From: Amphiura filiformis | Lineage: Eukaryota | Direction: 5' to 3' | Length of the DNA: 64,000 nt | Assembly (NCBI RefSeq): GCF_039555335.1 | Contig: NC_092647.1 | Span: forward strand, 18,820,946-18,884,945 | Part shown: positions 1 through 64,000 of the stretch, piece by piece | How the letters are laid out: each line of letters opens with the position of its first letter | How positions within the stretch are numbered: position 1 is the stretch's first letter | Program-made: the position numbers and the translations under genes | The notes under the pieces: generated by a model | Seen by the model: only the letters and a program-made list of their open reading frames with translations | Database searches by the model: none | What the model was told of the DNA's origin: nothing

Positions 1-367
1 TTATCAACATTTTGGAAAATTGTCTGTAATATGCAACAAACCGCACGCTTCTACACCTTTTACTGTTCCTGTAATAATCAAAAATCTAATTTCACTTTTT
101 ATACCAAAAATATGATGATTTGATGCAAATTCCTTGAAAAGTCAGATTTATACCCATGCAAATTTTTGTAGAAATGATTGGGATATACCTCACAGTGTTT
201 TCTTCAATTTTTAGTGAAATTTTGATGTTTTGCGACCGTTGTCGGTGCATTGGTTTCTCAACCTCGCCTCCGCTTAGCTCAATATACAACACACAGTTTA
301 CACAATCGTTCCAAAATGATGTAATGGCTATAGTTTTCATTTTCCCCGTTTTTCGTTCTTCGGTTTA

Positions 368-893
368 ATATACACCCCGGGGGGGGGGGGGCACTCCAAC
401 TTTGGAGGTGACGCATATGTAGGGCTGTTAAGACCCCCTTTTTCAGCATCGCTGTCACCCAAAGACCCCATATTTTTTTACGAACACATGCTCTTGTCAC
501 CCGAAGACCCCCTATTTTTCCATTTGATCTGTCACCCAAAGACCCTTACAAGTTCAATTTGAACAGCATCTTTCATTTATCACTGATTTTGTTACTTATT
601 TTGAAAAAACAATGAAATTTGAAGCCATTTAGAACTAGAAATTGGATTTTCGAGGTCTCTGTGGCGCTGTTTCGGCTCTCACCCAAAGATTCCATTTAAA
701 AAAAAGGTCATGTTCTCACCCAATGACCCCATATTTTTTACATTTTGGTCTCACCGAATGCCAAAAATCATGCTCTCACCCAATGACCCCATATTTTTTA
801 CATTTTGCTCTCACCGGATGCCCCTTAGTGCGCAAGTGCCAGCCCTACACCTATATCCATTTCATATTGAAGTGCCCTCCCCGGGATATACAC
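368..893. mobile_element. MITE-b copy 1 (element 376-885, 510 bp) with TIR CCCGGGGGGGCACTCC.../...GAAGTGCCC(T)CCCCGGG and 8-bp TSD ATATACAC (368-375 and 886-893)
   Basis: Terminal inverted repeat and a perfect 8-bp direct duplication are read directly. Internal 40-bp TCACCCAA(A/T)GACCCCATATTTTT subrepeats. A second copy lies at 37750-38053. Confidence 0.6.
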
Positions 894-984
894 CTGTATA
901 TACATGTATTGGCTCAGTACTAAAGCAGTACTAAACTGAGAACAAACTATGAGCACAAACGTGATACATCTGACAAAAAGAAGT

Positions 985-1115
985 TTAATAGGTGTAATAG
1001 CAAATTAGCCCTTTGGTGTTTTAGCTATTTCAATAAATCCCAACTTAAATATCATGAGCGCGATCATACAATGCCGTTTATATTTACTTGTAAACTCAGC
1101 TCACGATGAATCAAA
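985..1115. repeat. dispersed repeat of about 130 bp, with a second copy at 11985-12110
   Basis: About 85% identity between the two stretches (..TGGTGTTTTAGCTATT..ATCATGAGCGCGATCATACAATGCCGTTTATATTTACTTGTAAACTCAGCTCACGATGAAT..). Confidence 0.5.
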
Positions 1116-2711
1116 TAATTATACGTTATTAAATTTTCCCTTTATTGAAGTAGAAACTTAATACCTTTTGTTTTATGCTTATAATAAGAAATGTAGCTCA
1201 GAAAAAATTAATAGAATAAAATCAGATGTTTACACATGTGATGCGATCAAGTAAATTCAGTCGGAACTCGGAAATATTGATTTTGAGATATAGCCAAACA
1301 AAGGAAATATTTAGTCCAGCCGAGCGGCGGCTGGACTCCTGTTTTCAGTGGTTTCTTCTTCTTCTTTCTGTCAACATTTGACATAATTGGCTCTAGCTCC
1401 CTAATTATTTGACCGATTTTAACCATTATTATGTTTTCAGAATCTTGCTTCCTATACCTCTCCACACAGTTTAAAACGTCAAAAAAATAGCATATTGGAT
1501 CCATTTCGAATCCAATTTTAGCGCCACCTGGATCCCAATCCCCCGTGATTTTTAAAATCGCTGATTTTGCCGCCAATTTTAACGTATTGTAAATTGACCG
1601 ATCGTATGTGATCAAGAGATAACACAAACGCACTGTATGAGACTATTCATTCATGAACTCGATTTTGTTTATTTTGCTGTCAAACCGGGAGAATTTGATT
1701 TTCTACGGACGCGGAAAGAGATGTTTAATTTCATGATTCTAGGCTTGAAAGTCAACAATGTGGGGTACTAAATGCATGTTTCAGCTGCTTAGAAATGAAG
1801 AAATTAATGTGGTTTGTTGAAATATCTTTGGAAAGTACAAAAAAGTAGTAAAAACCGGTGCTAAACCACTACGTAAAAGCTGCAGAATTCGGCAATCTCG
1901 CACAATCGGACATCAAAAATTATCAAATTTTCCGACCAAACCAGAGGATTTATACCTGCCAAATGCCAATTATCACTTTTTGAACTAATTTGAGACTCTG
2001 CAAGGTGTGAATGATGTTAGCACAGACAAGGTAGGGTTTTAGATAAGCTTATGAAATCGGCAAATATAGTCCACCCAACTGCACTGTTGCCTTGGCTCTT
2101 GCACTGGCTGCAGGCTTGCACTCTGATTTTGTAGCTTAAGTTACGCTTACTTTATCAGTTTATTGCCTATCAAATATCATTATAAACACTTTATTACTTC
2201 ATATTTTTAACCCTCATAATTCAATTATATCATTTCGCAACTTACGAACGACTCGGAACGAGTACGTAACTTCATGAGACAGGGATTTTTTCCCATTTCT
2301 TTCCCTCTACATGTAGTGTTGGTAGGCAATCTCTGGGAAGTGCAGATTAGTAAATAATTTTAGTGAAATGTATTTTACAATACATTCTAAAGTTACGATG
2401 GATTTTGAGACTTACGAAGCGCTACGAATCGTCATAAATTTTGGTGAAATGAATCCCCATTAATTTAAATGTTACGGAAACTTATGGAATTCCGGAAGTA
2501 GGGCTGGCCAAAAAAAGTCCGGAAGTAGGCCGGAAAAAAAAAAAAAAAAAAATTTCAATTTTTTTTTTTTTTGCTCTAGGCATGTAAGATCAGTCGATTT
2601 TGACCTCCCCACAAAAAAAAAAAAAAAAATCACGAAAAATTTTTTTAAAAAAAATCGAATTTTGTCTTTTAATTTAAGATTCTGAAAACATAATAATGAT
2701 AAAATTGGATG

Positions 2712-2950
2712 GTTTATTTCACCCAATGCAAAATTTATTGGTCTCGCTATGAGTTTTAAAATATTGGACTCGACTACGTCTCGTCCAATATTTTAAAACT
2801 CATAGCTCGACCAATAAATTTGTGCATTGGGTTCAAACCATCCAATGCAAAATTTATTGGTCTCGCTATGAGTTTTAAAATATTGGACTCGACTATGTCT
2901 CGTCCAATATTTTAAAACTCATAGCTCGACCAATAAATTTGTGCATTGGG
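2712..2950. repeat. two tandem copies of a hairpin-forming unit of about 119 bp (each unit is an internal perfect palindrome)
   Basis: CAATGCAAAATTTATTGGTCTCGCTATGAGTTTTAAAATATTGGACTCGAC is followed by its reverse complement. The whole unit is duplicated with 1-2 mismatches. Confidence 0.75.
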
Positions 2951-3009
2951 TTCAAACCATCCAATTTTATATCAAACTTGGGTGAAAAGCTCCACTACCC
3001 CAGCCTTTA

Positions 3010-3480
3010 CATTTGACATGACCCATTTGGGGTCAAATGTCACGCATGAGTAATTTTGGCTAAAAATGCGATTTTTACCAAAAATGCTTCTTCTTTACAG
3101 ATTACATGGTAGCGCAATGAGACTTGGTCATCGGCATGGACTATAGTTGGGGTCTATGGGGTAAACACAGATTTGGGGTCAAAGGTCATTAAGGGATTTT
3201 TTCAGCACATAACAAAATAACTTCAAAATGCTTCTTTTCCTACAGATTACATGGTACAGAGATACGATTGACACATATGCATTGACATTAGCTGGTGTCT
3301 ATGGGGTAAACACAGATTTGGATTTCAAGGTCATGAAGGGGTCAAATAGGTTAGATTACTGAAAATTACCTTAAAATTCACTATTTACTACAGAATAATG
3401 CCAGAATGACTATAACATTGGGTGCATATAGGGTTATAATCAGATTTGGCTTGAACATGGGGAGGGTCTGTTTTGGGGTC
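3010..3480. repeat. tandem satellite of about 145 bp, roughly 3 copies
   Basis: Recurring CTTCTTCTTTACAGATTACATGGTA..CTATGGGGTAAACACAGATTTGGGGTCAAAGGTCAT blocks. Confidence 0.6.
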
Positions 3481-3720
3481 AAAAGGGTAAAATTCTCAAA
3501 TTTGTCCAATTCGAATGAAAATTAGTATATGTGATCACGATATGATTCAAAATATGATGGAGGTCATTTCAAGGTCACCAGAGGTCACCTAAAGGTTAAA
3601 AGGGGTAAAGTTCCAAAATTCGTCCAAATTAACTTTAAATTAGAATATATAATATTGATGTGATTTAAAACAAAATGGAGGTCATTTCAAGGTCATCAGA
3701 GGTCAACAAAGGTCAAATTG
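3476..3720. repeat. tandem repeat of about 125 bp x2, rich in AGGTCA motifs
   Basis: GGGGTAAAATTC..ATGGAGGTCATTTCAAGGTCACCAGAGGTCACCTAAAGGT is duplicated. AGGTCA half-site-like hexamers occur at least 10 times between 3470 and 3840. Confidence 0.6.
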
Positions 3721-4477
3721 TTTTATTAGCTAGATTGTTATTAAACTTAATGCCTACATCTGTCACGAAAATGCAATTTTGTTTCAAATCTTTTCAAGGT
3801 CATCAGATGTCACTTCAAGGTCACGGCTGGACTTCACAGCCTTACAGGGATGCAATATATCTAGTTCCTTTTGTTTTCTTTTGTTTTGGAAACTCTTTAG
3901 TTGCTCATATCTTTGGAACTGGTTGTTCAATTTCAATGGGGTTTTCTACAAAATGCAGCTTTGTAAATGCTCTTTACTATTCTGTAAAAAACCTGCAAAT
4001 TCAATATTTCCGGGTTCCGACTGATTTTGCTTGATCGCATCACATATTTCTTTTCAACATTGTTCCACTATGTTAAATAATGCAAACATTTTACACGCTA
4101 ATCTAAACATATTGGGTAATCTGATGAAGGTTAATAGATGAATGGAGGTGTTTTGAAGCACAAGCCCATAATTTATTTATTATAGGACTTCAGTTTGGAA
4201 TCTGTACGAAAAATAAGAATTTACCTTGCAGATTTAAAAAAAGACTAGACACAAACGGTTAATTTGATTAGAAAATGTTGATGAAATAAAAGACAATATT
4301 GCTCAAAGACAATATTGTTCAAGGTTGCGCTGCAGGCTTACAAAGAAATAATGTTGCTCCAAAATCAATAGCAAACAAGCTTAAACTATACATTAGGCCC
4401 CGATAGAGGGCAGGGCCTGAAAAATGAGAGGAAATTATGGGATGAAAAGTACAAAAAGTATGAAATGGGCTGTCTCA

Positions 4478-4720
4478 AACCCCAACCCACTAACCCTAAC
4501 CCTAACCCACTAACACTAACCCTAACCCATTAACCCTAACCCACTAACCCTAACCCCAACCCACTAACCCTAACCCTAGTAACCCACTAACCCTAACCCC
4601 AACCCACTAACACTAACCCCAACCCACTAACACTAACCCTAACCCACTAACCTCAACCGTAACCCTAACTCATTAACCCTAACACTAACCCACTAACCCT
4701 AACCGTAATGTAACATTGCC
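4478..4720 (-). repeat. interstitial telomere-like array (TTAGGG and variants on the minus strand), about 240 bp
   Basis: CCCTAACCCTAACCCACTAAC... repeated. A higher-order AACCCACTAACCCTAACCCTA variant is visible. Confidence 0.85.
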
Positions 4721-4874
4721 CAACTGCCCAACAAGCACCCTTAATGTAAATGTAAAACAGAGGGGGCTATTTACTGCCTTATATTCAGTCTCATATGGAC
4801 TGATTACGAGTGTGCGTTCAGTCGCATACAGTCTGAATATTAGAGAGACCAGGTTGGAATTCGTTCATGTCTTT

Positions 4875-5063
4875 TCATTTCATATGACAGTGTGAAGCTT
4901 TTGTTGCAATATTGGCAAGTATAAGGCTTCTCTTTCGTATAAATTCGTTCATGTATTTTAAATACATGAACGAATTTATGCTACTTGCCTGTGTGAAGCT
5001 GTTGTTGCAGATTTGGCACGTATAAGGTTTCTCTTTTGTATGAATTCGTTCATGTGCTTTCAA
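4875..5063 (-). CDS. ZF gene A distal degenerate fingers (3' terminus), containing a small palindromic inverted duplication
   Basis: HERIHTKEKPYTCQICNNSF.. finger motifs. AAATTCGTTCATGTATTTTAAATACATGAACGAATTT palindrome disrupts a finger. Confidence 0.5.
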   Translation of the reverse strand: MKAHERIHTKEKPYTCQICNNSFTQASSINSFMYLKYMNEFIRKRSLILANIATKASHCHMK

Positions 5064-5125
5064 GTTTCCTGGAGTTATAAAACGCAGTATTCATTGCAGT
5101 ATGTAAGGAGTCTCGTTGGTATGAA

Positions 5126-5581
5126 CTAGTTCAAGCTGCAAGTTGCAAGACTGTGTGAAGCCTTTATTGCATTTTTGACATATGTGTAAAGCTCCTCTCT
5201 CGTATGAATTCTTTCATGTCTTCTCAAGCTACAAGCCTGTGTGAAGCTTGTGTTGCAGATTTGGCAAGTATAAGGTTTCTTTTTTGTATGAATTCGTTCA
5301 TGTGCTTTCAAGTTACCTTTCAGTGTGAAGCCTTTATTGCAATATTGACATAAGTAAGGCTTCTCTTTCGTTTGAATTCGTTCATGTATTTTCAAGTAAC
5401 GGGACTTTGCGAAGCCTTTGTTGCAGACTTGGCAAGTATAAGGCTTCTCTTTTGTATGAATTCGTTCATGTATTTTCAAGTCACTTGACTGTGTGAATCC
5501 TTTGTTGCAATATTGACATATGTAAAGCTTCTCTCTCGTATGCATTCGTTCATGTCTTTTCAAGCTACCCAGCAAACACAA
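5126..5581 (-). CDS. ZF gene A fingers 11b-15 downstream of the MITE-a insertion (continuation of CDS 6234-7523)
   Basis: Starts ..SLKRHERMH, which is exactly the missing half of the finger broken at 6260. There are 4 more fingers. One has a H-to-Q ligand change (HERIQ). Confidence 0.65.
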   Translation of the reverse strand: MCLLGSLKRHERMHTREKLYICQYCNKGFTQSSDLKIHERIHTKEKPYTCQVCNKGFAKSRYLKIHERIQTKEKPYLCQYCNKGFTLKGNLKAHERIHTKKKPYTCQICNTSFTQACSLRRHERIHTREELYTYVKNAIKASHSLATCSLN

Positions 5582-6259
5582 AACGTTTTCGACATCATTC
5601 GCAAAAGGTTATAAAAGGTTGTCGGAAAACGTTTAAATGTCGGGTTATATAAAAGGTACATTAATGGTATAAAACGTCTTCATAACATTAAATAACATTT
5701 GTTGGTAATTTACTGCACAGCAAACACAAATGTTTTACAGAAAATATTTAAATGTCGAGTTATATAAAGGGTATAAAAACGTTTTAATAACATTCCAAAA
5801 ACATTTGTGAAAACTTGGTACAAATCATTCCAAACAGAATGTTATTTTGGGGTTGAAAAAATATTTTGCAAAAAATGTTTGCCCAAAATATTTAAAATAA
5901 CGTTTTTAAAATGTTTTCACGACCTTTATAAAACCCGACATTTAAATGTTATTAAAACGTTTTGTAAAAAACATTTAAAGAACATTTCTGTGTTTGCTGG
6001 GTGCAAATATTTTAATATAATGTTATTTAAGTGTTGACAAAATATTTGACCAAAAATGTTTGCAAAAATAGTTTACAATGACATTTCGAAAACATTTTAA
6101 AAATATTGTTGTAGTGTGTTTTCATACAAAACGTTTTAAAACGATTTCATGACCTTTATATAACCCGACATTTTAATGTTATTAAAACGTTTTACCTAAA
6201 CCAAAACCCAAAATATAACTTATTTAAAACGTTTTAAAAACGTTTTTGTGTTTGCTGGG
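5568..6259. mobile_element. composite MITE-a insertion #1 (692 bp): TIR CCCAGCAAACAC/GTGTTTGCTGGG, flanking TA duplication, internal nested copy 5713-6004
   Basis: The ends are perfect inverted repeats. TA is present at 5566-5567 and 6260-6261. The internal 292-bp unit has its own TIRs of about 70 bp (CAGCAAACACAAATGTTTTA..TAAATGTCGAGTTATATAAA). It is 92% identical to the copy at 56483-57173. Confidence 0.7.
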
Positions 6260-7523
6260 TACCTGACTGTATGAAGCTTTTGTTGCAGATTTGGCAAGTG
6301 TAAGGTTCCTCTTTTGAATGAATTCGTTCATGTATTTTCAAGGCACATGACTGTGTGAAGCCTTTGTTGCAGTATTGGCATATGAAAGGCCTCTCTTTCG
6401 TATGGATTCGTTCATGTATTTTCAAGGCACATGACTGTGTGAAGCCTTTGTTGCAATATTGACATGTGTAAGGCGTCTCGTTGGTATGAAATCGTTCATG
6501 ATATTTCAAGTAACCAGACGTTGTGAAGCCTTTGTTGCAGTATTGGCAAATATAAGGCCTTTCTTTGGTATGTATTCGTTCATGTATTTTCAAGTTCCCA
6601 GACTGTGCGAAGCCTTTGTTGCAGTATTGACATATGAAAGGCTTCTCTTTCGTATGAATTCGTTCATGTGTTTTCAATTCACCAGACTGTGTGAAGCCTT
6701 TGTTGCAGTATTGGCATATGAAAGGCTTCTCTTTCGTATGGATTCGTTCATGTGTTTTCAAGTGACCTGACGTTGTGAAGCCTTTGTTGCAGTATTGGCA
6801 TATGAAAGGCTTCTCTTTCGTATGAATTCGTTCATGTCTTTTCAAGTTACCTGACGTTGTGAAGCCTTCGTTGCAGTATTGGCATATGAAAGGCTTCTCT
6901 TTCGTATGGACTCGTTCATGTATTTTCAAGGCACATGGCTGTGTGAAGCCTTTGTTGCAATATTGACATATGTAAGGCGTCTCGTTGGTATGAATTCGTT
7001 CATGTGTTTTTAAGTTCCCAGACGTTGTGAAGCCTTTGTCGCAGTATTGGCATATGAAAGGCTTCTCTTTCGTATGGATTCGTTCATGTGTTTTCAAGTG
7101 ACCTGACTGTGTGAAGCCTTTATTACAGTATTGACATATGAAAGGCTTCTCTTTCGTATTATTTTGTTTATGTACATTTACCTTACTGATTGAAAACGGT
7201 TTGTCAAAATTTTGACCTTGATAAAATACCAATTGCGAATCGTTCTCATTGGTTGGTTTGCTTGATGAACCATTACCACTTGTCCATTGGTCAAGAGATG
7301 GTGACGTCAAATAACCATCGCTTCTGCTATTATCGGAGGTCTTTATATTTCTGCTTGGAATGGGTATCAATTTCTTCTTATAGTCATACCAATATGCACG
7401 AATCCACAGCTCATGACGCAGATGACGCAGATATCGATGATTATTATTAAAGAACCTTCGTCTGCAATATTTACACACGTGAGGCATCAGGTATTCCCAT
7501 TCTCGTGGTCTTCTTAGAGGCAT
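6234..7523 (-). CDS. ZF gene A: N-terminal domain (about 135 aa) plus 10 C2H2 fingers and the first half of finger 11. The stop is provided by the MITE-a insertion.
   Basis: ORF of 429 aa. ATG at 7521-7523 preceded by ..CATTCATTGCAG. C-x2-C-x12-H-x3-H units with HTKEKP(F/Y) linkers. Confidence 0.8.
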   Translation of the reverse strand: MPLRRPREWEYLMPHVCKYCRRRFFNNNHRYLRHLRHELWIRAYWYDYKKKLIPIPSRNIKTSDNSRSDGYLTSPSLDQWTSGNGSSSKPTNENDSQLVFYQGQNFDKPFSISKVNVHKQNNTKEKPFICQYCNKGFTQSGHLKTHERIHTKEKPFICQYCDKGFTTSGNLKTHERIHTNETPYICQYCNKGFTQPCALKIHERVHTKEKPFICQYCNEGFTTSGNLKRHERIHTKEKPFICQYCNKGFTTSGHLKTHERIHTKEKPFICQYCNKGFTQSGELKTHERIHTKEKPFICQYCNKGFAQSGNLKIHERIHTKERPYICQYCNKGFTTSGYLKYHERFHTNETPYTCQYCNKGFTQSCALKIHERIHTKERPFICQYCNKGFTQSCALKIHERIHSKEEPYTCQICNKSFIQSGTQQTQKRF

Positions 7524-8090
7524 TCCTGCAATGAATGGTAAAAAGCAATCTGTCTAATTAAGGCAACATTACGAATTTGAGAAAACTATTTCATTATTGG
7601 GTTACTTGTTAGTTCTACTTTCACGGGACTGTTCCAATTGTATGCCTCCTTGTAGGCGTTTCTGATACAAATTATATGCGAGGCTATTCTTTACTTGATT
7701 TGGAAGTCGTTAAGGGTAGACGAAGCAATTGTTGGTCGAAGCAACCTAAAAATCGATTTTCATTATCTTGATCAATATATTATTGAAAAATTACACCTTG
7801 ATGTTTTGCAAAAGTTCATTCTACAAATCGTATACTTTGCAAACTTGCTTAATTTATTGTTGTTAATGAGTTATGTACGTTTTACAAAAGTGTTGTTGTT
7901 TCAGCCCTCTTTACAACATAACTCAAGAACCACAGGACCTACAAAAGTATATCTGTGATATTTTAATTCTTCTACACAATCGCTATGAATTGAGCAATGC
8001 AGTTTTTGCCAAAGCTCACTACCATTCGTACGATGCTGTGAACTACCAAATCACAACAGTTTAAAATAATCAATAACCTTAAAGACATTT
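7524..8090 (-). promoter_or_regulatory. conserved upstream region of gene A (intron 3' end/promoter). Homologous blocks lie upstream of genes B, C, E, G and pseudogene F.
   Basis: 7524-7700 is about 90% identical to 28556-28750. 7700-8070 is about 80% identical to 25480-25800. A splice-acceptor-like YYYYCAG lies directly before the ATG. Confidence 0.4.
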
Positions 8091-8532
8091 TCAAGATTTT
8101 GAGTTGAAACATTTGTGCACAAATTGTGTTTTATGTTACATGTCCTGTTATTGCATTTAGCGCAGCACAATATCTAGGTCTCATCATCAGCGTACCCGAA
8201 ACTGAGTACATGGCAGTCAAATGCAACCCACAGCCACAGACACGACTTCAAGTGTATGAGAGCCTATCAAACATGTATCCAACTTCAAATATCTGGGATC
8301 AATGATGGCCTCTAGTACCAGCGACCGATCCAGACGGAAAGCAGTTCCTTTGACTGGTTTTAGGAAGTATTGGAAGAAGTCCATCAATCTCCATCATAAT
8401 TAAAATCAGGCTTTTCAACATCAACCATACATGCTATTGCCTCAGTAGTTGTGGATCGTAGAGAAACTTAGTAGTCGTCTGCTCCGAATTAAAGTGAAAT
8501 GAAAGAATGCCAAATGTCTCAAAGACTAAATT
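8090..8532 (+). repeat. intergenic spacer segment B of the tandem ZF duplication unit (copies at 28750-28912, 30810-31060, 49795-49930)
   Basis: GTTGAAACATTTGTGCACAAATTGTGTTTTATGTTACAT... and CCAACTTCAAATATCTGGGAT... blocks recur at the listed sites. Confidence 0.5.
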
Positions 8533-9294
8533 TGGAATAGTACAGGGTGTCCCTGAAAGAAATGTATCTTCAGAAACTTAATTGTTTGGGTATTTTAACG
8601 CCACAACTAAACATAACTAAATAATTGACGTGGTTTACATAGGCTTCAATCTGGAAAAACACATCTTATCTAAACCAGTGATGTGCACCCAATCCTGTTT
8701 TTGCTATCGGAAGTTAAAGAAGAAACGAAAAAGGAAAGAAGATGAATAAAGAAGTCACTTGGCAGAGATTCCGTGAGCATATAACACCGGCATATAACAC
8801 TTACAGTGATTGCGTCATCGCAGACCCGGGGATTCACGCATGCGCAGTGGTTTTCATCGTGGTATTTTGTGGTATCTATGGGTGTTAGGGTTAAGGAATA
8901 AATCAGCTATCACATACTTTTTGAATTTTGACAATTGACCTTGCCGTTCTTGAAATATAAGAATTTTACGAAACTCTTTCATTTTCAAACCTTTCCACGG
9001 ATTCAAATATCAATCGATGATCTGTATTCGGAGTGTTAATCACTACGCATAATCAGCGCATGAGGCGTCTATTGTCATTGATAGATATTTGACTCCGTGG
9101 AACGGATTGAAAATGATGCGGTTTCGTGAAATTCTTTTATTTCAAAAACAGAGCGGTCAATTGTAAAAATTCAAAAAGTATGTGATAGCTGATATTCCTC
9201 AACCGCATCAGTTATTTAGTTATGTTTGGTTTATGCGTTAAAATACGCAAAAAAATAAAGTTTCCGACGATAAAGTTCTTTCAGGGACACCCTG
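8533..9294. mobile_element. foldback element (762 bp) with terminal inverted repeats CAGGGTGTCCCTGAAAG and long internal inverted arms
   Basis: 8533-8640 is the reverse complement of 9190-9294. An inner arm pair lies at 8890-9010 versus 9060-9200. It is inserted between spacer segments B and A. The other spacer copies lack it. Confidence 0.6.
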
Positions 9295-10810
9295 TATGTA
9301 AGAGTTGAAACCTAATCAGATCTGATAATTTAACACAATTTGCTGTCTTGAATTTAATACAAAAATAAACATAAACATTTCTGTCGACAGTGTTTGTTAA
9401 AGTTCCTTTAATGATGACTAAGTGCAATTACTAAGCTAAAAGAACAGTATGATATTTGATTGGACCACAACTATTATCAACGTTCAACAGTTCAATATTT
9501 ACTTTTCTTCAACAATCCCAATAAACATACATATGAAAGGAAGTAACCTAACAATATACTTAGCATGATCGTCGTGTAAAGCCGTCAAATATACAGTATT
9601 TAGCAAAAGTGGGTGTTCTTGATGTATTTATCAAAAGCACACTCTGCCAATTAAATTATAATGAACTTCTAAACAAAACTGGATTCAACATCAAGCCAGT
9701 TTACTATGTTTATAATACCATCTCAAAATATTCACGTTTTGTGTAAATATTTTTACAAAACAAAGGACTCCAGACTGAGTCCTCACTCAGGTCCACCAGG
9801 CTGAAAGAAGTAATTCTGTTGGGTCAACTAGACCATGCAATATACAAAACAGAGAACCGTAAAAAAGAACACCTAAATTACCATGCTGCACATTATGAGA
9901 ATAAACTGGGTTTGCTGCAACCATGTATTGTTTGCTTTCGTTTGCAATACATTATAACATGCGCATCTACAATATGGTTCAATTGCAACAAGTTTAAGTG
10001 TACTTACTTGGAAGTGAGCTTAGAGGCTCTCGGATATGACCAGTTAAACGTTTCAGTTGTAGATTGATCACTGCCGTAATCCTGGAATTGACAATTATAA
10101 TTATTTGCTGAGCTTCGAGTGTATTTAACGTAAAAACGTACTTCCACAGCTACTGGATATGGTGGTTTTACGTGCGTTTTTAAAATACCACTGCCCTGTC
10201 CTATGATTCCACATGAGAGTGAACAATAATTAAGTAGGCTATATGTTATCTGGTTTTAAGCAACGCGTCCAAAGGTCGATCGATATGCATACACGATGTA
10301 GAGATTGAAGCTGTGTAATGCACGTTTTTGAATATTGCTCATTGTTCTACTTATTTTGATTGACAGCTACTTAAAGTACCTCTAATGAATGTAAACATGT
10401 ATGTATTGCTTGGAATGAGAACATGATACATTGCGTCGTGATTATGATTGAGTTGAAATCACTTGTATTTCACCGTCAGATTTGTCAAATCCATTTTGTT
10501 AATTGGTAGATTACATTTTGAATCAGGATATCAAGCGGAAACTAGAGCCTCTGCCCTCAATTCGTACATTTTATCAACATCGTTTAATTGCTGGCATATT
10601 CTAATACGCCTAACCTTCTAAAGAAAGAGAGTTTTAGGCTATACATACAACATATACAAAGAATAATAATATGCGTGAATCAAACAGCATGTGTATAAAT
10701 ATTAACTCTATAATCTTTATGTAAAAGTTTTACAAAAGATTTCTGTATCTTTTACGCTCGCTTGTGTAATTTTATTATGATTCTTATGAATTTCTTCTTT
10801 CACATTGGAT
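9295..10810 (+). repeat. intergenic spacer segment A (copies at 24240-25300, 31060-31900, 37255-38170, 49930-50720), ending in a relic finger-like sequence
   Basis: Multi-hundred-bp identity among the five copies, all in + orientation. The terminal CACATTGGATGTGTGAAGAGCTTTATGTGCAAGG resembles a degenerate ZF unit. Confidence 0.5.
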
Positions 10811-10869
10811 GTGTGAAGAGCTTTATGTGCAAGGATATCGATAAATTATTAAAATTTGTATATATCACC

Positions 10870-11350
10870 ATACCAATCCGCCGTTGTGGGGCTTTGTTAG
10901 TCTCGGGCCCAGCCGATTTGTGCTCCTTCGTCACTAAACAAACCGTCTGGCGACAACCTCATAGTACGTCTTTTCTGGTTGGCTGAACCTCACCTCACGA
11001 AAAAGTTAAGACGGTCAAAATTGGCATGCAGCTGTTGCGATTACATAAATCCACACAAGTACGTGCGTGCGCGCTGTGAGTCGCTGACATGAAATGCGAT
11101 ATATCAGACAATTGGCACCTGAATGTCTGCTCAGCTAGCGTACATTTCGCGTTTGCGGTATCTGCAAATAGTCATGATAGTGGAGGACCTGTCACTTACC
11201 CAAGTCACGTCCTTTTGCCAATTGAAAACAGTTTTATTTGCAAATTCATTAACCACTCGGTCATCGTCATTTCACGGGTTGTCGCCGGACGGTTTGTTTG
11301 GTGACAGAGGAACACAAACCGGCTGGGACCGAGACAAGGGCTTTGTTTGC
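10870..11350. repeat. inverted repeat with arms of about 80 bp separated by a loop of about 310 bp
   Basis: 10875-10960 (CCGCCGTTGTGGGGCTTTGTTAGTCTCGGGCCCAGCCGATTTGTGCTCC..) is the reverse complement of 11268-11345. Confidence 0.45.
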
Positions 11351-12099
11351 GTTTTAGCATACCCACTTATAAGGGTTTAATCGTCCAATTTATTGGACAA
11401 GGGTTTTAAAATAAAATGCAATTCGTGTTGTTAAGGTATACGTTACACAGTGTCATCGCCCCGATATCTTCATGGCAGAAATCGCCATGATGGTGAATCC
11501 ACTAACTTCTTCAACAGCCGCGCATGGCCATTTTGTTCCGACCTGTTTAATAGTTTTGAGACTATGGGCCGAGGGATCTCCGACTAAGGTTATTGACAAT
11601 AGCCTTGGTTACTGATCTGTGTAGATGTCAGTGAGCCTGCTACGTCATCTGCCTTAGACTATTTCCTGCTTTAGTCTACATTGCGCTACTACCGTGTTAT
11701 GTTCTGTAACCCTGCAGGGTTGACGAACACGCAGTCCTTTTTTTCTTCTGCACATATAAAATCCGAATTTTTGTCATTTTTTGATTTCAAAACGCACGGT
11801 TGTTTATCAATACGCACGAATGCAGCTATCATGTTTTAACAACACATATATTCAAGTGCAAGCCTTAAAATTGATTTCTTTGGAAAGCAAAAATGACGGA
11901 AGATATTCATCATTTTCTACCCCGGTATCCAAAGATAGCAGATACACCACCCTACGCTAGTGCTGCACTCGGCTGCCCAACTGTCTAGCTCTTTGGTGTT
12001 TAGATCTATTGCAATTAGCCCCATGATTAAACATCAAGTTATATCATGAGAGCGTTCATACAATGTCGTTTATATTTACTTATAAACTCAGCTCATGAT

Positions 12100-12715
12100 G
12101 AATGAAATTGAACTGTCATTGAACTTTCAAAGCAAACTGTTAAAGATACTTGAAAAGTTATCACGTTGATCCACACTATTTTATTTTAATATTTTCTCTC
12201 GTTTAGATAATGCTGTTTGGAAAGAATAACTTTTCTTATGTGACTTTTGAACTTGAACTTGAATTTGAGCATTTGAACTTGAATCTTTCAAAGCAAAACA
12301 GTGTTCATAGCATGAAATTCATGTATGAATTGGTGAATTTTGTCATCTATGATTTTACATCATGAAATTGTTTATAAACTTTATTTATCTTTGAACTTCC
12401 ATAGCAAACTATTAAAGATACATGTTTCCAGAGCTTTTTTGGTGAAAAGTTACCTCATTGTTCTCCAATATTAATTTTAATATTGCTCTCGCTTTGATAA
12501 TGCTGTTTGGAAAGAATAACTCTTCTTATGTGACTTTTGAACTTGAACTTGATCATTTGAATTTGAGCATTTGAACTTGAGCATTTGAATTTGAGCATTT
12601 GAACTTGAATCTTTCAAAGCAAAACAGTGTTCATAGCATGAAATTCATGTATGAATTGGTGAATCTGTCATCTATGATTATGCAACATGAAATTGTATTT
12701 AAACTTTATTTATCA
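12100..12715 (+). repeat. tandem repeat of about 310 bp x2 containing a (GAACTTGAGCATTT)n minisatellite; possibly the 5' UTR of the adjacent LINE
   Basis: 12180-12400 and 12480-12715 are near-identical. CR1-type LINEs often carry tandem-repeated 5' UTRs. Confidence 0.55.
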
Positions 12716-12960
12716 TTTCCAGAATGTACTTGGTGATCATCATGTTTATTCATATCCATATTGCTTAAATTTATCTCGTATTGAAATGTATTGTGTGTGT
12801 ATTTTCCCCACATTTTCCCATTATGTTTCCTCATTTATATATTTTTTTCTCTCGTTTACATATATTTCTTATTTGTTTTATTTACTTACCTAGGTACTTT
12901 AAATTCATTCTTGTACTGTTTAATTCTTTGTCGCCTTTTATTGACTATCTTTAATTATTA

Positions 12961-15540
12961 ATGTTTTTCTTATTTATTCAATCTCTTATTTATTTATTTA
13001 TTTATTTACTACTTATTTACCATTATACTTTTTTTTCTTCTTCTTACCCTGTCATTTGTGCTCTATCATTCATTATTATTCTTGGTAGGTTTCCGCCTCA
13101 CACCACCTGTGTTTCTACTGCCTTAACTTCTTTTAGTGTATTAAACCCTCTTGTTTTTGTATTAAGTGTTTTTCGTATCTATATAATTGTTGTATGTTGG
13201 TATTTTATGGCAGAAAAGTGTAATAATTGCTGTAAATTGATTTTAAGACATCATTCTCATATATCATGTACTTCTTGTAATTATTTATATCATACCCGTT
13301 GTGTTTATACTGATGTTGACAATCACCTAGATTGGTTTTGTTTCAAATGTACTGGTAACCTTTTCCCTTTTAACCATTATGTCGATGACGACGAGTTCAG
13401 ATTTGCCTTATTTTGTTTTGACAATACAATTGAGTTTAATCGTATGCTTAGTTTGAAATTAAATCCCTTTAACTTTGAAGATATGTTTCGGACATCATCC
13501 AATGAATCTATTAATTTGAATGAGCACACAAGCCCTCTCAATAATTGTTCTTATTTATTTGACAACGATATTACCTGTTCAGGTGATAATGATTTTTCAA
13601 TTTTGCATTTCAATTCACGTAGTCTCAACAAAAATTTTGATAACATTCATAGCTTTATTTCTGGACTAAGTCACACTTTTACAATTATTTCCATTTCAGA
13701 AACGTGGTTAAATGATGACAATTTTAATATGATTGATATTGAAAATTATGTTCTCGTTAATGCACCCCGACAAGGTAGAAGAAGCGGTGGCTCTGCTATT
13801 TATATTCATGATTCAGTTGCTTACCGTGAAAGGGAAGATCTTAAATTAATTGTTGAATCATCTGATGACATCGACCACTCTGAGTCTGTATTTATTGAAA
13901 TTTTAAATTCTGTTAACAAAAATATAATTGTGGGTAATATTTATCGTGCACATCGTACTAATGTAAATATGTTCCTTACTGACTTGGAAAATTGTGTTGC
14001 TAAATTGTCGTGTGAAAATAAGCAGTGTTATGTTTCTGGCGATTTTAATTTTGATTTATTACAGTATACTAACAATAACACAATTAATGATTTTCTCAAT
14101 ATTTTTTACAATAATAATATGCACCCACTGATTGACAGGCCTACTAGAATAACACCCACTACCGCTTCTTTACTTGACAATATTTTTACAAATGTCCTCA
14201 CACACCAAATAAAATCTGGTATTTTCGTTAGAGGCTTAACTGATCATTACCCTATTTTTCAAATTACCAAATCTATTCCTCTTACACACCCACGCCACCA
14301 CCAGCATACAACATATCGTTTAATTAATCAAAATAGAATCCGAAATTTTCAGAATCATTTAAAACTGGTTGATTGGAATTTTGTTGAAAACATAGGTTCT
14401 TGTGAGCCTGCCTACATGGCTTTTCTTAATAAATTTTCTGATTTATATAACATTCATTTTCCCTTGAAATCGTCTCGCTCTAGTAGTTCCAGTAGTCGTC
14501 GAACTCCTCGCAAACCGTGGATTACAACAGCTGTCCTTAAATCTATTGTTCGAAAGGAAAAACTTTACAGAAAGTATGTCGGTCATCCAACAGAGTCTAA
14601 TAAAACGAATTATCATGTTTATCGCAATCGACTGACTTCTATCATTAGGTCTTCCAAAAAAGATTACTACGCTGAGAAACTAGAGAATTGTAAAAATAAC
14701 TCAAAACGAACTTGGAATATTTTAAATTCCATTCTAGGTCGCCAACATAGGCTTGATCTTCCAACCATGTTTAACATCAATAACGTTTCAACTTCGGATT
14801 CTCAGCATATTGCAGATAATTTCAATTCATATTTTGTTAATATTGGCTCTAAATTAGCTAGCAAAATTCATCAACCAAATACTGATTTTCGTGAATTTTT
14901 AATTAATGCTCATTCTCCTGTTAACTCACTCTTTTTTTCACCCACCAACTTCGATGAAGTAGTCAATCTTTGTATGGCACTGAAGCCTGGGGCAAGCTGT
15001 GGTCATGATGAAATCAAACCCGAGGTTATTAAAGCAGTCAGCACCTTAATCGCAACCCCACTTGTCCACATTTTTAATTTATCCCTGTCTTCTGGTTTTG
15101 TTCCCCACCAACTCAAGATCGCTAAAGTTGTTCCCATTTTTAAGATGGTGATCGCCACGATTCTTCCAATTATAGACCAATTTCAGTTCTTCCTGCTTTT
15201 TCAAAAGTTCTTGAGCGTCTGGTCCACAAGAGGTTGTACAATTTTATTTCCCGATTTAATCTACTTCATAACTCCCAATTTGGTTTTCGTTCTAACCGTT
15301 CCACATCTATGGCCATCATGGAAGTCTACAATAAAATTGTTAACGATCTCGATAACAAAAATCACGCCCTTGGTATCTTCCTGGACCTCTCGAAGGCATT
15401 CGACACGGTTAACCATGATATTCTTTTTTCAAAACTCGCTCATTACGGTATTCGTGGGAATGCCTTCGATTGGTTCAGGAGTTACCTTACTGATAGGTCC
15501 CAGTTCGTTAACTTTAATCATCGTAAATCAATTCATTTGA
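12961..15540 (+). CDS. LINE-1 ORF: PHD-like finger, APE-type endonuclease and RT N-terminal region (real start probably ATG at 13207)
   Basis: PHD-like CNNCCKL..HHSHISCTSCNYLYHTRC..CFKC. Endonuclease motifs FNSRSL, SETWL, SGDFNFDLL, LTDHYPIF. The first 80 aa are low-complexity and not credible. Confidence 0.75.
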   Translation: MFFLFIQSLIYLFIYLLLIYHYTFFSSSYPVICALSFIIILGRFPPHTTCVSTALTSFSVLNPLVFVLSVFRIYIIVVCWYFMAEKCNNCCKLILRHHSHISCTSCNYLYHTRCVYTDVDNHLDWFCFKCTGNLFPFNHYVDDDEFRFALFCFDNTIEFNRMLSLKLNPFNFEDMFRTSSNESINLNEHTSPLNNCSYLFDNDITCSGDNDFSILHFNSRSLNKNFDNIHSFISGLSHTFTIISISETWLNDDNFNMIDIENYVLVNAPRQGRRSGGSAIYIHDSVAYREREDLKLIVESSDDIDHSESVFIEILNSVNKNIIVGNIYRAHRTNVNMFLTDLENCVAKLSCENKQCYVSGDFNFDLLQYTNNNTINDFLNIFYNNNMHPLIDRPTRITPTTASLLDNIFTNVLTHQIKSGIFVRGLTDHYPIFQITKSIPLTHPRHHQHTTYRLINQNRIRNFQNHLKLVDWNFVENIGSCEPAYMAFLNKFSDLYNIHFPLKSSRSSSSSSRRTPRKPWITTAVLKSIVRKEKLYRKYVGHPTESNKTNYHVYRNRLTSIIRSSKKDYYAEKLENCKNNSKRTWNILNSILGRQHRLDLPTMFNINNVSTSDSQHIADNFNSYFVNIGSKLASKIHQPNTDFREFLINAHSPVNSLFFSPTNFDEVVNLCMALKPGASCGHDEIKPEVIKAVSTLIATPLVHIFNLSLSSGFVPHQLKIAKVVPIFKMVIATILPIIDQFQFFLLFQKFLSVWSTRGCTILFPDLIYFITPNLVFVLTVPHLWPSWKSTIKLLTISITKITPLVSSWTSRRHSTRLTMIFFFQNSLITVFVGMPSIGSGVTLLIGPSSLTLIIVNQFI

Positions 15541-16370
15541 ATACAAGTTGTGGAGTTCCACAGGGCTCGATCTTAGGCCCCTTATTATTCATTTTATATA
15601 TAAATGACATTGTGTTTACAAGTAAATTCTTCTCATTTGTCATCTATGCTGATGACACTAATTTATTGGCTTCACATAAAAATCTCCATCACCTCATACA
15701 TTCAGCTAATATCGAACTTACAAAAATTTCCACATGGCTTAAAGTAAACAAACTTTCCCTTAATATTAAAAAGACCACGTATATGTTATTTAAAAACAAA
15801 CACAACACGCGCTTAACGTATCCAGACACCATATCAATAAATATTGAAAACAAACCTATCTCAAGGGTCTCTCACACAAAATTTCTCAGGATAATTCTTG
15901 ATGATTCTCTAACATGGCATCAACATAACACTTATATTACAAATATTGTTTCGAAGTATTCAGGTATCCTTTATCGTCTTAAACACATACTTTCTGGCTC
16001 AACGTTATTTTCTCTTTATTCTAGTTTGGTTTTACCACATATTCAATATTGTAATATCATTTGGGCCGACAAGAATAATTGCTATTTACAATCTATTTAT
16101 CTCAAACAAAAGAAAATTGTCCGTTTATGCACCAACTCACATTACCTTGCACACACACAACCTTTGTTTAAGAGATTAAATACACTTACAGTCTTTGATA
16201 TTTACAAATATCAAATTTCCCTCTTATGTATAAGTTCAAAAGTGGCTTACTCCCAAATATTTTCACTGATTATTTTAAGAAGAGTAATACCTTCCATTCT
16301 TATGGAACCAGGTCAGCTGAACTGTATAGACCTCACAACTTCAGAACAGATCTTGCAAATAACACAATGA
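15234..16370 (+). CDS. LINE-1 reverse transcriptase (post-frameshift segment)
   Basis: [42 protein letters not shown] (YxDD) motifs. Confidence 0.8.
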   Translation: MYNFISRFNLLHNSQFGFRSNRSTSMAIMEVYNKIVNDLDNKNHALGIFLDLSKAFDTVNHDILFSKLAHYGIRGNAFDWFRSYLTDRSQFVNFNHRKSIHLNTSCGVPQGSILGPLLFILYINDIVFTSKFFSFVIYADDTNLLASHKNLHHLIHSANIELTKISTWLKVNKLSLNIKKTTYMLFKNKHNTRLTYPDTISINIENKPISRVSHTKFLRIILDDSLTWHQHNTYITNIVSKYSGILYRLKHILSGSTLFSLYSSLVLPHIQYCNIIWADKNNCYLQSIYLKQKKIVRLCTNSHYLAHTQPLFKRLNTLTVFDIYKYQISLLCISSKVAYSQIFSLIILRRVIPSILMEPGQLNCIDLTTSEQILQITQ

Positions 16371-16818
16371 AAAGACAGGGTCCATTAAGTTGGAATGTAA
16401 TTGATCTCAATATTCGTAACTGTAACACCGTTAAATGTTTTAGTAACCTGTATAAAGATTATCTTGTATCACAATATGAGTTGTAATTAGATTGCTTCGG
16501 GATTTATCTATTCATCATGTTGATTTCCAATAAATATTTTCTTGACTTGTGTCTCGTAAAACCATTATTTATTATCATGATTATACTGCCATTGCCAACA
16601 TACTTGTCTGTCTCACCTGTGTTGTCCTGTCTCGTTTTGCACATTGTAGTTTTGTCGCTTTATAATGTCTCTTGTCTCTGCACGTAGTATTTAAGTTAGC
16701 TCTCTCATAAATTTCTTTCAGGGTGGCCAAACTTGTACGAGCCTTGTGCTCTTTTTTGGTCATCCCTCCATTAATTGCGTTTGTTTTCGATTTATATGAT
16801 AAATTTATATGGTAAATA

Positions 16819-16850
16819 AACTGAAACTGAAACTGAAACTGAAATATAGT
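16819..16850 (+). repeat. (AAACTG)5 microsatellite, the 3' tail of LINE-1
   Basis: Read directly. Confidence 0.8.
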
Positions 16851-17799
16851 TATCAAATTTCATTTATTAAAGTAGAAACGCAATGCCTTTCATTTTAAAT
16901 ACTCATAAAATATGTTTAATAGCATAGCATAAGATGATTAATGTAGCTTTTCAGTCAGTGCACCAAACATTTGCAGATTGGTTTTTGATTTGGTTTCTAA
17001 AATTTAATGATGTCTTTTCCAAAATTGCACATACTTGCTAACAAATCGCAGCCTTGTAGGCATACTTGTAGTATGTCTTTTTGAATTTGTACTCATTTTG
17101 TGGGACAGGGACAAATAGCATAATATTTTGAGGTTTACTAAAAAGTTTGGCTAACCCAGCCAGGGTACAATGACCTTACTATTGACAAGGCTTTTTTCTA
17201 TGTCATGAACGATCTAGACCCAGGGTCTTTGGTGTGAAAATAATGGCATACCCAGTGGAGTAGTGTTTATACCCTCATGGAAGGGACAGATTTTCTTAAT
17301 TTTTTTGATCAATAGTAGGTGGGTATGTTCTAGTATCTTTGCCACTGAGCTCCATGCTGTTGATGGGCAAATAATGGTGATGCAAAGGGATAAAATCTGA
17401 TGTAGTGAAATTAGTAGTAAAATGTTGAAAAAGTATTAAAAAACACTGAGAAGAACAAATTGCTGCTAGAATTGTCAGCAGTAATTTCTTTTGAGCAGGA
17501 AAAAAACAAATTTTGTTGAGCGTTTTAATGGTAGGCCTGCCCAATCATGCTGAAAGTCACGCCTCTTAGTCTTAGCTCCTCTTGTTGAAAGCAACGACGT
17601 GTAGGCTTATGCAGCACTGGCACATATTAGGGAGTGTTCAGAATTACCTTGGTGGGGGCGGAAAATATGTGGGGGTCATAAAATTGTTGGAATTCTGAAT
17701 AGGGGGTTAAAAACGTTTTAGGCGTGTAAACAGGGGGGTTAAAACGTTATTTAGCACATAGAAGGGGGGAGTGTAAAAACTTAAACTTAAAAATACAAA

Positions 17800-18110
17800 A
17801 TTGAGGTCAAAGGTCAAATGTTGAAATGGACCCGAATTAACTTGGTGCAAATCATCTTTGATACGAGGGGAGCATATGCAAAAGTCAACCTGAGGTTACC
17901 CAAGGCGAAAGGTCAAATGAGGTTACATGTTAAAATTTGTCCGATTGGGCTTAAACTTGATGCAAAGAATCCTTAATATGAGCTAGGGAACATGAAAAGT
18001 CAATCTAAAGTTACCCAAGGTCAAAGGTCAAATGATGTCAAATGTTGAAATGGGCCCGATTGTGCTTAAACATGGTGAATATCATCTTTGATGTCAGGGG
18101 AACATGAAAA
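17800..18110. repeat. tandem repeat of about 105 bp x3 (AAGGTCAAAGGTCAAATG..ATGGGCCCGATTG..CATCTTTGAT units)
   Basis: Three successive related blocks. Related to the 3476-3720 array. Confidence 0.6.
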
Positions 18111-18489
18111 CGTGAAGATAATGTTAAAAGTTAGGTTAGAAAATATTTCCATTATATTCATTACATTTCTCTTTCATGTGACACCACTAAAAGGGTCATA
18201 CCTTCTTGAAATTTAAAAATATGTCCATTTCAGACAAAAACGTTACTAAGTGCAGAAATAAGGAAGTCATGAAATAAGGAAATAACATAAACTAACATAA
18301 GCTAACACTATCTTACGGTTCACCAAAAAAAAAGCTAATACCTTTTCATGGTTCTCAAAAACACTACTACACATCACTCAACCAAACCTTTCAACAAAAC
18401 GCCAAACGATATATTAGGCTCCTGACTGAGCAACAGTTGCTCTAGTTCTCTTTTGAATTAGCTCGTTCATATAGTTTTAAATGAGTTAT

Positions 18490-18794
18490 ATTTTGGGGTA
18501 TAGTTTTGGTAAAAACGTTTTAATAACATTAAAATGTCGGGTTATACAAAGGTCATCAAAACGTTTTTAATACATATTAAAACACACTACAACGAACTTG
18601 TTGTCAAAATGTTATTGTAAAATGTTTTTGCAAACATGTTTTAACAAATATTTCGTCAACACCTAAGTTACATTATGTTATAAAAACGTTTTATACTCTT
18701 TATATACCTTTTATATAACCCGACATTTACACGTTTTTTGGCAATCTTTTTAACCTTTTGTGAATGTTGTCGGAAACGTGTTGTGTTTGCTGGG
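18490..18794. mobile_element. partial MITE-a (right TIR GTGTTTGCTGGG at 18783-18794) forming the 3' end of ZF gene B
   Basis: TTATATAACCCGACATTTACACG..GTGTTTGCTGGGG junction abutting a finger. The same junction is found at 26817-26828 (gene C). Confidence 0.55.
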
Positions 18795-19230
18795 GCGTCT
18801 TTTTGGCATGACTTCGCTCATGTGTTTTCAAATTACCTGACTTTGTGAAGCCTTTGTTGCAGTATTGACATATGTAAGGCTTCAATTTAGTATGAATTCG
18901 TTCACGTGTTTTCAAGTTACCTAACTGCATGAAGCCTTTGTTGTAGTATTGGCATATGTAAGGCTTCTCTTTGGTATGGATACATTCATGTCTTTTCAAG
19001 CTACCTGACTGTGTGAAGCCTTTGTTGCAGTATTGGCATAGGTAAGGCTTCTCTTAAGTATGAATTTGCTCATGTGTTTTGAAGTCACTAGACTGTGTGA
19101 AGCATTTGTTGCAGTATTGGCATATGTAAAGCTTCCCTTTGGCATGAATTAGTTCATGTGTTTTCAAGCTACCTGACTGTGTGAAGCATTTGTTGCAATA
19201 TTGGCACATGTAAGGTTTCTCTTTCTTATT

Positions 19231-19501
19231 GTTTGTTTGTTTGTTTGTTTACCCAGGTTGGTCCGTGAGGAACACATGCTAATCCATGGAAAACCATGGA
19301 CAGTTCCAAGCTCATACAAATGCACAAGCCTGGATAGCCAGTGTAGGCTAATATATGCATGTTGGCCTAGATAGCTTTGATAAACAAAGCAAGAAATGGA
19401 AGAAAATAGCTAGGAAAAAGAGAAAAGAGAGAAGGCCACTCCCAAACACAATTGTACAATTTTACTCTTAGCCCTTACTTCGTGAGAAAGGAAACTGGAA
19501 T
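19231..19501 (-). mobile_element. insertion of about 270 bp into a finger of gene B, with a (TTTG)5 terminus; SINE-like, family unknown
   Basis: The ZF consensus TTCTCTTTCGTATGAATTCGTTCATG is split between 19230 and 19502 by unrelated sequence that starts with TGTTTGTTTGTTTGTTTGTTT. Confidence 0.4.
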
Positions 19502-19677
19502 TCCAATCTGAATTCGTTCATGTATTTGTAAGTTCCCAGATTGTGTGAAACCTTTGTTGCAGTATTGGCATATATAAGGCTTCACTTTGGTATGGATACG
19601 TTCATGTCTTTTCAAATAAACAGAATGTGTGAAGCCTTTGTTGCAGTATTGGCATAGGTAAGGCTTCTCTTTTGTAT

Positions 19678-21193
19678 CAAACTGTGTAGACTCTCATTCA
19701 TCTGGGTATGTTGAAATTAAGATTTAATTTAAATCTGGTCAACCAGACATACCTATTTTTGACGGACGAACCGACGTTGCGACTGAAACCTTCAGTCTTC
19801 AGCTGGGTTGTGATGCAAATGACCTTGAGTACCGGACACTTCCGGTATTGATGACAATCGACGAGGAATGTCCTTTATGATCCTGTCCCAGCCGTGTGAA
19901 CACTTCATGAACGGACAAACTTGTCTCCTGATCAATTATGTGATCTACTTAGTCTCTGCTTAGATAACACCTACTTTTCGTACAGTGGAAAATTTTACCA
20001 ACAATGTCATGGATGTTCCATGGGTTCGCCCGTCTCACCGATTATCGCTAACTTGTATATGGAAAGATTTGAGCGCATTGCTTTGTCAATTTTTCCCGGT
20101 ATAGCGCCATCTAGATGGTATCGATACGTGGATGATACTTGGATTTTAATTAAATCCAACGAACTTGATAGGTTTTTCAACCACATCAATGAAATCGATC
20201 CCCATATCAAGTTCACGCAGGAAGGAGTGTCAAATAACAAACTCGCGTTTCTTGACTGTTTAGTGTCCGTGGAAGAAGATCGCTCCCTTACTGTGTCTGT
20301 TTATCGAAAACAGACACACACGGACCAGTACCTTCAATTCGGTTCCAATCACCCGCTCATTCAGAAACTCGGCGTGGTCAACACCTTGTTCCACAGAGCT
20401 GAGTCGATCATCACCAAAGACTCAGATAAGATTGCTGAACAACAACATCTTCGCAAAGCGCTGGGTAACTGTGGTTACCAGGACTGGGCCATAAACAAGG
20501 CCTTGAACAAGGACAGCAATAAACCCACCGCCAGTAGCACGAATCAGACGGGGAGAACAACAAGTATTACCATCCCATATCACGGAGACTTATCGGAAAA
20601 ACTCAAAAGAATCTATCGCGACCACGGAATTACCACCCACTTTAAACCAACGAACACGATCCGCCAGTCCTTAGTGCATCCCAAGGACAAGCAGCCCAAG
20701 GGGAGAATCAGTGGAGTGGTCTACGGGGTCCGCTGTTCCGAAGAGCAAGCCTGTCAAGACTCTTACATAGGAGAAACCGCCCAACCTCTTCACAATCGCA
20801 TGTTACAACATCGCAGAGCCAGCTCAGGTGGAAACGACTCATCAGTGTATTTACATTTGAAAGCCACCGGACACCATTTTGACACCAAGGATGTCCGAAT
20901 CCTAGATCGCGAGCATCGTTGGTTTGAGCGTGGAGTGAAAGAGGCAATCTGGGTGAGGGCTGAGCAACCATCCCTCAACCGCGGTGGCGGTGTCCGGGCC
21001 AAACTATCACACGGCTGGGACAGGATCATAAAGGACATTCCTCGTCGATTGTCATCAATACCGGAAGTGTCCGGTACTCAAGGTCATTTGCATCACAACC
21101 CAGCTGAAGACTGAAGGTTTCAGTCGCAACGTCGGTTCGTCCGTCAAAAATAGGTATGTCTGGTTGACCAGATTTAAATTAAATCTTAATTTC
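19678..21193 (+). mobile_element. truncated Penelope-like retroelement with inverted-repeat termini of about 195 bp (19713-19899 versus 21007-21193) and a 10-bp TSD TCTTTTGTAT
   Basis: Inverted repeats are near-perfect. TSD at 19668-19677 and 21194-21203. The right IR encodes the last 36 aa of the ORF. Inserted in a ZF finger. Confidence 0.8.
19921..21114 (+). CDS. Penelope-like RT (C-terminal motifs, YVDD) fused to a GIY-YIG endonuclease
   Basis: GSPVSPIIANLYME, WYRYVDDTWIL, then GVVYGVRC..YIGET (GIY-YIG). Confidence 0.8.
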   Translation: MSPDQLCDLLSLCLDNTYFSYSGKFYQQCHGCSMGSPVSPIIANLYMERFERIALSIFPGIAPSRWYRYVDDTWILIKSNELDRFFNHINEIDPHIKFTQEGVSNNKLAFLDCLVSVEEDRSLTVSVYRKQTHTDQYLQFGSNHPLIQKLGVVNTLFHRAESIITKDSDKIAEQQHLRKALGNCGYQDWAINKALNKDSNKPTASSTNQTGRTTSITIPYHGDLSEKLKRIYRDHGITTHFKPTNTIRQSLVHPKDKQPKGRISGVVYGVRCSEEQACQDSYIGETAQPLHNRMLQHRRASSGGNDSSVYLHLKATGHHFDTKDVRILDREHRWFERGVKEAIWVRAEQPSLNRGGGVRAKLSHGWDRIIKDIPRRLSSIPEVSGTQGHLHHNPAED

Positions 21194-22839
21194 TCTTTTG
21201 TATGATTTTTGTCATGTGTTTTCAAGTCACTAGACTGTGTGAAGCTTTCTTTGCAGTATTGGCACATGTAAAGCTTCCCTTTGGCATGAAGTAGTTTATG
21301 TGTTTTCAAGTTACCTGACTGTGTGAAGCATTTGTTGCAATATTGGCACATGAAAGGCTTCTCTTTCGTATGAATTCGTTCATGTATTTTCAAGTAACCA
21401 GACGTTGTGAAGCCTTTGTTGCAGTATTGGCATATGAAAGGCTTCTCTTTGGTATGAGTTCGTTCATGTGTTTTCAAGTTACCAGACTGTGTGAAGCCTT
21501 TGTTGCAGTATTGACATATGAAAGACTTCTCTTTCGTATGAATTCGTTCATGTCTTTCCAAGTCAACAGACCGTGTGAAGCCTTTGTTGCAGTATTGGCA
21601 TTTATATGGCTTCTCTTTGGTATGAGTTCGTTCGTGTGTTTTCAAGTGATTAGACTGTGTGAAGCCTTTATTACAGTATTGGCATATATAAAGCTTGTCT
21701 TTGGTATGAATTCGTTCGTGTGTTTTCAAGCTATTTGACCGTGTGAAGCATTTGTTGCAATATTGGCACATGTAAGGTTTCTCTTTCTTATGAATTCGTT
21801 CATGTGTTTTTAAGTTCCCAGATTGTGTGAAACCTTTGTTGCAGTATTGGCATATGAAAGGCTTCTCTTTGGTATGGATACGTTCATGCCTTTTCAAGTG
21901 ACAATAATGTGAGAAGCCTTTGTTGCAGTATTGACATGGGTACGGCTTCCCTTTTGTATGAATTTGTTCATGTGTTTTCAAGTCACTAGACTGTGTGAAG
22001 CATTTGTTGCAGTATTGGCATATGTTAAGCTTTCCTTTGGCATGAAGTAGTTCATGTGTTTTCGAGGTACCTGACTGTGTGAAGCATTTGTTGCAATATT
22101 GGCATATGAAAGGCTTCTCTTTCGTATGAATTCGTTCATGTGTTTTTAAGTTCCCAGACGTTGTGAAGCGTTTGTCGCAGTATTGGCATATAAAAGGCTT
22201 CTCTTTCGTATGAATTCGTACATGTATTTTCAAGTAACGAGACTGTGCGAAGCCTTTGTTGCAGTATTGACATATGTTAGGCTTCTCTTTCGTATGAACT
22301 CGTTCGTGTGCTTTCAAGTTACTAGACTGTGCGAAGCCTTTGTTGCAGTATTGACATATGTAAGGCTTCTCTTTCGTATGAATTCGTTCATGTCTTTCCA
22401 AGTCAACAGACTGTGTGAAGCCTTTGTTGCAGTATTGGCATATGTAGGGCTTCTCTTTTGTATTATTTTGTTTATGTACGTTTACCTTACTGATTGAAAA
22501 CGTTTTGTCATAATTTTGACCTTGGTAAAATAACAGTTGCGAATCGTCCTCCTCGTTCGTTTTTTTGCTTGATGAGTCATTACCACGTGTCCATTGGTCA
22601 GGAGAGGGTGACGTCAGAAAACCATCGCTTCTGCTCTTATCGGAGGTATTTATATTTCTGCTTGGAATGGGTATGAACTTCTTCTTATACGAGTAGTCAT
22701 ACCAATATGCACGAATCCACAGCTCATGATGACGCAGATGATGAAGATATCGATGATTATTATTAAAGAACCTTCGTCTGCAATATTTACACACGTGAGG
22801 CATCAGGTAATCCCATTCTCGTGGTCTTCTTAGAGGCAT
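21055..22839 (-). CDS. ZF gene B: N-terminal domain plus about 16 fingers. The last 46 codons (21055-21193) are read-through into the Penelope IR.
   Basis: MPLRRPREWDYLMPHVCKYCRRRFFNNNHRYLHHLRHH... ATG at 22837-22839 preceded by TTTCAG. Confidence 0.75.
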   Translation of the reverse strand: MPLRRPREWDYLMPHVCKYCRRRFFNNNHRYLHHLRHHELWIRAYWYDYSYKKKFIPIPSRNINTSDKSRSDGFLTSPSPDQWTRGNDSSSKKTNEEDDSQLLFYQGQNYDKTFSISKVNVHKQNNTKEKPYICQYCNKGFTQSVDLERHERIHTKEKPYICQYCNKGFAQSSNLKAHERVHTKEKPNICQYCNKGFAQSRYLKIHVRIHTKEKPFICQYCDKRFTTSGNLKTHERIHTKEKPFICQYCNKCFTQSGTSKTHELLHAKGKLNICQYCNKCFTQSSDLKTHEQIHTKGKPYPCQYCNKGFSHYCHLKRHERIHTKEKPFICQYCNKGFTQSGNLKTHERIHKKEKPYMCQYCNKCFTRSNSLKTHERIHTKDKLYICQYCNKGFTQSNHLKTHERTHTKEKPYKCQYCNKGFTRSVDLERHERIHTKEKSFICQYCNKGFTQSGNLKTHERTHTKEKPFICQYCNKGFTTSGYLKIHERIHTKEKPFMCQYCNKCFTQSGNLKTHKLLHAKGKLYMCQYCKESFTQSSDLKTHDKNHTKEKLRFNLNLVNQTYLFLTDEPTLRLKPSVFSWVVMQMTLSTGHFRY

Positions 22840-22922
22840 TCCTGAAATGAATGGTAAATAGCAGTCTGTCTAATTGAGGCAACATTACGAATCTGATAAA
22901 CCATTTCATTATTGGGCTACTT

Positions 22923-23010
22923 CCCAGCAAACCCAAAAATGTTTTGAAAGAGTATAAACGTGTTATAAACACGATTTGGTTTTGGTCAAAACGTTTTAAG
23001 AACAAAAAAT
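22923..23010. mobile_element. MITE-a fragment (CCCAGCAAACCCAAAAATGTTTTGAAAG...) about 84 bp upstream of the gene B ATG
   Basis: Left TIR-like end. The conserved upstream block of the other paralogs is truncated here. Confidence 0.4.
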
Positions 23011-23211
23011 GTAGGTAATGGTGAATCCATCGGACGAGGACCCAAATCAAGTATCAATAGTCATGATGTTACCTTTAATATGAACAACTGGAAAGAAAGA
23101 GAGTAAGGTACTCCAACTTGACGTGGGCAAACAAGTAAAATACAGACTATATAACATTCAATAACTAAATAGCATTTAACTCAATAACATTCAAACGTCG
23201 GGTTATGTAAA

Positions 23212-23345
23212 ACATTATTTAGAGAATAAACAATAGGAATTTTTGTTTTTACTATCCTCTACCGTGTGATAGACGACAGGCAGGTCCAATATCACTACGA
23301 AAAATATATTGTACCTGCCTGTTGTCTATCATCAACCTAGAAAGG
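23212..23345. repeat. hairpin element related to 23700-23885
   Basis: CTACCGTGTGATAGACGACAGGCAGGTCCAATAT and its inverted partner. Confidence 0.5.
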
Positions 23346-23699
23346 CAGCATTTACTTAATTCGCTTCCCTCGGACACATCTAGAGGATGCCAGTATCAGT
23401 AGAGGAGCTCTGTAGAAGGTGAGGCAAACGCCCCCCCCCCCGACAAAACTCTTGCCCCAGTCCCCCCCTCGTAAAAAGCCCAAATTACGAAAAAAAAAAA
23501 AACACCTTTTGCGGTAATTTTGTGCAAAATTTGTTGATTTTGCCCCCCCTTGAAATTCTTTTTACCCCCCCATGTCTGCCCGAAAAAGACCAGGGCTACA
23601 AAGGACAGTTGGGAATACCAACAACGATTTACAACCAGCCTCACTCGCGGAAAAACTTTGTAGTCAGTTGTCTGCGCCGCAGTCGAATGAAACGTCTAA

Positions 23700-23885
23700 T
23701 TAGAGAATAAACGATAGGAATTTTTATTTTGCCTATCCTCTACCGTGTGATAGACGACAGGCAGGTCCAATATTTTGAGTAATGGATGCCGGCGCAGCCG
23801 GTATCCACTACGATAAAAATATTGGACATGCCTGTCGTCTATCATAGGTAGAGTATAGGCAAAATACAAATTCCTATCGTTTATT
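23700..23885. repeat. near-perfect 185-bp palindromic (foldback) element
   Basis: GAGAATAAACGATAGGAATTTTTATTTTGCCTATCCTCTACCGTGTGATAGACGACAGGCAGGTCCAATATT is mirrored by its reverse complement. Confidence 0.65.
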
Positions 23886-24239
23886 CTCATTCTTAGTCAG
23901 TTAAATATTATTTTAATAACTGTAAACAATTTTTTTAAAGCAAAACTAAGTTACCGTTATAAAAACTCCCCTCATTATAAAATGAACGAAGCTTGTTTAC
24001 AACTTCACGTATTCTGTTGCGCGTACTGCTAACTTCTTCCGCACTAGTCTACGCATCCAGCACGATACATACGCGCACCTCTACACGCGTGTTACGCATT
24101 ATCAAGACGCATGACGTGGGGTCGTCTACGGCCTGATAGACGGCACCCGAAATCATGCGATTGTCCAATCAGAAATGTGTCTACGAACTAGACCACTCCC
24201 ACTGACTAAGAATACACTAATATTTAGGCTTAAAGTACT

Positions 24240-25300
24240 AATTCATTTGCGACCATGCGATATGTAAAACGGACAACCGTAAAAAAGGACACCGAAATTG
24301 CTACACTGATTATGAGAAGAAACTAAATTGGCTGAAACTTTGTGTTGTTTTCTTTCTGTTGCATGCAATAGGCTTACATTATCACACGTACACCCATAAT
24401 ATGGTTCAATTGTAACGAGTTTAAGTGAACTTACTTTGAGATGTCGAGTTAAACGTTTCAGTTGTAGATTGCTCACTGTAGTAATCCTTAAATTCACAAT
24501 TATAATAATTCGCTTCGAATGCAGATAACATAAAAAGGTACTTTAAAAGCTACTGGATACGGTGGTTTAGCGTGCTTCTTAAAAATATCACTTCCCTGTC
24601 TATATGCTGCCGCATGAGAGTGAACAATAATACGTTATCTTGTTTTTAGTCAACGCGCGCGTCCAAAGGTCGATTGATATGCATACACGATGTAGAGCCT
24701 TCCGGTGCATTTAGATTCATCTAAATTCCCGGTGGATTATGTGTATTTAGATTGAAGATGTCCAAATAATTGTAATCTGTTTTACATGCACCTTTTCATG
24801 AGAACATGATACCTTACTTCATGATTATGATTGAACTGAAATTACTTTATGGATTTCACAGATTTGTCAGAGGGTAGTTCATAATTACAACGCAGCGTAC
24901 GTGCTATCAATGACTTTCTTTCCATTTTGCTAATTGGTAGATTATATTTTGATACAATTAACATCGTTTAGTTTGGGGCAATTTGTAACACGTCTAATGC
25001 TCTAAAGAAAGAGGGTATACATACATGTACAACATGAACAAAGAACAATAAGGCCGTATAAAATTAATTTGACATTGAAAAAATCTCCCTCCCTCATCAA
25101 TTCAAGAAAATTCTCTAGACGAGAACCAAAGCATCAATTTTATACCGCCTAATATGCGTGAATCAGAAAAAGTATAATCATTCTGTAACAGTTTTACAAA
25201 AGATTTGTGTAAATTTTACTTGATTTCTGTATCTTTTACGCTTAATTGTATCATTTTGATTCCTAGAGATTTCTTTTTTCACATCGGATGTGTCGGCATT
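24240..25300 (+). repeat. spacer segment A copy, ending exactly at the 3' end of pseudogene F
   Basis: Homologous to 9780-10810. Confidence 0.5.
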
Positions 25301-25799
25301 GAAAATAATCACAATTTTAAGTGTAAGGCTTCCCTTTTTGATTAATTTGTTTATGTCTCTTCATGATGTCTGACCTTGTGAAGCCTGTATTGGCATATTT
25401 AACGTTTCTCTTTCGTACGTTCATGTGTTTTCAAGCTACCTCATCATGTGAAGCCTTTGTTGCAGTATTGGCACATTTAGGGGTACACGATGTATTGTTG
25501 GTCGAAGCAGCCAAAATATCGATTTTCATTATCTTATATAATTGAAAAATAACACTTTTGTGTTTTGCAGTAGTTCATTCTACAAATCATATACTTTGAA
25601 AACTTGATTTATTGTTGTTATTTACAAAAGTGTTGTTGTTTCAGCTCTCTTTACAACATAACTCAAATACCTACAAAATTAAATATGTGATATTTGAATT
25701 CTTCTACACACTAGCTATGAAATGATCAATGTAATTTTTGCCAAAGCTCACTACCATTGCAAGATGCTGTGAACTACCAAATCGCAACAGTTTAAAATA

Positions 25800-25800
<1 letters not shown>
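25300..25800 (-). pseudogene. ZF pseudogene F: the conserved upstream block (25480-25800) is fused directly to degenerate terminal fingers, with the N-terminal domain deleted
   Basis: 25480-25800 is homologous to 7700-8070. 25305-25480 holds 2 decayed fingers plus the terminal motif AAGTGTAAGGCTTCCC shared with 47930 and 55925. Confidence 0.5.
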
Positions 25801-26579
<779 letters not shown>

Positions 26580-26580
<1 letters not shown>

Positions 26581-26828
26581 CAAAGGTCATCAAAACGTTT
26601 TTAATACATATTAAAACACACTACAACGAACTTGTTGTCAAAATGTTATTGTAAAATGTTTTTGCAAACATGTTTTAACAAACATTTCGTCAACACCTAA
26701 ATTACATTATGTTATAAAAACGTTTTATACTCTTTATATACACTTTATATAACCCGACATTTACACGTTTTTTGGCAATCTTTTTTAACCTTTTGCGAAC
26801 GTTGTCGGAAACGTGTTGTGTTTGCTGG
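26580..26828. mobile_element. partial MITE-a forming the 3' end of ZF gene C (right TIR at 26817-26828)
   Basis: Same finger/MITE junction sequence as at 18794. Confidence 0.55.
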
Positions 26829-27245
26829 GGCGTCTCTTTGGCATGACTTCTCTCATGTGTTTTCAAGTTACCTGACTTTGTGAAGCCTTTGTTGCAGTAT
26901 TGACATATGTAAGGCTTCATTTTTGTATGAATTCGCTCACGTGATTTCAAGTTACCTAACTGTATGAAGCCTTTGTTGTAGTATTGACATTATGTAAGGT
27001 TTCTCTTTGGTATGGATACATTCATGTCTTTTCAAGCTACCTGACTGTGTGAAGCCTATGTTGCAGTATTGGCATAGGTAAGGCTTCTCTTTAGTATGAA
27101 CTTGCTCATGTGTTTTGAAGTCACTAGACTGTGTGAAGCATTTGCTGCAGTATTGGCATATGTAAAGCTTCCCTTTGGCATGGAGTAGTTCATGTGTTTT
27201 CAACTTACCTGACTTTGTGAAGCCTTTGTTGCAGTATCGGCACAT
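26702..27245 (-). CDS. ZF gene C distal fingers (two ORF pieces, 26952-27245 and 26702-26950, separated by 1-bp indels), ending inside the MITE-a
   Basis: Finger motifs. The C-terminus ..HAKETPQQTQHVSDN.. is encoded by the MITE-a TIR. Confidence 0.6.
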
Positions 27246-28555
27246 GTAAGGCTTCTCTTTGTATGAATTCGTTCATGTGTTTTTAAGTTCCCAGATTGTG
27301 TGAAACCTCTGTTGCAGTATTGGCATATGAAAGGCTTCTCTTTGGTATGGATACGTTCATGCCTTTTCAAGTGACAATAATGTGAGAAGCCTTTGTTGCA
27401 GTATTGACATGGGTACGGCTTCCCTTTTGTATGAATTTGTTCATGTGTTTTCAAGTCACTAGACTGTGTGAAGCATTTGTTGCAGTATTGGCATATGTTA
27501 AGCTTTCCTTTGGCATGAATTAGTTCATGATATTTCAAGCTGCTTGATTGTGTGAAGCTTTTGTTACAGTATTGACATACATATGGCTTTTTGTTGGTAT
27601 GGATTCGTTCATGTGTTTTCAAGTTACTTGACTGTGTGAATCCTTTGTTGCAGTATTGGCATACATATGGCTTTTTGTTGGTATGGATTCGTTCATGTGT
27701 TTTCAAGTTACTTGACCCTGCGAAGCCTTTATTGCAATATTGGCATATGAAAGGCTTCTCTTTCGTATGAATTCGTTCATGTACTTTCAGGTCATCAGAC
27801 CGTGCGAAGCCTTTGTTGCAGTATTGGCATAGGTAAGGCGTTTCTTTCATATGAATTCGTTCATGTCTTTTCAATTCACCAGACTGTGTGAAGCCTTTGT
27901 TGCAGTATTGGCATATGTAAGGTTTCTCTTTCGTATGAATTCGTTCATGTCTTTTTAAGTTCCCAGAGTGTGTGAAGCCTTTGTTGCAGTATTGGCATAT
28001 GAAAGGCGTCTCTTTCGTATGAATTCGTTCATGTGTTTTCAAGTTACCATACTGTGCGAAGCCTTTGTTGCAGTATTGACATATATAAAGCTTCTCTTTG
28101 GTGTGGATTCGTTCGTGTGTTTTCAAGCTACTTGACCGTGTGAAGCCTTTGTTGCGGTATTGGCATATGAAAGGCTTCTCTTTCATATTATTTTGTTCAT
28201 GTACGTTTACCTTACTGATTGAAAACGGTTTGTCATAATATTGACCTTGGTAACATAACAGTTGCGAATCGTCCTCCTCATTCGTTTTTTTGCTTGTTGA
28301 GTCATTACCACGTGTCCATTGGTCAAGAGATGGTGACGTCAGAAAACCATCGCTTCTGCTATCGGATGTATTTATATTTCTGCTTGGAATGGGTATCAAC
28401 TTCTTCTTATAGTCATACCAATATGCACGAATCCACAGCTCATGATGACGTAGATGACGCAGATATCGATGATTATTATTAAAGAACCTTCGTCTGCAAT
28501 ATTTACACACGTGAGGCATCAGGTATTCCCATTCTCGTGGTCTTCTTAGAGGCAT
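27200..28555 (-). CDS. ZF gene C: N-terminal domain plus about 11 fingers
   Basis: ORF of 451 aa. ATG at 28553-28555 preceded by TTTCAG. Confidence 0.8.
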   Translation of the reverse strand: MPLRRPREWEYLMPHVCKYCRRRFFNNNHRYLRHLRHHELWIRAYWYDYKKKLIPIPSRNINTSDSRSDGFLTSPSLDQWTRGNDSTSKKTNEEDDSQLLCYQGQYYDKPFSISKVNVHEQNNMKEKPFICQYRNKGFTRSSSLKTHERIHTKEKLYICQYCNKGFAQYGNLKTHERIHTKETPFICQYCNKGFTHSGNLKRHERIHTKEKPYICQYCNKGFTQSGELKRHERIHMKETPYLCQYCNKGFARSDDLKVHERIHTKEKPFICQYCNKGFAGSSNLKTHERIHTNKKPYVCQYCNKGFTQSSNLKTHERIHTNKKPYVCQYCNKSFTQSSSLKYHELIHAKGKLNICQYCNKCFTQSSDLKTHEQIHTKGKPYPCQYCNKGFSHYCHLKRHERIHTKEKPFICQYCNRGFTQSGNLKTHERIHTKRSLTCADTATKASQSQVS

Positions 28556-28750
28556 TCCTGAAATGAATGGTAAAAAGTAATCTGTCTAATTAAGGCAACA
28601 TTACGAATCTGAGAAAACTATTTCATAATGGGTTACTTGTTAGTTCTACTTTCACGGGACTGTTCCAATTGTATGCCTCCTTGTAGGCGTTTCTGATACA
28701 AATTATATGCGAGGCTATTCTTTACTTGATTTGGAAGTCTATAAAGGCAT
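28556..28750 (-). promoter_or_regulatory. conserved upstream block of gene C
   Basis: About 90% identical to 7524-7700. Confidence 0.4.
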
Positions 28751-28914
28751 ATTCAAGATTTTGAGTTGAAACATTTTTGCACAAATTGTGTTTTATGTTA
28801 CATATACTGTTATTGCATTTAGCGCAGCACAACATCTAGGTCTCATCATCAGCGTACCCACAACTGAGTACATGACAGTCAAATGCAACCCACAGCCACA
28901 GACACGACTTCAAT

Positions 28915-28996
28915 ACAACACAATACACTACAATACAATACAATACAATACAATACAATACAATACAATACAATACAATGCAATACAATACAATAC
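28915..28996. repeat. (CAATA)n microsatellite, about 16 units
   Basis: Read directly. Confidence 0.85.
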
Positions 28997-30809
28997 AAGG
29001 AGTATTTGCGCCATTTCCAAAAGGCTCAGAGCGCTTACAATATAAAAACCTTAAGGGCGTACTACACCCATATATTGGTTTGATTGGTCTAAAAAAATAT
29101 TTTTTCATTTATAGCGAGGCGATATATGCACGGATCATGTGAGATAAAAATTTTTTTAAAAAAATAAATAAAAAAAGGTGCTTTTAAACCATTGTATAGT
29201 AAGTCATTTTAGCCCTATATATTTTTTTGTTTACCGTATCCTGGTAACTCAGATGCGTGTTTCATAACAAACCATAATTTATTCTTTTCAACATGTTCAA
29301 GTAGGGTACATGAATAGAATACATTAAATCCTTTGTTATACTCTCTATAGAAAATCTAGTGGTGCTTGCAAAATATATAACACTGAATAAATTAAATAAA
29401 CACTTACACAATAGATGCATAGTCATTAGTCAATTTGATATTGATGTTGTTATTGATGTGTTGTTAGGAGAAGAAAAGGCTATTAGGTCACCGTATGTCA
29501 GGTTATAGGTCAATTGGTTCAGGTCAAATTTAAGCATCAATTTTGAATACACATGTGAGAGTCTGTGATACAAAATGTATCATAATGAGGAATAATTTTG
29601 ATATTCTGTCTTTAACTGGATATATATCGAGAAGTGCAAGGTGGATATACTAATATACCTTGGGATGTAAATGGTGAGTACAATTTAGAATGCCTAGTTG
29701 AGATAGATTTCACAAATAAATATAAAATAGTTACCAAAATCACAAAAGTTACTCTTACGGAAAAATACTCAATATGGTGGTATAGGCGACAAGAAATACA
29801 ATTTTTTTCAACATTGCTGTAGTATGGTTGTGGTAACCTGTTACCTATGGCTTAATTAAGTTTCAGTGAAATAATGTCGTAAGTTAAAAATACAAAATAT
29901 AGCTCAACATTGAAAATAGAAGCATTTTAACCAGTTCCTTTTTGATAGTTGTGGAGCACCAAGTTCATGAAGTCATAAAAGAAATCAGGAACCACTTATT
30001 CCCATTTTACATATCAACTTTATTTCCCTAACGTGTTAGCAACACATATCCAAAATTTTAACGAAATCCGTTGATATTAAGCTTTCCAAAATGAAGTGAA
30101 TTTAAATCATCAGTGATGTACCACCTTTTGGCTTCTACTTTTAAAAGCATGTGAGCTACGTTGATACCGATGCCACCAATAAAACGAGATGATTTGCCCC
30201 TTCATTTTGCATACCACTTTGTCCAATTTTTTTTGTAATTTCTTCACAAAATGCAAAAAATGCAAAAAAAAAAAATCAATGGGTGTAGTACCCCTTAATA
30301 TTACCACTTAAAACTATACATTTGTATAGGTGCATCTTAAAAAATATAAAATTACAATATCAATTAAAAACAGGTTACGGAAGCAAATAAGTTTTTTCAA
30401 AACCATCAAAACATCCAACAGGAAAAAAATCAACTGGCAACACAGTCAACAAGTCAATCACCAAAAAATCAATAGGTGATTGGATGACCAGTTCACAGTA
30501 CTTAGCAGTCTTCATTCAGTGTTGATAAAGATAACCGAGTGGTTATCGAAACGTACACAGTAAGTGCAATTTATTGGATCAGAAATAGAACCTTTTGATT
30601 GAAGTTTTTTCAGAGCTTTTAAAAACATTTTTGTAGATGAAGATTGTCTAATATAGACAGGTAACTTATTCCACTCTTTTGATGCAGAAACTGTGAAAGT
30701 TCTATCGCCAGCTAATAATCTAGTGATGGGATAGTCAAGACGAAGATACTCATTGCAAAATCGGAGTTGCCTCTTTGGAACATATAATGATAAACAATTT
30801 TTAAATTAG

Positions 30810-31900
30810 CATTTATCCAACTTCAAATATCTGGGATTAACGATGGCCTAGTACCAGCGACCGATCCAGGCGGAAAGCCTGGACTGGTTTTAGGAAGTTA
30901 GTGCACCTTCGAAGAAGTCCATCAATCTCCATCGTAATTAAAATCAGGCTTTTCAACACCAACCAGAGATGCTATTGCCTCAGTAGTTGTGGATCGTGGA
31001 GAAACTTTGTAGTCGTCTGCTCTGAATTCAAATGAAATGAAATAATGCCAAACGTCTCATAGTACTTAAATAATAAATTTTCACCTTTCAATATTTACTT
31101 TTCTTCAACAATCCCAATAAACATACATATGAAAGGAAGTAACCCAACAATATACTTAGCATGATCGTCGTGTAAAACAGCCAACATTTACAGTATTTAG
31201 CAAATAATTTAAGTGGGTGTTGTTGATGTATTTATCAAAAGCGCACTCTGCCAATTAAATTATAATGAACTTTTAAACAAAACTGGATTCAACATCTCGC
31301 CCAAAGTGATAACATTACCCACTGTTCAGTAGCCACTTGATTATTACGAATACTTCAGTCAGTGTGCTATGTTTAAAATGACCATCTAAAGTGACAAACT
31401 AAAAATATTCACGTTTTGTGTAAATATTTTTGAAAAACATTAGGACTCCAGACTGGGTCCAGACTCATATCCAGTAGGCTGAAAGTACTTATTATGTTGT
31501 GTCAACTAGACCATCATGACCATGTGATGTACAAAACAGAGAACCGTAAAAAAGGACAACGGAATTGCTATACTGCACATGAATTCTATGGTGTTCTTGA
31601 TGTAGTTACATCAATCGCACTCTGTCAATTAAATCATAATACATTTCTGAACAGAACTGGATTCAACATCTCGCTCAAAGTGTTAACATTACCCACTGTT
31701 AATGGAACTCAATAGCCACATGATCATTTCTAAAGTGACAAACCGAATACGTTCACGTTTTGTGTAAATGTTTTTGAAAAACATTATGGAGCTATAATCA
31801 GGAGCTATAATCACAGACCCAACAGTCATATCAAACGGATTCAACGATTTCTTTGTTAATGTAGGACCTAAATTAGCATCTCCTATTCCACTGATTTCTT
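30810..31900 (+). repeat. spacer segments B+A copy with an internal duplication of about 160 bp, truncated by the LINE-2 insertion
   Basis: Homology to 8278-8520 and 9480-9800. 31190-31450 and 31600-31800 duplicate each other. Confidence 0.5.
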
Positions 31901-32470
31901 GCGTACATTGGAAACGACACCCCCTGGTTCAAAAGCCGTTGTTGACTGTGGTATCTCCGCACAATTATGCAGGCATCTGGACTCTAAATCTTCTCCGTTA
32001 TCCTTGTCCTTTTCATCAGAATCCGCTTCAAAGTTCTCAATCACAACCTAACAGAAAAACTAAGCGCTGGAAAAAGCGTGGAAAAAAAGGTGGTCGCAAA
32101 TCACGACTACAGAACCTTGAACCAAACCCCATCCCCGTGCTCATAACTACTAGACTGGTTTCACCCACCCATTGTCAGTCTTCTGTAAATCACAAGTTCT
32201 TGCGTTCATTTCAAAGACAAAATGATAGAAATGTTAACATTCGACAATGGAACGCACGCTCAGTCCGTAAGAAAACTGTGGCAATTAGCGAAAACATCAT
32301 TGAAAACGATGTTGACATTTTCGTGATCACCGAAACTTGGCTTGCTGAAGACGACCCAGTAGTGATAGGCGAACTGCTACCCCCCGGGTATTCATTTATG
32401 AATTTCCCCAGAAAAAGTAGTGAGCATGGCGGTATTGGTATTGTTCACAAAACCCAACTGAGCCTTCAGA

Positions 32471-33940
32471 GTGCTCCTACATGCCAGTGTAATTGTCAAA
32501 AAAACTGGACTTAGAATAATATCAATCTACCGTCCCCCTCCGTCCAAAGAAAATGGGTTTAAAACGAGTGATTACCTGTGTGAATTTGAAGCTTTCTTAG
32601 ATGAAATTTGTCTCACTCCGACAAAAACCATTCTCCTTGGGGATTACAACATTCACGTTGATCTACCTTCTAAGCCAGAGGTGTCTAGGTTTCTGGATGC
32701 CCTCACCGTCAATGGTCTTCACCAGCATGTTGATTCACCAACACATAAGGATGGTCACATACTGGACCTCGTCATATCACGTCCTGAAGATGACCTAGTG
32801 GACAAGTGTTGTGTTTTGCCAGGCTTAGGATCTGATCACAAGTTGGTATACTGGACCTTAAATTGTATTAAACCAGCGCCACTCAGGGTTACGTCAATTG
32901 TTAGGAACATTAAAAACATTGACGCGATTTTATTTGCAAATGATCTTAAATCTGAAGTTGGAGGTCTTGATGCTCGGGGTCCTGTCGATGAGATGCTCGA
33001 TAAATTTGATTTATCCGTGTCTGGTGTGTTCGACGTTCATGCACCTCCTCGACAACGATCTCGGAGTATCAAACCTCGGCTTCCTTGGTGTAATGAAGAC
33101 ATTAATGTTGCCAGACGTGAAAGGAGAAGGATTGAGCGTAAATGGCGCAAATCCAAGAGTAATGTAGATCTTGAAGCCTATGTTGAGCAAACTAAATATG
33201 TCAGTAAATTAATCCAGTGTGCTAAGGAAGTATACTATAATGATATTCTTGAGTCTGCCGATACTAAGAACATGTACTTTACCTTAAACAAACTGTTGAG
33301 TAAGAACACTAGACAACTGCCTGATGCAGAATGTATGATTGAATTGTGCAATTCATTTGCAAGGTACTTTACTCAAAAGGTAATTAAGATCAGAAATGAA
33401 CGCGATGCAACACCTGTTACGTATAATGCTGCCCATACTATACTTGATGAGAGTTCTAACCTTAACACACCATCTTTTTGTGAGTTTAGGCATGTTTCTG
33501 CTGATGATATCAAGAAAATTGTGCTCGCAACACCTAACAAGACTAGTTCTTTAGACACAATTCCTATGGAGTTGCTCAAAGATAATATCAATGTTTTGAT
33601 CCAACCTCTTGCCAGTATATCGTTCATCAATCACTCAGTAGCGGAGTATTTCCTTCAAAACTTCGTGAGGCGGTGGTATCTCCCATCCTCAAAAAATCCA
33701 CGCTTGACAAAAACATCCTTAAGAACTACCGCCCTGTCTCAAATATCAGGTACCTCTCGAAAATCATGGAGAAAATTGCTTGTGCTCAAATCAAAGATCA
33801 TCTCAGTACCAATTGCCTTCTTGAGGATTTCCAATCTGCGTACAGACAGCAGCACAGCACGGAGACGGCTTTACTACGAGTCGAAACGGATATCCTGTGT
33901 GCTTTGGACAATTATAAGGCTGTGGCTGTTGTGTTGTTAG
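32471..33940 (+). CDS. LINE-2 endonuclease and RT N-terminal segment
   Basis: See element evidence. Confidence 0.65.
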   Translation: MLLHASVIVKKTGLRIISIYRPPPSKENGFKTSDYLCEFEAFLDEICLTPTKTILLGDYNIHVDLPSKPEVSRFLDALTVNGLHQHVDSPTHKDGHILDLVISRPEDDLVDKCCVLPGLGSDHKLVYWTLNCIKPAPLRVTSIVRNIKNIDAILFANDLKSEVGGLDARGPVDEMLDKFDLSVSGVFDVHAPPRQRSRSIKPRLPWCNEDINVARRERRRIERKWRKSKSNVDLEAYVEQTKYVSKLIQCAKEVYYNDILESADTKNMYFTLNKLLSKNTRQLPDAECMIELCNSFARYFTQKVIKIRNERDATPVTYNAAHTILDESSNLNTPSFCEFRHVSADDIKKIVLATPNKTSSLDTIPMELLKDNINVLIQPLASISFINHSVAEYFLQNFVRRWYLPSSKNPRLTKTSLRTTALSQISGTSRKSWRKLLVLKSKIISVPIAFLRISNLRTDSSTARRRLYYESKRISCVLWTIIRLWLLCC

Positions 33941-34461
33941 ACCTATCCGCAGCCTTCGACACTGTAGATCATCAGATACTGTTGAAACGGCTTTCGAATA
34001 CTTTTGGTATTTCTGGAACAGTCCTGAATTGGATAAGATCCTATCTCAAGGACCGCTCATTCCGGGTGTGTCTGGGGGATAATTCGTCCATTAATCACAC
34101 GCTTGACTTCGGCCTCCCACAAGGATCTGTTGTTGGACCTTTATTCTTCAGCATGTATACTTATCATATCGGTGCCATCATACGGAATCATAACATCTGC
34201 TACCATATGTATGCCGATGATGTCCAACTTTATCTGACGTTCAACCCAAAAGTGGATGGAGACGGTCATCGAGCAGTGACCAGATTGGCAGCCTGCATTG
34301 ATGAAATTAGTGCATGGATGACTCAGAATAAACTGAAACTTAACAATGATAAGCCGTTACATTACCACAGAAAGTTGCCATCATCTTGTCCGTGCTCTGA
34401 TTCTGTCCCGGCTCGACTACGCCAATGCTCTGATGTTTGGGATTTCGGCCAAAGACCGTAA
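33673..34461 (+). CDS. LINE-2 RT core
   Basis: FDTVDH, YADDVQLY. Confidence 0.7.
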   Translation: MVSPILKKSTLDKNILKNYRPVSNIRYLSKIMEKIACAQIKDHLSTNCLLEDFQSAYRQQHSTETALLRVETDILCALDNYKAVAVVLLDLSAAFDTVDHQILLKRLSNTFGISGTVLNWIRSYLKDRSFRVCLGDNSSINHTLDFGLPQGSVVGPLFFSMYTYHIGAIIRNHNICYHMYADDVQLYLTFNPKVDGDGHRAVTRLAACIDEISAWMTQNKLKLNNDKPLHYHRKLPSSCPCSDSVPARLRQCSDVWDFGQRP

Positions 34462-34855
34462 GCAGCTGCAGAAAGTCCAAAACAGGGCCGCAAGAATTGT
34501 TTTTAGAGCCGAAAGACTGCATCCATCAGCACCGCTACTCAAACACCTTCATTGGCTGCCAATTGAACAGCGAATCAAGTTCAAAATCTTGCTTATCACC
34601 TTCAAAGGAGTCCACGGCCTCATTCCACCTTACCTCGCCGAATTTCTTCAGAGATATTCATGCGGTAGGCCAAACTTGCGTTCCAGTGATGACAGTCTCC
34701 TTTTACGCAATCCACGAACCTACAGAAACGACGGTGACAAGGCCTTCTACGCTGCAGCCCCCCGACTATGGAACTCCATACCTGCTTCCCTTCGTCATTC
34801 CTCCTCTGTCCTTGCTTTTAGGAAGGGTCTTAAGACCTATTTATTCCCCGGTTGA
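34346..34855 (+). CDS. LINE-2 RT C-terminal conserved domain
   Basis: RLDYANALMFG..LHWLPIEQRIKFKIL. Confidence 0.65.
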   Translation: MISRYITTESCHHLVRALILSRLDYANALMFGISAKDRKQLQKVQNRAARIVFRAERLHPSAPLLKHLHWLPIEQRIKFKILLITFKGVHGLIPPYLAEFLQRYSCGRPNLRSSDDSLLLRNPRTYRNDGDKAFYAAAPRLWNSIPASLRHSSSVLAFRKGLKTYLFPG

Positions 34856-35425
34856 TACCACCGCCTTATTCACGCCCCGTAAAATTGTGTTTTGTGGAGT
34901 TTTTATATGTATTTTGTTTGTTTTTATCCATGAACTGCTATGCCGGACTGGCATCTTTTATAACATGTGTTCATGCAGCATGCTCCTCTGCTTTAATCAA
35001 TTATTGTGTGTTTTTGATGTATTTTGCTTGCGTACATTTAAATTTGCTATGTTTTTGTAAAACATTTTTGCATGTTGGTTGCTACTGTTCTTCCAAATTG
35101 AGCTGGTCACGCTATGTATTTTATCATGTAATTGTTGTGTATATCGTGCTGCCTATGAGTCTTTCATATGTAATAGGCCCTCCAGCCACATAGCGGGAGT
35201 TCCATATTGAGCTGTTTTAAAATTGTATAATTTCCTGCTCTTTTAAATAATGAGCTGGTCTCGCTAAGTATTTTTAACTTTTTATCGTATTTCTTGCTAA
35301 ATTATTGGGTTTTTGTTTTCTTGCCATATGTAGTGCTATTTTTGTTGTTTTTATAATGTATTGTATTGTAAAGCGCTTTGTACATGAAAAGGCGCTTAAT
35401 AAATGATGCTTATTATTATATTATT

Positions 35426-37250
35426 ATTATCTCTAATTCATAACTCTGGCAAAAATTATTACGATTATCTAAGTGAACCATGCCAAAACAGTATATTTCT
35501 GAAACCAATAGTTGAATCAGAGATCTTGAAAATAATCAACAAATTCAACCAGAATAAAAGCGCAGGTCATGACGACATAGGAAACTTCGTTGTAAAAAAA
35601 ACTTGCTCAACCTCTTACAGCAATCTTTAATTTGTCTTTGTCAACAGGATATGTTCCTACCCAATTAAAATTAGCTAAGATAATCCCTATCTATAAAAAA
35701 GATGATGCCGAGATATTATCAAATTACAGACCTATATCACTTCTGCCGGTTTTCTCCAAAATCCTTGAAAGATTGATCTTTAATAGAAGTGTTGAATTTA
35801 TTAATAATAATAACATTCTCAATGATAAACAATTTGGATTTAGAGCCAATCATTCCACTCAAATGGCAATTATGCATCTGGTTGATAAGATAAATAATGC
35901 AGTAGAAAAAATGATGATACTACTATAGGAGTGTTTCTAGACCTATCAAAAGCTTTCGACACTATTGACCATAGTATTCTACTTCATAAATTAGAACATT
36001 TTGGATTCAGAGGAATTGCTTATGACTGGTTCAAGAGCTATTTAAGTGATAGAAAACAATAGAAAACAACACTTCAATAATAAAAATTCCAAATATAAAA
36101 GTATAATTTGCGGAGTCCCTCAAGGCTCAATATTAGGTCCTTTACTATTTATATTGTACATAAATGATATAACGAATACATCGACTATATTAGACTTTGT
36201 ATTGTTTGCTGATGATACGACAATTTGCTAATCAAATGTCATTAATAAATAAAGAGTTATCCGAAGTGAGTAACTGGTTTAAAGCAAACAAACTTTCTGT
36301 AAATGCTAGTAAAACTAATTACATGATTATGGGTACCCCTAGAATGACTTCGATAAATAATTCACAAGAAAACAGAGATATTACTTTGGATGGTACAAAC
36401 TTGCAAAGGGTAACCGAAACCAAATTTTTAGGTGTAATTATCGATGAAAATCTCACATGGAAAAACCATATCATCGGAATCTCAAAAACAATCTCACGGA
36501 ATATAGGTATGATAAACAAGTTGAAATTTTTTATACCTGGGCGTGTTTTGCACACGCTTTATTGTACGCTTGTCTTGCTTTATATTAATTATGGTATACT
36601 TACATGGGGGAATGCATGTAAAACATATCTTGATCAAATACATTTGCTCTAAAAATGGGCCATGAGAACCATTTCAAATAGCCATTATCGAGGCCATTCT
36701 GGACCACTATTTCATAAATTCAATATGCTCAATGTATATGATATATTCAAACTAGAACTAGGTGTATACATGTATAAATATTCTATTAAACAACTGCCAT
36801 GTTCATTTGACAGTTTCTTTCTAAAACGATCCGATATTCATAGCTATCACACAAGAAACAGTAATAGTATAATCAAACAAGAAACAAGTAAGTATTCACT
36901 GGTCATTCAATCTGGACTACCGGCCCACTGTTATGGAATTCCCTGAACGATAACCTTAAAGTAGCAAACTCAATCAAACATTTTCGAAACAAATATAAAA
37001 CACAGCTAATCTCATTTTACAACTAGTTCTTGGAGCCCCGTTTTTGTTCTTGTGTGATAGGCTTAATATACTCTGTTTGTTTGTTGTTGTATTAATTTAG
37101 TTCTGTAAGGGGATGGTCAATGCTGGCCTTAATGGCCTTTCGATCATCTCCTCCATAATTGTCTTGTTTTATTTTTATGATGTTGAATTTCTTTGTATTT
37201 TGTTGTTTTTTATTATGGAAATAAAGATTCATTCATTCATTCATTTGTAT
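35426..37250 (+). mobile_element. 5'-truncated copy of the LINE-1 family (LINE-3), RT region only, several frameshifts, (CATT)4 tail; inserted directly after LINE-2
   Basis: KSAGHDDI, LAKIIPIYKK, CGVPQGSILGPLLFILYINDI (identical peptide to LINE-1 at 15550), LSVNASKTNYMIMG. Confidence 0.65.
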
Positions 37251-37254
37251 GACT

Positions 37255-38170
37255 CCAGACTTGGTCTTCACTCAGGTCCACCAGGCTGAAAGTACTAATT
37301 CTGTTGGTTCAACTAGACCAGACGATAAACAAAACAGAGAACCGTAAAAAGGAACACCGAAATTACCATGCTGCACATTTATGAGAATAAACTGGGTTTG
37401 CTGCAACCATGTGTAAATTGTTTGCTTTCGTTTGCAATACACTATAACAAAAAATTTAACATGCGCATCTACAATATCACATATGGTTCAACTGCAATAA
37501 GTTTAAGTGAACTTACTTGGAAGTGAGCTTGGAAGCTCTCGGATATGACCAGTTAAACGTTTCAGTTGTAGACTGCTCACTGCAGTAATCCTGAAATTGA
37601 CAATTCGCTGAGCTCGAGGCTGAGCTTCGTGTGCAGTTCCGGGGTGCAGTTAACATAAAAAGATTCTTCTAAAGCTACTGGATACGGTGCTTTTAAAATA
37701 CCACGTCCCTGTAAGCTCCTGTATGCACGAGAGTGAGCAATAATTATACCCGGGGGGGCACTCCAACTTTGGAGGTGACGCGTATGTAGGGCAGTTAAGA
37801 CACCATTTTTCAGCGGCGCTGTCACCCAAAGACCCCATATTTTTTTACGAACACATGCTCTGTCACCCGAAGACCCCTATTTTTCCATTTGATCTGTCAC
37901 CCAAAGACCCTTACAAGTTCAATTTGAACAGCAACTTTCATTTATCACTGATTTTGCCAAAAATCATACTCTCACCCAATGACCCCATATTTTTGACATT
38001 TTGCTCTCACCGAGCCCTACACCTATATCCATTTCATATTGAAGTGCCCCCAGGAATTATACGTTATCTGGCATTTTATAATCAACGCGTCCGAAGGTCA
38101 ATCGATGTGCATACACGATCCTGCAGATAGAAGTGGCGTGTATTTGGTTTGAAGATGTCCGTATTCAGCA
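37255..38170 (+). repeat. spacer segment A copy interrupted by a nested MITE-b
   Basis: 37255-37749 plus 38054-38170 is collinear with 9780-10330 and 50160-50720. Confidence 0.55.
37742..38061. mobile_element. MITE-b copy 2 (element 37750-38053, 304 bp) with 8-bp TSD AATTATAC
   Basis: TSD at 37742-37749 and 38054-38061. The uninterrupted target AATAATTATACGTTATCTG is present in the paralogous spacer at 50620. Confidence 0.7.
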
Positions 38171-38805
38171 TGATATTAATATTCTATAGAATTACGATCC
38201 AAGTCTCTTATACTTATTCTTTAAAATTGATGGTTCAATGCAGTGGTACCCCGTGGACATAGTAGTGAAGTGGGATATATTCATAAATTGTTTTAACCTA
38301 TTGCTATGGTAGTTAATCCTGTTAGATCATCACTTCTACGACGAAAACCCGGACGAAATTTTGTTTATTCGAGTCGCCTGCCAGGTTAGTCTCGCGGCCA
38401 GACTGTATGTGGCTATCACGAACATACAGTCTGGGAAACTGAAGGATCTACGTGATTGTGATTGGACAGTCGATTCTGAGTGTCAAGTCACGCAATTGAT
38501 ATAACATCGTTCGCAATTGGTCAAGATACCATGACGTAATTTAACCCCGGAAGCCGTTCGTCAGCTGGCTGCAGTGTATTACGGGATTTCCTGGAACTGT
38601 TTACGGTTATGTTTACGAGGATTTTATGTAAACAAACAAGGTGTTAAACATGAACAAAAGAAAGTATAATTAAAATGCTGTGTGGCGATCCGAGTGACAC
38701 TTTATGGATACAATTTGTATGGATTTACCGTGACCGGCGCGGCCGCCAGCTGAGGCACGATCGCGACAGTGCAGAGACAATACTGGCAGTTTTGTGCTGA
38801 TCTAA

Positions 38806-39278
38806 GGGGTGGTGCAATAATTATGTGTACCCCGGGGTGAATTCTCAAAATGGTCTGCCAAAATCGCTTGCCCCCCTTTGGCCGTGCCAAAAACCTTTTC
38901 CCCCCTTTCGACATGCCAAAAACCTTTGCCCCCCCCTTTTGACGTGCCAAAAATCTTTGCCCCCCTTACACATGCAAGATTTTGGGGAACCCGAATTTAA
39001 AACCTTAAATTGTCTTAACATATATTGCGAGCGCAGCGAGCAGGAAATTTTGCATATTTGAACGTGTTCGTAACGTTTTCCTACGCCTTTTAGGGCGTAA
39101 TATAGAAACGGTGCCCAAAATATCTGTGCCAAAAATTGCTTGCCCCCCCTTTCGACCTGCCAAAATCGCTTGACCCCCCTTTCGACCTGCCAAAAATGCT
39201 TGCCCCCCTTTTGGCCTGCCAAAAATCTTGCCCCCCTATAATTCACCCCGGGGTACACATATAATTATTGCACCACCC
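38806..39278. mobile_element. MITE-c (473 bp): TIRs of about 35 bp, GGGGTGGTGCAATAATTATGTGTACCCCGGGGTGAATT, TAA flanks, two arms each carrying 4 direct 25-bp subrepeats (TGCCAAAAATCGCTTGCCCCCCTTTCGACC)
   Basis: Read directly. TAA at 38803-38805 and 39279-39281. Confidence 0.65.
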
Positions 39279-39877
39279 TAAGAAAGCTTAAAAGTGACGT
39301 GAGTATATTTATATTTAATTAAATAATTAGGTGGCTGGCATTTTCTTCGGAAGGGGGTGGGTCTCAAATATACTTGGGGGGGGGTCATACAATTTTTAGA
39401 CCAAAAATAGGGGGGTTATAATTTTTTAACACCCAAAATAGGGGGTTTGTAGAATTATTAAGGGCTGGCGACTAAAAATTTTCACGTGCTGCGTGCGCAT
39501 TCTTTAACTTCACAATCAAAATGTGCATACAATCTATAGCTATATAATGCAAATTTTTTATGCACTTCACGCGTCTTCATCGCTCTTAGCCTTTGGCGCA
39601 CTCCGCTTTAGTTCCGGCAATGAATGATTTGTCTTGAGTGCGTGTAGGTGGAAGGGGTGGGGGTGGGGTTGGTCATAAACATTTTTGACCCAAGATAAGG
39701 GGGTTGTTAAAAAGTTTTGGCCGCGATAGGGGGGTCATAAAAAATTGACTCTGGTCACTGACATATTTGGGACCCCCTTGTGAAGAAAATGCCAGCCCCT
39801 TATACTAGGTGCTTTACATGAATTGAATCCTACAGTCTGAGGGCAGATGACACACATTCGATGGGTGTAAGGTGCTT

Positions 39878-39998
39878 GCATGGAAGGTCATTAGTTCAAA
39901 TCATCATCCACTGACCTCCAGACTGGCGCTCCAGAAGACATGCAAATGCATTTGCATGTCTTCTGGAGCATGTCTGGAGGATGATTTGAACTGATGAC
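39878..39998. repeat. 120-bp near-perfect palindrome centred on CATGCAAATGCATTTGCATG
   Basis: GGAAGGTCATTAGTTCAAATCATCATCC..CTCCAGAAGACATGCAAATGCATTTGCATGTCTTCTGGAG..GGATGATTTGAACTGATGACCTTCC. Confidence 0.7.
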
Positions 39999-40015
39999 CT
40001 TCCGTGCAATAATTA

Positions 40016-40342
40016 GGGGCTGTGCAATAATTATGAGCCGGGGGGAGGGTAAAATTTCCGAACGGTTCGCCAAAAATTGCTTGCCCCACCCTCTCTCAAC
40101 CTGCCAAAAATTATTCGCCCCCCCCTTGCGCATGGCCGCATGCCAAATTTTTGGGATCCTAATTTACAAGATACATGTTGTGAGCGCAGCAAGCAGGAAT
40201 ATTTGCGTATTTAAGCATTTCTGTACTGTTTTCCTAAGCCTTTTTAGAGCGTTTTATTTAAAAGGCGCCACATGAATGTGTGCCAAAAATTCCTAGCACC
40301 CCCAATTTTACCCTCTAGGGCTCATAATTATTGCACAGCCCC
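40016..40342. mobile_element. MITE-c copy (327 bp): TIR GGGGCTGTGCAATAATTATGAGCC, TTA TSD (40013-40015 and 40343-40345)
   Basis: Read directly. The internal core GTGAGCGCAGCAAGCAGGAATATTTGCGTATTTAAGC is shared with 38990-39060. Confidence 0.7.
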
Positions 40343-42049
40343 TTATATGTACCGCAGGGTGGTGAATTGGGGGGGGGGGGCAAAGTTTTTTTGGTAGGCC
40401 TGTTCTATGGGGCTGACCTACTGAGATTTTTCCAAAATTGGGAAACAATTTAAGTTTACAAATGAATGCCACTGAGTAAACCAAATGTTGGGAGGGTAAT
40501 TTTTAAAGTTTGACTACCTATAAAAATGTACCTACAGTCCACCTGATCTGCAACCAGTATGTGACCAGTCACAGTGTATCATTTTCAATTTACCAAAAAC
40601 ATTGTTTGATTTTAAACAATAAAAATATTTTATTCTTTTTTTTTTAAAATTTACAGGTTGAGGTGGTAAGCCGAGTGGTTGACCAAGCCTGGGAAACTTA
40701 CAGAAGCCACCTGGGAGTCAGCAATATGAGGTTCCACATTCTGCGTTATTAGTCCGATGTACACTGGTGTGGCAACAAGCACTCCACAAACAACTTTTAA
40801 TTTAACACATTCCAATTTAGAAACTAAATTTATGCAGTGAACTGTGGCAACAAATGAATAAGGATTGATATTATGAAGCTTTGTTAGACTGGATAGACAG
40901 AAGCTGAGAATCATGTTTATTCAGTGATTCTCAAATCTCCAATGAGTGCACCACTGTGAACTCTTTAAATTACACCATAGTACCACTTTCAGTGCACCTT
41001 AATAGCATGTAATTGGTACAAAATTCACAGCGAAATCATCTGGCCATTCTTACATCTGTTCACAGCTCAACTTATTGTCAGAAAAATGCAAGTATTTTCA
41101 TACCCTATGAAATACTTCCACTAACTCATTGTGTGGCAATAGATGGCCTTGAGGTCTACATGAAATGTGTAATTTCCACCTCTTGATAGGAAATTTAGTT
41201 TCATCTCTTTTAAAAAGGGTCAAGGTTCACTTGTTTCATTTAGACTTTAAATGTGTTTATGTGTTACTGGTAACATATGTCCTGGAATTAACTCTCAGTT
41301 GGTCAGCCAAATATTTTATAGTGAATTGTGATCACATGTACATGCTGTTGAGGTCTGTCAGGAACTAGTAAGGACATTGATGAGAGATGAATGACTATAA
41401 TCTGACTTATAAATGACCATGGTATATAAAAAGTACATTTTATTCAACCTCTTTTCATGGTATCTGAAGATTTACTTTTCATACACTATTGAAAGAAACT
41501 ATAATTATATTTGATAACACAAGCACTGGTAATACTGTTGGTAATTACAGATGGCATTTAATAACAATCATGACTTTGTATTTCATGACTTTGTATGTGT
41601 AACAATGGAAAGAAAGAATAATAATTACAAGCATAATTATTTTAGTTTGTTTGAATTTGCTTCGGTGTTAATACCTGGGGAACCACTCAGAATAAATGTG
41701 TTGTCATCATCGAGCAAAAATTTGCAGGAAAGGGTACTCTTTTCATGCATCATCGCGGTCTGCAATTTAATATACAATCCTACAAACCTATGGGACAAAA
41801 ATATTTTTGCAGGCAAAAATAAAAATCATGAAAGATCATGGGTTTTATTTTTGCCTGCAAAAATGTTTTTGTCCCGTAGGCTGTAAATGTTTGAAACTGT
41901 GAATACAAGAAACTGCAAGTTGAAGGGGTTGGAATAAGCGATAGCCCGATAGCCATGCCTACCAAATTTTCCATTGGGCTATTGGGTTTTATCTCCATGT
42001 GGCCCGTTGGGCTATTTAAAAAACATTTAATTAATTTATTTAGTTATTT

Positions 42050-42612
42050 ATTTTTTCGGTTTTGGAGTGTCCCTGGACCCTAGAGCTAAGGCCTTAAAAA
42101 ATTGTTTGATTGGCGTAACCCGAGCGACCCTAAACTTAAACACCCTAAAAAAATAATAATAAAAAAACCTTTTTTTTAAGTTCCAAGGCCTTTATCATAC
42201 GCAATTTACAGCTTAAAAAGCGGGTGCAAAAACGAAGAAAAAAAAAAGGGAAAAAATGCTGACCAACCTACCCTAATTTTTCAAATGTCAATCAAACAAT
42301 TTTTAGGCCTAAATGCTAGGATCATTCATGGTTGATATTTAAAAAAGAAGAAAAAAAAAATAATAGGCCCTAGTGTTTTTAATATGCAAATAGTTATATA
42401 TAATGTGTTCATGTCATACTCTATTAATGATTTCAAAATGGATACAAATGCATTTTGAAATCATTAATAGAGTATCTCATGAACACACCGAATTATAGCT
42501 TTGCAAAAACACTGGGGCCTTATTTTTCTTATCTTTTGTTTTAAATGTCAATGAAGACTGATCCTAGCATTTAGCTCTAGTACAGGGACACTCCAAAACC
42601 AAAACAATAAAA
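42050..42612. mobile_element. foldback element of about 560 bp with nested palindromes
   Basis: The outer arm TTTCGGTTTTGGAGTGTCCCTGGACCCTAGAGCTAA is the reverse complement of 42570-42610. The inner perfect palindrome 42362-42520 is centred on TTTCAAAATGGATACAAATGCATTTTGAAA. Confidence 0.6.
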
Positions 42613-43914
42613 AAACAAAAAAAACTTAAATACAGAACTGTACTCTCTGAACTTTAATTATTGTTCCTAGTTTGGTTCCTGAACCAAACCGTTGATTTTC
42701 AAAATTAAAAAGTAAGTGACAGATGCTTTACCACGTAACAACATACACCTTTTTAATTTCTTTGTAGCAAAATTAATTACGGTACTCAAAAATTAAATTT
42801 TCTGACTGCAGTTCTTTCAGAGGCCCTGTATTAAATCAAATTCCTGTGTCATAATCTTTGAGTGTTATACATGTGTACATTGTTTATGTAATTTTTAGAG
42901 TAATACTGGAGCCCTTTTAGTTTTGTTCTCCATGAACACAATCATTTTGTGTTCTGTGTTTCTGCACAATTCATTTTCATACAGGCCAAACAAGTGTTTT
43001 TGTCTGATTTTTCTCAATTGCTGAATGCTGTAACTTTACATCTAATTGCTATTTGAGAAGTATGTGACAAATCAGTAGGCTACATAATCCACTGAATAAT
43101 CAGCAATAATAGTTCTGTTCTGTCTGTTGATTCAAAAATCAGTTGTTCAAGGTGGCCATCACAAGGTCCAATTTCCAAATCATCATGCATGCTCCTGTAA
43201 GACAATAATAACAATTAAACATAATATATTAAATGGGTCTGATAAATGTCTGCATGGAGATTTATTCACCAATAAAGTGAGTGCTGAGACATCTCATTAC
43301 GTATCATTGAATCAGTGACATTATGGGGATTTAGTATTTTTTCTTTCAAATCAAAAACAAGTAAAAAGAGCCATTTTAATGTGCTGCCATAGATTATGTT
43401 TTTCACATTTTCAAGCCTTTCTGTGATTGTTTAGCGTAATGTAGCCTCTTCCAGTTTTTTAGTTGCTTGTCTTATCTAAGCTTATTTATATTCCACCATT
43501 CTTAATTTCACCATTATACTCTATGGTGTTTTGCTGTTGGCATGATTCTAAAGGAAAAATGAGTTGACATTAAGAATGTTTTTATTTACAAAGTAACAGG
43601 TCACTGTCTGTCAGAAATCCAAGATCGTGTTGCATCAAGCCATCTCCATTACTGTTGTTCATCAGATGTCATCTTGGTCAACTGCAAACCAAATACACAA
43701 ATTAATGATTTAATAAATAGCAGTTTTTTTCTCACAAATGATGTTTTCATCATAAAATGAGTAAAAACTTTTTAGGGTATATCCCAATTTACCAATTCCT
43801 CATGTTTGCTAAAAAATTGTGCCCTGAGCTGGCGCTCTAATTGGATATGCTATATTAACCGGCACTCAACTTGAGCTAGCTAAACCTGATTTGTCTCTAG
43901 GCCTCAACCGATAT

Positions 43915-44360
43915 GGCAGAACTGTCTACCGATTGGATATCGATGTAAATAATACCGGCCAATATCTGATCCGATCAGATATCAGTTTAAAAAAAAAAAT
44001 TTAATTCAATTAAAAAAAAAATTTTCCCAAAGTTTCCAGCGACTTTGAAGAACCACTGGACCTATTCTGAGGTGCTAAGATCAGAAACAATTACAATTTT
44101 CCATGCATTTATAATAATTATGTAGGCCTAATAGATGAAGAGCTAAGAGGTAAACATTTGTTGATAGTTTGCATATTGGATAACAAACTGTAATGTTTTC
44201 GTAATTTTTTTCCAAATTTTTTTCTTCAAATTAACTATGCTAGCACCTCAGAATATGTGCAGTGGTTCTTCAAAGTTGCAGAAAACTTTTTTTGGACTGA
44301 TATCCGATCCAATACCAATATCGAAAATATCTGGCCGACGTCACGGTACAATATCCGATT
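43915..44360. mobile_element. foldback element of about 440 bp
   Basis: 44025-44080 (CCAAAGTTTCCAGCGACTTTGAAGAACCACTGGACCTATTCTGAGGTGCTAA) is the reverse complement of 44232-44290. The outer arms 43918-43985 and 44290-44360 are also inverted. Confidence 0.55.
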
Positions 44361-46236
44361 TAATGATACTGAGATAAAATTGTTACTAATTTTGAGTTAG
44401 ATTCAGAATGCCAAAATCGGGGACTTCACAAGTGAAAAAAAAATTTCCACCATACTCCCATGGGACCAGGATTTGTACCATTCGAGAATCGAGACAGTAA
44501 CGTTTGCTTACTACTTACTTGAGAACTCTAGCTTCAAATTTGCACACAATAGTTTTACATGTACAGCTTTGTACGCATTCGATGCTATCATGCTCGAGTC
44601 CATTTGCTATCATTATTTCAGTGGATCTGCCAATCAGCACTGACATGTAATATTTCTGCTGATTTTGATGCAAGTTAAAATTTGATTGAGTCAACTGTGT
44701 ATTTTAAGGAAATGCTGCCTATTTTTAACAGTCTAATATTTAGTTGAAGTGCAAACTGCAATTTTAGCAACATTTTTGATACGATCTCCAGCAGTGATCG
44801 GCTGTATTTACTTACAGCTTCCCTAGCCATTGATTTCTAAGTACTAGATTTTGATAGGTCAGGACTCGTCTTTAAATAGTGTGAAGCTATCTGTGACAAA
44901 TTCGAAGCTAGACTTCTCGTACAAGCGTTCATGTGTATTGTGTAATTACACACACAATCACATGTTTATAAATTAACACTGTTTGAAGGCCGCAGTCACC
45001 TCGCACCACATCCCGAACCCCGAAGAATCCCTAAGTATAATATGTTGTAGTAAACCTTTGATGAGCCCGTACGTACCGTGATGTTGCAAAGTCAGAGCTA
45101 ACAATGTGTTATGTACGGCACAAAGTTAATTTGTAAATTTCCACTGACTCCACATCAGCAGATCACCTCTGCAGAGCTCTGCAGACAACAATCAGACAAG
45201 TGTGTTCCAACAAATGACTGAGTAAATTTTGTGATGTACACTCTCGTCAAAGGTTTACTCATGTACTCCAAACGCCATGCCATCAGACAGAATCAGTATC
45301 ATGCATGCATGCAATGGCTAGTATTATAATATATTTATAATATTCCAGTGTAATAGTATGTGTGCCATGTACAAATGTGAAATGATGTAAACATTCATTG
45401 TAATGTACAGATGACAGATGTATCATGCACGGGATCATGCAGGAATTTTAGACGGGACTATATGGACCTAGCCTGCGCCTGTCGAGCTGTATCAATAAAA
45501 TCAACAGAAATCAGTTCGTTAAGTACTTACTTTCTCGTTTTGAGATTTTCTTTCGTGCTCAAAATTACCAAATAGATGTTGAAAATTCGTTCAATTTTCA
45601 ATCAAATCTGCTCCCGTTGACAGATCGTGCCACGGCGAACGAAATCAATCAGCTGTTCAAAGGTCAAATCAAATTGATCAGGTCAACAGTCACTTCCGTT
45701 TCCCCGAAATATGGGGAACCAATCAGAAGAGTCGTTATATGTGCTCTTTTGCAGACTGTTTGTTAGGAGGATCGACGAGTGTCAGACCGACGCAAACTGG
45801 CTGTGTAGGAGACTACTGCCAGGTAAAGCGTTTAAATGACGTCAGGTCAGTTACCAATTTAATGGACGAAGCCGTTTGCCCGAAGCAATGATACCACTTG
45901 TATGAGTAGCCAGTCGGCAAATATTTATTTTTCAACCTCATTGTATACACCACCAAATTCTTTCGACAAGTTTTTTTTAATTACACGTTACCTCTCGTAG
46001 GTTCTAGATGAATAAGAAGAGGTGTTTGTACACTACCGAAGAACGAAGAATAACGGACGGAGATTCAGTGAAGAAAGAAATTGTTCTAGATACACACCAT
46101 ACACATCGAACTTCTATTGACGCAGTACTAAAGCACTTACTTTGCTGAGAAAAGTAAGCACAAGTACACGTGGATTGATTTATTATAGGACTTGAGTTTG
46201 GAATCTTACCTTCAGAATTTCATAGACTAATGACTA

Positions 46237-46462
46237 CCCAGCAAACACACAGCGTTTTACAGAACATGTTTAAATGTCGGGTTATATAAAAACGTTCTAA
46301 TAACATTCATAAAACATTTTTGAAAGCGTGATGCAAAATATTTTAACAGAATGTTATTTAACTGTTGACAAAATATTTTGCCAATCTTAATATCATGACA
46401 TTTAAATGTTATTAGAAAAAACGTTTTGAATAACCGTTTTAATAACATTTTAGTGTTTGCTA
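46237..46462. mobile_element. solo MITE-a unit (about 225 bp), TA-flanked on the left, right TIR degenerate
   Basis: TA+CCCAGCAAACACACAGCGTTTTAC..TAAATGTCGGGTTATATAAA..AATAACATTTTAGTGTTTGCTAG. Confidence 0.55.
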
Positions 46463-46578
46463 GCTAGACACAGAAACAGTTAATTGGATTAGCAAATACA
46501 CTCAGTTGATAGCAAACGCTCTCCAAAAATTAGGAAGACAAATTTAATGAACAAACTAAATTTTAATCACAAAGTAAC

Positions 46579-47241
46579 TTAAGGGCTGGGGTATGAACGT
46601 TTGGACAGTATTTATTGTGGGACATTAGAGCACATCAGACATGTCGAATTGCATTCTGAATACGAAGAATGTCATTCTGATATCAAATAATTTTGATTTT
46701 TGAAATTCGCAATTTAATACACATTTTATGGCAAATCATTAAAATTGATATTTTTGATATTTAACAGTACTTGAAGTAAACTTTATAAATCTGATGATTT
46801 ATACTTAAAGTGTATGTAGGTGGGATGAAAAGCCGACGATCAATTGAAAATTTTGACCTTTCGTATTGAAAATATGGATTTTTTCCCAAAACACCAAAAA
46901 AATTAGGTCTTTTGGGAAAAAAATCCATATCTTCAATATGAAAGGTCAAAATTTTCAATTGACCGTCGGCTTTTCTCCTGCTACATACACTTTAAGAATA
47001 TGTCATTAGATTTATATAATTTACTTCGAGGACTGTTATATATCAAAAATTTGAAAAATATCAAATTTTTACAATTTGTCATAAAATTTGTATTATATTG
47101 TGATTTTCAAAAAATGGAAATTATTTAATATCAGAAAGACATGCTTCGTATTCAGAATGCAATTCGATAGGTCTGAGGTGCTCTCATGTCCCATAAAAAA
47201 TACTGTCGAAACGCAATAAACGCTCATTTTAGATCCCTTAA
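46579..47241. mobile_element. TTAA-flanked foldback element (655 bp, 46583-47237) with termini GGGCTGGGGTATGAAC.../...GATCCC
   Basis: TTAA at 46579-46582 and 47238-47241. The arms are near-perfect reverse complements meeting at about 46905. A near-identical copy lies at 59425-60091. Confidence 0.7.
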
Positions 47242-47294
47242 CAGAGAAAAATGATACCTAAAAACTGCATTGCTAGTGTAAAAATTTGTTTTGT

Positions 47295-47400
47295 AACATT
47301 TACGTAAACATAGATTAGGGGCTCTGCGATAATAATGAACCTCAGAGCAAAATTTCCAAAAGGACGTGCCAAAAACCGCTTCTTCCCCCCTCCCTCTCGG
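47295..47400. mobile_element. MITE-c fragment
   Basis: GGGGCTCTGCGATAATAATGAACCTCAGAGCAAAATTTCCAAAAGGACGTGCCAAAAACCGCTTCTTCCCCCC. Confidence 0.4.
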
Positions 47401-48021
47401 CCTGTCACATACATCCCCATGAGCACCACCAAACATTTTATGGAATTTTGACAGGTTTCATGTGTAAAATATCCGGTCCTCTTATGTGCTTTCGGCATGT
47501 TGTAAGATATTCATTTAATTTATCATCTTGTATTTGGAAAATTTAAATAACTAATGGGCATGTGAAAGTTTATGCTTGACCACGCCCATCTGATGATTTC
47601 TCGTTCAAGATAGGTATAATACTATAACGACATTAACACATCCAGTTAACATGGTTACCATGTACTTAGTATGCGGGCTTCTTTGTGCGAGCAATGATTC
47701 CGGCCGTTATGGCAAAAGAGCTCCTCGCCATCTGGGATCGAAACTATTGTAAATAAATTTTAGCAGTGAGAGCTGCGAACAAATTCTAAACAATTTTCTT
47801 GTGCATATCATAAAATAACAACAACAAAAAAAAGTCGGTTTCCAGCTTTAACCCGAATTTGCCGAGTGCAGATAAATAAACATTTATTTCCGCAAGAGGA
47901 CCAGTCTATCATGCGTCGAAATTGAAATCAATCCTAATTTTAAGTGTAAGACATCCCTTTTGGATGAATTAGTCTATTTTATTATCATGCTATCTGACCT
48001 TGCGAAGCCTTCATTGCAGTA

Positions 48022-48327
48022 TCAGCATATAATTATGTTAGGCTTCTCTTTCGTATGAATTCGTTCATGAGTTTTTAAGCTACATGGCTGTGTGAATCCA
48101 TTGCAGTATTGGTATATGCATGGCTTCTCTTTCGTATGGATTCGTTCATGTGTTTTCAATTCACTAAACTGTGTGAAGCCTTTATTGCAGTGTTGACATC
48201 TGTAAGGCGTCTCGTTTGTATGAACAAGTCCATGTGTTTTTAAGCCCCCTGACCATGTGAAGCCTTTATTGTAGTATTGACATCTGTAAGGCGTCTCTTT
48301 GGTATGAATTATTTCATGTGCTTTCAA
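48022..48327 (-). CDS. ZF gene E distal fingers (after a 4-bp frameshifting insertion at about 48370)
   Basis: Finger motifs. The terminal sequence at 47940-48020 is shared with the 3' ends at 25305 and 55925. Confidence 0.6.
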   Translation of the reverse strand: MKAHEIIHTKETPYRCQYYNKGFTWSGGLKTHGLVHTNETPYRCQHCNKGFTQFSELKTHERIHTKEKPCIYQYCNGFTQPCSLKTHERIHTKEKPNIIIC

Positions 48328-48352
48328 GTTACCTTTCAGCGTGAAGCCTTTA

Positions 48353-49357
48353 TTACAGTATTGACATAATTATGTAAGGCTTCTCCTTGGTATGGGTTCG
48401 TTCATGTCTTTTCAAGTGACCAGACGTTGTGAAGCTTTTGTTGCAGAGTTGGCATAAGTAAGGCTCCTCTCTCGTATGAATTCGTTCATGTGCTTTCAAG
48501 CTACATGCCTGTGTGAATCCTTTGTTGCAGAATTGGCAAGTATAAGGTTTTTCATTGGTATGAATTCTTTCATGTCTTTTCAAGCTATATGACAGTGTGA
48601 AACCTTTATTGCAGTATTGGCATTTGTAAGGCGTCTCTTTGGTATGAATTCTTTCATGTGCTTTCAATCCACTAGACTGTGTGAAGCCTTTGTTGCAGTA
48701 TTGACATGTGAAAGGCTTCTCTTTGGTATGAATTCGTTCATGTGTTTTCAAGTGACAAGACTGTGTGAACCCTTTGTTACAGTATTGGCATATGTAAGGC
48801 TTCTCTTTCGTATGAATTCGTTCATGTCTTTTCAAGCAACTTGACTGTGTGAAGCATTTGCGGCAGTATTGGCATATGTAAGGCTTCTCTTTGGTATGTG
48901 TTCGAGTGTGTTCTTTCAAGTCACATGACTGTGTGAAGCCTTTTTTACAGTATAAACATATGTAAGGCTTATCTTTGATGTGGGTTCGTTCATGTACGTT
49001 TATATTACTCACGATTGGAAACGTTTTTTCATAACGTTCACCTTGGTAATATTCCAATTGCGAATCGTTCTCATTCATTTCTTTGCTTATTGAGTCATTT
49101 CCACGTGTCCAATGGTTTAGAGATGGTGATGTCAGAAAACCATCTGTTCTGCTATCATCGGCGATGCTTATCTTACTGCTTGGTATTGGTATCGGTATCA
49201 ACTTCTTCTTATAGTCATACCAGTATGCACGAATCCACAGCTCATGATGACGCAGATGACGAAGATATCGATGATTATTATTAAAGAACCTTCGTCTGCA
49301 ATATTTACACACGTGAGGCATTAGATGGTCCCATTCTCTTGGTCTTCTTAGAGGCAT
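48353..49357 (-). CDS. ZF gene E: N-terminal domain plus about 7 fingers
   Basis: ORF of 334 aa. ATG at 49355-49357 preceded by TTTCAG. Confidence 0.8.
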   Translation of the reverse strand: MPLRRPREWDHLMPHVCKYCRRRFFNNNHRYLRHLRHHELWIRAYWYDYKKKLIPIPIPSSKISIADDSRTDGFLTSPSLNHWTRGNDSISKEMNENDSQLEYYQGERYEKTFPIVSNINVHERTHIKDKPYICLYCKKGFTQSCDLKEHTRTHTKEKPYICQYCRKCFTQSSCLKRHERIHTKEKPYICQYCNKGFTQSCHLKTHERIHTKEKPFTCQYCNKGFTQSSGLKAHERIHTKETPYKCQYCNKGFTLSYSLKRHERIHTNEKPYTCQFCNKGFTQACSLKAHERIHTREEPYLCQLCNKSFTTSGHLKRHERTHTKEKPYIIMSIL

Positions 49358-49439
49358 TCCTGAAATGAATGATGAATAGCAATCTGTCTAATTAAGACAA
49401 CATAACGAATCTGAGAAAACCATTTCATTATCGGGATTA
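49358..49439 (-). promoter_or_regulatory. conserved upstream block of gene E, truncated by a MITE-c insertion
   Basis: Homologous to 7524-7610. Confidence 0.4.
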
Positions 49440-49729
49440 CTTGTTAGTTCTACTTCCATGGAAGGAACTTTTGGCAAGCCGAGGGGTTGGGGGAAAGCGA
49501 TTTTTGGCACACATTCTTGGGGCGCCTTTTAAATAAAATCCTCTAAAAAGACTTGGGAAAACCGTACGGAAACTCTTAAATATGCAAATTTTCCTGCTCG
49601 CTGCGCTTGAAACATGTATATAGACCATTTAAGGTTTGCAAATTGGGATCCCAAAAATTTGGCATGGCGATTTTTGGCGAGCTGTTCGGAAATTAACCCC
49701 CGGGAGGCTCATAATTATTGCACAGCCCC
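49440..49729. mobile_element. MITE-c copy in opposite orientation, left TIR missing, right TIR GGCTCATAATTATTGCACAGCCCC followed by TAA
   Basis: Collinear with the reverse complement of 40016-40342. Confidence 0.6.
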
Positions 49730-49794
49730 TAAGCATACCCAGAACTGAGACAGACATCACTGTAAGTGCATGGAGTGCATATAAAGCACGTATC

Positions 49795-50720
49795 CAACTT
49801 GAAATAATTATATTCCATGCTGAGGTCACTTGCGGACTGTTTTTAGGAAGTTAGTGCTCCTGCGGAGATGTCCAATAATCTCCATCTCAACCACAATCAG
49901 GGTTCTTAACACCACCTGTATAACAGTGCTTTCATGGCTGTGAATCCTACGGTGTTCTTCATGTATTTATAAAAAAGCACACTCTGTCAGTTAAATTATA
50001 ACGAACTTCTGAACAGAGCTGGATTCAACATCTCGCCCAAAACTCAATAGCCACTGGAGCATTTGCAAAAAGAGGTCAATTTTGCTATGTTTATAATGAC
50101 AATCTAAAGTGACTATTATATACATTCATGTTTTTGCGTAAATGTTTTTAAACAACATTAGGATTCCAGAGTGGGTTCTCACTCAGGTCCACCAGGCTGA
50201 AAGAAGTAATTCTGTTGGGTCAACTAGACCACGCGATATATACAAAACAGAGAACCGTTAAAAAGAACACCGAAATTACCATGCTGCGCCTTATGAGAAT
50301 ATTAAACTGGGATTCCTGCCACCATGTATTGGTTGCTTTCGTTTGCAATACACTTTAACATGCGCATCCACAATATGGTTCAATTGCAACAAGTTTAAGT
50401 GTTCTTACTTGGAAGCGGGCTTGGAGGTTCTTGGATATATCCCGTTAAACGTTTCACTTGTAGTAATCCTGAAATTGGCGATTATGATTATTCGTTGAGG
50501 TTCGAGTGCAGTTAATATAAAAAGGTACTTCCAAAGCTGAATAAAGTGGTTCTACGTGTGCTTTTAAAATACCACGTCCCGGTCCCTATGATGCTACATG
50601 AGAGTGAACAATAATTATACGTTATCTGCTTTTTATCAACGCGTCCAAAGGTCGATCGATGTGTACACGATGTAGATCCTGCAGATAAAAGTAGCATGTA
50701 TTTGGATTGAAGATGTCTGT
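49795..50720 (+). repeat. spacer segments B+A copy
   Basis: Homologous to 8278-8520 and 9590-10330. Confidence 0.55.
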
Positions 50721-51354
50721 ATTAGATAAATGTCAACCTTGAGCGCAGAACTTTTGTAATCACAGCCCCATGAAATTTGGCACGGATGTAGAGGTTTCAA
50801 CCTTCAAACTCAAATAGAGAGCTTTTTAAAAATATTTGCTCAGTTTTTGAAGAAAAAGGTGATTTTCCCAATTTTTGGCTGGAAAATACGTAATTTGGAT
50901 TTTAACGATCTCGATACCCTAATTAATATAGATTTTAAAAGTTTATAACCATAGTAGCCATACCAAAATTCATGAATTTATGAATTGGAAGTAAAAATCC
51001 TGTCCGCAATGTGATCTACCTAAAAATCCAAGATGGCCGCCGTTTCTATGTCAACCATATGCGCGGACATTTTCTTCCGCCCATTCAAAATAGTTTCACC
51101 TGAGTACCATGAAAATAGGACCAATATTGCTTTTCCCTCGCAAGCTCTACCTACAACATAGAAAATAATATAAAATAGATTAGAAAATATTGATGAAATA
51201 GCAAGTTTATATTCAAAGGAATCCAAACTAATACAAGAAATATTAGGGGGACAATTTATCTTTATTGAGCTTAATTTTCATCATAAAGTAGCTTCACAGA
51301 GAAATAGGATACGCAAAAAATGCATTGCTAGTGTAAAAATGTGTTTTGTAAACA

Positions 51355-51500
51355 TATTACATAAACATAGATTCGGGGCTGTGCAATATTATTGAGCCTC
51401 CAGGGTCAAAATTTCAAAACGGCGTGCCAAAATACTCTTCCCACTCTCGGCCTGCCAAAAAAATGCTTCCCTTCCCCACTCGGCCTGCCCAAAATATCCT
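51355..51500. mobile_element. MITE-c fragment
   Basis: GGGGCTGTGCAATATTATTGAGCCTCCAGGG..CGGCCTGCCAAAAAAATGCTTCCC subrepeats. Confidence 0.4.
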
Positions 51501-52855
51501 TGCACCCCTCCACCATGTCCACCGTTTGCATATTTAAAAGTTGTCGTAAGATAGCATTATATTAAAAGGTACCCCTTAAATATGTATCAAAAGTTGCTTG
51601 CCACCAACACTTTTGACCTGACAAAAATGGCTTCTTCCTCACTTTTTGGACAGCACCCATCTGAGGATTTCTCGTTCAAATTAGCCACAATGCCTCAGTA
51701 GGACATTAACACATTTACACAAATGTTTGTTCATGGCATTACAATTTTTCAGCTGAGGTTAGAATTAACTCTGATTACAATGGTTGATATACTTATGTAT
51801 GCTAACTTCGCACAGTTATTCTGGCTGCAGTTCCGAAAGAGGAACTCGCTGTCAGGGACGCGTATTTACTTTCTGCAACTATAATGGGCCGCAATAGCTT
51901 ATTAATACACATATGACTCATATATATGTTAATTGCATACACTAATTTAAATGTACTGAATATTCATTAGCAATGTACTGAATATTCATTAGCAAAAGAA
52001 TTAACATGCTGATTAATCCATCATTAACCATGCATGCCCACTACCTCTCCCATATGAGATATGCATCCCGACCCTCCCTACCATCCTGACCATCCCTAGC
52101 ACGATAACCATCCATGCCCACTACCCCTCCCATATGAGATATGCACCAAAACCACTTTGAACAATCGCAAGTGAGAGGTACAACCTCCAAAGTAAAAACA
52201 ACCATAGACTAATTACTATAACTATACAGACCAATCACCAACAGCATAATCTGTTATAGAGAGCCAATCGTTCCATGAAGCACGCAAACGAAAACGCTAC
52301 ATCCAATCTGTGCCTGTTACCGTGTGGCCCGCGATATTTTTGTCGTACATCATTTTGGTAAATTTTGGATTTGTTTCCGTTTTTTATAATTTAACACGGA
52401 ATAAAGCAAAATTTATTGAAAAACAAGATTTACTGAAAAATCAACTGATTTTTCCGAATGTGTTGCAAAAACAAAATCGCATCCCGGGCCCCATGTATTC
52501 AGTTTCAAAGCACTAAACTGTACCATGTGTATGAGCTCTACACGTCTTGCTGTATAAAACCTATGAATTGGAGGTCTTGCTGATTTGAAGCTGGTTGAGT
52601 CTTGTCTGAGACAGAATCAGAAGCAAGCTATAAATTAAATGAATTACGATTTAGTACAGTTGGGTCTGAAGAGAAAGTAAATGATCTCGCTTGCAAAAAC
52701 GACCGAAGCATATCGATATCGATAACCTTCTTGCCTTTCAACAAGGCTTTGCCTCACACCACTCCACGCCATACATAAATTCTGCCAGTCACATTTCCCC
52801 AATATGAAATTTTTTTAAAGTAAAATTTTACTTTTAATTTTACTTCATTAAAGTT

Positions 52856-52946
52856 TGGCGGAGGCGGGGTTCGAACTCACGGCGGCGGACTGCTTTGGAT
52901 ACACTACGAACCCAGCGCCTTAGACCACTCGGCCACTTGGCTTCTT
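52856..52946 (-). ncRNA. tRNA-like pol III unit (type-II tRNA-like D arm and T-arm box): a tRNA pseudogene or SINE head
   Basis: Minus strand reads ..GTGGCCGAGTGGTCTAAGGCGCTGG..GTGAGTTCGAACCCCGCCTCCGCCA, with an A box TGGCCGAGTGG and a B box AGTTCGAACCC at correct spacing. I could not close a 7-bp acceptor stem or a canonical anticodon arm. Confidence 0.35.
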
Positions 52947-55322
52947 GGAATTCATTTGAAACTTATTGAAGATATAATCGCAACTTCAACATAGGCCTAC
53001 CACGTGACAAGCAAAGGCAGAAAACGTACCATATTTTGGAATTTTATTTGCCTAAAAACATTTATGTGTATTATTAGCGCTCAATTATTGTTAACTGCGT
53101 GTTTTATACAAAAAAAATCCAATAATAAACATGATAACTGTGCGTCTGTATGGACAATACATTATATCGATTTTGACACGTGCTTGTGTCTCAGTACATT
53201 TCCATGGTCAGTAAAATACTATAGAGGAAAACCTACCGTTTTCTTGTATACACGTTCGATGTTTTTATCAAATACATAAAAAATCCATTTTAGACCCCAA
53301 ATGTTTTTTCAGGAAATAAAAGATTAGATTACCATAAAAACGAAACAGTAATCTTTTGCCGGGTCTAATGTAATATTCACATAGGATTTTCAACGTTTTT
53401 CTATCCTTATTCTTGCTCAATTAAAAAATATTTTGGCGTATATAAAATTGAAATAAAATTCTCTGCTTCTTAAACGACATCAAATGTGCCACAATTGGGT
53501 ATCACGAATCGTTATATATGATGTGCAGTTAATATTCATATTTTCTTTTATACAGAGGATGCTTCAGTTTTGACAGGAAAAATATTTTCTTGAAAACCCT
53601 CTCACTCGGTTATTTTAAAAAGGTAACCACGCTTCCCTAGAATGTGCAATAAATTAGCATTAAAATTTTTCTTATTCTAACAGCAAGCGTTTCTAGAATG
53701 TATTTTGGCGAAATGTGGTGTAGCTTTGCCTAGAGCACCGTAGTGGGAGCGCCATCTATCTTATTCTACTTCCGGTCTGACAAAACTCGACTTTAACTTG
53801 GAGATCATATACTGCGGGAAATCCAAAAGGTGCCGCTACGTGATTCTGAGGTATTTCAGCCTCAAGCTGACCAATAGCTCGAGCCTTATCCAGGTCTGAT
53901 AATCGAACCATAGAACTTTCTTGCAAATTACCACAATGAAGAAGTGACCATCAAGAGATGTTGATCCATTTGAATCCACATGTAGTAGAACTGTTAATCT
54001 CATCCTAGCACTTTTCATTCAACATGATGTACTGCAAACAACTCTTCATTCATTCTTTTATTTATGCATTAAACCACTCGTTCATTCATTCATTCAAAGC
54101 AATATTGATGAGTGCAGACAATGGTCAGTTTGGCACATTTTCTTAAAGACCTCTCTGTCTTTCAAAGAAAGTTACTCAGCCGTGGAATAAGTTATTGTCA
54201 CAAATGAGATGTCATTGATGACAGAAAAGAACAATGTTTCCACTGATATGAATCAATATGGTGATAGATTTCAAAAATATCTGATATACAGCCGTTTTTG
54301 AGGAATTTATGTGCGCACTGTAACAAATGTCCGTTTTTCGAAATTTCTTGTATGGGCGGGTGTGGATTAGGTGGTTCTGATCACAAAAGGTGTTTTGCTT
54401 ACGGATTTCGACATTTCGTCCGTTAATTTACGGTCATTTTTTACAGTGTATGGTTACATAATCTTACACGTTTTTTGGTACATTTGGCCATTCATAGACA
54501 CGGGCGTTGAAACGATCGGCCCTCATGAACAAGCAATAATTCTCAGTGAATACAAAGCACAGGGACTTCGCCTGCTGGTGGATGGTTTGTGTGTTATAAG
54601 TCTATGAAAACAAAACTGCTAAGAAATTTGATCCAAAATTAAAAGCACACTGCCGAAAAATAATAATCATTATATTTTAAAAAGAAGCAATCTATTGTAT
54701 AAGTATTATAATCCTATAAAGTTTTTTCACGAATTTCAATTATTTTTTATTTTAAGAAAGAAATTGGCATAGATACAGTAACGTAGGCAGGGAGGGCAGC
54801 TTCCCTTCTGAGAAGTCTTGTGAGGGGCGGAGGAAGAGGAGGGCGGAGGGATAAGGTAAATGAGAGGAGGCCTAGAGGAAGAGAGAAAGAGGAAAAAATT
54901 AAAAAGAAATCGATGGTTCAGAACCAGAAAGCCTTAACTCACTTTTTTGCCATTTTGGGATTTTGGTACCACAATAATCGCCAGCATCCACAGATTCTTC
55001 CAATCATAAATCTTTAACACAATCAAACGTCATATTGCAGATTTATAGCGCAATTCTTCTTAGCCACATCTCAATATAGCCAATTGCAGTTAGCCAGAAG
55101 AGTTGAGGCTTTCTGGTTCGAACTCAATGTTGGTCAAACACTGAGATATCTTTCTGGCATGCACAATATTTATTATAATTGCTATTTATATATTCCAAAG
55201 AGAGTTTAACCTGGGTCACTTGAGGTTAACAATAATGTTCAAGTTTCACACTAATCCATCTCAAAGAACTTGTTTAAGTGTAGTTACAGAACTATAATAG
55301 ATAATAGGTAATTGAATGGTCA

Positions 55323-55573
55323 TTAGGGAGCGATCGTTATTTATGGCAGGGGGGAATGGGTAAATTTAGGGGGAACACGAAATTTTTTGTGGTCTTGAGG
55401 GGGGAACTTGAAATTTTTAGTTGAAATTTAAATTTTAAATGGAGAAAATTGGGAAAACAAGGGGGGAACGCGAAAATTTTGAGCGGACGCGAGGGGGGAA
55501 CGCGAAATTTGTTGTCGATATTTTTGCCAAAACACCCATTCCCCCCCTGCCGTAAATAACGATCGGTCCCTTA
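55323..55573. mobile_element. MITE-d (245 bp): 37-bp TIR AGGGAGCGATCGTTATTTATGGCAGGGGGGAATGGGT, TTA TSD, internal GGGGGGAACGCGAAATTT direct subrepeats
   Basis: TTA at 55323-55325 and 55571-55573. The TIRs are read directly. Confidence 0.7.
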
Positions 55574-56050
55574 GCTTCTATTGTAACACATTCCATCCAC
55601 CATTTACAACATTGAAAGTTAGAAGCCGTAAATCAGAGATTTCAGTTAACGCCAAACAAGACGTAACTCAGTACGTACAGGAATACTAAAGAATATCTTA
55701 AATTCCACTATTCTTATATATATTGACATTTGTTATAATGGATAGGATACAACATCCGGTTATTATAGGCTAAACTTGACTTAAATCAGACACTTACATT
55801 GTGAGTTATACTTAGGTTTAGTTCGGTAAAAATATTAAAACCTGTTCTCAAAATTGCATTTCTTGAGTTAAGGCTTTTCTGGTTCTCAACCCTCGAATAA
55901 ATAAATAGAAAGATAACAAAATAATTCGTTCATGTCTCTTCATGATATCACACCTTGTGAAACATTTTTCGCAGTATTAGCATAAGGCTTCTCTTTAGTA
56001 TGAATTCATTTATGTGTTTAGTAACTAGACAGTGGGAAGCCTTTGTTGCA

Positions 56051-56494
56051 TTATTTACCTATGTAAGGATTATCTTTGATATGAACTCTTTCATGCTTCT
56101 TCAAATTATTTGACGCTGCAAAGCTTTTATTGCAATACTGGCATTTGTAAGGCTTCTCTTTGGTATGGATTCGTTCATGTATTTTCAAGTTCCCAGACTG
56201 TGTGAAGCATTTTTTGCAGTATTTACATATGTAAGGCTTCTCTTTGGTATGAATTCGTTCATGTCTTTTCCAGTGACCTGACTGTGTGAAGCCTTTATTA
56301 CAGTATTGACATACGTAAGGCTTCTCTTTCGTATGGATTCGTTCATGTGTTTTCAACTTAAATAACTGTGTGAAGCCTTTGTTGCAGACTTTGCATAGGT
56401 AAGGCTTCTCTTTCGTATGAATTCGTTCATGTGTTTTCAAATTACATAACTGTATGAAGCCTTTGTTGCAGTATTGGCATATCCCAGCAAACAC
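56051..56494 (-). CDS. ZF gene G distal 5 fingers (continuation after the MITE-a insertion)
   Basis: Begins ICQYCNKGF, which completes the linker KETPY|I broken at 57174. Confidence 0.65.
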   Translation of the reverse strand: MFAGICQYCNKGFIQLCNLKTHERIHTKEKPYLCKVCNKGFTQLFKLKTHERIHTKEKPYVCQYCNKGFTQSGHWKRHERIHTKEKPYICKYCKKCFTQSGNLKIHERIHTKEKPYKCQYCNKSFAASNNLKKHERVHIKDNPYIGK

Positions 56495-57173
56495 AAAACG
56501 TTTTCGACATTATTCGCAAAAGGTTATAAAAGGTTGTCAGAAAACGTTTAAATGTCGGGTTATATAAAGGGCATATTAAGGGTATAAAACGTTTTCATAA
56601 CATTGAAAATCATTTTTTGATAATCTACTGCTCAGCAAACAAAAATATTTTACAGAAAACGTTTAAATGTCGGGTTATATAAAGGGTATAAAAACGTTTT
56701 AATAACATTCCAAAAACATTTTTGAAAACTTGATACAAAACATTCTAAACAGAATGTTATTTTGGGAGTTGAAAAATATTTTGCGAAAAATGTTTGCCCA
56801 AAATATTTGCAATAACGTTTTGAAAACGTTTTCATGACCTTTATATAACCCGACATTTAAATGTTATTAAAACGTTTTGAAAAAAACATTTTAAGAACAT
56901 TTCTGTGTTTGCTGGATGCAAATATTTTAACATAATGTTATTTAAGTGTTGACAAAATATTTGGCAAAAATGTTTGCAAAAAAGTTTACAATAACATTTT
57001 GAAAACATTTTAAAAATATTGTGGTAGTGTGTTTTCATACAAAACGTTTTAAAACGTTTTCATGACCTTTATATAACCCGACATTTTAATGTTATTAAAA
57101 CGTTTTTATGTAAACCAAAAACCAAAATATAACTTATTAAAAACGTTTTTAAAACGTTTTTGTGTTTGCTGGG
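56483..57173. mobile_element. composite MITE-a insertion #2 (691 bp), AT duplication at 56481-56482 and 57174-57175
   Basis: Same four-part internal structure, about 92% identical to 5568-6259. Perfect TIRs CCCAGCAAACAC/GTGTTTGCTGGG. Confidence 0.7.
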
Positions 57174-58642
57174 ATGTAAGGCGTCTCTTTGGTATGAATT
57201 CGTTCATGTATTTTCAAGTTATATGACCGTATGAAGCATTTATTACAATATTGGCATATGTAAGGCGTCTCTTTGGCATGAGTTTGTTCATGTACTTTCA
57301 AGTTACCTGACTTTGTGAAGCCTTTTTTACAGTATTGGCATATGTAAGGCTTCTCTTTGGTATGGATTCGTTCATGTTCTTTCAAGTGACCTGACCGTGG
57401 GAAGCCTTTATTACAATATTGACATATGTAAGGCTTCTCTTTCGTATGAATTCGTTCATGTGTTTTCAAATGACATAACTGTGTGAAGCCTTTGTTGCAG
57501 TATTGGCATATGTAAGGCGTCTTATTGGTATGAATTCGTTCATGTGATTTCAAGTGGCCAGACGTTGTGAAGCCTTTATTACAATATTGACATATGTATG
57601 GCGTCTCTTTGGTATGGATTCGTTCATGTGTTTTCAAGGGACTTGACTGTGTGAAGCCCTTATTACAGTATTGACATATGTAAGGCTTCTCTTTCGTATG
57701 AATTCGTTCATGTGTTTTCAAATGACATAACTGTGTGAAGCCTTTGTTGCAGTATTGGCATATGTAAGGCGTCTTATTGGTATGAATTCGTTCATGTGAT
57801 TTCAAGTGGCCAGACGTTGTGAAGCCTTTATTACAATATTGGCATATGTATGTCGTCTCTTTGGTATGGATTCGTTCATGTGTTTTCAAGTGACTTGACT
57901 GTGTGAAGCCCTTATTACAGTATTGACATATGTAAGGCTTCTCTTTCGTATGAATTCGTTCATGTGTTTTCAAATTACATAACTGTGTGAAGCCTTTGTT
58001 GCAGCGTTTGCATAGGTAAGGCCTCTCTTTGGTATGATTTAGTTCATGATTTTTCAAGCTATGTACATATGGAAACCCTTTATTGCAAAACTGACATAGG
58101 TACGGCGTCTCCTTGGTATGAATTCGTTCATGTCTTTTCAAGTTACCTGACTGTGTGAAGCCTTTTTTACAGTATTGACATATGTAAGGCTTCTCCTTGG
58201 TATGGATTCGTTCATGTACTTTCAAGTTACTTAACTGTGTGAAGCCTTTATTACAGTATTGACATATGTAAGGCTTCTCGGTTCGTTCATGTACTTTTAC
58301 CTTACTCCTGGTTGGAAACATTGTCTCATAATATTCACCTTGGTAAAATACCAATTGCGAATCGTTCTCCTTCGTTTGTTTGCTTGATGGGTCATTTTCA
58401 CCTGTCCATTGGTCAAGAAATGGTAACGTCAGAAAACCGCCTTTTCTAATGGCATCGGAGATGTTTATATTTCTGCTTGGAGAGGGTATCATCAACTTCT
58501 TCTTATACCAGTATGCTCGAATCCACAGCTCATGACGACGTAGATGACACAGATATCGATGTGTATTATTAAAGAACCTTCTGCAATATTTACACACGTG
58601 AGGCATCAAGCACTGCCATTCTCGTGATCCTCTTGGAGGCAT
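57149..58642 (-). CDS. ZF gene G: divergent N-terminal domain (MPPRGSREWQCLMPHVCKYCRRFFNNTHRYLCHLRRH..) plus 13 fingers. The stop is provided by the MITE-a.
   Basis: ORF of 497 aa. ATG preceded by TTGTTCCAG. Confidence 0.8.
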   Translation of the reverse strand: MPPRGSREWQCLMPHVCKYCRRFFNNTHRYLCHLRRHELWIRAYWYKKKLMIPSPSRNINISDAIRKGGFLTLPFLDQWTGENDPSSKQTKENDSQLVFYQGEYYETMFPTRSKVKVHERTEKPYICQYCNKGFTQLSNLKVHERIHTKEKPYICQYCKKGFTQSGNLKRHERIHTKETPYLCQFCNKGFPYVHSLKNHELNHTKERPYLCKRCNKGFTQLCNLKTHERIHTKEKPYICQYCNKGFTQSSHLKTHERIHTKETTYICQYCNKGFTTSGHLKSHERIHTNKTPYICQYCNKGFTQLCHLKTHERIHTKEKPYICQYCNKGFTQSSPLKTHERIHTKETPYICQYCNKGFTTSGHLKSHERIHTNKTPYICQYCNKGFTQLCHLKTHERIHTKEKPYICQYCNKGFPRSGHLKEHERIHTKEKPYICQYCKKGFTKSGNLKVHEQTHAKETPYICQYCNKCFIRSYNLKIHERIHTKETPYIPANTKTF

Positions 58643-59059
58643 TCCTGGAACAAACGAAACAATAAGAGCAATCTAATTGAGGCAATTATTGAACATTGCG
58701 AATCTGAGAGACTCGTTTCACTGATTCAATGATTATTGGACTACTTTTAAAGTTCTAGTTCACTATTTCTGATGAAATCTCGATGTCATTAAATAACTGA
58801 AATATTTTCTTCATCTGCTGTCACAGCAACATAATTGTTTTGGAGTCAGTTTCAACTCCAAATTATATCTAATTGGAGCCAGTGTAAATGAAGAATACTT
58901 ACTTGGAAATAAAAAGAACGCTAACTGGCTGTAACTGATAAATACAATCCACACATACACTGTTATTCCGATATTGTAGTTTGTAGTTCACCCTCTGTAT
59001 GATGATCACGAAGTAAAGAATAGTGCTCTAGTATTTAAGCTGATATGGGTGAAAAGTCA

Positions 59060-59270
59060 GCACTCCATTATAGTCGTTAACGTGCAACCACGCTCTAATG
59101 GATTTATGCATTATCGGGAATAATCCTTTTATGCTATAATTTTAATCCGGATTTTACGTGCTGAAGGACGAGCTGCCGCTATTTACATACATCACTGAAC
59201 ATCAAAATGCAGGCAAATATGTTGATCTCCGTGTCAGACAATGATACTTGTGATTGTGAATAGTAATTAC
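59060..59270 (+). repeat. direct repeat of about 200 bp, with a second copy at 61110-61320
   Basis: CACGCTCTAATGGAT..TTTACGTGCTGAAGGACGAGCT(G/A)CCGCT..ACATACATCA..AACATCAAAA shared at about 85%. Confidence 0.5.
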
Positions 59271-59424
59271 AATAGCATCCATACATTTTAAGTTTCACCT
59301 AACGAATTTTGAAATAAACATGATAAAGAGAATAAATATTTTAATGTAAAAATATTTAAAAAAGTTATGTGTAACCAAATTTGCATTCTATATACAATTT
59401 GTCACTTGTTTGGCTCATAAGTCT

Positions 59425-60091
59425 TTAAGGGCTGGGGTATGAACGTTTGGACAGTATTTATTTTGGGACATTAGAGCACATCAGACATATCGAATTGCAT
59501 TCTGAATACGAAGAATGTCCTTCTGATATGAAATAATTTTGATTTTTTGAAATTCGCAATTTAATACACATTTTATGGCAAATCATTAAAAATTGATATT
59601 TTTGATATTGAACAGTACTCGAAGTAAACTTTACAAATTTGATGATTTATACTTAAAGTGTATGTAGATGGGATGAAAAGCCGACGATCAATTGAGAATT
59701 TTGACCTTTCGTATTGGAGATATGGATTTTTTCCCCAAAACACCAAAAAAAAGGGTCTTTTGGGACAAAAATCCATATCTTCAATATGAAAGGTCAAAAT
59801 TTTCAATTGACCGTCGGCTTTTCCTCCCAGCTACATACACTTTAAGAATATATCATTAGATTTATATAATTTACTTCGAGGACTGTTATATATCAAAAAT
59901 TTGAAAAATATTAAATTTTCATAATTTGTCATAAAATTTGTATTATATTGTGATTTTCAAAAAATGAAAATTATTTGATTTCAGAAAGACATGCTTCGTA
60001 TTCAGAATGCAATTCGATAGGTCTGAGGTGCTCTCATGTCCCTCAAAAAATACTGTCGAAACGCAATAAACGCTCATTCTAGATCCCTTAA
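59425..60091. mobile_element. second copy of the TTAA-flanked 655-bp foldback element
   Basis: TTAA at 59425-59428 and 60088-60091. About 95% identical to 46583-47237. Confidence 0.7.
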
Positions 60092-60119
60092 ACAGATACA
60101 ATTATTTGACTTATACCAA

Positions 60120-61020
60120 ACACTCAGAACGCCACTGACTATCATCTATTGTTATGCATAGTCGCGCTAAAAGTTCACAGATACACCTTTTTGCTATGAA
60201 ATTCATTTTCTCGGTCAAATATAAAGAAATATTTTTTTCTTTAGTAATGTCAGTTAAAAACATAGTGCGTACCTTTTTTAGAACAAAATCTTGGTGTTAA
60301 AATTAGGCATAAAATAAATTGTGTCTTTCAGTATAAGATTTTTGATTTTTACAGGTCTCAACTTCGCCCGTGAGCTTTTTGCTTATTTTTTTTTGGCGTT
60401 TGAAACTAATATAGTTTGCTAAAGAAAGATATTTCCCACCTCTGTACTAAGGCACATCATGTGGGGCTATATATTGTAGTTTTGTCGGAATATCCGTTTT
60501 CACTTGCGACTGCCAAAATGTCCAACCAGTACAAAAATGTACTTCATTTCTAATAAAACTAGCAGACATAATCGATATTTCTATTGTGGCTTGCAAAATC
60601 ATCCATCCATGGGTACATTCGGGAGTTGATTTTGACAATATTGGTAGTCGGAATTGAAAAATGGTGCCGCAGAACCTGACAAAATTCTGACAAAACTATG
60701 ACATATAGTTTTACATAATGTGCTTTAGAAAGTTGGGAAATATCTTTCGTTAGCGAATTATGTTACTTTGAAAAGCAAAAACGTTGACCCAAAAAAGCTC
60801 GCGGGGCAAGTTGAAGCCTGTGAAAATCAAACATCTTACACTAGAAGCCTAAATTTCACACCTAAGTTTAACATCAGGTTTTAATAAAATATACAGCATC
60901 TATCATTATAGTTTTCTTCTGACATTTGCCGAAGAAATGAAAATTATTGGTTTTCATTTGACCGAGAAAATTAATTATGAAGTGAAAAGATGTAACTAAA
61001 AAATTTGCTAATTTCAACTC
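60120..61020. mobile_element. large foldback of about 900 bp (nested inverted arms: 60352-60447 versus 60725-60825, and 60150-60230 versus 60900-60990)
   Basis: CAGGTCTCAACTTCGCCCGTGAGCTTTTT is the reverse complement of AAAAAAGCTCGCGGGGCAAGTTGAAGCCTGTG. CATTTTCTCGGTCAAAT pairs with ATTTGACCGAGAAAATTAAT. Confidence 0.5.
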
Positions 61021-62302
61021 CGAATTCGATCATTTCAAGCGCTTAATTATATCATGATATAACTGAGTGGGTCTAGTTTAACAATAGCCATCGACTGACT
61101 AGCGTTGTACGTGTTTACTGTGCACCACGCTCTAATGGATCTATAGGGAACTATCCTTTTGTTATGCTAAACTTGTAATCTGGATTTTACGTGCTGAAGG
61201 ACGAGCTACCGCTGTCTACATACATCAGGGAACATCAAAAAGAAGGCAAGTATGTTGATCGCTGTGTCCCAAACAATAACACTTGTGTGTAGTAACTTAT
61301 AAGTTCCCCTCAACGCATTTGAAAATAAATAGAAGTTCAAATGTATCTCTTTTTGAAGCACAGCAATTACAACACAAGCTCTCACATTTTTATACATCAG
61401 AAACCCAATGATCTATTAATAGACCATTATGTAACATTGCAACACTTCCTGTGGGTATTCCCAGTGATGTCATACCTACTTTCTATTATCATGGGATTCC
61501 CCAGTTAACACTAAGCAATGCACTATGATTGAGCAATACAGGAATGTTCTGTAATAGTAGGGATTTTCCCAGACTCTGATTGAGTTTGTTTTAGAGTAAC
61601 TTGTTGTAACATGTTGTAATACACTTGGTTTTCCCCTTTCTCTTATCTCTCATGAAATACTTTCAGCTTGTAAGCAAAGTTAAATTAAATTAAATTTTCC
61701 AACTTCATCCTCCATGTCATAAAGAAATCTACGCCACTGTAAAAAAGAGGGCGATACGAGACCCCTTAACAAGTACCTAGGGACAACGCTGGTATCAACC
61801 GGTGTGTTATAAAATATTGGTGAGTATAAAGGTCATCTCTTGCTAAACTATATGTCTCAAATTGTTACTCTTCATAAACTGTTTTAAATCTTTAAGATTA
61901 AGAAGAGTTTTCTTACATTAGGTAACATAACAAAATAGGTCAAGGTCAATAGATTCAATTGGGACTTTTTCACCTATGTTACTATAGGTAATGAAACAAT
62001 CAAGACATGGAAAACGTTCTTAATTAAAAATGGTTTTGGAAGACAGATAATTTGAGACCATGTTTGAAAGGTTTTGACCCCATGGCCACGTGGAGCCCAA
62101 AAATGTGACCCTTTTGCTTATAATTAAAAAACAATACATAGCAGATAGGTCAAACTATACTTTTTCTGAACTGTTACTTTCAGGGTTTGAACAAGATTTG
62201 AGCAATTAATAATGACCTCTAAAACCTTTGACCAGGTTTTTTTGGATTTGCACCTCGGGGATATTCTAGACCTCACTGGTCACCTTCATAACCCCCAACC
62301 CG

Positions 62303-62665
62303 TTAAGGGGGTACTACACCCCTGTAGTAAATGTGTGACTATTTTTGCATTTTTCTCAAAAATTAATAACACACTTGTAACAAAAGTTAAGTATATTATT
62401 GGGGTAAGGAATCCAATTACTACACTGAAATTTCAGTGACTCAAGACAATCGGTTCAGTAAATATGATAGGAAATGAGGTACATCCTAGCGGTACCTCGT
62501 TTTCTATCATAAGTATCGAACCGCTTGTCTTGGGTCACTGAAATTCCAGTGTAGTAATGGAATTCCTTGCCCCTATAATACACTTTTGTTACCAATGTGT
62601 TATTAGTTTTTGAGAAAAATGCAAAAATAGTCACAAATTTATTGAGGGGTGTAGTACCCCCTTAA
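62303..62665. mobile_element. TTAA-flanked foldback MITE (355 bp, 62307-62661) with TIR GGGGGTACTACACCCCTGTAGTAAATGTGTGACTATTTTTGCATTTTTCTC...
   Basis: TTAA at 62303-62306 and 62662-62665. The arms are near-perfect reverse complements. The central hairpin is at about 62480. Confidence 0.7.
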
Positions 62666-62955
62666 ACATTCCAGTTGATGTAAATTTACTTAGGCCCTCA
62701 TGCAATGGAGAAGTATATAAATTTAAGGAAGAATGCAGAAAGAGTAGTACACATCTGTACCACTTGAGGGCGATTGACGCGCGGCGCGGTATCATCTTGA
62801 ACACATGACGAGTCAATTTAATGTCGCTTCAACCGTTGTAAACAATCAGCACTGTTGTATCACATCAATAATAATCCAGAGTTTTTCCGGAAATAGAGAT
62901 AAATGCCGTTGGTGGCGTCTGGCCAGATGAAGGGGGCTATATACCCGGCTACCTG

Positions 62956-62990
62956 TACATGTATAGACCCGTGACGTCACGCAGACGTCA
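62956..62990. repeat. 35-bp perfect palindrome containing two CRE-like TGACGTCA octamers
   Basis: GACCCGTGACGTCACGCAGACGTCACGGGTC. Confidence 0.6.
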
Positions 62991-64000
62991 CGGGTCTATT
63001 AGATCTGTCGACGGATAAAATGCACTTTTTGGCCCAGATCTACCGTATGCTGTTTTGTATATTTATCAGCGATTCCCTTTCGAAACCATTCTAAGGCATC
63101 CCATGCGCTACAATGTCAAATTGTGGCTACATCATAGATATCTCGGGCATCTCAGAGCATTACCTGGTTTTTCCATATGAAAGTAATTAAGGTGTTCCAT
63201 CAAAGCTTTCGTCGTGTGCTGCCACCTATCGGTGGTTCCGGGAACGTTGCGTCCAGTGGCAAATAGTCTACGACGCGGTCAGTTATTTCGAAGTTTCAAA
63301 CATTCGGTGCAATGATAGCACTAAGCGTGAGCGAATTTTCATGTTGGTCCTCTTCATATCAATTCTTCTTCTTTCGAACTTTGTCATAGCCAATAATTGC
63401 GGGTTTAATTGTTGTACCTATGTGATGAAGGCATTACAAACGGTCATATATTCGTCTCAGACAATCTACTCATCTTTGCATCTATGCCGACGAAACTTTA
63501 TATATTATTTATCAACATAGGCCTATTTGTTTGTGATATTTCAAGCGTTTTAAAATTTCAAAATAATCCCATTCAATTACACGGTTGACGATGAAAATTT
63601 ACTGAATTTAGAGAATGCAATGCGGCCACCACCTGGCTTCAACAGTGGACTTCGGTTGTATATATAAATGCGCATATATAAATGCGCACGTGACATCTAC
63701 AAGTCGCCATACCGTATTAAACGATATAAGGTACCCGGATGTACATAAACTCCCCGTGCAAAAGTATAGGGAAAATGACAGGTCGCAAGGAAAATTGCTT
63801 TTGCAAAATAGTGGCATTGATTGCAAAGGGTAAAATAACTTGACCCGAAAGATAAACTCTTTATTAACGTTTTCCATCACGGAAAAAAAAAAATTAACTA
63901 CGGAAAAGCTAGATATAGCTGATTTACAAACTTATATTTCATAATTTCCGTGCTAAATGGGCGTGCCAATTGGCCATATCTATGACGTAGTGCTGGTTTC

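What the first reader, a model, noticed from the sequence alone, without database searches (positions are those of the whole stretch)
4875..58642. Lineage-specific tandem C2H2-ZF gene cluster with a novel shared N-terminal domain and a non-canonical TKEKP linker
Five full paralogs (A 6234-7523, B 21055-22839, C 27200-28555, E 48353-49357, G 57149-58642) plus pseudogenes D and F all lie on the minus strand. All begin with the same domain of about 130 aa (MPLRRPREW(E/D)YLMPHVCKYCRRRFFNNNHRYLRHLRHHELWIRAYWYDY..), which itself contains a degenerate C2H2-like ligand set, followed by long finger arrays. Every linker is HTKEKP(Y/F) rather than the near-universal HTGEKP. Framework residues are almost invariant, while the helix positions (QSGNLKT, TSGHLKT, QSCALKI, QSRYLKI, RSDDLKV ...) differ from finger to finger and between paralogs. 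This architecture (conserved effector-like N-terminus, fast-evolving arrays, tandem duplication, embedded in a TE-dense region) is analogous to KRAB-ZFP, ZAD-ZF and SCAN clusters, but the N-terminal domain matches none of those families as far as I can recognise from sequence. That makes it a candidate new ZF-associated domain.
Basis: partly seen in the sequence, partly recalled or inferred. Interest (0 to 1): 0.8.

Follow-up and report, generated by a model that had tools for sequence, protein, structure and literature searches.

The report
Brittle-star-type zinc-finger gene cluster
Five tandem zinc-finger transcription-factor genes share a conserved ~50-residue N-terminal module, built around an unusual zinc finger, that no domain database describes and that otherwise turns up only in brittle-star proteins, so this is a new lineage-specific branch of a well-known kind of fast-evolving gene family.

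Summary
Five minus-strand ORFs sit exactly at the stated coordinates. About 79 canonical C2H2 fingers lie on that strand, and none of the 77 analysed has a TGEKP linker (K replaces G).

The "130-aa domain" is three things:
- a conserved ~55-residue module, an atypical CX2CX13HX3H finger flanked by REWDYL and I(R/K)(P/A)YWY;
- a low-complexity spacer;
- a decayed finger.

Only the module is conserved outside the window. It defines a family of 38 protein clusters, and every one with a taxon label is an "uncharacterized protein" of the brittle star Amphiura filiformis. The local Pfam copy, PDB and the searchable literature do not describe it.

dN/dS is about 1.6–3.8 at DNA-contact positions, 0.2–0.36 on the finger framework and 0.31 on the module.

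Corrections:
- All five arrays are truncated at the 3' end, by two independent MITE insertions, a retroelement, a 1-nt deletion and a stop.
- "Pseudogene F" is the severed tail of gene G, and D is probably the tail of C.
- A conserved splice acceptor sits 2 nt before each ATG.

An effector role for the module, or a role against transposons, is inferred by analogy only. Verdict: a new variant of a known kind (KRAB/ZAD/FiNZ-like), of moderate interest.

The parts
6234..7523 (-). Gene A coding exon as it stands (429 aa). The N-terminal module is about 7353-7523, followed by a spacer, a decayed finger, 10 intact fingers and an 11th finger cut by a MITE.
   Evidence: module scores 113.8 bits on the motif HMM
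5568..6259 (-). 692-bp MITE inserted inside finger 11 of gene A. Its TIR is CCCAGCAAACAC...GTGTTTGCTGGG and it has a TA target-site duplication.
   Evidence: removing the element plus one TA restores a 567-aa ORF with 14 fingers
4875..5567 (-). Severed 3' fingers of gene A. Four fingers are intact in frame (5126-5567), followed by frameshifted relics.
21055..22839 (-). Gene B coding exon as it stands (594 aa, 15 fingers). The N-terminal module is about 22663-22839. The last ~43 codons read into an inserted retroelement.
19694..21185 (+). Reverse-transcriptase-encoding retroelement fragment (RT ORF 19921-21114) inserted into gene B's finger array. Its ends are inverted repeats of each other.
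   Evidence: (RVT_1, E 1.8e-8). A Penelope-like class is my own reading and was not confirmed.
18808..19654 (-). Orphaned 3' fingers of gene B. 19224-18700 is 94.5% identical and 19680-19509 89.5% identical to gene C's array tail.
27200..28555 (-). Gene C coding exon as it stands (451 aa, 10 fingers). The N-terminal module is about 28385-28555. The ORF ends after a 1-nt deletion in an A-run at about 27265.
   Evidence: restoring one A gives 534 aa and 13 fingers
26004..27242 (-). No N-terminal region is present.
48353..49357 (-). Gene E coding exon as it stands (334 aa, 7 fingers). The N-terminal module is about 49184-49357.
48136..48366 (-). Out-of-frame, partly decayed fingers directly downstream of gene E's stop codon.
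57149..58642 (-). Gene G coding exon as it stands (497 aa, 13 fingers). The N-terminal module is about 58478-58642; it has X12 spacing and is the most diverged copy.
56483..57173 (-). 691-bp MITE of the same family as in gene A (92.8% identical). It is inserted between two fingers of gene G at a different finger phase, with an AT/AT flank.
   Evidence: removal restores a 632-aa ORF with 19 fingers
55985..56482 (-). It is the severed 3' fingers of gene G.
7524..7620 (-). Conserved 3' end of an intron: a polypyrimidine tract and CAG, 2 nt before the ATG of gene A. Equivalent segments are 22840-22922 (B), 28556-28650 (C), 49358-49461 (E) and 58643-58720 (G).
   Evidence: The same acceptor lies 1-5 nt before the ATG in homologues L001, L002 and L003.

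Best explanation
This is a tandem cluster of five paralogous Krueppel-type poly-zinc-finger transcription-factor genes. It belongs to a family so far seen only in brittle stars (Ophiuroidea), so the window probably comes from an ophiuroid other than Amphiura filiformis.

Gene structure. Each gene has a 5' intron ending 2 nt before the ATG, and the whole coding sequence sits in one exon.

Protein architecture:
(1) A ~55-residue N-terminal module. It has a short helix (REWDYL), an atypical zinc finger CX2C-X13-H-X3-H, and a conserved aromatic tail HE(L)xI(R/K)(P/A)YWY.
(2) A ~45-residue Ser/Thr/Asn/Asp-rich spacer.
(3) A finger that has lost its cysteines.
(4) Seven to fifteen canonical fingers joined by T-K-E-K-P-type linkers.

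Shown here:
- The module is under purifying selection, and it is the only part conserved in relatives.
- The finger scaffold and the linker Lys are constrained.
- The DNA-contact residues (-1, 2, 3, 6) change faster than synonymous sites.
- The cluster grew by tandem duplication: A, B and C are recent, E and G are older.
- All five arrays were later shortened by TE insertions or small mutations.

Inferred:
- The arrays give each paralogue a different DNA specificity.
- The constant N-terminal module supplies a common function. Most likely it binds a shared partner (a cofactor, or self-association), as KRAB, ZAD and FiNZ do.
- The family may be engaged with the abundant local transposons.
For: Coordinates and domains.

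The module is distinct from array fingers. It scores 102-121 bits on the motif HMM against 10.3 bits or less for any array finger inside the five genes.

Family. A profile search of 1.84 billion representatives gives 38 hits at E<=1e-3. All 12 labelled ones are 'uncharacterized protein [Amphiura filiformis]'. The 44-sequence alignment has invariant C17, Y19, C20, H34 and H38, and F24, Y31, Y45, W46 and Y47 at >=90%.

Fold. AlphaFold gives a beta-hairpin plus helix, with pLDDT 77-88 over the core. The best PDB fold and sequence matches are classical C2H2 fingers, and they cover the core only.

No described model. Pfam has no model for the module, and the searchable literature does not mention it.

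Selection. The module has omega 0.31 (0.07-0.35 among A, B, C and E). The spacer is 0.61 and the decayed finger 0.86. Contact residues give omega 2.2 over all pairs and 3.8 over nearest neighbours. A conservative estimate against dS of all sites is 1.6 (bootstrap 1.15-2.19). The framework is 0.21-0.36. The linker Lys has pN/pS 0.10-0.26.

Gene structure. The acceptor is conserved in all five paralogues and in three homologues from other assemblies.

Modularity. The module is duplicated in P0006, P0008 and P0028. It is joined to other domains in P0006 (His-Me endonuclease-like) and P0026 (sub-threshold ZAD-like). It occurs without canonical arrays in P0007 and P0015.
Against: - There is no expression, binding or interaction data, so the partner-binding and TE-related roles rest on analogy.
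- The core of the module is a finger, so it could simply be another nucleic-acid-binding unit.
- All five arrays are truncated.
- Copy A has lost one His of the HLRHH pair, giving H-X2-H spacing. Copy G is diverged, with omega 0.4-0.56. Some copies may therefore be decaying.
- The finger pairs used for dN/dS are not phylogenetically independent, and gene conversion between fingers is likely.
- The synonymous rate at the contact codons themselves is low, which inflates the raw ratios of 2.2-3.8.
- The structural models have only moderate confidence (mean pLDDT 70-74), and the YWY tail is poorly modelled.
- A newer Pfam accession, PF28035.1, is recorded for homologue P0011 and could not be looked up.
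Confidence: 0.6

Rival explanations
1. The N-terminal module is not an effector domain. It is a constant, specialised nucleic-acid-binding finger that anchors the protein on DNA or RNA or contributes to nuclear targeting. The whole N-terminus would then be a remodelled piece of the finger array.
For: Profile positions 13-38 align to classical DNA-binding fingers. The fold is beta-beta-alpha. A decayed finger lies between the module and the array, and it still has CQYC in P0001 and HERTH in copy E. That shows the N-terminus derives from fingers. The module is very basic (R/K-rich).
Confidence: 0.25
2. The cluster is a graveyard. The five copies are dead or dying duplicates being eroded by transposons, and their intact 5' ORFs reflect their youth rather than selection.
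For: Every array is truncated by a MITE, a retroelement, a frameshift or a stop. Copy A's N-terminal finger lost a His, and copy G's is diverged. The region is TE-dense.
Against: Omega is 0.31 on the module and 0.21-0.36 on the finger framework, at synonymous divergences up to about 0.29. That requires purifying selection after duplication. ORFs of 334-594 codons remain open at about 80% nucleotide identity. The acceptor and the ATG context are conserved. The C frameshift is in a homopolymer and could be an assembly error.
Confidence: 0.12
3. The module is a domesticated transposase-type DNA-binding finger (BED-like or similar), and the family descends from a mobile element.
For: The pattern W-x-Y-L ... 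CxxC ... YLxHLxxxH loosely recalls BED fingers; this is from memory and was not tested against a BED profile alignment. One family member (P0006) joins two modules to a His-Me/HNH endonuclease-like zinc domain, PF05551 at E 4.8e-12.
Against: hmmscan finds no zf-BED, THAP or transposase match on the module even at E<=10. The genes have no TIRs or TSDs of their own, and they have a conserved cellular-type intron. Sequence and fold neighbours are ordinary C2H2 fingers.
Confidence: 0.03

Closest known systems
FiNZ-ZNF genes of cyprinid fish (Wells et al. 2023, PMC10547256)
   Same: A short lineage-restricted N-terminal sequence with no similarity to known domains is attached to large C2H2 arrays. 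The genes are tandemly expanded, show positive selection and sit in TE-rich genomes.
   Different: FiNZ is a 28-aa acidic sequence on its own exon and is not a zinc finger. Here the module is about 55 aa, basic, built around a CCHH finger, and lies on the same exon as the array. TE repression has been shown experimentally for FiNZ and is untested here.
KRAB zinc-finger proteins of tetrapods
   Same: Both combine a constant N-terminal module with a variable finger array, tandem clusters, diversifying contact residues and framework constraint.
   Different: No KRAB (PF01352) match was found. KRAB is a helical TRIM28-binding domain without zinc, encoded on separate exons. KZFP linkers are TGEKP, whereas here they are TKEKP-type.
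ZAD zinc-finger proteins of insects
   Same: Both have an N-terminal zinc-coordinating module in front of C2H2 arrays and a lineage-specific expansion. ZAD acts by homodimerisation, which is a plausible model for this module.
   Different: ZAD is a ~75-aa C4 treble-clef-like fold (PF07776). There is no match in the window proteins. Here the ligands are CCHH in a beta-beta-alpha finger.
Atypical protein-binding C2H2-like fingers (UBZ of TAX1BP1/NDP52/RAD18; ZNF496 C2HR)
   Same: Both are single beta-beta-alpha zinc fingers used for protein rather than DNA recognition. They are among the top fold neighbours.

Membership tests
Classical C2H2 (Krueppel-type) poly-zinc-finger proteins | Tandem CX2-4CX12HX3-5H units recognised by PF00096/PF13465 | tested here: met
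   PF00096 at E 1e-33 to 6e-74 and PF13465 at E 3e-54 to 3e-78 for all five ORFs. There are 55 in-ORF canonical units.
Classical C2H2 (Krueppel-type) poly-zinc-finger proteins | Conserved TGEKP inter-finger linker | tested here: not met
   0 of 77 linkers have Gly at position 2. The consensus is TKEKP (25/55 exact in ORFs), and the Lys is under constraint with pN/pS 0.10-0.26. This is a variant of the linker, not a reason for exclusion from the superfamily.
KRAB-ZFP | N-terminal KRAB A/B box (PF01352) | tested here: not met
   No PF01352 hit at E<=1 on full proteins or at E<=10 on N-termini.
ZAD-ZNF | N-terminal C4 zinc-finger-associated domain (PF07776) | tested here: not met
   No PF07776 hit on the window proteins. 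Only the distant family member P0026 has a sub-threshold ZAD-like match (26.3 bits against a cut-off of 28), in a different part of the protein.
SCAN-ZNF / BTB-ZF | SCAN (PF02023) or BTB/POZ (PF00651) domain | tested here: not met
   Neither appears.
BED-finger proteins | zf-BED (PF02892) match over the aromatic-CxxC-HxxxH unit | tested here: not met
   No PF02892 hit on the N-terminal module at E<=10. The only BED hits lie inside the canonical finger arrays, not on the module (E 0.09-0.41 in A and B; 2.8e-4, 21.3 bits in C).
Ophiuroid 'REWDYL-finger-PYWY' N-terminal module family (undescribed; defined here) | Invariant C-X2-C-X12/13-H-X3-H, with conserved F, RY, and a Y-W-Y six to nine residues after the second His, usually at the extreme N-terminus | tested here: met
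   All five window copies score 102-121 bits on the motif HMM and align with 39 segments from 38 other proteins. Copy A deviates with H-X2-H spacing, and copy G has X12 spacing.
Ophiuroid 'REWDYL-finger-PYWY' N-terminal module family (undescribed; defined here) | Splice acceptor immediately (1-5 nt) upstream of the start codon, with a single coding exon | tested here: met
   YYYCAG lies 2 nt before the ATG in A, B, C, E and G, and 1-5 nt before it in L001, L002 and L003. Use of the site is not testable without RNA data.
TE-repressing ZNF system (KZFP/FiNZ-like function) | Arrays bind transposon sequences and the N-terminal domain recruits a silencing cofactor | not testable with these tools
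   No expression, ChIP or interaction data are available. Only indirect features are present: contact-site omega > 1 and TE-rich surroundings.

The most novel reading that the evidence does not exclude
The REWDYL-finger-PYWY module is an ophiuroid-specific effector or dimerisation domain. It would mark an independently evolved, KRAB/FiNZ-like family of rapidly diversifying zinc-finger repressors in an invertebrate deuterostome, engaged in an arms race with the same transposons that are seen inserting into the genes.
Probability: 0.25. Interest if true: 0.7.

Novelty: new variant of a known kind. Interest (0 to 1): 0.5.

Why it matters
Lineage-specific N-terminal domains (KRAB in tetrapods, ZAD in insects, FiNZ in carp) define the largest and fastest-evolving transcription-factor families in animals, and they are linked to transposon control. 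No equivalent has been described for echinoderms in the literature I could search.

This module gives a simple sequence handle, an HMM of about 55 residues. With it one could enumerate such a family in brittle stars, ask whether ZNF-based genome defence arose convergently in a third deuterostome lineage, and study what a Gly-to-Lys change in the otherwise near-universal TGEKP linker does to finger-DNA docking.

The practical value is modest until the source species, expression and partners are known.

Tried and rejected
- Known ZF-associated domains (KRAB, SCAN, ZAD, BTB, BED, THAP): no Pfam hit on the N-terminus, even at E<=10.
- Retrogene origin, suggested by the single coding exon: rejected. 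A conserved polypyrimidine-CAG acceptor lies 2 nt before every ATG, and 1-5 nt before it in three homologues.
- The 690-bp inserts in A and G as introns: rejected. They are MITEs with 12-nt perfect TIRs and 2-bp flanking duplications. Splicing at the available GT...AG in A would remove 4 extra nucleotides and shift the frame, whereas precise excision restores the finger.
- D and F as independent pseudogenes: rejected for F, which is colinear with the tail of G and has its ORF restored. It is unlikely for D, which has no N-terminal remnant and is separated from C only by a MITE fragment.
- Penelope-like (GIY-YIG) classification of the retroelement in B: not confirmed by Pfam. Only RVT_1 is supported.
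- Word-index searches for the module: a search with the 126-aa N-terminal region of B gave only one hit, and the last search, with alignment A3 of the module, returned nothing. The exhaustive representative search was needed.
- The look-up of encoding contigs for window protein E, P0004 and P0011: not on record. The Amphiura gene neighbourhoods could therefore not be read.
- PF28035.1, recorded for P0011: its identity could not be established. It is absent from the records of P0002 and P0018, which carry good copies of the module, so it is probably not a model of it.
- Literature: no paper mentions a TKEKP zinc-finger linker. The two brittle-star genome papers do not discuss ZNF families.
- Source organism: could not be identified. 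GCA_013332995 is not mentioned in any searchable paper.

Full report
1. OBSERVATION

The ORF list reproduces the five genes at exactly the stated minus-strand coordinates: A 6234-7523, B 21055-22839, C 27200-28555, E 48353-49357 and G 57149-58642. Each is dominated by PF00096/PF13465 zinc fingers, at E down to 3e-78.

A pattern scan finds 81 CX2CX12HX3H units on the minus strand. Two of them are the N-terminal fingers of B and G. The plus strand has only two, and both are antisense artefacts. tblastn with B's first 131 residues finds exactly five copies, 64-90% identical, one at the head of each gene and none elsewhere.

The window is AT-rich (GC 0.29-0.44). It carries at least three non-LTR/RT retroelement fragments: RVT_1 at 15234-16370, 19921-21114 and 33673-34461, and an endonuclease at 32471-33940. 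It also carries a MITE family.

2. ANATOMY OF THE N-TERMINUS

The "130-aa domain" is composite. Aligning the five copies with the only word-index hit shows that just the first ~58 residues are conserved between species. That hit is P0001, from a 1.3-kb contig of GCA_013332995.1.

The last ~30 residues before the first true finger (FYQGQNYDKxFSISKVNVHKQNNTKEKP) are a finger that has lost its cysteines. Copy E keeps HERTH, and P0001 keeps CQYC at the same place.

Pairwise Nei-Gojobori estimates give three different regimes:
- omega 0.31 for residues 1-57 (0.00-0.35 among A, B, C and E);
- omega 0.61 for the Ser/Thr/Asn/Asp-rich spacer;
- omega 0.86 for the decayed finger.

Only the first segment behaves as a constrained domain.

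3. THE MODULE DEFINES A FAMILY

An exhaustive HMMER search of 1.84 billion cluster representatives returned 38 proteins at E<=1e-3, of which 16 were at E<=1e-10. All carry [R/K]PxREWDYLxPxVCKYCxRRF(Y/F)NxxxRYLxHLRxHE(L)xI(R/K)PYWY.

In a 44-sequence alignment, C17, Y19, C20, H34 and H38 are invariant. F24, Y31, Y45, W46 and Y47 are conserved at >=90%. This gives a CX2C-X13-H-X3-H ligand set, with X12 in a few members including copy G.

I looked up 20 of the representatives. Twelve had a taxon label, and all twelve are "uncharacterized protein [Amphiura filiformis]". The rest come from unlabelled ENA or Logan assemblies, one of them a metagenome scaffold. The best full-length hit for gene A is also an A. 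filiformis protein, P0011 (E 2e-202, 98% coverage). After it the list dissolves into generic ZNFs from all animals. Proteins of other echinoderm classes are in the database (Acanthaster and Holothuria appear), but none of the labelled module-bearing proteins comes from them. I infer that the window comes from a brittle star other than A. filiformis; I could not verify this.

The module usually sits at the extreme N-terminus of C2H2 arrays, which use TKEKP or TGEKP linkers and sometimes both, as in P0011. It also occurs in other arrangements:
- twice or three times in P0006, P0008 and P0028;
- after a His-Me endonuclease-like zinc domain in P0006;
- after sub-threshold ZAD-like segments in P0026;
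- without canonical arrays in P0007 and P0015, which may be partial gene models.

This modularity argues for an autonomous domain.

4. WHAT THE MODULE IS

Pfam gives nothing except sub-threshold zf-C2H2_4 over residues 15-38. A profile search of PDB sequences aligns only positions 13-38, to classical fingers of PRDM9, ZBTB17 and SALL4. Each finger scores 8-17 bits and needs a one-residue insertion. The flanks are unmatched.

My motif HMM scores the five N-termini at 102-121 bits and no array finger within the five genes above 10.3 bits.

Conclusion: the module is a diverged C2H2 finger with conserved N- and C-terminal extensions. It is clearly distinct from the array fingers and is not represented in the local Pfam copy.

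One loose end remains. A newer Pfam accession, PF28035.1, is recorded for P0011. It is not recorded for P0002 or P0018, which have good modules, so it is probably unrelated. I could not look it up.

5. FINGERS AND LINKERS

I put 55 in-ORF fingers in register as 28 codons each.
- Amino-acid entropy is 1.8-2.8 bits at positions -1, +2, +3 and +6, and 0.5 bits or less at the Zn ligands, F, L(+4), K(+5) and four further scaffold positions; the remaining framework and linker positions reach 0.5-1.9 bits.
- dN/dS at the four contact positions is 2.17 over all pairs and 3.76 over nearest-neighbour pairs. The other 24 positions give 0.21 and 0.32.
- Synonymous change at the contact codons is itself low, so I also scaled by dS of all sites. 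That gives contact 1.61 (bootstrap 95% 1.15-2.19; 0.55% of bootstraps <=1) and framework 0.36. Restricting to nearest neighbours in different genes gives 1.63 (1.26-2.14).
- Caveats: the pairs are not independent, and gene conversion is likely.

There are 45 distinct recognition helices among the 55 fingers.

On linkers, none of the 77 has Gly at position 2. Exact TKEKP accounts for 25/55 in ORFs, so "every linker" is an overstatement. The Lys codon has pN/pS 0.10-0.26, so it is maintained by selection. From general knowledge, not tested here: the Gly of TGEKP adopts a left-handed conformation that caps the preceding helix when the protein docks on DNA. A fixed Lys is therefore a real structural variant. 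No searchable paper mentions a TKEKP zinc-finger linker.

6. GENE STRUCTURE AND DECAY

Paralogue similarity extends 80-190 nt upstream of the ATG. It ends in ...TTTACCATTCATTTCAG|GA-ATG in all five copies. The homologues L001, L002 and L003 have TTTCAG 1-5 nt before their ATG. So the coding sequence is a single exon preceded by a 5' intron, and these are not retrogenes.

At the 3' end, every array is truncated:
- **A** is cut inside finger 11 by a 692-bp MITE (5568-6259, TIR CCCAGCAAACAC, TA duplication).
- **G** is cut between fingers by a 691-bp copy (56483-57173, AT/AT flank). The two copies are 92.8% identical, more than the flanking genes at about 81%.
- The two MITEs lie at different finger phases, so the insertions are independent. 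In-silico excision restores ORFs of 567 aa with 14 fingers (A) and 632 aa with 19 fingers (G).
- **B** reads into an RT-encoding element (about 19694-21185). Its orphan fingers resume at 19654-18808 and are colinear with C's tail, with 19224-18700 at 94.5% and 19680-19509 at 89.5% identity.
- **C** stops after a 1-nt deletion in an A-run at about 27265. Restoring it gives 534 aa and 13 fingers. A MITE fragment then separates it from "D".
- **E** stops at a frameshift, and decayed fingers follow.

Out-of-ORF fingers that still look canonical have framework omega 0.33. That fits recent detachment, though it carries ascertainment bias.

Synonymous distances order the duplications as (A, B, C), about 0.07-0.16, then E, then G, about 0.2-0.29.

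7. MECHANISM

Shown:
- a common, constrained N-terminal zinc module;
- a constrained finger scaffold and Lys linker;
- hypervariable contact residues;
- tandem duplication;
- TE-mediated truncation.

Inferred:
- each paralogue binds a different DNA sequence;
- the constant module gives them a shared activity, most likely partner binding or self-association, by analogy with KRAB (TRIM28), ZAD (homodimers) and FiNZ (for FiNZ; KRAB and ZAD from general knowledge and the abstracts);
- a link to transposon control is plausible but untested.

The rivals are scored in their own section: the module as just another nucleic-acid-binding finger, the cluster as decaying pseudogenes, and a transposase-derived finger.

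8. COMPARISON AND NOVELTY

In how it works, the cluster resembles the KZFP, ZAD-ZNF and especially the FiNZ-ZNF families. It is not a member of any of them, because their defining domains were tested and are absent.

It is a member of the classical C2H2 superfamily, with a variant linker. It is also a member of an undescribed brittle-star family defined by the module. The brittle-star genome papers I could read do not mention ZNF families.

I rate it a new variant of a known kind. It is interesting to ZNF-evolution specialists but not surprising in principle.

Noticed in passing
window 5568-6259 and 56483-57173; partial copies at 18474-18794, 26578-26829 and 46233-46461: A ~690-bp MITE family with 12-nt perfect TIRs (CCCAGCAAACAC), 2-bp flanking duplications (TA, AT) and an internal direct repeat about 230 bp apart. 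Two full copies (92.8% identical) landed independently inside zinc-finger arrays. The partial copies lie at equivalent positions downstream of B and C, so they predate the B/C duplication or were spread by gene conversion.
   Followed up: partly
window 19694-21185 (+): An RT-encoding element splits gene B's array, and its two ends are inverted repeats of each other. The C-terminal part of its ORF looked GIY-YIG/Penelope-like to me, but Pfam did not confirm this.
   Followed up: partly
window 7410-7425 (gene A, codons ~34-38): Copy A has an in-frame loss of one His of the HLRHH pair. Its N-terminal finger therefore has H-X2-H instead of the family-invariant H-X3-H spacing, and it may be impaired.
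   Followed up: no
window ~27265 (gene C): The frameshift that ends gene C is a single-A deletion in a homopolymer (ACAAAAGAG to ACAAAGAG). It could be an assembly error rather than a real mutation.
   Followed up: partly
window 18700-19224 vs 26734-27260: The array tails of B and C are 94.5% identical, against about 84% for the gene bodies. This suggests recent gene conversion or a nested duplication.
   Followed up: no
window 12961-16370 (+) and 31939-35060 (+): Two non-LTR retrotransposon copies, each with an endonuclease and an RT broken by frameshifts. Both lie on the strand opposite to the ZF genes.
   Followed up: partly
P0006, P0026, P0028 (Amphiura filiformis proteins): The module appears in unusual architectures. 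It occurs twice after two His-Me/HNH endonuclease-like zinc domains (P0006, PF05551 at E 4.8e-12), after two sub-threshold ZAD-like segments (P0026), and twice in a 1477-aa low-complexity protein (P0028).
   Followed up: partly
P0011 record: The precomputed Pfam list for the closest Amphiura homologue includes PF28035.1. That accession is newer than the local Pfam copy, and I could not identify it.
   Followed up: partly
L003 11304-14447: A 1047-aa ORF with no Pfam hit directly abuts, and overlaps by 10 nt, the module-bearing ZF gene P0018 on a 127-kb contig from another assembly. It was not examined.
   Followed up: no

Follow-up and report, generated by a model that had tools for sequence, protein, structure and literature searches.

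MITEs, among them nested or composite elements and elements lying in genes, are short, A+T-rich, and noncoding, are bounded by terminal inverted repeats (TIRs) and a short target-site duplication, have the potential to form hairpins, and occur as diverged copies; where they enter exons, the insertion creates a premature stop. Introner elements are DNA transposons that give rise to introns; a MITE-like element within coding sequence that carries GT and AG near its ends resembles them. Vertebrate KZFP-type birth-and-death clusters consist of tandem paralogs on one strand, whose fingers repeat every 84 nt within a single large terminal exon; decayed fingers follow the stop, duplications are frequent, and transposable elements disrupt genes. 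Harbinger relatives make target-site duplications of 0, 2, or 3 bp. ITm elements, the Stowaway-like and Tc1-mariner group, “generate 2 bp TSDs of TA in general” (PMC10045372), and the PHIS superfamily (PIF/Harbinger-ISL2EU-Spy) leaves no duplication or one of 1 to 4 bp (PMC10045372). CMCT elements (EnSpm/CACTA-Mirage-Chapaev) have duplications of 2 to 5 bp and termini that are mostly 5'-CA..TG-3' (PMC12730594).

The window analyzed here is the whole 64,000-nt stretch of Amphiura filiformis DNA. Positions 5568 to 6259 are a MITE insertion that splits a finger of a zinc-finger gene, an event of an ordinary kind that shares the MITE features listed above and shows no difference in kind from MITEs in exons. 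The gene, gene A, is a minus-strand C2H2 gene interrupted within one finger by a 692-bp element. The features of the locus are as follows:

4850 to 5125, minus strand: decayed tail of the finger array (from the finger map), including ORF 4875-5063; the finger remnants here no longer keep the frame and show a stop, a loss of 3 nt, and an insertion of 17 nt.
5126 to 5565, minus strand: in-frame continuation of gene A once the element is excised (in-silico excision and finger map), comprising the second half of finger 11 (5565-5540), four further 84-nt units, and the opening part, as far as the stop at 5126, of a frameshifted unit.
5566 to 5567, unstranded: downstream copy of the TA target-site duplication, flanking the element.
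5568 to 5583, plus strand: TIR at the gene-distal end, CCCAGCAAACACAAAA, a perfect 16-nt reverse complement of 6244-6259.
5568 to 6259, unstranded: composite MITE, 692 bp, 73.6% A+T, without coding capacity (boundaries and length from the sequence).
5716 to 6001, unstranded: nested 286-bp related MITE within the outer MITE, with termini CACAGCAAACAC and GTGTTTGCTGGG.
6234 to 6259, minus strand: element-derived C-terminal codons (..TQQTQKRF) and premature stop (6234-6236), from the ORF translation.
6244 to 6259, minus strand: TIR at the gene-proximal end, the reverse complement of 5568-5583.
6260 to 6261, unstranded: upstream copy of the TA target-site duplication, flanking the element.
6260 to 7523, minus strand: 5' part of the large exon of gene A (ORF 6234-7523 and finger map), starting with an N-terminal region that has a single atypical finger, continuing through ten regular C2H2 fingers, and breaking off midway through finger 11 (TGC at 6296-6294 to GGT-A at 6263-6260).

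Read in gene sense, the sequence across the insertion is ..TTCATACAGTCAGGTA|CCCAGCAAACAC...GTGTTTGCTGGG|TAGCTTGAAAAGACATGAACGA.., and the ORF as it stands ends ..IQSGTQQTQKRF*, with a stop codon that belongs to the element. When the element and one TA were excised in silico, the codons GGT AGC (Gly-Ser) were regained, ORF 6234-7523 ran in frame into ORF 5126-5581, and the ORF measured 567 aa, compared with 429 aa when interrupted. Excision restored the finger ..CQICNKSFIQSGSLKRHERMH.., which covers the complete zf-C2H2 profile (positions 1-23 of 23), and the spacing of finger anchors over the excised junction is exactly 84 nt, as in the other units. The junction peptide matched Pfam zf-C2H2 (E = 2.4e-14) and zf-H2C2_2 (3.5e-18). 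The reconstituted empty-site junction is TTCATACAGTCAGGTAGCTTGAAAAGACATGAACGAATGC, and a reconstituted junction of 240 nt aligned without gaps to at least 25 uninterrupted paralogous finger pairs at 83 to 86% identity. The original prediction had held that a MITE precisely splits this finger, that ORF 5126-5581 continues ORF 6234-7523, and that the element supplies the premature stop. The first is borne out by the TIR and TA boundaries, the restored finger, and the 84-nt phase, and the other two agree with the in-frame 567-aa translation and with the position of the stop inside the element.

Tandem C-x2-C-x12-H-x3-H units, conserved linkers, and matches to zf-C2H2 identify gene A as a C2H2 poly-zinc-finger gene, with 10 canonical fingers upstream of the insertion (all 10 in the intact 429-aa ORF), 3 downstream, and the restored split finger. 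An earlier figure of about 17 fingers is replaced here by a census of 15 regular and 4 decayed fingers plus an atypical one at the N terminus. Downstream of the insertion, the HERIQ finger has lost its last His, a zinc ligand. Beyond the 15 regular fingers lie four decayed units at spacings of 83, 81, 101, and 84 nt; in them the frame shifts, an internal stop occurs, and ligands have been lost. ORF 4875-5063 had been assigned to the same gene; that assignment does not hold, as the restored ORF terminates at 5126 and ORF 4875-5063 stays outside it, in the decayed, frameshifted tail. The decayed units and the regular fingers are one ancestral array but not one intact gene. Immediately 5' of the gene A ATG is an acceptor-like CAG|GA that is kept in 5 of 5 paralogs.

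The element combines TIRs and a target-site duplication with small size, no coding capacity, and multiple dispersed copies. Each gene-sense frame contains 10 to 15 stop codons, and the sole ORF of at least 40 aa inside the element is a 76-aa GTG ORF on the opposite strand, without finger or transposase features. Its DNA fold is a nested hairpin (−134 kcal/mol, z = −16.8). An inner pair of termini (5716-5727 and 5990-6001), the basis for the term “composite,” bounds the nested MITE, which is flanked by direct TG/TG at 5714-5715 and 6002-6003; the 692 bp are made up of about 404 bp of outer element and the nested 286 bp. Allowing up to one mismatch, the window contains 11 occurrences of the 12-nt terminus against 0.23 expected, and none of 100 shuffled controls matched that count, so the occurrences are not due to chance.

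Six family loci lie in the 64-kb window. The copies away from gene A are as follows:

18474 to 18794, unstranded: family member without the nested MITE, sitting in a finger linker (HAKKT|P) in the opposite orientation; a deletion has removed its distal terminus.
26587 to 26829, unstranded: duplicate of the 18.5-kb copy within a duplicated segment, 97% identical and truncated by a separate deletion.
46237 to 46464, unstranded: family member of 228 bp that lies outside coding sequence, flanked by a TA/TA duplication (sequence comparison).
56483 to 57173, unstranded: second full-length composite MITE copy, 691 bp, in the paralogous zinc-finger gene E (92.9% identity).

The copies in genes E and A have the same orientation relative to their genes. 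In gene E the element sits at a linker/finger start between AT/AT duplications (56481-56482 and 57174-57175) and truncates the ORF at ..PYIPANTKTF*; excising it with its own AT duplication also regains the frame. Because the nested structure is common to the 5568-6259 and 56483-57173 copies, and because their inner and outer parts have diverged to the same extent (93.0% and 93.4% identity), the composite unit moves, or arrived, whole. The comparison of the two copies indicates that the 692-bp composite was not assembled at the gene A site and that it transposes as one unit. The nested structure claimed in the original prediction is retained, and the two events at this site that the term “composite” suggests are not. 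The copies at 18474-18794 and 26587-26829 align colinearly with the outer element once the inner MITE is left out, and these un-nested relatives at 18.5 and 26.7 kb, with the 228-bp TA/TA member, establish a family.

The four complete duplication pairs are TA at two loci (the gene A copy and 46237-46464), AT at the gene E copy, and TG at the nested copy. Because AT and TG duplications occur besides TA, the family is not TA-specific; TA describes the duplication of the gene A copy and not the family. A zero-duplication model, in which an extra terminal base forms part of the A and E elements, was also considered. The “extra” bases are complementary between the copies (A..T versus T..A), and the model was rejected because a duplication explains them without two coordinated mutations.

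Like Stowaway-like and Tc1-mariner (ITm) elements, the family makes 2-bp duplications, which are TA at the gene A copy and 46237-46464, but the AT and TG of other members depart from the TA specificity of that group. A 2-bp duplication is compatible with PHIS (PMC10045372, PMC12730594). The duplication length also fits CMC(T), whereas the outer termini here are CC..GG and only the nested copy begins with CA. No transposase gene with these termini was found within the 64-kb window. A full-text literature search with the 12-nt terminus of the family, whose termini are CCCAGCAAACAC, gave chance primer matches only. In metagenome contigs, the most conserved family 19-mer gave five chance matches limited to 19- to 24-mers and without TIRs. 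The MITE family is apparently undescribed so far. A LINE reverse transcriptase is also present in the window; its best matches are contigs from ENA, JGI, and Logan with no more than 79% identity, the top one coming from run SRR28925088.

The two full-length copies differ by 7.1%. Gene A differs from gene E by 18% and from its closest paralogs, C and B', by 8 to 9.5%. Judged by these distances, the insertion postdates the separation of genes A and E. The element divergence (7.1%) is somewhat below the distance of gene A to C and B', and we infer an intermediate age rather than a demonstrably recent one. The insertion had been called recent on the strength of its untouched frame. A junction only a few codons long is a poor guide to age even when intact, so an intact frame does not imply recency, and the 7.1% divergence, the ligand lost from the HERIQ finger, and the retrieval of no empty-site allele give that claim no support. 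An exact-protein look-up of the 429-aa ORF in public assemblies returned no record, and a search with the restored 567-aa protein for an intact allele or orthologue returned generic poly-ZNF proteins only, at 54% identity or less. The empty sites are paralogous only, namely, the uninterrupted finger pairs (at least 25) colinear with the junction. As no allelic or orthologous empty site was retrieved, mobility at the gene A site rests on paralogous comparison and the target duplication.

Very probably, a nonautonomous cut-and-paste MITE of about 404 bp, already carrying a nested 286-bp relative, moved as a 692-bp unit into the coding sequence of a lineage-specific tandem C2H2 gene. The element integrated at a TA that overlaps the Gly-Ser codons of regular finger 11, and that TA was duplicated. 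Because the element carries stops in all frames, the reading frame now closes 9 codons into it. An ORF of 567 aa with 15 regular fingers is thereby cut to one of 429 aa with 10 complete fingers plus half of another, and 4.5 downstream fingers are left as an untranslated remnant. Transposase was presumably supplied by an autonomous partner, itself unseen, whose target duplications are 2 bp long and not strictly TA, and transcripts probably terminate in, or read through, the A+T-rich element, where an ATTAAA at 6177 is a candidate site after which they might end.

Gene A belongs to a cluster that resembles the vertebrate KZFP type in each of the features named above. It differs in having no KRAB or SCAN domain, an orphan N-terminal region of 122 aa, and finger linkers without the usual Gly (T-K-E-K-P-Y/F). 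The N-terminal 122 aa, which are specific to the family, had zero homologues among 5.8 billion proteins and no Pfam match. Every one of the five paralogs in the window that carry the N terminus is disrupted, whether by MITEs, a retroelement, or frameshifts, and the gene A insertion appears to be one of several disruptions in a birth-and-death zinc-finger cluster. Finger arrays make up 13% of the window and hold three of the five independent insertion events found in it; the 692-bp composite accounts for two of these three, with matching orientation in two different paralogs. It is conceivable, though we think it unlikely, that the MITE family prefers, or is retained in, the finger arrays of this lineage-specific orphan zinc-finger family, acting as a recurrent “truncation cassette” (a stop codon and an A+T-rich 3' end) that tunes finger number.

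Other origins for the interrupted frame were weighed. In a cluster this repetitive, any two fragments have about a 1-in-3 chance of being compatible in frame, and the two ORFs might be unrelated neighboring finger fragments joined by rearrangement, with the restored frame a coincidence. We regard this as extremely improbable: the break coincides exactly with the ends of a TIR-bounded element and its 2-bp duplication, removal regains one complete finger and the exact 84-nt phase beyond frame alone, and gene E carries an equally clean, restorable break made by the same element. That the element is an intron, introner-like or exapted from a MITE, which is spliced out so that the full-length 15-finger protein is still produced, is highly unlikely. 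Its gene-sense boundaries read CAG|GTACCC (5') and ..TGCTGGGTAG|C (3'), resembling introner elements in having GT and AG near the ends, and the gene E copy with its duplication is 693 bp, a multiple of 3. However, a splice from GT (6262) to AG (5565) takes 698 nt and yields ..QSA*, out of frame, when restoration needs exactly 694 nt, and splicing of the element was rejected at the sequence level on account of this out-of-frame product. A GT is missing from the 5' boundary of the gene E copy (..TTACAT|CCCAGC), B and B' carry the element in the opposite orientation, and further family members sit outside genes. At the level of sequence the element does not act like an introner: its available GT..AG pair fails to keep the frame, and elsewhere the copies are inverted or have no such sites.

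A further alternative concerns function; the structural reading is the same under it, and only the functional reading differs. Gene A may have been a dying pseudogene when the MITE arrived, so that the insertion followed from relaxed constraint instead of causing the inactivation, a scenario that we consider possible but rather doubtful. The disruption of all five N-terminus-bearing paralogs in the window is consistent with it, as are the four decayed units in the gene A tail, the N-terminal domain without homologue or Pfam match, and the concentration of three of five in-window insertion events in finger arrays. Against it, the upstream 429-aa ORF is intact, with all ten fingers canonical, and the 4.5 downstream units remain in frame at a strict 84-nt period with one ligand lost. 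The tail at 5125-4850 decayed independently of the MITE, and gene A may already have been degenerating before the insertion, but decayed fingers past the stop also occur in paralogs D and E and may be a normal feature of the 3' end. A search for tail lesions common to genes A and D found none, and because the lesions are not common, the comparison is uninformative for dating the decay.

With the interruption read as a MITE insertion, ORFs 6234-7523 and 5126-5581 can be annotated as one MITE-disrupted gene, and likewise 57149-58642 and 56051-56494 for gene E. The 692-bp unit suits a repeat library as a single family consensus, accompanied by its shorter relatives. A new question would arise only if finger arrays proved to be targeted genome-wide, or if the family proved to represent a new transposon lineage whose 2-bp duplications are not TA. 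The locus adds to the cases in which transposable elements drive the turnover of a tandem zinc-finger cluster that is evolving fast.

The interval that interrupts gene A, a minus-strand C2H2 zinc-finger gene, has the following parts.

5568-6259: bounded element, 692 bp
5566-5567 and 6260-6261: TA flanks, one on each side
5716-6001: inner piece, 286 bp, with a second pair of termini and direct TG/TG flanks

Terminal inverted repeats (TIRs), a flanking duplication, A+T richness, stop codons, and hairpin folding are standard features of miniature inverted-repeat transposable elements (MITEs), and by these features 5568-6259 is a MITE. In gene sense (minus strand) its boundaries read ..AAAAGCTTCATACAGTCAGGTA/CCCAGCAAACACAAAAACG ... 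CGTTTTGTGTTTGCTGGG/TAGCTTGAAAAGACATGAACGAATGCAT.., and its ends are perfectly reverse-complementary over 16 nt (CCCAGCAAACACAAAA). At ≤1 mismatch the window contains 11 occurrences of the 12-nt terminus versus 0.23 expected, and 100 dinucleotide-preserving shuffles never gave that many. A+T makes up 73.6% of the element, which carries 10 to 15 stop codons per gene-sense frame and, as single-stranded DNA, folds on itself as a nested hairpin (-134 kcal/mol; z = -16.8 versus shuffles). ATTAAA hexamers at 6177, 6016, and 5788 are unremarkable for a sequence with 74% A+T.

With the element in place, ORF 6234-7523 encodes 429 aa and terminates in ..CNKSFIQSGTQQTQKRF*. Excision in silico of 5568-6259 plus one TA joined it with ORF 5126-5581 into one 567-aa ORF, with the junction ..EEPYTCQICNKSFIQSG/SLKRHERMHTREKLY... 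The junction peptide fits the Pfam zf-C2H2 profile from end to end (positions 1-23 of 23; E = 2.4e-14) and also fits zf-H2C2_2 (E = 3.5e-18). The 84-nt period of the anchor CATGAACGAAT, which runs across all ten upstream fingers, also holds from anchor 6332 to anchor 5554, where the element was excised, and then for four more units. The reconstituted 240-nt junction aligned without gaps, at 83-86% identity, to at least 25 finger pairs that stand uninterrupted at other places in the window, which we interpret as paralogous empty sites. The restored ORF, the full Pfam finger, the preserved phase, and these empty sites therefore bear out the core of the original prediction, that the MITE splits a finger of gene A and that ORF 5126-5581 continues its frame. 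Two neighboring gene A fingers at 6318-6464 (minus strand) share the same protein sequence (CQYCNKGFTQSCALKIHERIH twice), suggesting that a unit was recently duplicated, or gene-converted, inside the array.

Two shorter relatives, 18474-18794 and 26587-26829, align colinearly with the outer element once the inner piece is left out (BLAST matches to element positions 1-121 and 443-663, with which alignment agrees), and the inner piece can be aligned with a 228-bp member at 46237-46464. The focal unit is therefore an outer MITE of ~404 bp that carries a nested relative. A second full-length composite lies in gene E, another of the zinc-finger paralogs.

56483-57173: second composite copy, 691 bp, 92.9% identical to the focal copy
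56051-58642, minus strand: gene E, one gene made up of ORFs 57149-58642 and 56051-56494

The internal termini and TG flanks recur in this copy, so the nesting predates arrival at 5568-6259 and the composite is the transposing unit; inner and outer parts have diverged equally between the two copies (93.0% and 93.4% identity). The gene E copy has the same orientation to its gene and a different site, at a linker or finger start (..GAGACGCCTTACAT/element/ATATGCCAATACTGC..), and its target duplication is AT, not TA. It cuts the ORF short at ..PYIPANTKTF*, and removing it with one AT gives back CCT TAC ATA TGC CAA TAC TGC (P-Y-I-C-Q-Y-C) as well as a 7-codon linker; the five fingers downstream remain canonical and in frame. 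It is an insertion independent of that in gene A.

Other members of the family were found in the window.

46237-46464: short member, 228 bp, noncoding; duplication TA/TA, second terminus degenerate (GTGTTTGCTAGC)
18474-18794 and 26587-26829: un-nested member in a finger linker, a pair from a segmental duplication
22923-23211: degenerate member, 84 nt upstream of the gene C acceptor-like site and ATG, far end unrecognizable

Complete duplications across the family are TA, TA, AT, and TG, and the copy shared by paralogs B and B' has GC on its single preserved side. TA is in general the target duplication of Tc1/mariner-type elements (PMC10045372), and a family that includes AT and TG departs from that pattern. 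Some PHIS and CMCT-clade lineages make 2-bp duplications, but typical CMCT termini are CA..TG (PMC12730594, PMC10045372), whereas those here are CC..GG. A literature text search returned no description of the family and a metagenome scan no match; it seems to be undescribed.

Comparisons bearing on the age of the insertion
Composite copies in genes A and E: 7.1% diverged (27 transitions, 21 transversions, 3 gap columns; global alignment)
N-terminal regions of genes A and E: 18% diverged
Gene A and the paralogs nearest to it, C and B': 8-9.5% diverged
MITE copies in B and B': 97% identical
Finger sequence flanking the B and B' copies: 94% identical

The focal insertion is younger than the split of genes A and E; the 7% is an upper bound, because the copies could have diverged before inserting. 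The B and B' copies are common to a segmental duplication, and in each the distal terminus was later removed by a separate deletion that runs into a downstream finger. Since its TIRs are still perfect and its duplication intact, the focal insertion appears younger than theirs. Calling it recent, as had been done from the untouched finger frame, goes too far: up to ~3.5% divergence per copy is beyond the usual sense of the word, and a few undamaged codons at the junction support it weakly. The exact 429-aa protein had no record in public assemblies in a search for alleles or orthologues, and the restored 567-aa protein matched only generic zinc-finger proteins in protein databases (≤54% identity), with no allele or orthologue.

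We postulate that a non-autonomous cut-and-paste element, mobilized in trans, integrated at a TA within finger 11 and generated the 2-bp duplication. Its stop codons cut the protein back to ten complete fingers, and transcripts may end inside, or read through, the A+T-rich element. The structural part of this explanation, insertion of a non-autonomous element in finger 11 that truncates gene A, is very probably correct. An intron-like (introner) element is disfavored: the sole boundary GT..AG pair takes out 698 nt and yields ..QSA*, the boundary GT is absent from the gene E copy, and the B copies are inverted. For practical purposes, the exact restoration of phase at two independent copies rules out a chance juxtaposition of unrelated finger fragments.

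The most serious rival, which we consider unlikely, is that gene A was already degenerating when the MITE arrived; it differs from the insertional truncation in the functional reading alone. The last histidine is already gone from one of the four downstream fingers in frame (HERIQ, ~5386), and Leu replaces Pro in two linkers. The restored ORF ends at 5126, and past the 15th regular finger the unit spacings are 83, 81, 101, and 84 nt; these units include a frameshift and a stop in frame, zinc ligands have been lost, and in one unit a small inverted duplication at 4953-5010 (minus strand; AAATTCGTTCATGTATTT / AAATACATGAACGAATTT) has inserted 17 nt. ORF 4875-5063, originally predicted to be part of the same gene, falls in this decayed tail beyond the restored stop; it belongs to the same ancestral array, but its reading frame cannot be recovered. 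Decay with other lesions is also seen in the tails of paralogs D and E. Three of five independent insertion events in the window fall inside finger arrays, which make up 13.4% of it (binomial P ~0.02, a value skewed by the way in which the window was read); insertion tolerance in dying genes, or local hopping, explains this excess equally well.

At least five family genes form a minus-strand tandem array; their ATGs are at 7523, 22839, 28555, 49357, and 58642.

7524-7570, 22840-22885, 28556-28600, 49358-49400, and 58643-58690, minus strand: pyrimidine-rich pre-ATG sites
7158-7523, minus strand: gene A N-terminal region, ~122 aa (MPLRRPREWEYLMPHVCKYCRRRFFNNNHRYL..), with paralogous N-termini in the other genes

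Because an acceptor-like ..yyyCAG/GA directly before the ATG is conserved in all five paralogs, the large ORFs are probably terminal exons, which suggests that an earlier exon or the 5' UTR lies elsewhere. None of the five N-terminal regions matched Pfam, and the N-terminal 122 aa of gene A had zero matches among 5.8 billion public proteins; linkers are TKEKPY/F, without the usual Gly. The genes form an orphan, lineage-specific zinc-finger family.

All five paralogs are disrupted by MITEs, an RVT_1-bearing retroelement fragment, or frameshifts. The fragment (Pfam RVT_1; 19660-21200, with ORF 19921-21114 on the plus strand) appears to interrupt the gene C array (ORF 21055-22839), which seems to resume at 18.8-19.65 kb; gene C therefore probably includes "gene B" as its 3' part. 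LINE-like ORFs take up much of the intergenic space. Two LINE-like remnants, at 12961-16370 and 31939-35060 (plus strand), carry an RT domain in one case and an endonuclease-RT domain in the other; their closest relatives are metagenome or SRA contigs (≤79% identity). Identical 24-mers paired at 9517-9540 / 31113-31136 and 9908-9931 / 37394-37417 point to another dispersed repeat family, and window G+C is ~36%. It is well known that MITEs insert in exons, that nested MITEs spread as one, and that transposons drive the decay of tandem zinc-finger clusters, and this is a familiar fast-evolving zinc-finger cluster with birth-and-death turnover.

Follow-up and report, generated by a model that had tools for sequence, protein, structure and literature searches.

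The window examined here, a stretch of 64,000 nucleotides from Amphiura filiformis, is eukaryotic DNA with 36% GC that carries seven arrays of C2H2 zinc fingers, all of them encoded on the minus strand. The seven arrays comprise 82 minus-strand C2H2 matches, and an additional chance match on the plus strand, at 18759-18821, brings the total to 83. The arrays consist of tandem C-x2-C-x12-H-x3-H units that are recognized by Pfam, the typical unit being CQYCNKGFTQSGNLKTHERIH, with the linker HTKEKPY, as is characteristic of C2H2 poly-zinc-finger genes. The arrays that are most relevant for the present analysis, all on the minus strand, are B' (22463-21194), B (19677-18795), C (28183-26830) and D (26577-25387). 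In particular, the long open reading frame (ORF) of C, at 27200-28555, matches the zf-C2H2 and zf-H2C2_2 families of Pfam with E values of 2.4e-56 and 3.2e-63, respectively. The database relatives of the full C ORF are all at most 53% identical to it, the nearest ones showing 45-49% identity, with the top two coming from echinoderms (Acanthaster and Amphiura), and an exact-protein look-up yielded no exact match for this ORF.

The cluster is riddled with transposable elements (TEs). Between the zinc-finger arrays, the plus strand carries two LINE-like ORFs, 12961-16370 and 31939-35060, with RVT_1 matches in Pfam (E values of 2e-30 and 7e-33, respectively) along with an Exo_endo_phos_2 endonuclease. 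Long intact zinc-finger ORFs are present on the minus strand at 6234-7523, 57149-58642 and 21055-22839 (429, 497 and 594 codons, respectively), and each of these terminates a few codons inside a TE, namely, a composite copy of the MITE-a family at 6259, another composite MITE-a at 57173, and an RT-bearing element at 21193. The fingers downstream of the MITEs at 6259 and 57173 stay in frame once 694 and 693 bp, respectively, are conceptually excised, so these two insertions look recent.

Judging from the features of its copies, MITE-a is a real MITE family. The terminal inverted repeat (TIR), CCCAGCAAACAC / GTGTTTGCTGGG, was found at both ends of the copies at 5568-6259 and 56483-57173, and further instances mark the inner nested copy and the proximal end of the MITEs in arrays B and C; altogether, the window contains 11 TIR termini, compared with 0.17 expected, and 12 occurrences of a conserved subterminal motif. 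The unit is approximately 320-350 bp long, is devoid of coding capacity and is present in at least six copies in the 64 kb. The two reference copies, both composite (nested) and on the minus strand, are located in a finger of array A (5568-6259, with the target site duplication (TSD) TA) and in a linker of array F (56483-57173, with the TSD AT), and their conceptual excision restores CAG TCA GGT AGC TTG and CCT TAC ATA TGC CAA, respectively. The copy in B (18474-18794, plus strand, 321 bp) has an intact proximal TIR and lacks about 29 bp of the distal one; as DNA, it folds into a long hairpin, with a dG of -44.6 kcal/mol and a z of -4.5. The copy in C (26578-26829, plus strand, 252 bp) is truncated 70 bp further than the one in B and is joined to a finger of fragment D. 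A literature search with the TIR returned chance primer hits only, within the searchable literature, and the MITE core is absent from the metagenome contigs scanned, as is the 27-mer junction from the prokaryote genome contigs scanned.

The feature of interest is the junction between a zinc finger and the proximal end of MITE-a, which we observed in identical form in B and C. The 17-mer GTGTTTGCTGGGGCGTC occurs exactly twice on the plus strand of the window, at 18783-18799 in B and at 26818-26834 in C, where about 0.01 occurrences would be expected by chance; a third match, with two mismatches, at 46232-46248 on the minus strand, is another MITE end. Within the B junction, which like that of C belongs to a minus-strand gene, positions 18783-18794 are the terminal 12 bp of the MITE-a TIR GTGTTTGCTGGG, and positions 18795-18799 are finger-linker sequence (..AAG ACG C on the gene strand, up to the boundary). 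The boundary between MITE and finger thus lies between 18794 and 18795 in B, given that homology to the family copies ends at 18794, which corresponds to their last base (5568 and 56483), and between 26829 and 26830 in C; the ends of the copies at 5568-6259 and 56483-57173 are themselves fixed by the TSDs and by the finger codons that re-form on excision. Self-BLAST joins the two regions, on the minus strand of B (18544-19224, with five fingers and part of the MITE) and of C (26578-27260), in a single HSP with 95.5% identity over 683 bp, in which 6 of the 251 positions in the MITE part and 23 of the 430 in the finger part are mismatched. A nucleotide alignment produced with MAFFT places the junction of both copies in one common column. 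The original prediction, made from this stretch of DNA alone, that B and C share an identical junction of a finger and MITE-a is therefore borne out, the position of the junction being the same in both copies; the interval given for C, 26817-26828, is one base too low. It also held that the MITE in C is truncated and fused to the pseudogene fragment D, which agrees with the cut at 26578, where the element abuts finger sequence, although the MITE in B is truncated as well.

On the far side of the MITE, finger-derived sequence is present in both B and C, so the element sat inside an array. In B, the finger-end and linker remnant ATGAACGA..AAAGAGAA lies directly distal to the truncated MITE (18446-18470, minus strand), with a local alignment score of 25 against a shuffle mean of 14.2, a score that is reached by 8 of 2000 shuffles. 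In C, the MITE abuts TGCAATAAAGGCTTCACA, which corresponds to the residues C-N-K-G-F-T of the finger that begins fragment D. This fragment (25387-26577, minus strand) is a degenerate finger array that extends from the truncated MITE of C, contains internal stops and is interrupted by a TTAA-flanked element at 25477-25813. A single deletion of approximately 115 bp would convert an arrangement of linker, MITE and next finger into the C/D joint, so fragment D may simply be what is left, downstream, of the array that held the MITE; a deletion that fused two neighbouring genes is an equally possible origin of the joint. The downstream flank of B showed no significant similarity to the 3' flank of D or of any other array. 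A stretch common to B and D, AAAGAGAA(C/G)..TAGCAACT, was considered as a canonical stop codon and 3' UTR and was dropped; its version in D is the end of the TTAA-flanked element, which is also found at 7710-8082. The two copies of this element, approximately 340-370 bp in size, are 81% identical and reside, respectively, in a linker of D (25477-25813) and upstream of array A (7710-8082); at the site homologous to that in A, C lacks the element and presents an empty site (28739/28742).

Both copies of the shared block are damaged. In B, the ORF with the tail (18727-18999, minus strand) consists of 90 codons and is MITE-encoded from 18794 to its terminal TAA (18727-18729). Another in-frame TAA (19054-19056, minus strand), which corresponds to AAA in C, precedes the tail by three fingers. 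Further upstream, a finger linker of B is interrupted by a 279-bp, retroposon-like insertion (19227-19505, minus strand) that has an (AAAC)n tail, introduces an in-frame stop and is absent from C. This insertion is unique in the window and, the Rfam and tRNA scans of the window being empty, has no match and is not classed as a tRNA-derived SINE. Next, an RT-bearing element of 1.48 kb (19713-21193, plus strand), bounded by perfect inverted termini of 187 bp and containing an RVT_1 fragment, separates the B block from the intact B' array (21194-22463), which is part of the 594-codon ORF. The termini of this element are 100% identical and flanked by TTAA, and it contains an ORF whose partial reverse-transcriptase domain matches RVT_1 of Pfam with an E value of 1.8e-08; inverted termini surrounding an RT fragment are unusual. 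The penultimate finger (18892-18954, minus strand, in B and approximately 26927-26989 in C) has lost two zinc ligands in both copies (Cys2->Tyr and His1->Arg, CQYYNKGF.QLGNLK.RERIH), and the sharing of both replacements implies that this defect is ancestral.

The lesions in C are of a different kind. Here, the ORF with the tail (26702-26950, minus strand) consists of 82 codons and has a longer tail than that of B, owing to a 1-bp indel in the MITE at about 18751 in B and 26787 in C. An A4/T4 run where the shared block begins on its upstream side (27258-27260, minus strand) has lost 1 bp, and the resulting -1 frameshift ends the 451-codon ORF 27200-28555 at 27200; the original frame is regained through a 1-bp insertion (26990-26991, minus strand), only after an intervening stop that follows the peptide SQSQVS. 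The -1 frameshift, being at a homopolymer position, could be an assembly error.

The minus-strand translations across the junction are HERSHAKKTPQQTQHVSDNIHKRLKRLPKNV in B and HERSHAKETPQQTQHVSDNVRKRLKKIAKKRVNVGLYKVYIKSIKRFYNIM in C, each followed by a stop codon, and the gene-strand reading in both is ...THERSHAK(K/E)TPQQTQHVSDN(I/V)(H/R)KRLK... Past KRLK, the two diverge: B ends with ..KRLKRLPKNV and C with ..KRLKKIAKKRVNVGLYKVYIKSIKRFYNIM, the 1-bp indel in the MITE having replaced the last 6 residues of B with 26 different ones in C. Thus, the proposal that both proteins carry the same tail is valid up to KRLK and fails beyond this point, and the tail ORFs are, moreover, detached from those upstream. 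Neither tail ORF is continuous with an intact upstream ORF, given the TAA and the two TE insertions in B and the -1 frameshift in C. Over 23 codons, a small sample, the tail shows two nonsynonymous and no synonymous substitutions plus the frameshifting indel, a pattern that does not indicate purifying selection on the TE-derived peptide. A protein search with the tail peptide found no protein with common words. The five shared fingers, by contrast with the tail, have a pN/pS of approximately 0.42 (15 nonsynonymous and 8 synonymous differences; Fisher p 0.048), so constraint may have persisted on at least one copy, with its MITE tail, during some of the period after the split. A hexamer search found no AATAAA on the gene strand of the MITE; the B copy of the element contains ATTAAA at 18571 and 18524 and the C copy at 26605, the background frequency of such hexamers being 2.3 per kb. 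Taken as a whole, the MITE-encoded tail is probably not a protein tail today, and the junctions as they stand most likely represent inert scars in pseudogenised 3' regions, the lack of function being what we infer from these lesions.

The history that we consider highly probable is that a single MITE-a insertion occurred in a finger array, that the resulting patch was copied to a second gene and that both copies then decayed. Specifically, an element with the TIR CCCAGCAAACAC... and a 2-bp TSD would have inserted once into a member of the tandem minus-strand C2H2 zinc-finger cluster, within its finger array and just after the proline of a linker (H-A-K-K/E-T-P). The TIR would have been open, by chance, in the frame of the gene for about 23 codons before a TAA, truncating the array and adding a short junk tail. 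A segment that included at least five fingers and the MITE would then have been copied to a second gene 8 kb away, through unequal crossing-over or segmental duplication, or else through gene conversion, which would explain why the junction is identical in both copies. The copies would have decayed independently, each losing the distal MITE end to a different deletion; B would have gained a nonsense codon and two more TEs, C two frameshifts, and the tail would have been altered by the 1-bp indel. A counterpoint is that the distal end of the MITE is deleted in both B and C, which leaves no recognisable TSD partner at the proximal junction and makes clean transposition at this exact site presumptive.

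The single origin of the junction, which arose in one insertion and was then copied as DNA, is apparent from the nucleotide comparison of the MITE copies. Identity amounts to 97.6% between the B and C copies and to only 81-88% between these and other members of the family. Relative to the gene, the two are oriented the other way round from the composite copies in arrays A and F. These findings point to one insertion event, separate from those in A and F. Two independent insertions of MITE-a at one preferred target in paralogous linkers would be the alternative, and some attraction of this family to finger arrays might be read from the fact that 3 of the 5 independent insertions fall in these arrays, whose share of the window is 13% (binomial p 0.018). 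This alternative, however, is effectively refuted: it would require hits at the identical base position and in the same orientation, and it runs counter to the mutual similarity of the two MITEs, to the 94-98% identity between B and C of the fingers adjoining the junction and to the disabling substitutions that both copies share; moreover, the other insertions in fingers are found at different positions and in the opposite orientation. The excess in finger arrays may reflect target preference or relaxed selection, the number of insertions being too small to decide. That the insertion preceded the copying of the block is secure.

The more delicate issue is whether the insertion also preceded the duplication of the genes. 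Conceivably, the MITE inserted after the gene duplication, and the junction was then pasted into the other gene via gene conversion or unequal crossover, a possibility that deserves tentative consideration although we deem it rather less than probable. The identity pattern of the cluster is a mosaic: the fingers of B' and B together, compared with C, diverge by 0-24% per unit, with extra fingers and TEs in B. Only 3 mismatches are found over 269 bp between C 27262-27530 and B' 21789-22057, and the next 420 bp contain 72; within this tract, the longest identical run is 210 bp, and the neighbouring fingers differ by approximately 17%. The tract is the product of recent gene conversion or crossover. 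Precisely at the upstream limit of the block, the best match of C changes from B' (21789) to B (19224), and a further 100 bp of the region upstream in C (28640-28739) is 100% identical to array A. Divergence by partition points in the same direction, at 2.4% for the MITE part, 5.4% for the fingers of the block, 4.8% for the N-terminal spacer of B' and C and 10.9% for the aligned finger region of B' and C (689 bp), although these differences rest on small counts; the patch that is demonstrably co-inherited spans only about 0.7-1.1 kb, and the flanking sequences past the MITE, and past 22922 in B', are unrelated. On the other side of the ledger, the block as a whole has diverged by 4.3% and the N-terminal spacer by 4.8%, values that are statistically indistinguishable (Fisher p 0.66) and fit one duplication of the gene at a single date. 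Because the cluster is a recombination mosaic through which conversion could have spread the junction, insertion before the gene duplication is not proven. With regard to the proposed sequence of insertion, tandem duplication and local deletion, we infer that insertion came before the copying of the block and was followed by distinct distal deletions in the two copies, and the intermediate step of gene or tandem duplication is left unproven by the mosaicism and the unrelated flanks; similarly, the contention that the TE-derived C-terminus predates the duplication of B and C is upheld with respect to the single origin of the junction and weakened by the prospect that the junction was copied between existing paralogs.

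Some further observations pertain to the block and its divergence. A simple tandem unit of 8,035 bp, with its joint at the boundary between the MITE and D, was rejected, as it calls for D-like fingers and collinear homology at 28.8-34.6 kb, where none is present. At the synonymous sites of the five shared fingers, 8 of 78 differ, as against 6 of 251 positions in the adjacent MITE (18544-18794; Fisher p 0.006). The first finger (19149-19218), with only 87% identity between B and C, accounts for 7 of the 23 finger differences, and this clustering suggests a small conversion patch derived from another finger.

A functional alternative to the preferred history of insertion, copying and decay is that the MITE was exapted before a tandem duplication of the whole gene, so that two functional paralogs would owe to it their C-terminus, stop codon, 3' UTR and poly(A) site. 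The frame is, indeed, open through the junction in both copies, with 22 of the 25 tail residues identical up to KRLK; the adjacent fingers bear the trace of weak past constraint described above; TE-supplied stops are common in this window, where three other long ORFs end a few codons inside TEs; and there are precedents for TEs that provide a terminal exon and its poly(A) signal, such as L1 in ATRN (PMC3554611). Nevertheless, we regard exaptation as very unlikely, considering that both tail ORFs are detached from those upstream, that the tail contains a frameshifting indel and its only substitutions are nonsynonymous, that a shared finger is devoid of two zinc ligands and that the flanks outside the block are unrelated. 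Furthermore, the finger-derived sequence beyond the MITE in both copies and the lack of AATAAA on its gene strand leave unsupported the part of the original prediction in which the element serves as a de facto last exon, 3' UTR and terminator. A more speculative, and in our estimation unlikely, extension is that truncation by TEs is a recurrent and tolerated means to reset the length of finger arrays: the ancestor of B and C would have worked for a time as a shortened protein with a stop and tail supplied by the element, as A, F and B' would today, and the version with the MITE tail would have been fit enough to be duplicated; MITE-a might also prefer finger or linker targets.

Shared TE insertions are markers of common descent, employed in tests of presence or absence across lineages and in the dating of segmental duplications. 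The present junction resembles these markers in that it is identical and effectively homoplasy-free and so points to one insertion-bearing template, which is the only firm inference to be drawn from it here. Unlike the usual cases, it is found in two paralogous patches within one recombining cluster, and because gene conversion can move the marker between paralogs, it is weaker evidence for dating a gene duplication. The feature, accordingly, is an ordinary but neatly legible TE scar in two decayed zinc-finger segments: a clean local marker of two finger-array segments that come from one template, which aids in reconstructing the rearrangements of a zinc-finger cluster full of TEs, and which reveals no new protein domain, terminator or mechanism. 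It carries two notes of caution, namely, that, in recombining tandem arrays, the date given by a shared TE junction is that of the copied patch, which need not be that of the gene duplication, and that an open frame across the end of a TE does not prove that the tail is made.

Among the known systems, the L1 element in human ATRN provides a spliced and expressed TE exon that yields a distinct functional isoform (PMC3554611). The likeness to such terminal exons consists in the in-frame read-through, the stop codon and, possibly, the ATTAAA hexamers, all contributed by the TE; by contrast with ATRN, no splice site is present here, the ORFs upstream are disrupted and the tail lacks conservation. 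Mouse KZFP clusters evolve by birth and death and comprise 'related genetic units', with many pseudogene units (PMC5363842). The cluster described here shares with them the grouping of paralogs, the duplication and deletion at the level of fingers, the pseudogene fragments, the abundance of TEs and the mosaic similarity, and differs from them in the absence of a KRAB domain (only C2H2 families were found in Pfam), in the linker, which is HTKEKPY and not TGEKP, and in the TEs, which here are MITEs and an RT-bearing element and not ERVs.

Stowaway or Tc1-mariner-like MITEs are short elements with TIRs and a 2-bp TA TSD. MITE-a is similar to these in its size of about 320-350 bp, its noncoding nature, TIRs of 12 or more bp, subterminal inverted repeats, hairpin and nesting; no autonomous partner or transposase was found for it within the window. 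The TSDs of MITE-a are likewise 2 bp long, although, unlike the Stowaway type, they are not always TA, this dinucleotide being found in two of the four cases (TA, AT, CA and TA). Another MITE-a terminus, GGGTTTGCTGGG, is located at 22923-~23215, in an intron just upstream of the finger exon of B', and the homology between B' and C ends at this insertion and does not resume beyond it. The copies at 5568-6259 and 56483-57173 (691-692 bp) represent one MITE-in-MITE composite, with 92.9% identity between them. They occupy different finger positions, between QSG and SLK in the former and between TPYI and C in the latter, so the nested pair has been mobilised as a unit.

Follow-up and report, generated by a model that had tools for sequence, protein, structure and literature searches.

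An inverted, 5'-truncated copy and a tail of 30–40 bp at one end are typical of Penelope-like elements (PLEs) (PMC8557442), and the tail of PLEs is the stretch between two internal start sites of reverse transcription (PMC11167929). The best comparison is Poseidon_Ac (PAc), a PLE of the Penelope/Poseidon clade from Anolis carolinensis (Repbase consensus), the purified protein of which cleaves and extends both DNA strands and initiates reverse transcription internally at two sites, one on either side of the tail (Frangieh et al. 2024, PMC11167929). In the rotifer Adineta vaga, the pLTR and tail include the first 12–22 codons of the ORF and duplications of 8–10 bp are found (PMC3846280). Hammerhead ribozymes (HHRs) have been reported in the pLTRs of canonical PLEs (PMC4209133).

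We analyzed an insert in a 64-kb stretch of DNA from the brittle star Amphiura filiformis (contig NC_092647.1; hereafter the window, with positions counted from its first letter). With a probability of nearly nine in ten, it arose by one recent insertion of a canonical Penelope-like retrotransposon and was dead on arrival. Like Pen2a_Av and the related Penelope elements of A. vaga (Arkhipova et al. [quoted passage not shown] The Naiad and Chlamys PLEs (Craig et al. 2021, PMC8557442) share the 5' truncation, the inverted adjacent copy and the one-sided 30–40-bp tail, but have an N-terminal GIY-YIG domain, a CxC linker and DKA, while the nuclease in the window is C-terminal and its relatives have DKG. 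This anatomy is known for PLEs and adds little to transposon biology; the locus is a clean natural echinoderm example of the two-start-site tail, for which an in vitro explanation came only in 2024, from work on a lizard element.

Layout of the insert and its zinc-finger host

The insert consists of two 5'-truncated copies of one element, placed head to head with their 3' ends facing outward (Table 1). An earlier note on this DNA had described exact inverted termini of 195 bp that include the last 36 codons. Alignment of 19713–19899 with the reverse complement of 21007–21193 gave identity at 187 of 187 nt (100%), and the match extends by 0 bases at either end; the exactness was thus confirmed and the length corrected to 187 nt, spanning the last 35 codons, the stop codon and 79 nt of 3' spacer. 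Over its length, the forward copy has ∼74% nucleotide identity to positions 1342–2671 of a near full-length relative (L001). Further copies of the element were not found within the 64-kb window.

The DNA relatives that we compared came from ENA and JGI contigs and are more distant than members of the same family. The head-to-head partial-copy arrangement, which the earlier note had recognized as that of Penelope, recurs in three of them (L004, L010 and L011), which are independent short contigs from another sequencing project and have the same composite layout of one duplication, head-to-head arms and a tail on one arm only. The duplication is exact in L011 (12 bp, TAGACCCAATTG) and imperfect in L010 and L004, that of L004 being weak (about 10/13 nt).

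Table 1. Positions of the features of the insert and its host gene in the window
Feature	Positions	Strand	Remarks
Severed 3' end of host ORF	19475–19677	-	Last two fingers, short C-terminal extension, TAA; frame continuous after excision
Left target-site duplication copy	19668–19677	.	TCTTTTGTAT; identical to 21194–21203
PLE tail (35-nt extension)	19678–19712	-	At the outward 3' end of the short arm; codons 1–8 of the next ORF, preceded by 11 nt of inter-ORF spacer
Inverted, heavily 5'-truncated partial copy	19713–19899	-	Exact reverse complement of 21007–21193
Forward 5'-truncated PLE copy	19900–21193	+	1294 nt; ends at the proximal terminus, without tail
Open frame	19900–21114	+	404 codons; RT from about motif 4, thumb/linker, GIY-YIG; stop at 21112–21114
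RT core, C-terminal half	19927–20253	+	Includes YVDD; Pfam RVT_1, residues 10–118 against profile 96–192 of 205
GIY-YIG endonuclease core	20713–20979	+	GVVY ... C-x6-C ... YIGE ... R ... H ... E ... N; PLE-type CCHH motif
Conserved 7-bp hairpin	21109–21125	+	GGU loop; overlaps the stop codon 21112–21114; mirrored at 19781–19797 in the inverted arm
3' spacer	21115–21193	+	Spacer between the ORFs of the tandem source, lacking its final 11 nt
Right target-site duplication copy	21194–21203	.	TCTTTTGTAT; identical to the left copy
Host C2H2 zinc-finger ORF, part upstream of the insertion	21204–22839	-	Runs into the element, stop at 21055

Only one target-site duplication is present; it encloses both arms, and there is no second duplication at the 19899/19900 junction. 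Its length is 10 bp, or 13 nt (TTCTCTTTTGTAT) when a 3-nt TTC common to the right end of the element is counted. The duplication and the insert lie in the HTKEKP linker codons of a C2H2 zinc-finger gene. As the duplicated 10-mer sits in the conserved finger linker, the array itself could supply a bare match, and it is the phase that decides. Finger copies at 19623 and 21233 are spaced by 1610 nt, which equals 1526 + 84, and in silico deletion of 19678–21203 (1526 nt) regained the exact 84-bp finger period together with a minus-strand ORF of 612 aa that has 17 fingers and a TAA at 19477–19475. With phase and frame both restored on excision, the earlier proposals of a 10-bp flanking duplication and of an insertion into an intact long finger array held.

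The present host ORF (21055–22839, 594 aa) ends with ...HTKEK-LRFNLNLVNQ...GHFRY and a stop codon within the element, and the insert truncates the host protein by two of its 17 fingers. In a search, the restored 612-aa zinc-finger protein matched generic C2H2 proteins only (30–52% identity), with no empty-site allele and no named orthologue among them. An empty allele of the site would read ...GGCTTCTCTTTTGTATGATTTTTG.... For annotation, the 1.5-kb transposon fragment in the zinc-finger coding sequence should be masked, since otherwise a 397-aa ORF would be miscalled as a host gene, and the host gene model deserves a flag for its truncation by two fingers.

Reverse transcriptase and GIY-YIG nuclease

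The open frame of the window begins with the 5' truncation at 19900 and is without the N-terminal domain, the DKG motif and RT motifs 1–3. Because the N-terminal third of the protein and these RT motifs are missing, the copy is unable to transpose. Pfam RVT_1 was matched with 35.7 bits against a cutoff of 29.6, and the stretch YRYVDDTW was found. The protein is collinear with residues 441–804 of Poseidon_Ac (BLASTP, 375-aa alignment, 33% identity, E 4e-56), and this alignment takes in RT motifs 4 onward and the nuclease; within A. filiformis, proteins with 92–93% identity were found. Relatives that retain the N-terminal part (P0001, P0085 and others) have the DKG motif LPADKGRCTVVL, and the alignment of one of them from A. 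filiformis (P0085) with Poseidon_Ac begins at the N-terminus (E 2e-118).

The GIY-YIG endonuclease, located C-terminal to the RT, reads GVVYGVRC-SEEQA-C-QDSYIGE...R...H...H...E...N, and its residues C51, C57, R72, H76, H97, E120 and N132 were invariant in 26 aligned sequences. The published description of the CCHH type has both cysteines between GIY and YIG together with the catalytic R, H, E and N (PMC8557442). Between the two cysteines of the nuclease motif there are six residues in the window element and one in PAc. A profile search for the nuclease, a negative result of which would have refuted the earlier reading according to the note, gave a mixed outcome: the window protein alone had no Pfam GIY-YIG match at E≤1, but 17 of the 26 aligned homologues matched PF01541 and two of the homologues (P0112 and P0053) passed the curated GIY-YIG cutoff, so that a test on the single protein is too weak. 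When the C-terminal domain and the 26-sequence profile were searched against PDB sequences, no GIY-YIG and no other nuclease was found; the only matches obtained were to AdoMet decarboxylase, which we regard as chance and not relevant. Despite the absent Pfam match, the GIY-YIG domain is genuine on the basis of fold comparison and the homologues, and the YVDD RT and GIY-YIG nuclease of a truncated PLE, as described in the earlier note, were both upheld.

By direct reading, the linker between RT and endonuclease (residues ∼190–270) has a single cysteine (LGNCGYQDW) and no CX2-5CxxC motif. A linker free of this zinc-finger-like motif, combined with CCHH, is what sets the Penelope/Poseidon clade apart from Neptune, Nematis and Hydra (PMC8557442). 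Judging from motifs and alignment rather than from a tree, we assigned the element to the PLEs with a C-terminal nuclease, of the Penelope/Poseidon type.

Two 3' termini and the tail between them

The two arms end at different points of the element. The long arm (1294 nt) stops 11 nt short of the next unit's start codon, and the short arm (187 + 35 nt) reaches 24 nt into the next ORF. The extra segment that the earlier note had seen between the duplication and the left repeat is present with a length of 35 nt (19678–19712) rather than 33, and its suggested nature as a 5' transduced or untemplated piece must be discarded: the reverse complement is spacer followed by codons for MNESLHSL, which is the N-terminus of the A. 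filiformis protein P0047 and of the L001 ORF. The segment is the element's own sequence and corresponds to the published PLE tail (PMC8557442, PMC3846280, PMC11167929). Its recurrence at other copies, which had been put forward as a check, was found in five relatives (L001, L009, L010, L014 and L016), where it is contiguous with the 3' UTR.

Besides the window, 12 related ends stop within about 6 nt of the same distal point, in a sample biased toward tail-bearing ends since L004–L011 were found by a metagenome scan with the tail 24-mer. Ends in L001, L004–L011 and L014 are within a few nucleotides of this point and those in L010 and L016 are about 5–6 nt short. The proximal terminus recurs in L004, L010 and L011 and, at +6 nt, in L013; the 3' ends of L002 and L003 are decayed and carry no information on termini.

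Since the arms end 11 nt before and 24 nt into the next ORF, the template RNA read through into the following unit. The source copy was tandem or pLTR-bearing, and its RNA crossed from one ORF into the next unit. Tandem organization was seen among the relatives: ORF, spacer and next ORF follow in direct succession in L012, a true head-to-tail tandem, and in L001 a direct repeat of 72 nt stands once ahead of the ORF start and once at the 3' end.

In these respects the element resembles Poseidon_Ac, with which it shares, besides the collinear protein of RT and C-terminal GIY-YIG, a tandem unit of one ORF and a short spacer (126 nt in PAc, about 90 nt in the window element), insertions that end within the start of the next ORF and a 30–40-nt tail between two RT start sites. 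In a protein alignment, the distal site at window codon 8/9 corresponds to PAc nt ∼115–120, where the mapped PAc start is at nt 111–118; the ORF of the window element starts ∼31 codons later, which places its distal site at +24 against +111–118 in PAc. The position of the distal start at the homologous codon suggests a conserved use of internal initiation in the PLEs of deuterostomes.

Origin of the inverted arrangement and RNA features

Under the preferred reading, a single Penelope-like insertion, the GIY-YIG nuclease would cut both target strands about 10 nt apart, and each freed 3'-OH would prime reverse transcription internally on element RNA, one primer at the proximal start site and the other at the distal one. 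The 35-nt tail would be the stretch between the two sites, the two cDNAs would be joined at 19899/19900 and gap repair would yield the duplication. We infer priming from both strands from the anatomy of the insert together with the in vitro work on a distant relative.

An inverted repeat could also be made by fold-back synthesis (self-priming or snap-back), in which one cDNA or antisense template loops on itself; such self-priming was inferred by Arkhipova et al. (2013, PMC3846280) from palindromes at the junctions of inverted PLEs in A. vaga. In the window, however, the 19899/19900 junction is no palindrome, the equivalent of 21007 meets a point 1107 nt further upstream, and the repeat lies at the outer ends of the insert rather than at the junction. 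In none of the four composites (window, L004, L010 and L011) do the arms join at one shared element coordinate, and the different 3' termini of the two arms would not result from copying one strand back, which makes this origin very unlikely. The sequences of L001 and L002 are too divergent at the equivalent of 19899/19900 for a comparison of microhomology.

Two independent insertions, a 222-nt minus copy first and a 1294-nt plus copy homing in beside it later, are less likely still. PLE copies do cluster, and nicking by Poseidon_Ac RNPs is reported at AT-rich DNA, both within the element's pLTR and elsewhere (PMC11167929), but the arms of the window insert are identical throughout their 187 nt, the single duplication flanks the composite with none at the inner junction, and L011 and L010 also have such a composite bounded by one duplication, as has L004, whose duplication is weak.

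The general shape of the insert, with both target strands priming and one duplication around an inverted 5' part and a direct 3' part, is shared with L1-style twin priming, in which one RNA is primed from both target strands to give inversion and 5' truncation. The second primer of that mechanism anneals at an internal position of the one RNA, so that the segment which becomes inverted is a different and more 5' piece and the element sequence is not doubled. The inverted arm of the window insert is an exact second copy of 187 nt of the 3' end and reaches 35 nt further 3' than the forward arm, with the two occurrences of the 3' end stopping at different fixed sites, and we consider twin priming extremely unlikely. 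With a duplicated 3' end, reverse transcription must have been initiated twice in the 3'-terminal region, and the simplest substrates would be two template molecules or two units of a tandem RNA. Equally hard to credit is an assembly artefact in which a chimeric or fold-back read produced a false inverted duplication: the tandem and inverted structures of PLEs are known to cause difficulties in assembly (PMC8557442) and the arms are 100% identical, but an artefact would not put a 35-nt element-derived extension on one arm only or yield a clean duplication that restores the host frame, and the layout was also found in the independent contigs of the other sequencing project.

HHRs were searched for in two ways. 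Rfam at E≤10 gave none in window positions 19500–21400 or in L001, its output at the window being sub-threshold snoRNA and miRNA noise only. A minimal-HHR pattern built for this analysis, which does recover the Poseidon_Ac HHR, found nothing at the spacer–ORF junction of the window element, L001 and L012–L014, although atypical variants could escape both pattern and Rfam. In the window the sequence at this junction is CAGAUGA...GAAA, where an A occupies the position of the essential U4. The element thus differs from PAc, which has a hammerhead at its spacer–ORF junction, and resembles the Naiad and Chlamys PLEs, where the canonical hammerhead is absent too (PMC8557442). We rejected the stretch CUGAAGA-hairpin-CGCAAC 3' of the ORF as a degenerate hammerhead: the bases in the place of G8/A9 covary as paired positions, and GCAA or GCAC stands where a hammerhead has GAAA. 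When the reconstructed RNA of the tandem junction was folded, no decisive structure emerged at the start sites.

The tail-bearing arm is the shorter one in all four composites (window, L004, L010 and L011). One may imagine that the two RT start sites are used non-randomly, one per strand of an ordered reaction with a first, long-extending strand and a second, late-starting one, and that the 7-bp hairpin at the stop codon positions the enzyme; we hold this to be doubtful, and it presupposes that the tail bias toward the short arm holds genome-wide. The hairpin itself is well conserved: in 10 related elements, 98.6% of the cells are paired, compared with 27–47% at slid control positions, and compensatory double changes occur in 6 of the 7 pairs. 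Together with the missing hammerhead, this covarying hairpin provides a small lead on RNA recognition by PLE enzymes.

Insert boundaries and the interrupted zinc-finger gene

The reverse complement of 21007-21193 is identical to 19713-19899 at 187/187 nt, with zero further bases at either end; the earlier note had therefore given the right coordinates for this alignment and rightly called the left terminus an exact inverted copy, but its length of 195 bp has to be corrected to 187 nt. The 10-mer TCTTTTGTAT adjoins the insert on both sides, at 19668-19677 and 21194-21203. Since it forms part of HTKEKP, the conserved linker in an 84-bp finger array, the match alone could merely stem from the array, and the phase decides. 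The spacing between the finger copies at 19623 and 21233 is 1610 nt (1526 + 84), the 84-bp period is exactly regained on removing 19678-21203 (1526 nt), and the same deletion regains a 17-finger ORF of 612 aa on the minus strand, which ends in a TAA at 19477-19475. Both the proposed 10-bp duplication and the proposed intact long finger array before insertion were thus borne out. The target-site duplication could be 13 nt if TTC, 3 nt common to the right end of the element and the target, is included, and a 2-nt overlap (AT) is possible at the left junction. The G+C content is 46% in the element (19678-21193) and 36% in the whole window.

The interrupted host ORF now runs 45 codons into the element before a stop, and the host protein has lost the two last of its 17 fingers by the insertion. 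In a protein search with the host gene product, generic zinc-finger proteins drowned out the other matches. The window holds a cluster of C2H2 zinc-finger genes, all on one strand and with CQYC-type fingers, and further finger ORFs at 18727-19209, immediately downstream of the stop that the deletion restores in the interrupted gene, may be an additional exon or a decayed paralogue. Among the other retroelements listed in the table, that with two overlapping long ORFs had a strong RVT_1 match in its second ORF (106 bits, Pfam), zero Pfam matches in its first, and no relationship to the Penelope-like element (PLE) by tblastn.

Features in the window and in related PLE loci
Feature	Sequence	Coordinates	Strand	Remarks
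C2H2 zinc-finger ORF	window	6234-7523	minus	
C2H2 zinc-finger ORF	window	21055-22839	minus	interrupted host gene
C2H2 zinc-finger ORF	window	27200-28555	minus	
C2H2 zinc-finger ORF	window	48353-49357	minus	
C2H2 zinc-finger ORF	window	57149-58642	minus	
Other retroelement	window	12961-16370	+	two overlapping long ORFs (859 aa, 378 aa)
Frameshifted LINE-type non-LTR retrotransposon, ORF series	window	31939-35060	+	Exo_endo_phos_2 32471-33940, RVT_1 33673-34461
7-bp hairpin, invariant GGU loop, over element stop codon	window	21109-21125	+	mirrored 19781-19797
Hammerhead-search junction regions	window	19678-19712, 21115-21193		
Hammerhead-search junction region	L001	1-120		
Hammerhead-search junction region	L012	2064-2200		
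Related-PLE tandem junction	L012	2064-2550		ENA ERZ17100129 contig
Composite	L011	732-947		51-nt inverted arm + tail, 165-nt forward arm without tail; exact 12-bp duplication TAGACCCAATTG
Composite	L004	~1540-1745		two arms, one with tail; imperfect weak duplication, ~10/13 nt
Composite	L010	~1221-1741		two arms, one with tail; imperfect duplication

The element, its nuclease and its RNA motifs

The element has a frame of 404 codons, open from 19900 and closed by the stop at 21112-21114. Pfam RVT_1 matched residues 10-118 over profile positions 96-192 only, the C-terminal half, so the copy starts around RT motif 4; RT motifs 1-3 and the N-terminal third are missing, and it therefore cannot be autonomous. 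The closest database proteins are uncharacterised and come from the brittle star Amphiura filiformis itself (92-93% identity), followed by sea urchin, amphioxus and fish proteins at 50-58%, and the N-terminal PLE region, with LPADKGRCTVVL, the DKG motif, is present in longer relatives. With the lizard PLE Poseidon_Ac as reference (Repbase consensus, supplement of PMC11167929), the ORF gave a collinear alignment with residues 441-804 (E 4e-56, 33% identity), and the alignment of the related A. filiformis protein P0085 began at the N-terminus and continued through the RT (E 2e-118). The RT-nuclease linker contains a single cysteine and no CX2-5CxxC motif of Neptune/Nematis, which is consistent with Penelope/Poseidon.

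Pfam gave no GIY-YIG match on the window protein at E<=1, an outcome that the earlier note had named as contrary to its C-terminal GIY-YIG nuclease, but 17 of the 26 aligned homologues matched PF01541 at E<=0.01, and two homologues passed its curated cutoff. PDB sequences searched with the window protein and with a 26-sequence profile yielded no GIY-YIG and no other nuclease. The residues invariant in the alignment (Y47, C51, C57, Y61-G63-E64, R72, H76, H97, E120 and N132) comprise the GIY and YIG pair, two cysteines between and an R/H/E/N catalytic set, and this combination is the reported hallmark of PLE nucleases (Craig et al., PMC8557442). The homologue matches and invariant residues outweigh the profile miss, a criterion too weak for a divergent subfamily, and the nuclease assignment holds.

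Poseidon_Ac has a detectable hammerhead, whereas the PLE family of the element has no detectable one. Rfam at E<=10 returned no hammerhead in the window region and L001, and a minimal-hammerhead pattern, which recovered the Poseidon_Ac ribozyme as positive control, found nothing at the spacer-ORF junction of the element and of its relatives L001 and L012-L014, although atypical variants could escape both searches. At this junction, CAGAUGA...GAAA, the essential U4 is replaced by A. The hairpin over the stop codon is followed by an invariant GCAACGUYGGU; in ten related elements 98.6% of its cells were paired vs 27-47% in slid controls, with compensatory double changes in 6/7 pairs. It was considered as a hammerhead and rejected; our guess is that the element's protein recognises RNA through it.

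The 35-nt tail and its recurrence in related copies

The extra segment between the duplication and the left inverted repeat is present as described earlier but measures 35 nt (19678-19712) instead of 33. Its reverse complement, AACATACCCAG ATG AAT GAG AGT CTA CAC AGT TTG, encodes MNESLHSL, the first eight residues of the related A. filiformis protein P0047 (MNESLHSLIRKEYGK...). L001, which comes from a JGI marine contig, is a nearly full-length relative (~74% nucleotide identity) whose ORF opens with the same eight residues. In L001 the 3' UTR continues directly into tail-homologous sequence and the same 72 nt stand both ahead of and behind the ORF, the downstream copy ending at ...CACAGTTT, the end point of the window segment. 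At the head-to-tail junction of L012, the ORF end is followed by a ~90-nt spacer and the next ORF, which starts MTESIHSVIRKEYGK and runs on for 470 nt to the contig end; this tandem is the type of source copy required for the window insertion. Because the tail matches the spacer and next-ORF start in relatives, it was templated by the element itself, and the copied RNA had read through from one element unit into the next. The spacer end and MNESLHSL being the element's own, a 5' transduced or untemplated origin was discarded; apart from this origin and two arithmetic slips, the earlier reading is correct.

The segment is the published PLE 'tail', a 30-40-bp extension often at one end only of an insertion (PMC8557442). 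In Adineta vaga, a 31-bp tail on one inverted pseudo-LTR raised the number of ORF-start codons included from 12 to 22 (PMC3846280), and in Poseidon_Ac the tail separates two internal RT initiation sites (PMC11167929). There is published precedent for every structural feature of the insert.

A single scan of metagenome contigs with a conserved 24-mer gave eight loci (L004-L011), and protein look-ups, with no bias toward tails, gave four more. Besides the window, the element stops near ...CACAGTTT(G) with unrelated flank beyond in 12 related ends; this distal stop falls within a few nt in L001, L004-L011 and L014, and ~5-6 nt short in L010 and L016. Proximal ends without tail were found in the window (AATTTC), L011 (CAGTTT), L004 (TAGTTT) and L010 (CTAATTA), and L013 ends 6 nt beyond the proximal site. 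Both ends are visible in the head-to-head composites L004, L010 and L011; L009 is a fourth, interrupted by the contig end, and L006 is a solo 3' fragment of ~65 nt with tail and an 11-nt duplication. Given this layout in related loci, the window architecture is the family's normal product.

Integration mechanism and alternatives

The insert consists of two 5'-truncated copies with 3' ends outward, enclosed by one duplication; the arms have their 3' ends at two fixed sites, separated by 35 nt, and the template reached into the next unit. From the in vitro behaviour of Poseidon_Ac, whose purified protein cleaved and extended both strands with two internal start sites and no target homology (PMC11167929), we infer that the nuclease would cut both target strands ~10 nt apart, that each 3'-OH would prime RT internally on the element RNA, one at the proximal and the other at the distal site, and that the two cDNAs would then be joined and repaired. 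By protein alignment, E3 of P0085 equals E34 of Poseidon_Ac and the distal end of the window element (after codon 8) maps to nt ~117 of Poseidon_Ac, a point contained in its mapped AC-rich start region (111-118); the start-region sequence is ACAACACA in Poseidon_Ac and CTACACAG in the window element.

Fold-back synthesis is very unlikely, as the junction should then be palindromic and the two 3' ends the same, and neither is the case. Two separate insertions are slightly less probable still, since they would give a second duplication and only one is present. L1-style twin priming, in which no element sequence is duplicated, deserves next to no weight, and an assembly artefact just as little, as it would not yield a one-sided element-derived tail, restore the host frame or recur across independent contigs. 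The identical arms, identical duplications and 404 open codons indicate a recent insertion.

In vitro, the strands showed no difference in how Poseidon_Ac used its start sites (PMC11167929). The tail was on exactly one, shorter, arm in 4/4 composites (window, L004, L010 and L011), a tiny sample in which 3/4 were found via the tail, and this pattern is the lone thread that might merit a genome-wide count.

Follow-up and report, generated by a model that had tools for sequence, protein, structure and literature searches.

The window, meaning the whole 64,000-nt stretch of DNA that was analysed, has a GC content of 36%, sparse long ORFs and no Rfam or tRNA matches. It holds a series of zinc-finger genes, further finger-array fragments and several retrotransposon copies:

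6234-7523, 21055-22839, 27200-28555, 48353-49357 and 57149-58642, minus strand: five tandem single-exon C2H2 zinc-finger genes
4852-5572, 18793-19684 and 55982-56482: further finger-array fragments
12961-16843, 31939-35060 and 19921-21114: non-LTR retrotransposon copies with APE endonuclease and reverse transcriptase domains

The start codons of the zinc-finger genes lie at 7523, 22839, 28555, 49357 and 58642. The five genes have in common an N-terminal region of ~110 aa, 65-68% identical between paralogs, followed by 7-14 fingers with an 84-bp periodicity, and the best protein match was to the jellyfish Rhopilema esculentum (57% identity). The best reverse transcriptase matches were to a TARA marine metagenome scaffold (69%) and to assembly GCA_029980105.1 (68%), and the retrotransposon copy at 12.9-16.8 kb showed ~72% DNA identity to elements in GCA_029980105.1 and in an ENA assembly. 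Exact look-ups of four window ORFs gave no record. The five tandem zinc-finger genes and the non-LTR retrotransposons indicate an animal-type genome; a cnidarian-like marine invertebrate as the host is a weak guess. An apparent tandem array with a ~14-bp period lies just upstream of the 12961-16843 retrotransposon, at ~12.1-12.8 kb.

Four of the zinc-finger genes are preceded, 0.8-2.9 kb upstream, by a discrete block of ~600 bp that we call spacer-A. The blocks are 66-79% identical to each other, and one of them is interrupted by the element analysed here:

37248-38165, plus strand: spacer-A block interrupted by the element (homologous parts 37248-37749 and 38055-38165)
50159-50723, plus strand: empty paralogous spacer-A block with a single AATTATAC at 50613-50620 (76% identity)
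9766-10297, plus strand: empty paralogous spacer-A block (78% identity)
24226-24691, plus strand: empty paralogous spacer-A block (67% identity)
31441-31580: partial spacer-A copy

The interrupting element (copy 2) is 305 bp long and non-coding. A longer form (copy 1, 510 bp) lies near the start of the window, and a BLAST search of the window yielded no further copies. Their parts are as follows:

37742-37749, unstranded: left TSD of copy 2, AATTATAC
37750-38054, plus strand: MITE copy 2, bordered by TIRs and an exact 8-bp TSD and missing from the three paralogous spacer-A blocks
37750-37767, plus strand: 5' TIR of copy 2, CCGGGGGGGCACTCCAAC
37822-37836, 37863-37877, 37897-37911 and 37972-37986 (span 37822-37986), plus strand: four direct subrepeats TCACCCRAWGACCC(C/T) in copy 2
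38038-38054, minus strand: 3' TIR of copy 2, reverse complement CCTGGGGGCACTTCAAT
38055-38062, unstranded: right TSD of copy 2, AATTATAC
368-375, unstranded: left TSD of copy 1, ATATACAC
376-885, plus strand: MITE copy 1, the longer form
376-400, plus strand: 5' TIR of copy 1 with an expanded G-run, CCCG(13)CACTCCAAC
592-700, plus strand: central segment of copy 1, missing from copy 2; outgroup copies also have a central segment
708-822, plus strand: 60-bp tandem duplication in copy 1 (TRF array of 1.9 units, 94% match), the extra unit having no counterpart in copy 2 or the outgroup
866-885, minus strand: 3' TIR of copy 1, reverse complement CCCGGGGAGGGCACTTCAAT
886-893, unstranded: right TSD of copy 1, ATATACAC

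The earlier note on this DNA had the left TSD of copy 2 in its correct place, but its right TSD (given as 38054-38061) was set one nucleotide too low; the element ends at 38054. Its second copy at 376-885, with termini common to copy 2 and an exact 8-bp TSD of its own (ATATACAC), was recovered as described. In copy 1 a C comes next on both sides of ATATACAC, so that a 9-bp TSD is formally possible there.

For the empty-site test, copy 2 and one copy of its TSD were deleted in silico and the reconstructed sequence was searched against the window. The reconstructed spacer-A aligned to the three paralogous blocks with the junction uninterrupted, and at the insertion point AATTATAC is present just once in the 50.6-kb paralog (...GAGAGTGAACAATAATTATACGTTATCTG...). 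This bears out the earlier proposal that copy 2 sits within one spacer-A copy and that the site at ~50.6 kb is its empty counterpart. A paralogous empty site of this kind is the classic proof of insertion with an 8-bp duplication, and the chance identity of two random 8-mers from the window is 8.4 × 10−5. No paralogous empty site was found within the window for copy 1. Calling the insertion 'nested' was right insofar as the element lies inside spacer-A, but the wording is loose, since spacer-A is a ~600-bp intergenic block accompanying the zinc-finger duplicates and need not be a transposon.

One could argue that nothing was inserted at all, and that the element was ancestral to spacer-A and precisely deleted elsewhere, or was spread by segmental duplication; the empty sites are indeed paralogous and not orthologous. 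However, the same precise deletion would then be needed in three independent paralogs, leaving exactly one 8-mer, and the element is also present at 376-885 between unrelated flanks with a different 8-bp duplication, as well as at dozens of unrelated sites in a second organism (see below). We regard this explanation as effectively refuted and take the element to have been inserted.

The insertion can also be placed in time. Since the spacer-A blocks are 66-79% identical to each other, as against 95.7% (5' 207 bp) and 96.9% (288 shared columns) for copies 1 and 2, the insertion is later than the block duplications. Copy 2 is therefore a relative timing marker, later than the duplication of the zinc-finger gene unit. 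Beside the insertion-bearing spacer, at 38971-40290, lie inverted pieces of the sequence immediately upstream of the zinc-finger gene that starts at 49357 (49469-49732), and local tandem and inverted repeats occur at 38807-39278; this suggests a rearrangement of the 49357 zinc-finger gene unit.

All four element ends in the window carry imperfect TIRs of ~16-20 nt with the form CC(C/T)-G(n)-CACT(C/T)CAA, and the terminal motif GGGGGCACTYCAA, allowing up to one mismatch, occurs in the window at these four ends only, where 0.06 matches are expected. The 5' G-run is 7 G long in copy 2 and 13 G long in copy 1. Inward of the TIR, a TGG...AGGTG stretch is common to both ends. The subrepeat motif TCACCCRAWGACCCC (TCACCCRAWGACCC(C/T) in copy 2) has 10 matches in the window (0.22 expected), every one of them within the element and on the plus strand; copy 1 has six and copy 2 has four. 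All window ORFs of 150 aa or longer lie outside the two copies. When copy 2 was folded as single-stranded DNA, the folding potential was not significant relative to shuffled sequences (z = −0.83) and complementarity was confined to the TIRs; a fold-back structure for the element was rejected on this basis.

Long near-perfect inverted repeats are present elsewhere in the window, at 46741-47068 and 59600-59898, with arms of 65-75 nt at 85-92% complementarity and of 145 nt at 87% with a 9-nt loop. These appear to form a second family of MITE-like elements, fold-back or palindromic in type and with no relation to copies 1 and 2.

Based on these observations, we consider the element a genuine, recently mobile MITE, that is, a non-autonomous class II (cut-and-paste) family in an animal genome, and give this reading a probability of about 90%. 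The element is shorter than ~600 bp, lacks coding capacity, has TIRs and occurs as dispersed copies in unrelated contexts; its TSD is of fixed length, differs in sequence between copies and is matched by an empty site. Hairpin-folding propensity, often listed for MITEs though not essential, is absent from copy 2. The earlier interpretation as an insertion of MITE type with TIRs and an intact 8-bp TSD agrees with the exact AATTATAC on both sides of copy 2. A retroposon (SINE) would share the small size, the absence of coding capacity and the internal repeats in the same orientation, but the element ends in TIRs, lacks a tail of A-rich or simple-repeat sequence and is flanked by a duplication with a constant length of 8 bp, and similarity to tRNA, 7SL or 5S sequences is absent (Rfam 0 matches, ARAGORN 0 tRNA genes). 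A SINE origin is thus very improbable, and we retain the DNA transposon. The element sequences were not found in a literature search, and the family is one not described before, although the kind of element is thoroughly familiar and biologically ordinary.

Related copies were found outside the window. In a metagenome scan, 32 contigs contained the internal subrepeat, all of them from one WGS project, the animal assembly JAAUXV01, whereas the subrepeat pattern had 0 matches in viral and prokaryote-genome collections and the window-specific 5' end had 0 matches in viral and metagenome scans. By BLAST, the 5' and 3' portions of the JAAUXV01 elements are 72-85% identical to the window copies; with a permissive global aligner, the identity was 86-90% to the window copies and ~90% among the JAAUXV01 copies themselves. 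These elements measure ~370-430 bp between their terminal CACT and AGTG anchors, and their ends have the same architecture as those in the window (5' CC(C/T)G(n)CACTCCCATTCCGGAGG; 3' CATATTGAAGTG-C(n)-(A)GG(G)). The length of the terminal G/C homopolymers (window 376-391 and 37750-37758, and the JAAUXV01 copies) ranges from ~4 to 13 nt, with frequent interruptions, while the ends are otherwise conserved; this length variation is probably due to slippage.

At least 30 related copies lie on separate JAAUXV01 contigs in unrelated flanks of host DNA; rhodopsin-type GPCR genes, single-exon and in tandem, are found in these flanks, as is a leucine-rich-repeat ORF. Where both ends of a copy are present on a single contig, the flanking duplication agrees at 8/8 positions in L027 (GCCATCTA) and at 7/8 in L025 (GTGAACTT/C), and is decayed in L022; in the remainder, several duplications are eroded or undetectable, or the copy is truncated. 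Had no TSDs been reproduced at other copies, the earlier note would have considered its case lost; L027 and L025 reproduce them.

Contig L029 (JAAUXV010118003.1) at 3450-3630 is identical in sequence to L036 (GCA_029980105.1, JARPNA010000621.1) at 2080-2260, and from this identity JAAUXV01 and GCA_029980105.1 are taken to represent one species. The shared stretch contains a truncated element copy, of which the 5' ~180 bp are left, between tandem single-exon GPCR genes and adjoining an apparent GPCR gene remnant. The longer contigs L006 and L029 were considered as possible autonomous relatives and rejected, their ORFs encoding rhodopsin-type GPCRs and what we take, from reading the translation, to be a leucine-rich-repeat protein; the latter ORF had no Pfam match. 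Neither the window nor ~110 kb of related loci yielded an autonomous partner or a transposase.

The relatives also give a polarity to the size difference between the two window copies. This difference is 205 bp (206 bp in the earlier note) and is made up of a non-repeat centre of ~109 bp, one extra tandem unit of ~60 bp, a 24-bp block and the longer terminal G-run. In an outgroup alignment of both window copies and seven JAAUXV01 copies, the relatives have the 24-bp block that is absent from copy 2 and carry a central segment at the position of a ~167-bp gap in copy 2, but they lack the extra ~60-bp unit of copy 1. The presence of the 24-bp block and of a central segment in the outgroup implies that copy 2 is chiefly an internal-deletion derivative. 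By sequence comparison, only ~60 of the 205 bp is subrepeat expansion, in the form of the tandem duplication in copy 1. The earlier explanation, that copy 1 is longer through extra subrepeats, thus applies to the ~60-bp unit, while the rest is mostly deletion in copy 2. By inspection, the large deletion in copy 2 is associated with a 2-bp TG microhomology. Drosophila hAT MITEs are also thought to originate by internal deletion (PMC3942097, PMC3517528).

The best-supported mechanism for these events would be a DDE-type transposase making 8-nt staggered target cuts. A transposase encoded elsewhere would recognise the ends and excise the element, mobilising it in trans; the element would then be inserted at a target whose two strands had been cut 8 nt apart, and repair of the stagger would give the 8-bp duplication. 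Copy 2 would have entered one paralog of the ~600-bp intergenic block of the C2H2 zinc-finger cluster after the blocks had diverged. Its short 305-bp form would derive from a longer form, mainly via internal deletion, and slippage would probably have added one 60-bp tandem unit to the long copy. The TCACCCRAWGACCCC subrepeats and the inward TGG...AGGTG stretches are candidate transposase-binding sites.

The family can now be defined by its consensus ends, its 8-bp TSD and its deletion and duplication variants, and in this form it can be masked and tracked in this genome and in JAAUXV01/GCA_029980105.1. Recent mobility of the element is established by the data, and the general understanding of transposition is unchanged. 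The point of wider interest is which transposase moves elements with such unusual C/G-homopolymer termini.

The leading candidate is the hAT superfamily, because it is the commonest superfamily with 8-bp duplications in animals. That the element is a hAT MITE, moved by a hAT transposase that may be one of the Buster family, is nevertheless a tentative assignment to which we give somewhat less than an even chance. The general terminal rule for hAT elements is YARNG and, in the division into Ac and Buster types, the target consensus attributed to the Ac family is nTnnnnAn. The 8-bp duplications and the TIRs of ~16-20 nt are inside the published hAT ranges (8-bp TSD, TIRs of 5-27 bp; PMC3517528, PMC3942097). 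Moreover, AATTATAC and ATATACAC both have TA at positions 4-5 and so fit the Buster target consensus nnnTAnnn (PMC3499496, PMC3517528), although two such matches in the window may reflect merely AT-rich targets. The relatives do not repeat this pattern: in 26 JAAUXV01 end-flanks (a few of them spurious regex matches; borders ambiguous by ±1 nt), TA was present at positions 4-5 in 1/26, T at position 2 in 5/26 and A at position 7 in 11/26, so that neither the Buster nor the Ac target preference is visible in this small sample. The termini of the window and JAAUXV01 copies also begin with CCG, CCC or CCT (CCGGG, CCCGG, CCTGG) and not with the CAG or TAG of characterised hAT elements and hAT MITEs such as Mar (PMC3517528), the CCYGGGG termini match no verifiable superfamily signature, and a transposase with CCYGGGG-type ends was not found in the window or the related loci. 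The earlier label 'hAT-like' is therefore compatible with the 8-bp TSD and the short TIRs, but draws no support from the termini, the target flanks of the relatives or the transposase search.

The poor fit of the terminal sequence to hAT, and the fact that the hAT target preference is not seen, favour instead another superfamily with 8-bp duplications (Mutator-like, P, Merlin, Zisupton or Novosib) or an undescribed group. The duplications of these five superfamilies can be 8 bp long, but hAT is by far the commonest such superfamily in animal genomes, and we know of no CC-initial terminus in any of the five. We judge this alternative plausible, if on balance doubtful. It is also conceivable, though improbable, that the transposase belongs to a lineage of marine invertebrates that is not yet described, either a divergent hAT clade or another superfamily with 8-bp duplications, for which the TCACCC subrepeats would be the binding sites.

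The Mar and BuT2-MITEs of Drosophila willistoni resemble the window family in their short non-coding form, short TIRs and 8-bp TSDs, in having internal-deletion derivatives of varying length, and in intact TSDs that denote recent mobilisation (PMC3517528, PMC3942097). They differ in their ends, since the TIR of Mar starts with CAG(G/A)GG, within the terminus CAG(G/A)GGTAGGC, whereas the ends here are CC(C/T)G(n) with a length-variable homopolymer (PMC3517528). In addition, Mar has been linked to a reconstructed hAT transposase (PMC3517528), whereas the window family is known from non-coding copies only. The MITE-like elements that contain tandem repeats (pearl/DTC84 of bivalves and DINE-1-like elements) are alike in their internal repeats, which have the same orientation and a variable copy number, and in end modules with short inverted repeats (PMC3879986). 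However, the core repeats of that group are ~160 bp long and accompanied by a microsatellite, and its putative TSD is an AA dinucleotide (PMC3879986), while the window family has subrepeats of ~35-60 bp, no microsatellite module and an 8-bp TSD, which points to a different transposition mechanism.

CCC...GGG termini are characteristic of piggyBac, and the outermost bases of several copies here agree with them. As piggyBac targets TTAA with a 4-bp duplication, and the duplications here are 8 bp and not TTAA, piggyBac was rejected. In one related copy (L028, 1775-1800), a long C-tract immediately precedes the 5' G-run (CCCCCCACCCCCGGGGGGCACT); the tract may represent a palindromic extension of the terminus, or the 3' end of another copy may join here.

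Follow-up and report, generated by a model that had tools for sequence, protein, structure and literature searches.

Six members of a family of short elements, MITE-c (c1 to c6), are found in the window, the whole 64,000-nucleotide stretch of Amphiura filiformis DNA that was analysed. The sequence-only reading had recognized five copies or fragments, all of which proved to be real elements, but had overlooked a sixth member, the fragment c6, which is the host of c2. The elements, their terminal inverted repeats (TIRs) and target-site duplications (TSDs), and the gene next to c3 are as follows.

38803 to 38805: TAA, TSD of c1 (second copy at 39279-39281)
38806 to 39278, plus strand: c1, complete, 473 bp, with TIRs and unit arrays
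38806 to 38843 and 39240 to 39278: TIRs of c1
38856 to 38967: left unit array of c1
38968 to 39126: unique core of c1, with the conserved block at 39027-39059
39127 to 39237: right unit array of c1
40009 to 40015: further part of c6; by inference also 39871-39880, with a TAA flank at 39868-39870
40013 to 40015: TTA, TSD of c2 (second copy at 40343-40345)
40016 to 40342, plus strand: c2, complete, 327 bp, with units starting at 40068, 40102 and 40281
40180 to 40212: central block of c2
40346 to 40415, minus strand: main piece of c6, a reversed c1-type right end into which c2 is inserted
47318 to 47587, plus strand: c4, old and rearranged, paralogue of c5; left flank TTA at 47315-47317
48353 to 49357, minus strand: gene E, a C2H2 zinc-finger ORF of 334 aa, neighbour of c3
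49358 to 49461: conserved 5' block of gene E, ending splice-acceptor-like (ttcatttcag/GA)
49462 to 49729, minus strand: c3, truncated, left TIR intact at 49706-49729
49730 to 49732: TAA, flank of c3 (TTA in the orientation of the element)
51375 to 51658, plus strand: c5, old and degenerate, ~284 bp; left flank TTC, right flank ATC

Termini, flanks and insertion history

The two ends of c1 align with 37 identical positions and one 2-nt indel, giving a TIR of ~39 nt, and in a DNA fold of this copy pairing is confined to the terminal ~37 nt. The TIRs of c2 are perfect over 24 nt (40016-40039 and 40319-40342) and reach ~41 nt with an interruption. MITE-c TIRs measure 24-39 nt, beginning GGGG(C/T)(T/G)GTGCAATAATTAT. 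A TIR core, GGGCTGTGCAATAATTATGAGCC, had been described as shared by the five copies; it was recovered at 40017, 40319 (minus strand), 49706 (minus strand) and 51376 (3 mismatches; 0 expected in shuffles), but c1 differs, its TIR being of a different subtype, GGGGTGGTGCAATAATTATGTGTACC. The only TIR stretch common to c1, c2 and c3 is GTGCAATAATTATG, which is mismatched in the old copies c4 and c5. Likewise, the central block thought to unite all copies is present in c1, c2 and c3 (39027, 40180 and, on the minus strand, 49578; 0 expected), but is partial in c5 (GTTTGCATATTTAA) and missing from c4.

Both complete copies are flanked by 3-bp TTA/TAA duplications, as had been stated (TAA/TAA for c1, TTA/TTA for c2); the duplication of c1, and of c1 alone, is equally readable as 4 bp, TAAG. 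TTA or TAA stands beside 7/7 well-preserved ends in the window (two each of c1 and c2, one each of c3, c4 and c6, the last reconstructed), with a chance of such a flank of ~0.07 per end at ~64% A+T. Further evidence comes from the insertion of c2 into c6. Removal of c2 and one TTA gives GTGCAATAATTATATGTACC, which aligns colinearly with the c1 right TIR, and the reconstructed c6 end, inferred in its stretch to the left of the hairpin element, scores 48 against the reverse complement of the c1 right end (maximum of 29 in 300 shuffles). Because a terminal repeat is restored once c2 and one TTA are taken out, the 3-bp TTA target duplication is directly evidenced, and the nested insertion provides a clean internal proof of this target.

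Two of the copies had been delimited at 47295-47400 and 51355-51500. Both belong to the family, but their true starts are 47318 and 51375 and their ends ~47587 and ~51658, giving lengths of ~270-285 bp, and the 20 bp ahead of each start is common flank. Since c4 and c5 share both flanks, they represent one old insertion copied by duplication; the right TIR of c5 is barely recognisable. These two excepted, flanks differ between MITE-c insertions, and at least five separate events are recorded within 13 kb, one of them hitting an older member in its terminal repeat. It was also considered whether c1 and c5, both lying ~645 bp past a common repeat, could be one duplicated insertion, but neither the flanks nor the DNA in between show any relationship.

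Beyond the window, a 214-bp relative was found in metagenome contig JAAUXV010122082.1. It consists of direct units between imperfect TIRs of ~45 nt and is flanked by TCA/TTA, which, like the ATC at the degenerate right end of c4/c5, departs from the TWA pattern. In the TIR pattern scan of metagenome contigs this was the one true relative, the other hit being a chance match in GC-rich bacterial DNA. Exact-pattern TIR scans of viral contigs returned 0 matches and then 1 chance match, TIR scans of prokaryotic genomes 0 and then 15 by chance (only 17-22 nt matching), and a search through related eukaryotic metagenome contigs (57 kb) brought up no further copies. With the metagenome relative included, family members measure 214-473 bp and are without coding capacity. 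The only long ORF, of 137 aa on the G-rich strand inside c1, has no homologues and gave no matches when used as a protein probe for further copies. ORFs inside the elements are artefacts of a stop-poor strand.

The C-rich unit arrays

The arms of the elements carry C-rich units with the head TGCCAAAA(A). The units had been given a length of 25 bp, which the TRF period of 29-31 bp corrects, and a common orientation in both arms, which is borne out by forward:reverse head-motif counts of 9:0, 4:0 and 4:0. The pattern GCCAAAAA-N3-9-CCCCC has 10 matches against 0.02 expected, every one within MITE-c elements. Counted by their typical TGCC/CGCC-AAAA(A) heads, units number 4+4 in c1, 2+1 in c2, 1+2 or more in c3 and 3+2 in c5. 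The left terminus and the first unit are 50-54 nt apart in 6/6 copies; between the last unit and the right terminus the distance is 62-65 nt in c1, c2 and the metagenome relative. In most copies a unique core of ~160 bp divides the array; the metagenome relative has the array without the core.

These data do not agree with the earlier picture of promoter-like tandem arrays facing a central core. The arrays run head to tail through the core in one direction, their promoter-like character found no support in the tests, and unit number varies between copies. Nor is there support for the view that same-direction units are unusual for a MITE: subterminal tandem repeats have already been described in PIF/Harbinger elements (PMC2213677), and subterminal motifs arranged unequally at the two ends in a MITE (PMC1636448). 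The units (TGCCAAAAAT..CCCCCC..) would instead form an internal variable-number tandem repeat, and the simplest account of their shared direction would be a single head-to-tail array between the TIRs. Either the core may have split such an array or the short relative may be a deletion derivative, between which no choice is made here. Unit number may have been altered by slippage or abortive gap repair. With one unit at each end placed at a fixed distance from the terminus, the outermost units may in addition serve an accessory protein as binding sites.

An alternative, possible though rather unlikely, is that the units are functional, with the transposase or a Myb/MADF-like partner putatively binding along the arrays, so that the ends would be non-equivalent and complex assembly polar. 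The spacing between outermost unit and terminus is constant at both ends, in every copy as well as in the metagenome relative. Precedents exist for bound subterminal motifs, in Lemi1/Emigrant (PMC1636448) and for the Myb-like protein of Harbinger3_DR (as cited in PMC9710019). The GCCAAAA of the first unit is invariant in five copies that are otherwise 70-85% alike. The head-motif conservation among units in general is circular, because units were selected by that motif. The unit head GTGCCAAAAATT, as read from the sequence, resembles the TIR core GTGCAATAATT, but the resemblance is short and could be due to chance. Moreover, unit number is free to vary, and a single unit in one arm is possible. 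More specifically, the units have been considered as candidate docking sites for a Harbinger accessory (Myb/MADF-like) protein that would give the element two functionally different ends, in view of the fixed distance of the outermost units and of the location of all units on the same strand in two organisms. This proposal appears improbable. To our knowledge, functional end polarity is not documented for the PIF/Harbinger superfamily.

Two other MITE-like families in the window also have same-direction units, of ~31-36 bp, in both arms, with a TTA duplication in one and a 7-bp duplication in the other. The recurrence of this layout in two more families might reflect a host factor, or a process peculiar to this genome, by which it is favoured. 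A TTA-flanked element at 39330-39799 was examined as a homologue of MITE-c and rejected, its likeness being one of layout and not significant; its unit arrays are marginally like those of c1 (4 of 300 shuffles).

Class assignment and the copy beside gene E

The proposal of a Harbinger-like MITE family with TTA/TAA TSDs stands, backed by the TIRs, exact 3-bp TWA duplications, insertion-specific flanks and a paralogous empty site. MITE-c is very likely a non-autonomous class II (cut-and-paste) PIF/Harbinger (Tourist-like) transposon carrying a variable-number internal repeat array, a classification based on TSD and TIR only and drawn from five independent insertions and one outside relative. To move, it would need a DDE transposase and the Myb/MADF-like DNA-binding partner typical of the superfamily, both acting in trans and encoded by an autonomous element at another site in the genome. 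The window and the 57 kb of related contigs yielded no such element with matching TIRs, tblastn with HARBI1, a weak test, being negative in both. The missing partner would also be compatible with a MITE from a different superfamily with 3-bp TSDs (CACTA/EnSpm, Zator, Academ), but the flanks are specifically TTA/TAA and not arbitrary triplets, and the termini are GGGG and not CACTA, making such an origin very improbable. A G-rich start and a TWA target are typical of PIF/Harbinger elements, for example mPing. The motif GAGCAATAATTATA at 37735 was rejected as a TIR, as it belongs to the DNA that flanks another element (empty paralogue at 50606). The window also contains a LINE ORF, whose best named match is in Holothuria leucospilota (37%), and a search of the whole window against Rfam gave no match.

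The truncated copy c3 is without its right TIR and ~50 nt, and its broken end abuts the conserved 104 bp located 5' of the gene E ATG (49357). This copy had been described as starting at 49440, 85 bp upstream of gene E; the element-derived stretch in fact extends only from ~49462 to 49729, at a distance of ~104 bp from the ATG. It does replace part of the upstream block, as had been suggested, with ~250 bp of ancestral DNA substituted. In gene E coordinates, c3 occupies -105..-372, and -393..-557 matches -713..-900 of paralogue A. c3 was probably truncated by a later deletion, which would also have taken the ~250 bp of ancestral sequence upstream, possibly intronic; paralogues A and C retain these ~250 bp. 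As the conserved block has a splice-acceptor-like end 5' of the ATG, the c3 insertion may sit in an intron and not in a promoter. No record was found for the exact product of gene E. The zinc-finger N-terminus has only 3 distant matches, all in metagenome assemblies.

The position of this copy 104 bp 5' of the ATG, together with an apparent octamer-like ATTTGCAT in the core, is what could be advanced for the element or its arms as a putative cis-regulatory module, with promoter-like arrays acting on the core or on gene E. However, the arrays pass the core in one direction and do not converge, unit number is not conserved, the remaining copies are not placed near genes, the copy at gene E is a broken remnant, the block by the ATG resembles an intron end and Rfam is without a match, so that a regulatory role is most improbable. 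Still harder to credit is an origin of the copies as segmental-duplication relics of the zinc-finger cluster and not as mobile DNA. Copying along with the flanks did occur for c4 and c5, but the flanks of c1, c2, c3 and c6 are unrelated, their TIR ends are precise and they show 3-bp duplications; c2 breaks another member exactly at TTA, and a relative is present in the DNA of a different organism. The nested insertion and the empty-site reconstruction already speak against such an origin.

Significance and comparison with known elements

Identification of MITE-c as a PIF/Harbinger-type MITE is of value mainly for annotation: MITE-c and at least two neighbouring MITE families need to be masked and not treated as regulatory arrays or genes, and bacterial-style ORF calling gives the spurious 137-aa ORF within c1. 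The truncated c3 marks a ~250-bp loss of 5' sequence, a concrete candidate cause of differing expression between zinc-finger paralogues. Subterminal units that share one direction are a modest variation; they could help in studying how transposon ends are recognised by Harbinger accessory proteins.

Altogether, MITE-c is an ordinary family scattered through a zinc-finger gene cluster, and comparable repeat layouts have already been described in other transposons. In animals, Harbinger elements are defined by a 3-bp TSD and TIRs of 25-50 bp (PMC9179366). Tourist-like MITEs such as rice mPing share with MITE-c a small size, the lack of coding sequence, short G-rich TIRs and a TSD of 3 bp (TTA/TAA), and internal sequences modulate their mobility (PMC9921582). 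Tourist-like MITEs are mobilised in trans, as MITE-c would be, and differ from it in the 29-31 bp unit arrays, which are a feature of MITE-c. Foldback elements also have arms made of short subrepeats. There the subrepeats make up long inverted arms that pair over their full extent, whereas in MITE-c the terminal ~37 nt alone are complementary and the arrays are direct.

Tandem-repeat MITEs of bivalves and insects (DTC84, pearl; PMC3879986), later tied to Helentrons/DINE-1 (PMC4067079), resemble MITE-c as short interspersed cassettes for an internal tandem array that varies in number between copies. However, they have a putative AA TSD, a single central array (<=5 core repeats) with a microsatellite, very short inverted repeats and a mechanism that is likely rolling-circle, whereas MITE-c has true TIRs, a TWA TSD and two arrays round a unique core, without a microsatellite. 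The piggyBac-type coral CMITE has a TTAA target duplication and a conserved 60-bp internal consensus (PMC2872659). Assignment of MITE-c to this type was rejected, as its flanks are cTAA/GGGG and aTTA/GGGG and not TTAA, and the window lacks the CMITE consensus.

Subterminal motifs have been studied in the Arabidopsis Emigrant MITE / Lemi1 (pogo-like), where they follow the TIR orientation at one end and are reversed at the other, and are bound by Lemi1 proteins (PMC1636448). Emigrant differs from MITE-c in belonging to Tc1/mariner-pogo and in having two motifs per end, derived from a TIR half-site; binding is shown for Emigrant and would be putative for MITE-c. Tc1/mariner-pogo elements make a TA target duplication. 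For Harbinger3_DR, binding of a Myb-like protein to a 9-bp subterminal motif is described (as cited in PMC9710019). Within PIF/Harbinger, the MtPH-A6-4 subfamily of Medicago truncatula carries subterminal VNTRs of 2 to 35 units, which nearly fill the interior of some elements, and nested insertions and deletion derivatives occur there as well (PMC2213677). Its units are of 60 bp with a triplicated 12-bp motif, compared with 29-31 bp in MITE-c, and, where both ends carry them, have opposite orientations, whereas those of MITE-c have the same orientation at both.

Copies of MITE-c and their genomic setting

The window is eukaryotic, invertebrate-like DNA of ~36% G+C. Its minus strand carries a cluster of C2H2 zinc-finger genes, with an 84-bp period (TRF) and fingers confirmed by Pfam, and LINE and other reverse-transcriptase (RT) ORFs and many hairpin repeats are also present. 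The TIR core and central block of the transposon family MITE-c recur far above shuffled-sequence expectation, and BLAST with its copies confines family sequence to 38.8-51.7 kb.

Features of the window
6234-7523, 21055-22839, 27200-28555, 48353-49357 (gene E), 57149-58642, minus strand: zinc-finger ORFs (ORF calling)
7524-8423, 28556-28913 and those of the other paralogues: zinc-finger gene 5' regions
about 7717-8079: 364-bp insertion in paralogue A relative to paralogue C
12961-16370, 19921-21114, 31939-36652: retroelement ORFs
38806-39278: copy c1, 473 bp; alignment of its two ends gives 37 identical positions and one 2-nt indel; flanks TAA/TAA
40016-40342: copy c2, 327 bp; perfect 24-nt TIRs; flanks TTA/TTA
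49706-49729: intact left TIR of copy c3 (minus strand), TTA flank; other end missing
47318-47587: copy c4, old and degenerate
51375-51658: copy c5, old and degenerate

The sequence-only reading had treated c4 and c5 as separate copies, but they have both flanks in common (78-88% identity) and so represent a single insertion that was copied together with the DNA around it. In total, five independent insertions lie in the window. The sequence around c2 reads GTGCAATAATTA, then c2, then TTATATGTACCGCAGGGTGGTGAATTGGGGGGGGGGGGCAAAG. When c2 and one TTA are excised in silico, the flanks become colinear with the reverse complement of the c1 right end, and with a small hairpin element also removed, the reconstruction of fragment c6 reaches a score of 48, where the best of 300 shuffles reaches 29. 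Because excision rebuilds a c1-type end at this score, c2 entered a TTA within the terminal repeat of c6, an older, reverse-oriented member, and this paralogous empty site shows the 3-bp duplication. The proposal of a Harbinger-like MITE with TTA/TAA duplications is supported by the TIRs, by TTA or TAA at 7/7 well-preserved ends (the reconstructed c6 end included) and by the empty site. The hairpin element itself (39881-40004; 35-nt arms 91% complementary, perfect 21-nt inner palindrome), possibly with a 4-bp TGCA duplication (39877-39880, 40005-40008), sits inside the terminal bases of c6, so that three transposons are nested in ~600 bp.

Single-strand folding restricts pairing in MITE-c elements to the terminal ~37 nt. 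Bacterial-style ORF calling places ORFs of 137 aa (38845-39258, minus strand; no homologue found) and 93 aa (39994-40275, plus strand) inside MITEs; these are artefacts, arising from the scarcity of stop codons on the G-rich strand.

Elsewhere in the window, one LINE encodes endonuclease and RT and is up to 69% identical to metagenome homologues, another is located at 32-35 kb, and the RT-containing ORF 19921-21114 overlaps the 3' end of zinc-finger ORF 21055-22839. A degenerate interstitial telomere-like array of ~230 bp (4478-4708) interleaves (AACCCT)n with AACCCACT. A 119-bp unit, itself a hairpin, occurs twice at 2723-2965 (99% identity), and inverted arms of 150-166 nt lie at 59.4-60.1 kb (59444-60063); both probably belong to other MITE or foldback families.

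Direct units in the element arms

The C-rich units in the arms have a period of 29-31 bp (TRF), not the 25 bp first proposed. Their common orientation in both arms is upheld, as the head motif TGCCAAAA(A) is always forward (forward:reverse 9:0 in c1, 4:0 in c2, 4:0 in c3) and the pattern GCCAAAAA-N3-9-CCCCC has 10 matches (0.02 expected), every one within MITE-c elements. Counting typical heads, copies carry 4+4, 2+1, 1+2 or more, and 3+2 units, and those of c1 are not cleanly arm-specific (L1 is nearest R3, L4 nearest R4). Most simply, the units would form one direct array between the TIRs, split by a unique core in most copies; slippage or abortive gap repair would have made the array's length drift. 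In every copy, 50-54 nt separate the left terminus from the start of the first unit, and in c1, c2 and metagenome relative L003 the last unit begins 62-65 nt short of the right terminus; it is conceivable, if rather doubtful, that these positionally fixed outermost units serve as binding sites.

Two neighbouring elements have a similar look. The MITE at 39330-39799 (TTA at 39327-39329 and 39800-39802; TIR GG(T/G)GGCTGGCATTTTCTTC) has G-rich units of 31 bp (GGGGGGTCATACAATTTTTAGACC...), which in both arms lie on one strand; its similarity to MITE-c is not significant, with the unit arrays marginal (4/300 shuffles). In the third MITE-like element, at 37749-38054 (306 bp; TIR CCCGGGGGGGCACT / AGTGCCCCCAGG), both arms contain units of ~36 bp (CTGTCACCCAAAGACCCCATATTTTT) that run in the same direction, and a 60-bp TRF array at 708-822 is built from related units. 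This element's empty site is supplied by a dispersed or duplicated repeat of ~560-900 bp (37248-38165 vs 50159-50723, 75-83% identical; partial matches at 10242 and 24631), where uninterrupted sequence at 50606-50625 proves a 7-bp duplication, AATTATA, indicating a different superfamily.

The insertion upstream of gene E

Copy c3 spans -105 to -372 relative to gene E, which puts it ~104 bp from the ATG rather than 85 bp. Since gene E -393..-557 aligns with paralogue A -713..-900, and the ancestral upstream region is continuous in A and C save for the 364-bp A-specific insertion, the alignments point to a deletion that took the gene-proximal end of c3 and ~250 bp of ancestral sequence. Replacement of part of an upstream block therefore stands, but that block is shared with A and C only; all five paralogues have just ~80-104 bp in common 5' of the ATG. 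This conserved 5' block ends in ttcatttcag/GA, which looks like a splice acceptor. Nothing supports the suggestion that the arrays are promoter-like. The five paralogues have a distinctive N-terminus (MPLRRPREW..HVCKYCRRRFFNNNHRYLRHLRH), with only three, distant homologues in a 5.8-billion-protein collection.

Classification and comparison with known systems

Duplications of 3 bp together with TIRs of 25-50 bp define the PIF/Harbinger superfamily (PMC9179366), whose transposition requires both a DDE transposase and a DNA-binding protein of Myb/MADF-like type (PMC9710019, PMC9921582). With its TIRs, TWA triplet duplication, small size, non-coding sequence and independent insertions, MITE-c fits a Tourist-like MITE of this superfamily, and passes as a PIF/Harbinger MITE on the testable criteria. 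Membership criteria rule out pearl/DTC84-type (PMC3879986), piggyBac-type (PMC2872659) and foldback identities. Mobilisation in trans can only be inferred, as a search for an autonomous partner, a weak test, found none. The relative L003, a 214-bp element in metagenome contig JAAUXV010122082.1, has the MITE-c TIR (GGGGCGGTGCAATAATTATGTGTACC) and flanks TCA/TTA; its three to four units all run one way, with no central core. Other scans for relatives outside the window gave nothing or chance matches. The family is possibly already present in repeat libraries.

In Medicago PIF/Harbinger elements, whose subterminal repeats number from 2 to 35, slippage or abortive gap repair has been documented (PMC2213677). 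Where such repeats occur at both ends they are oppositely oriented, whereas the MITE-c units run in the same direction, which makes the MITE-c layout a variant. In the Emigrant MITE, subterminal motifs bound by the transposase are already known to be arranged unequally between the ends (PMC1636448).
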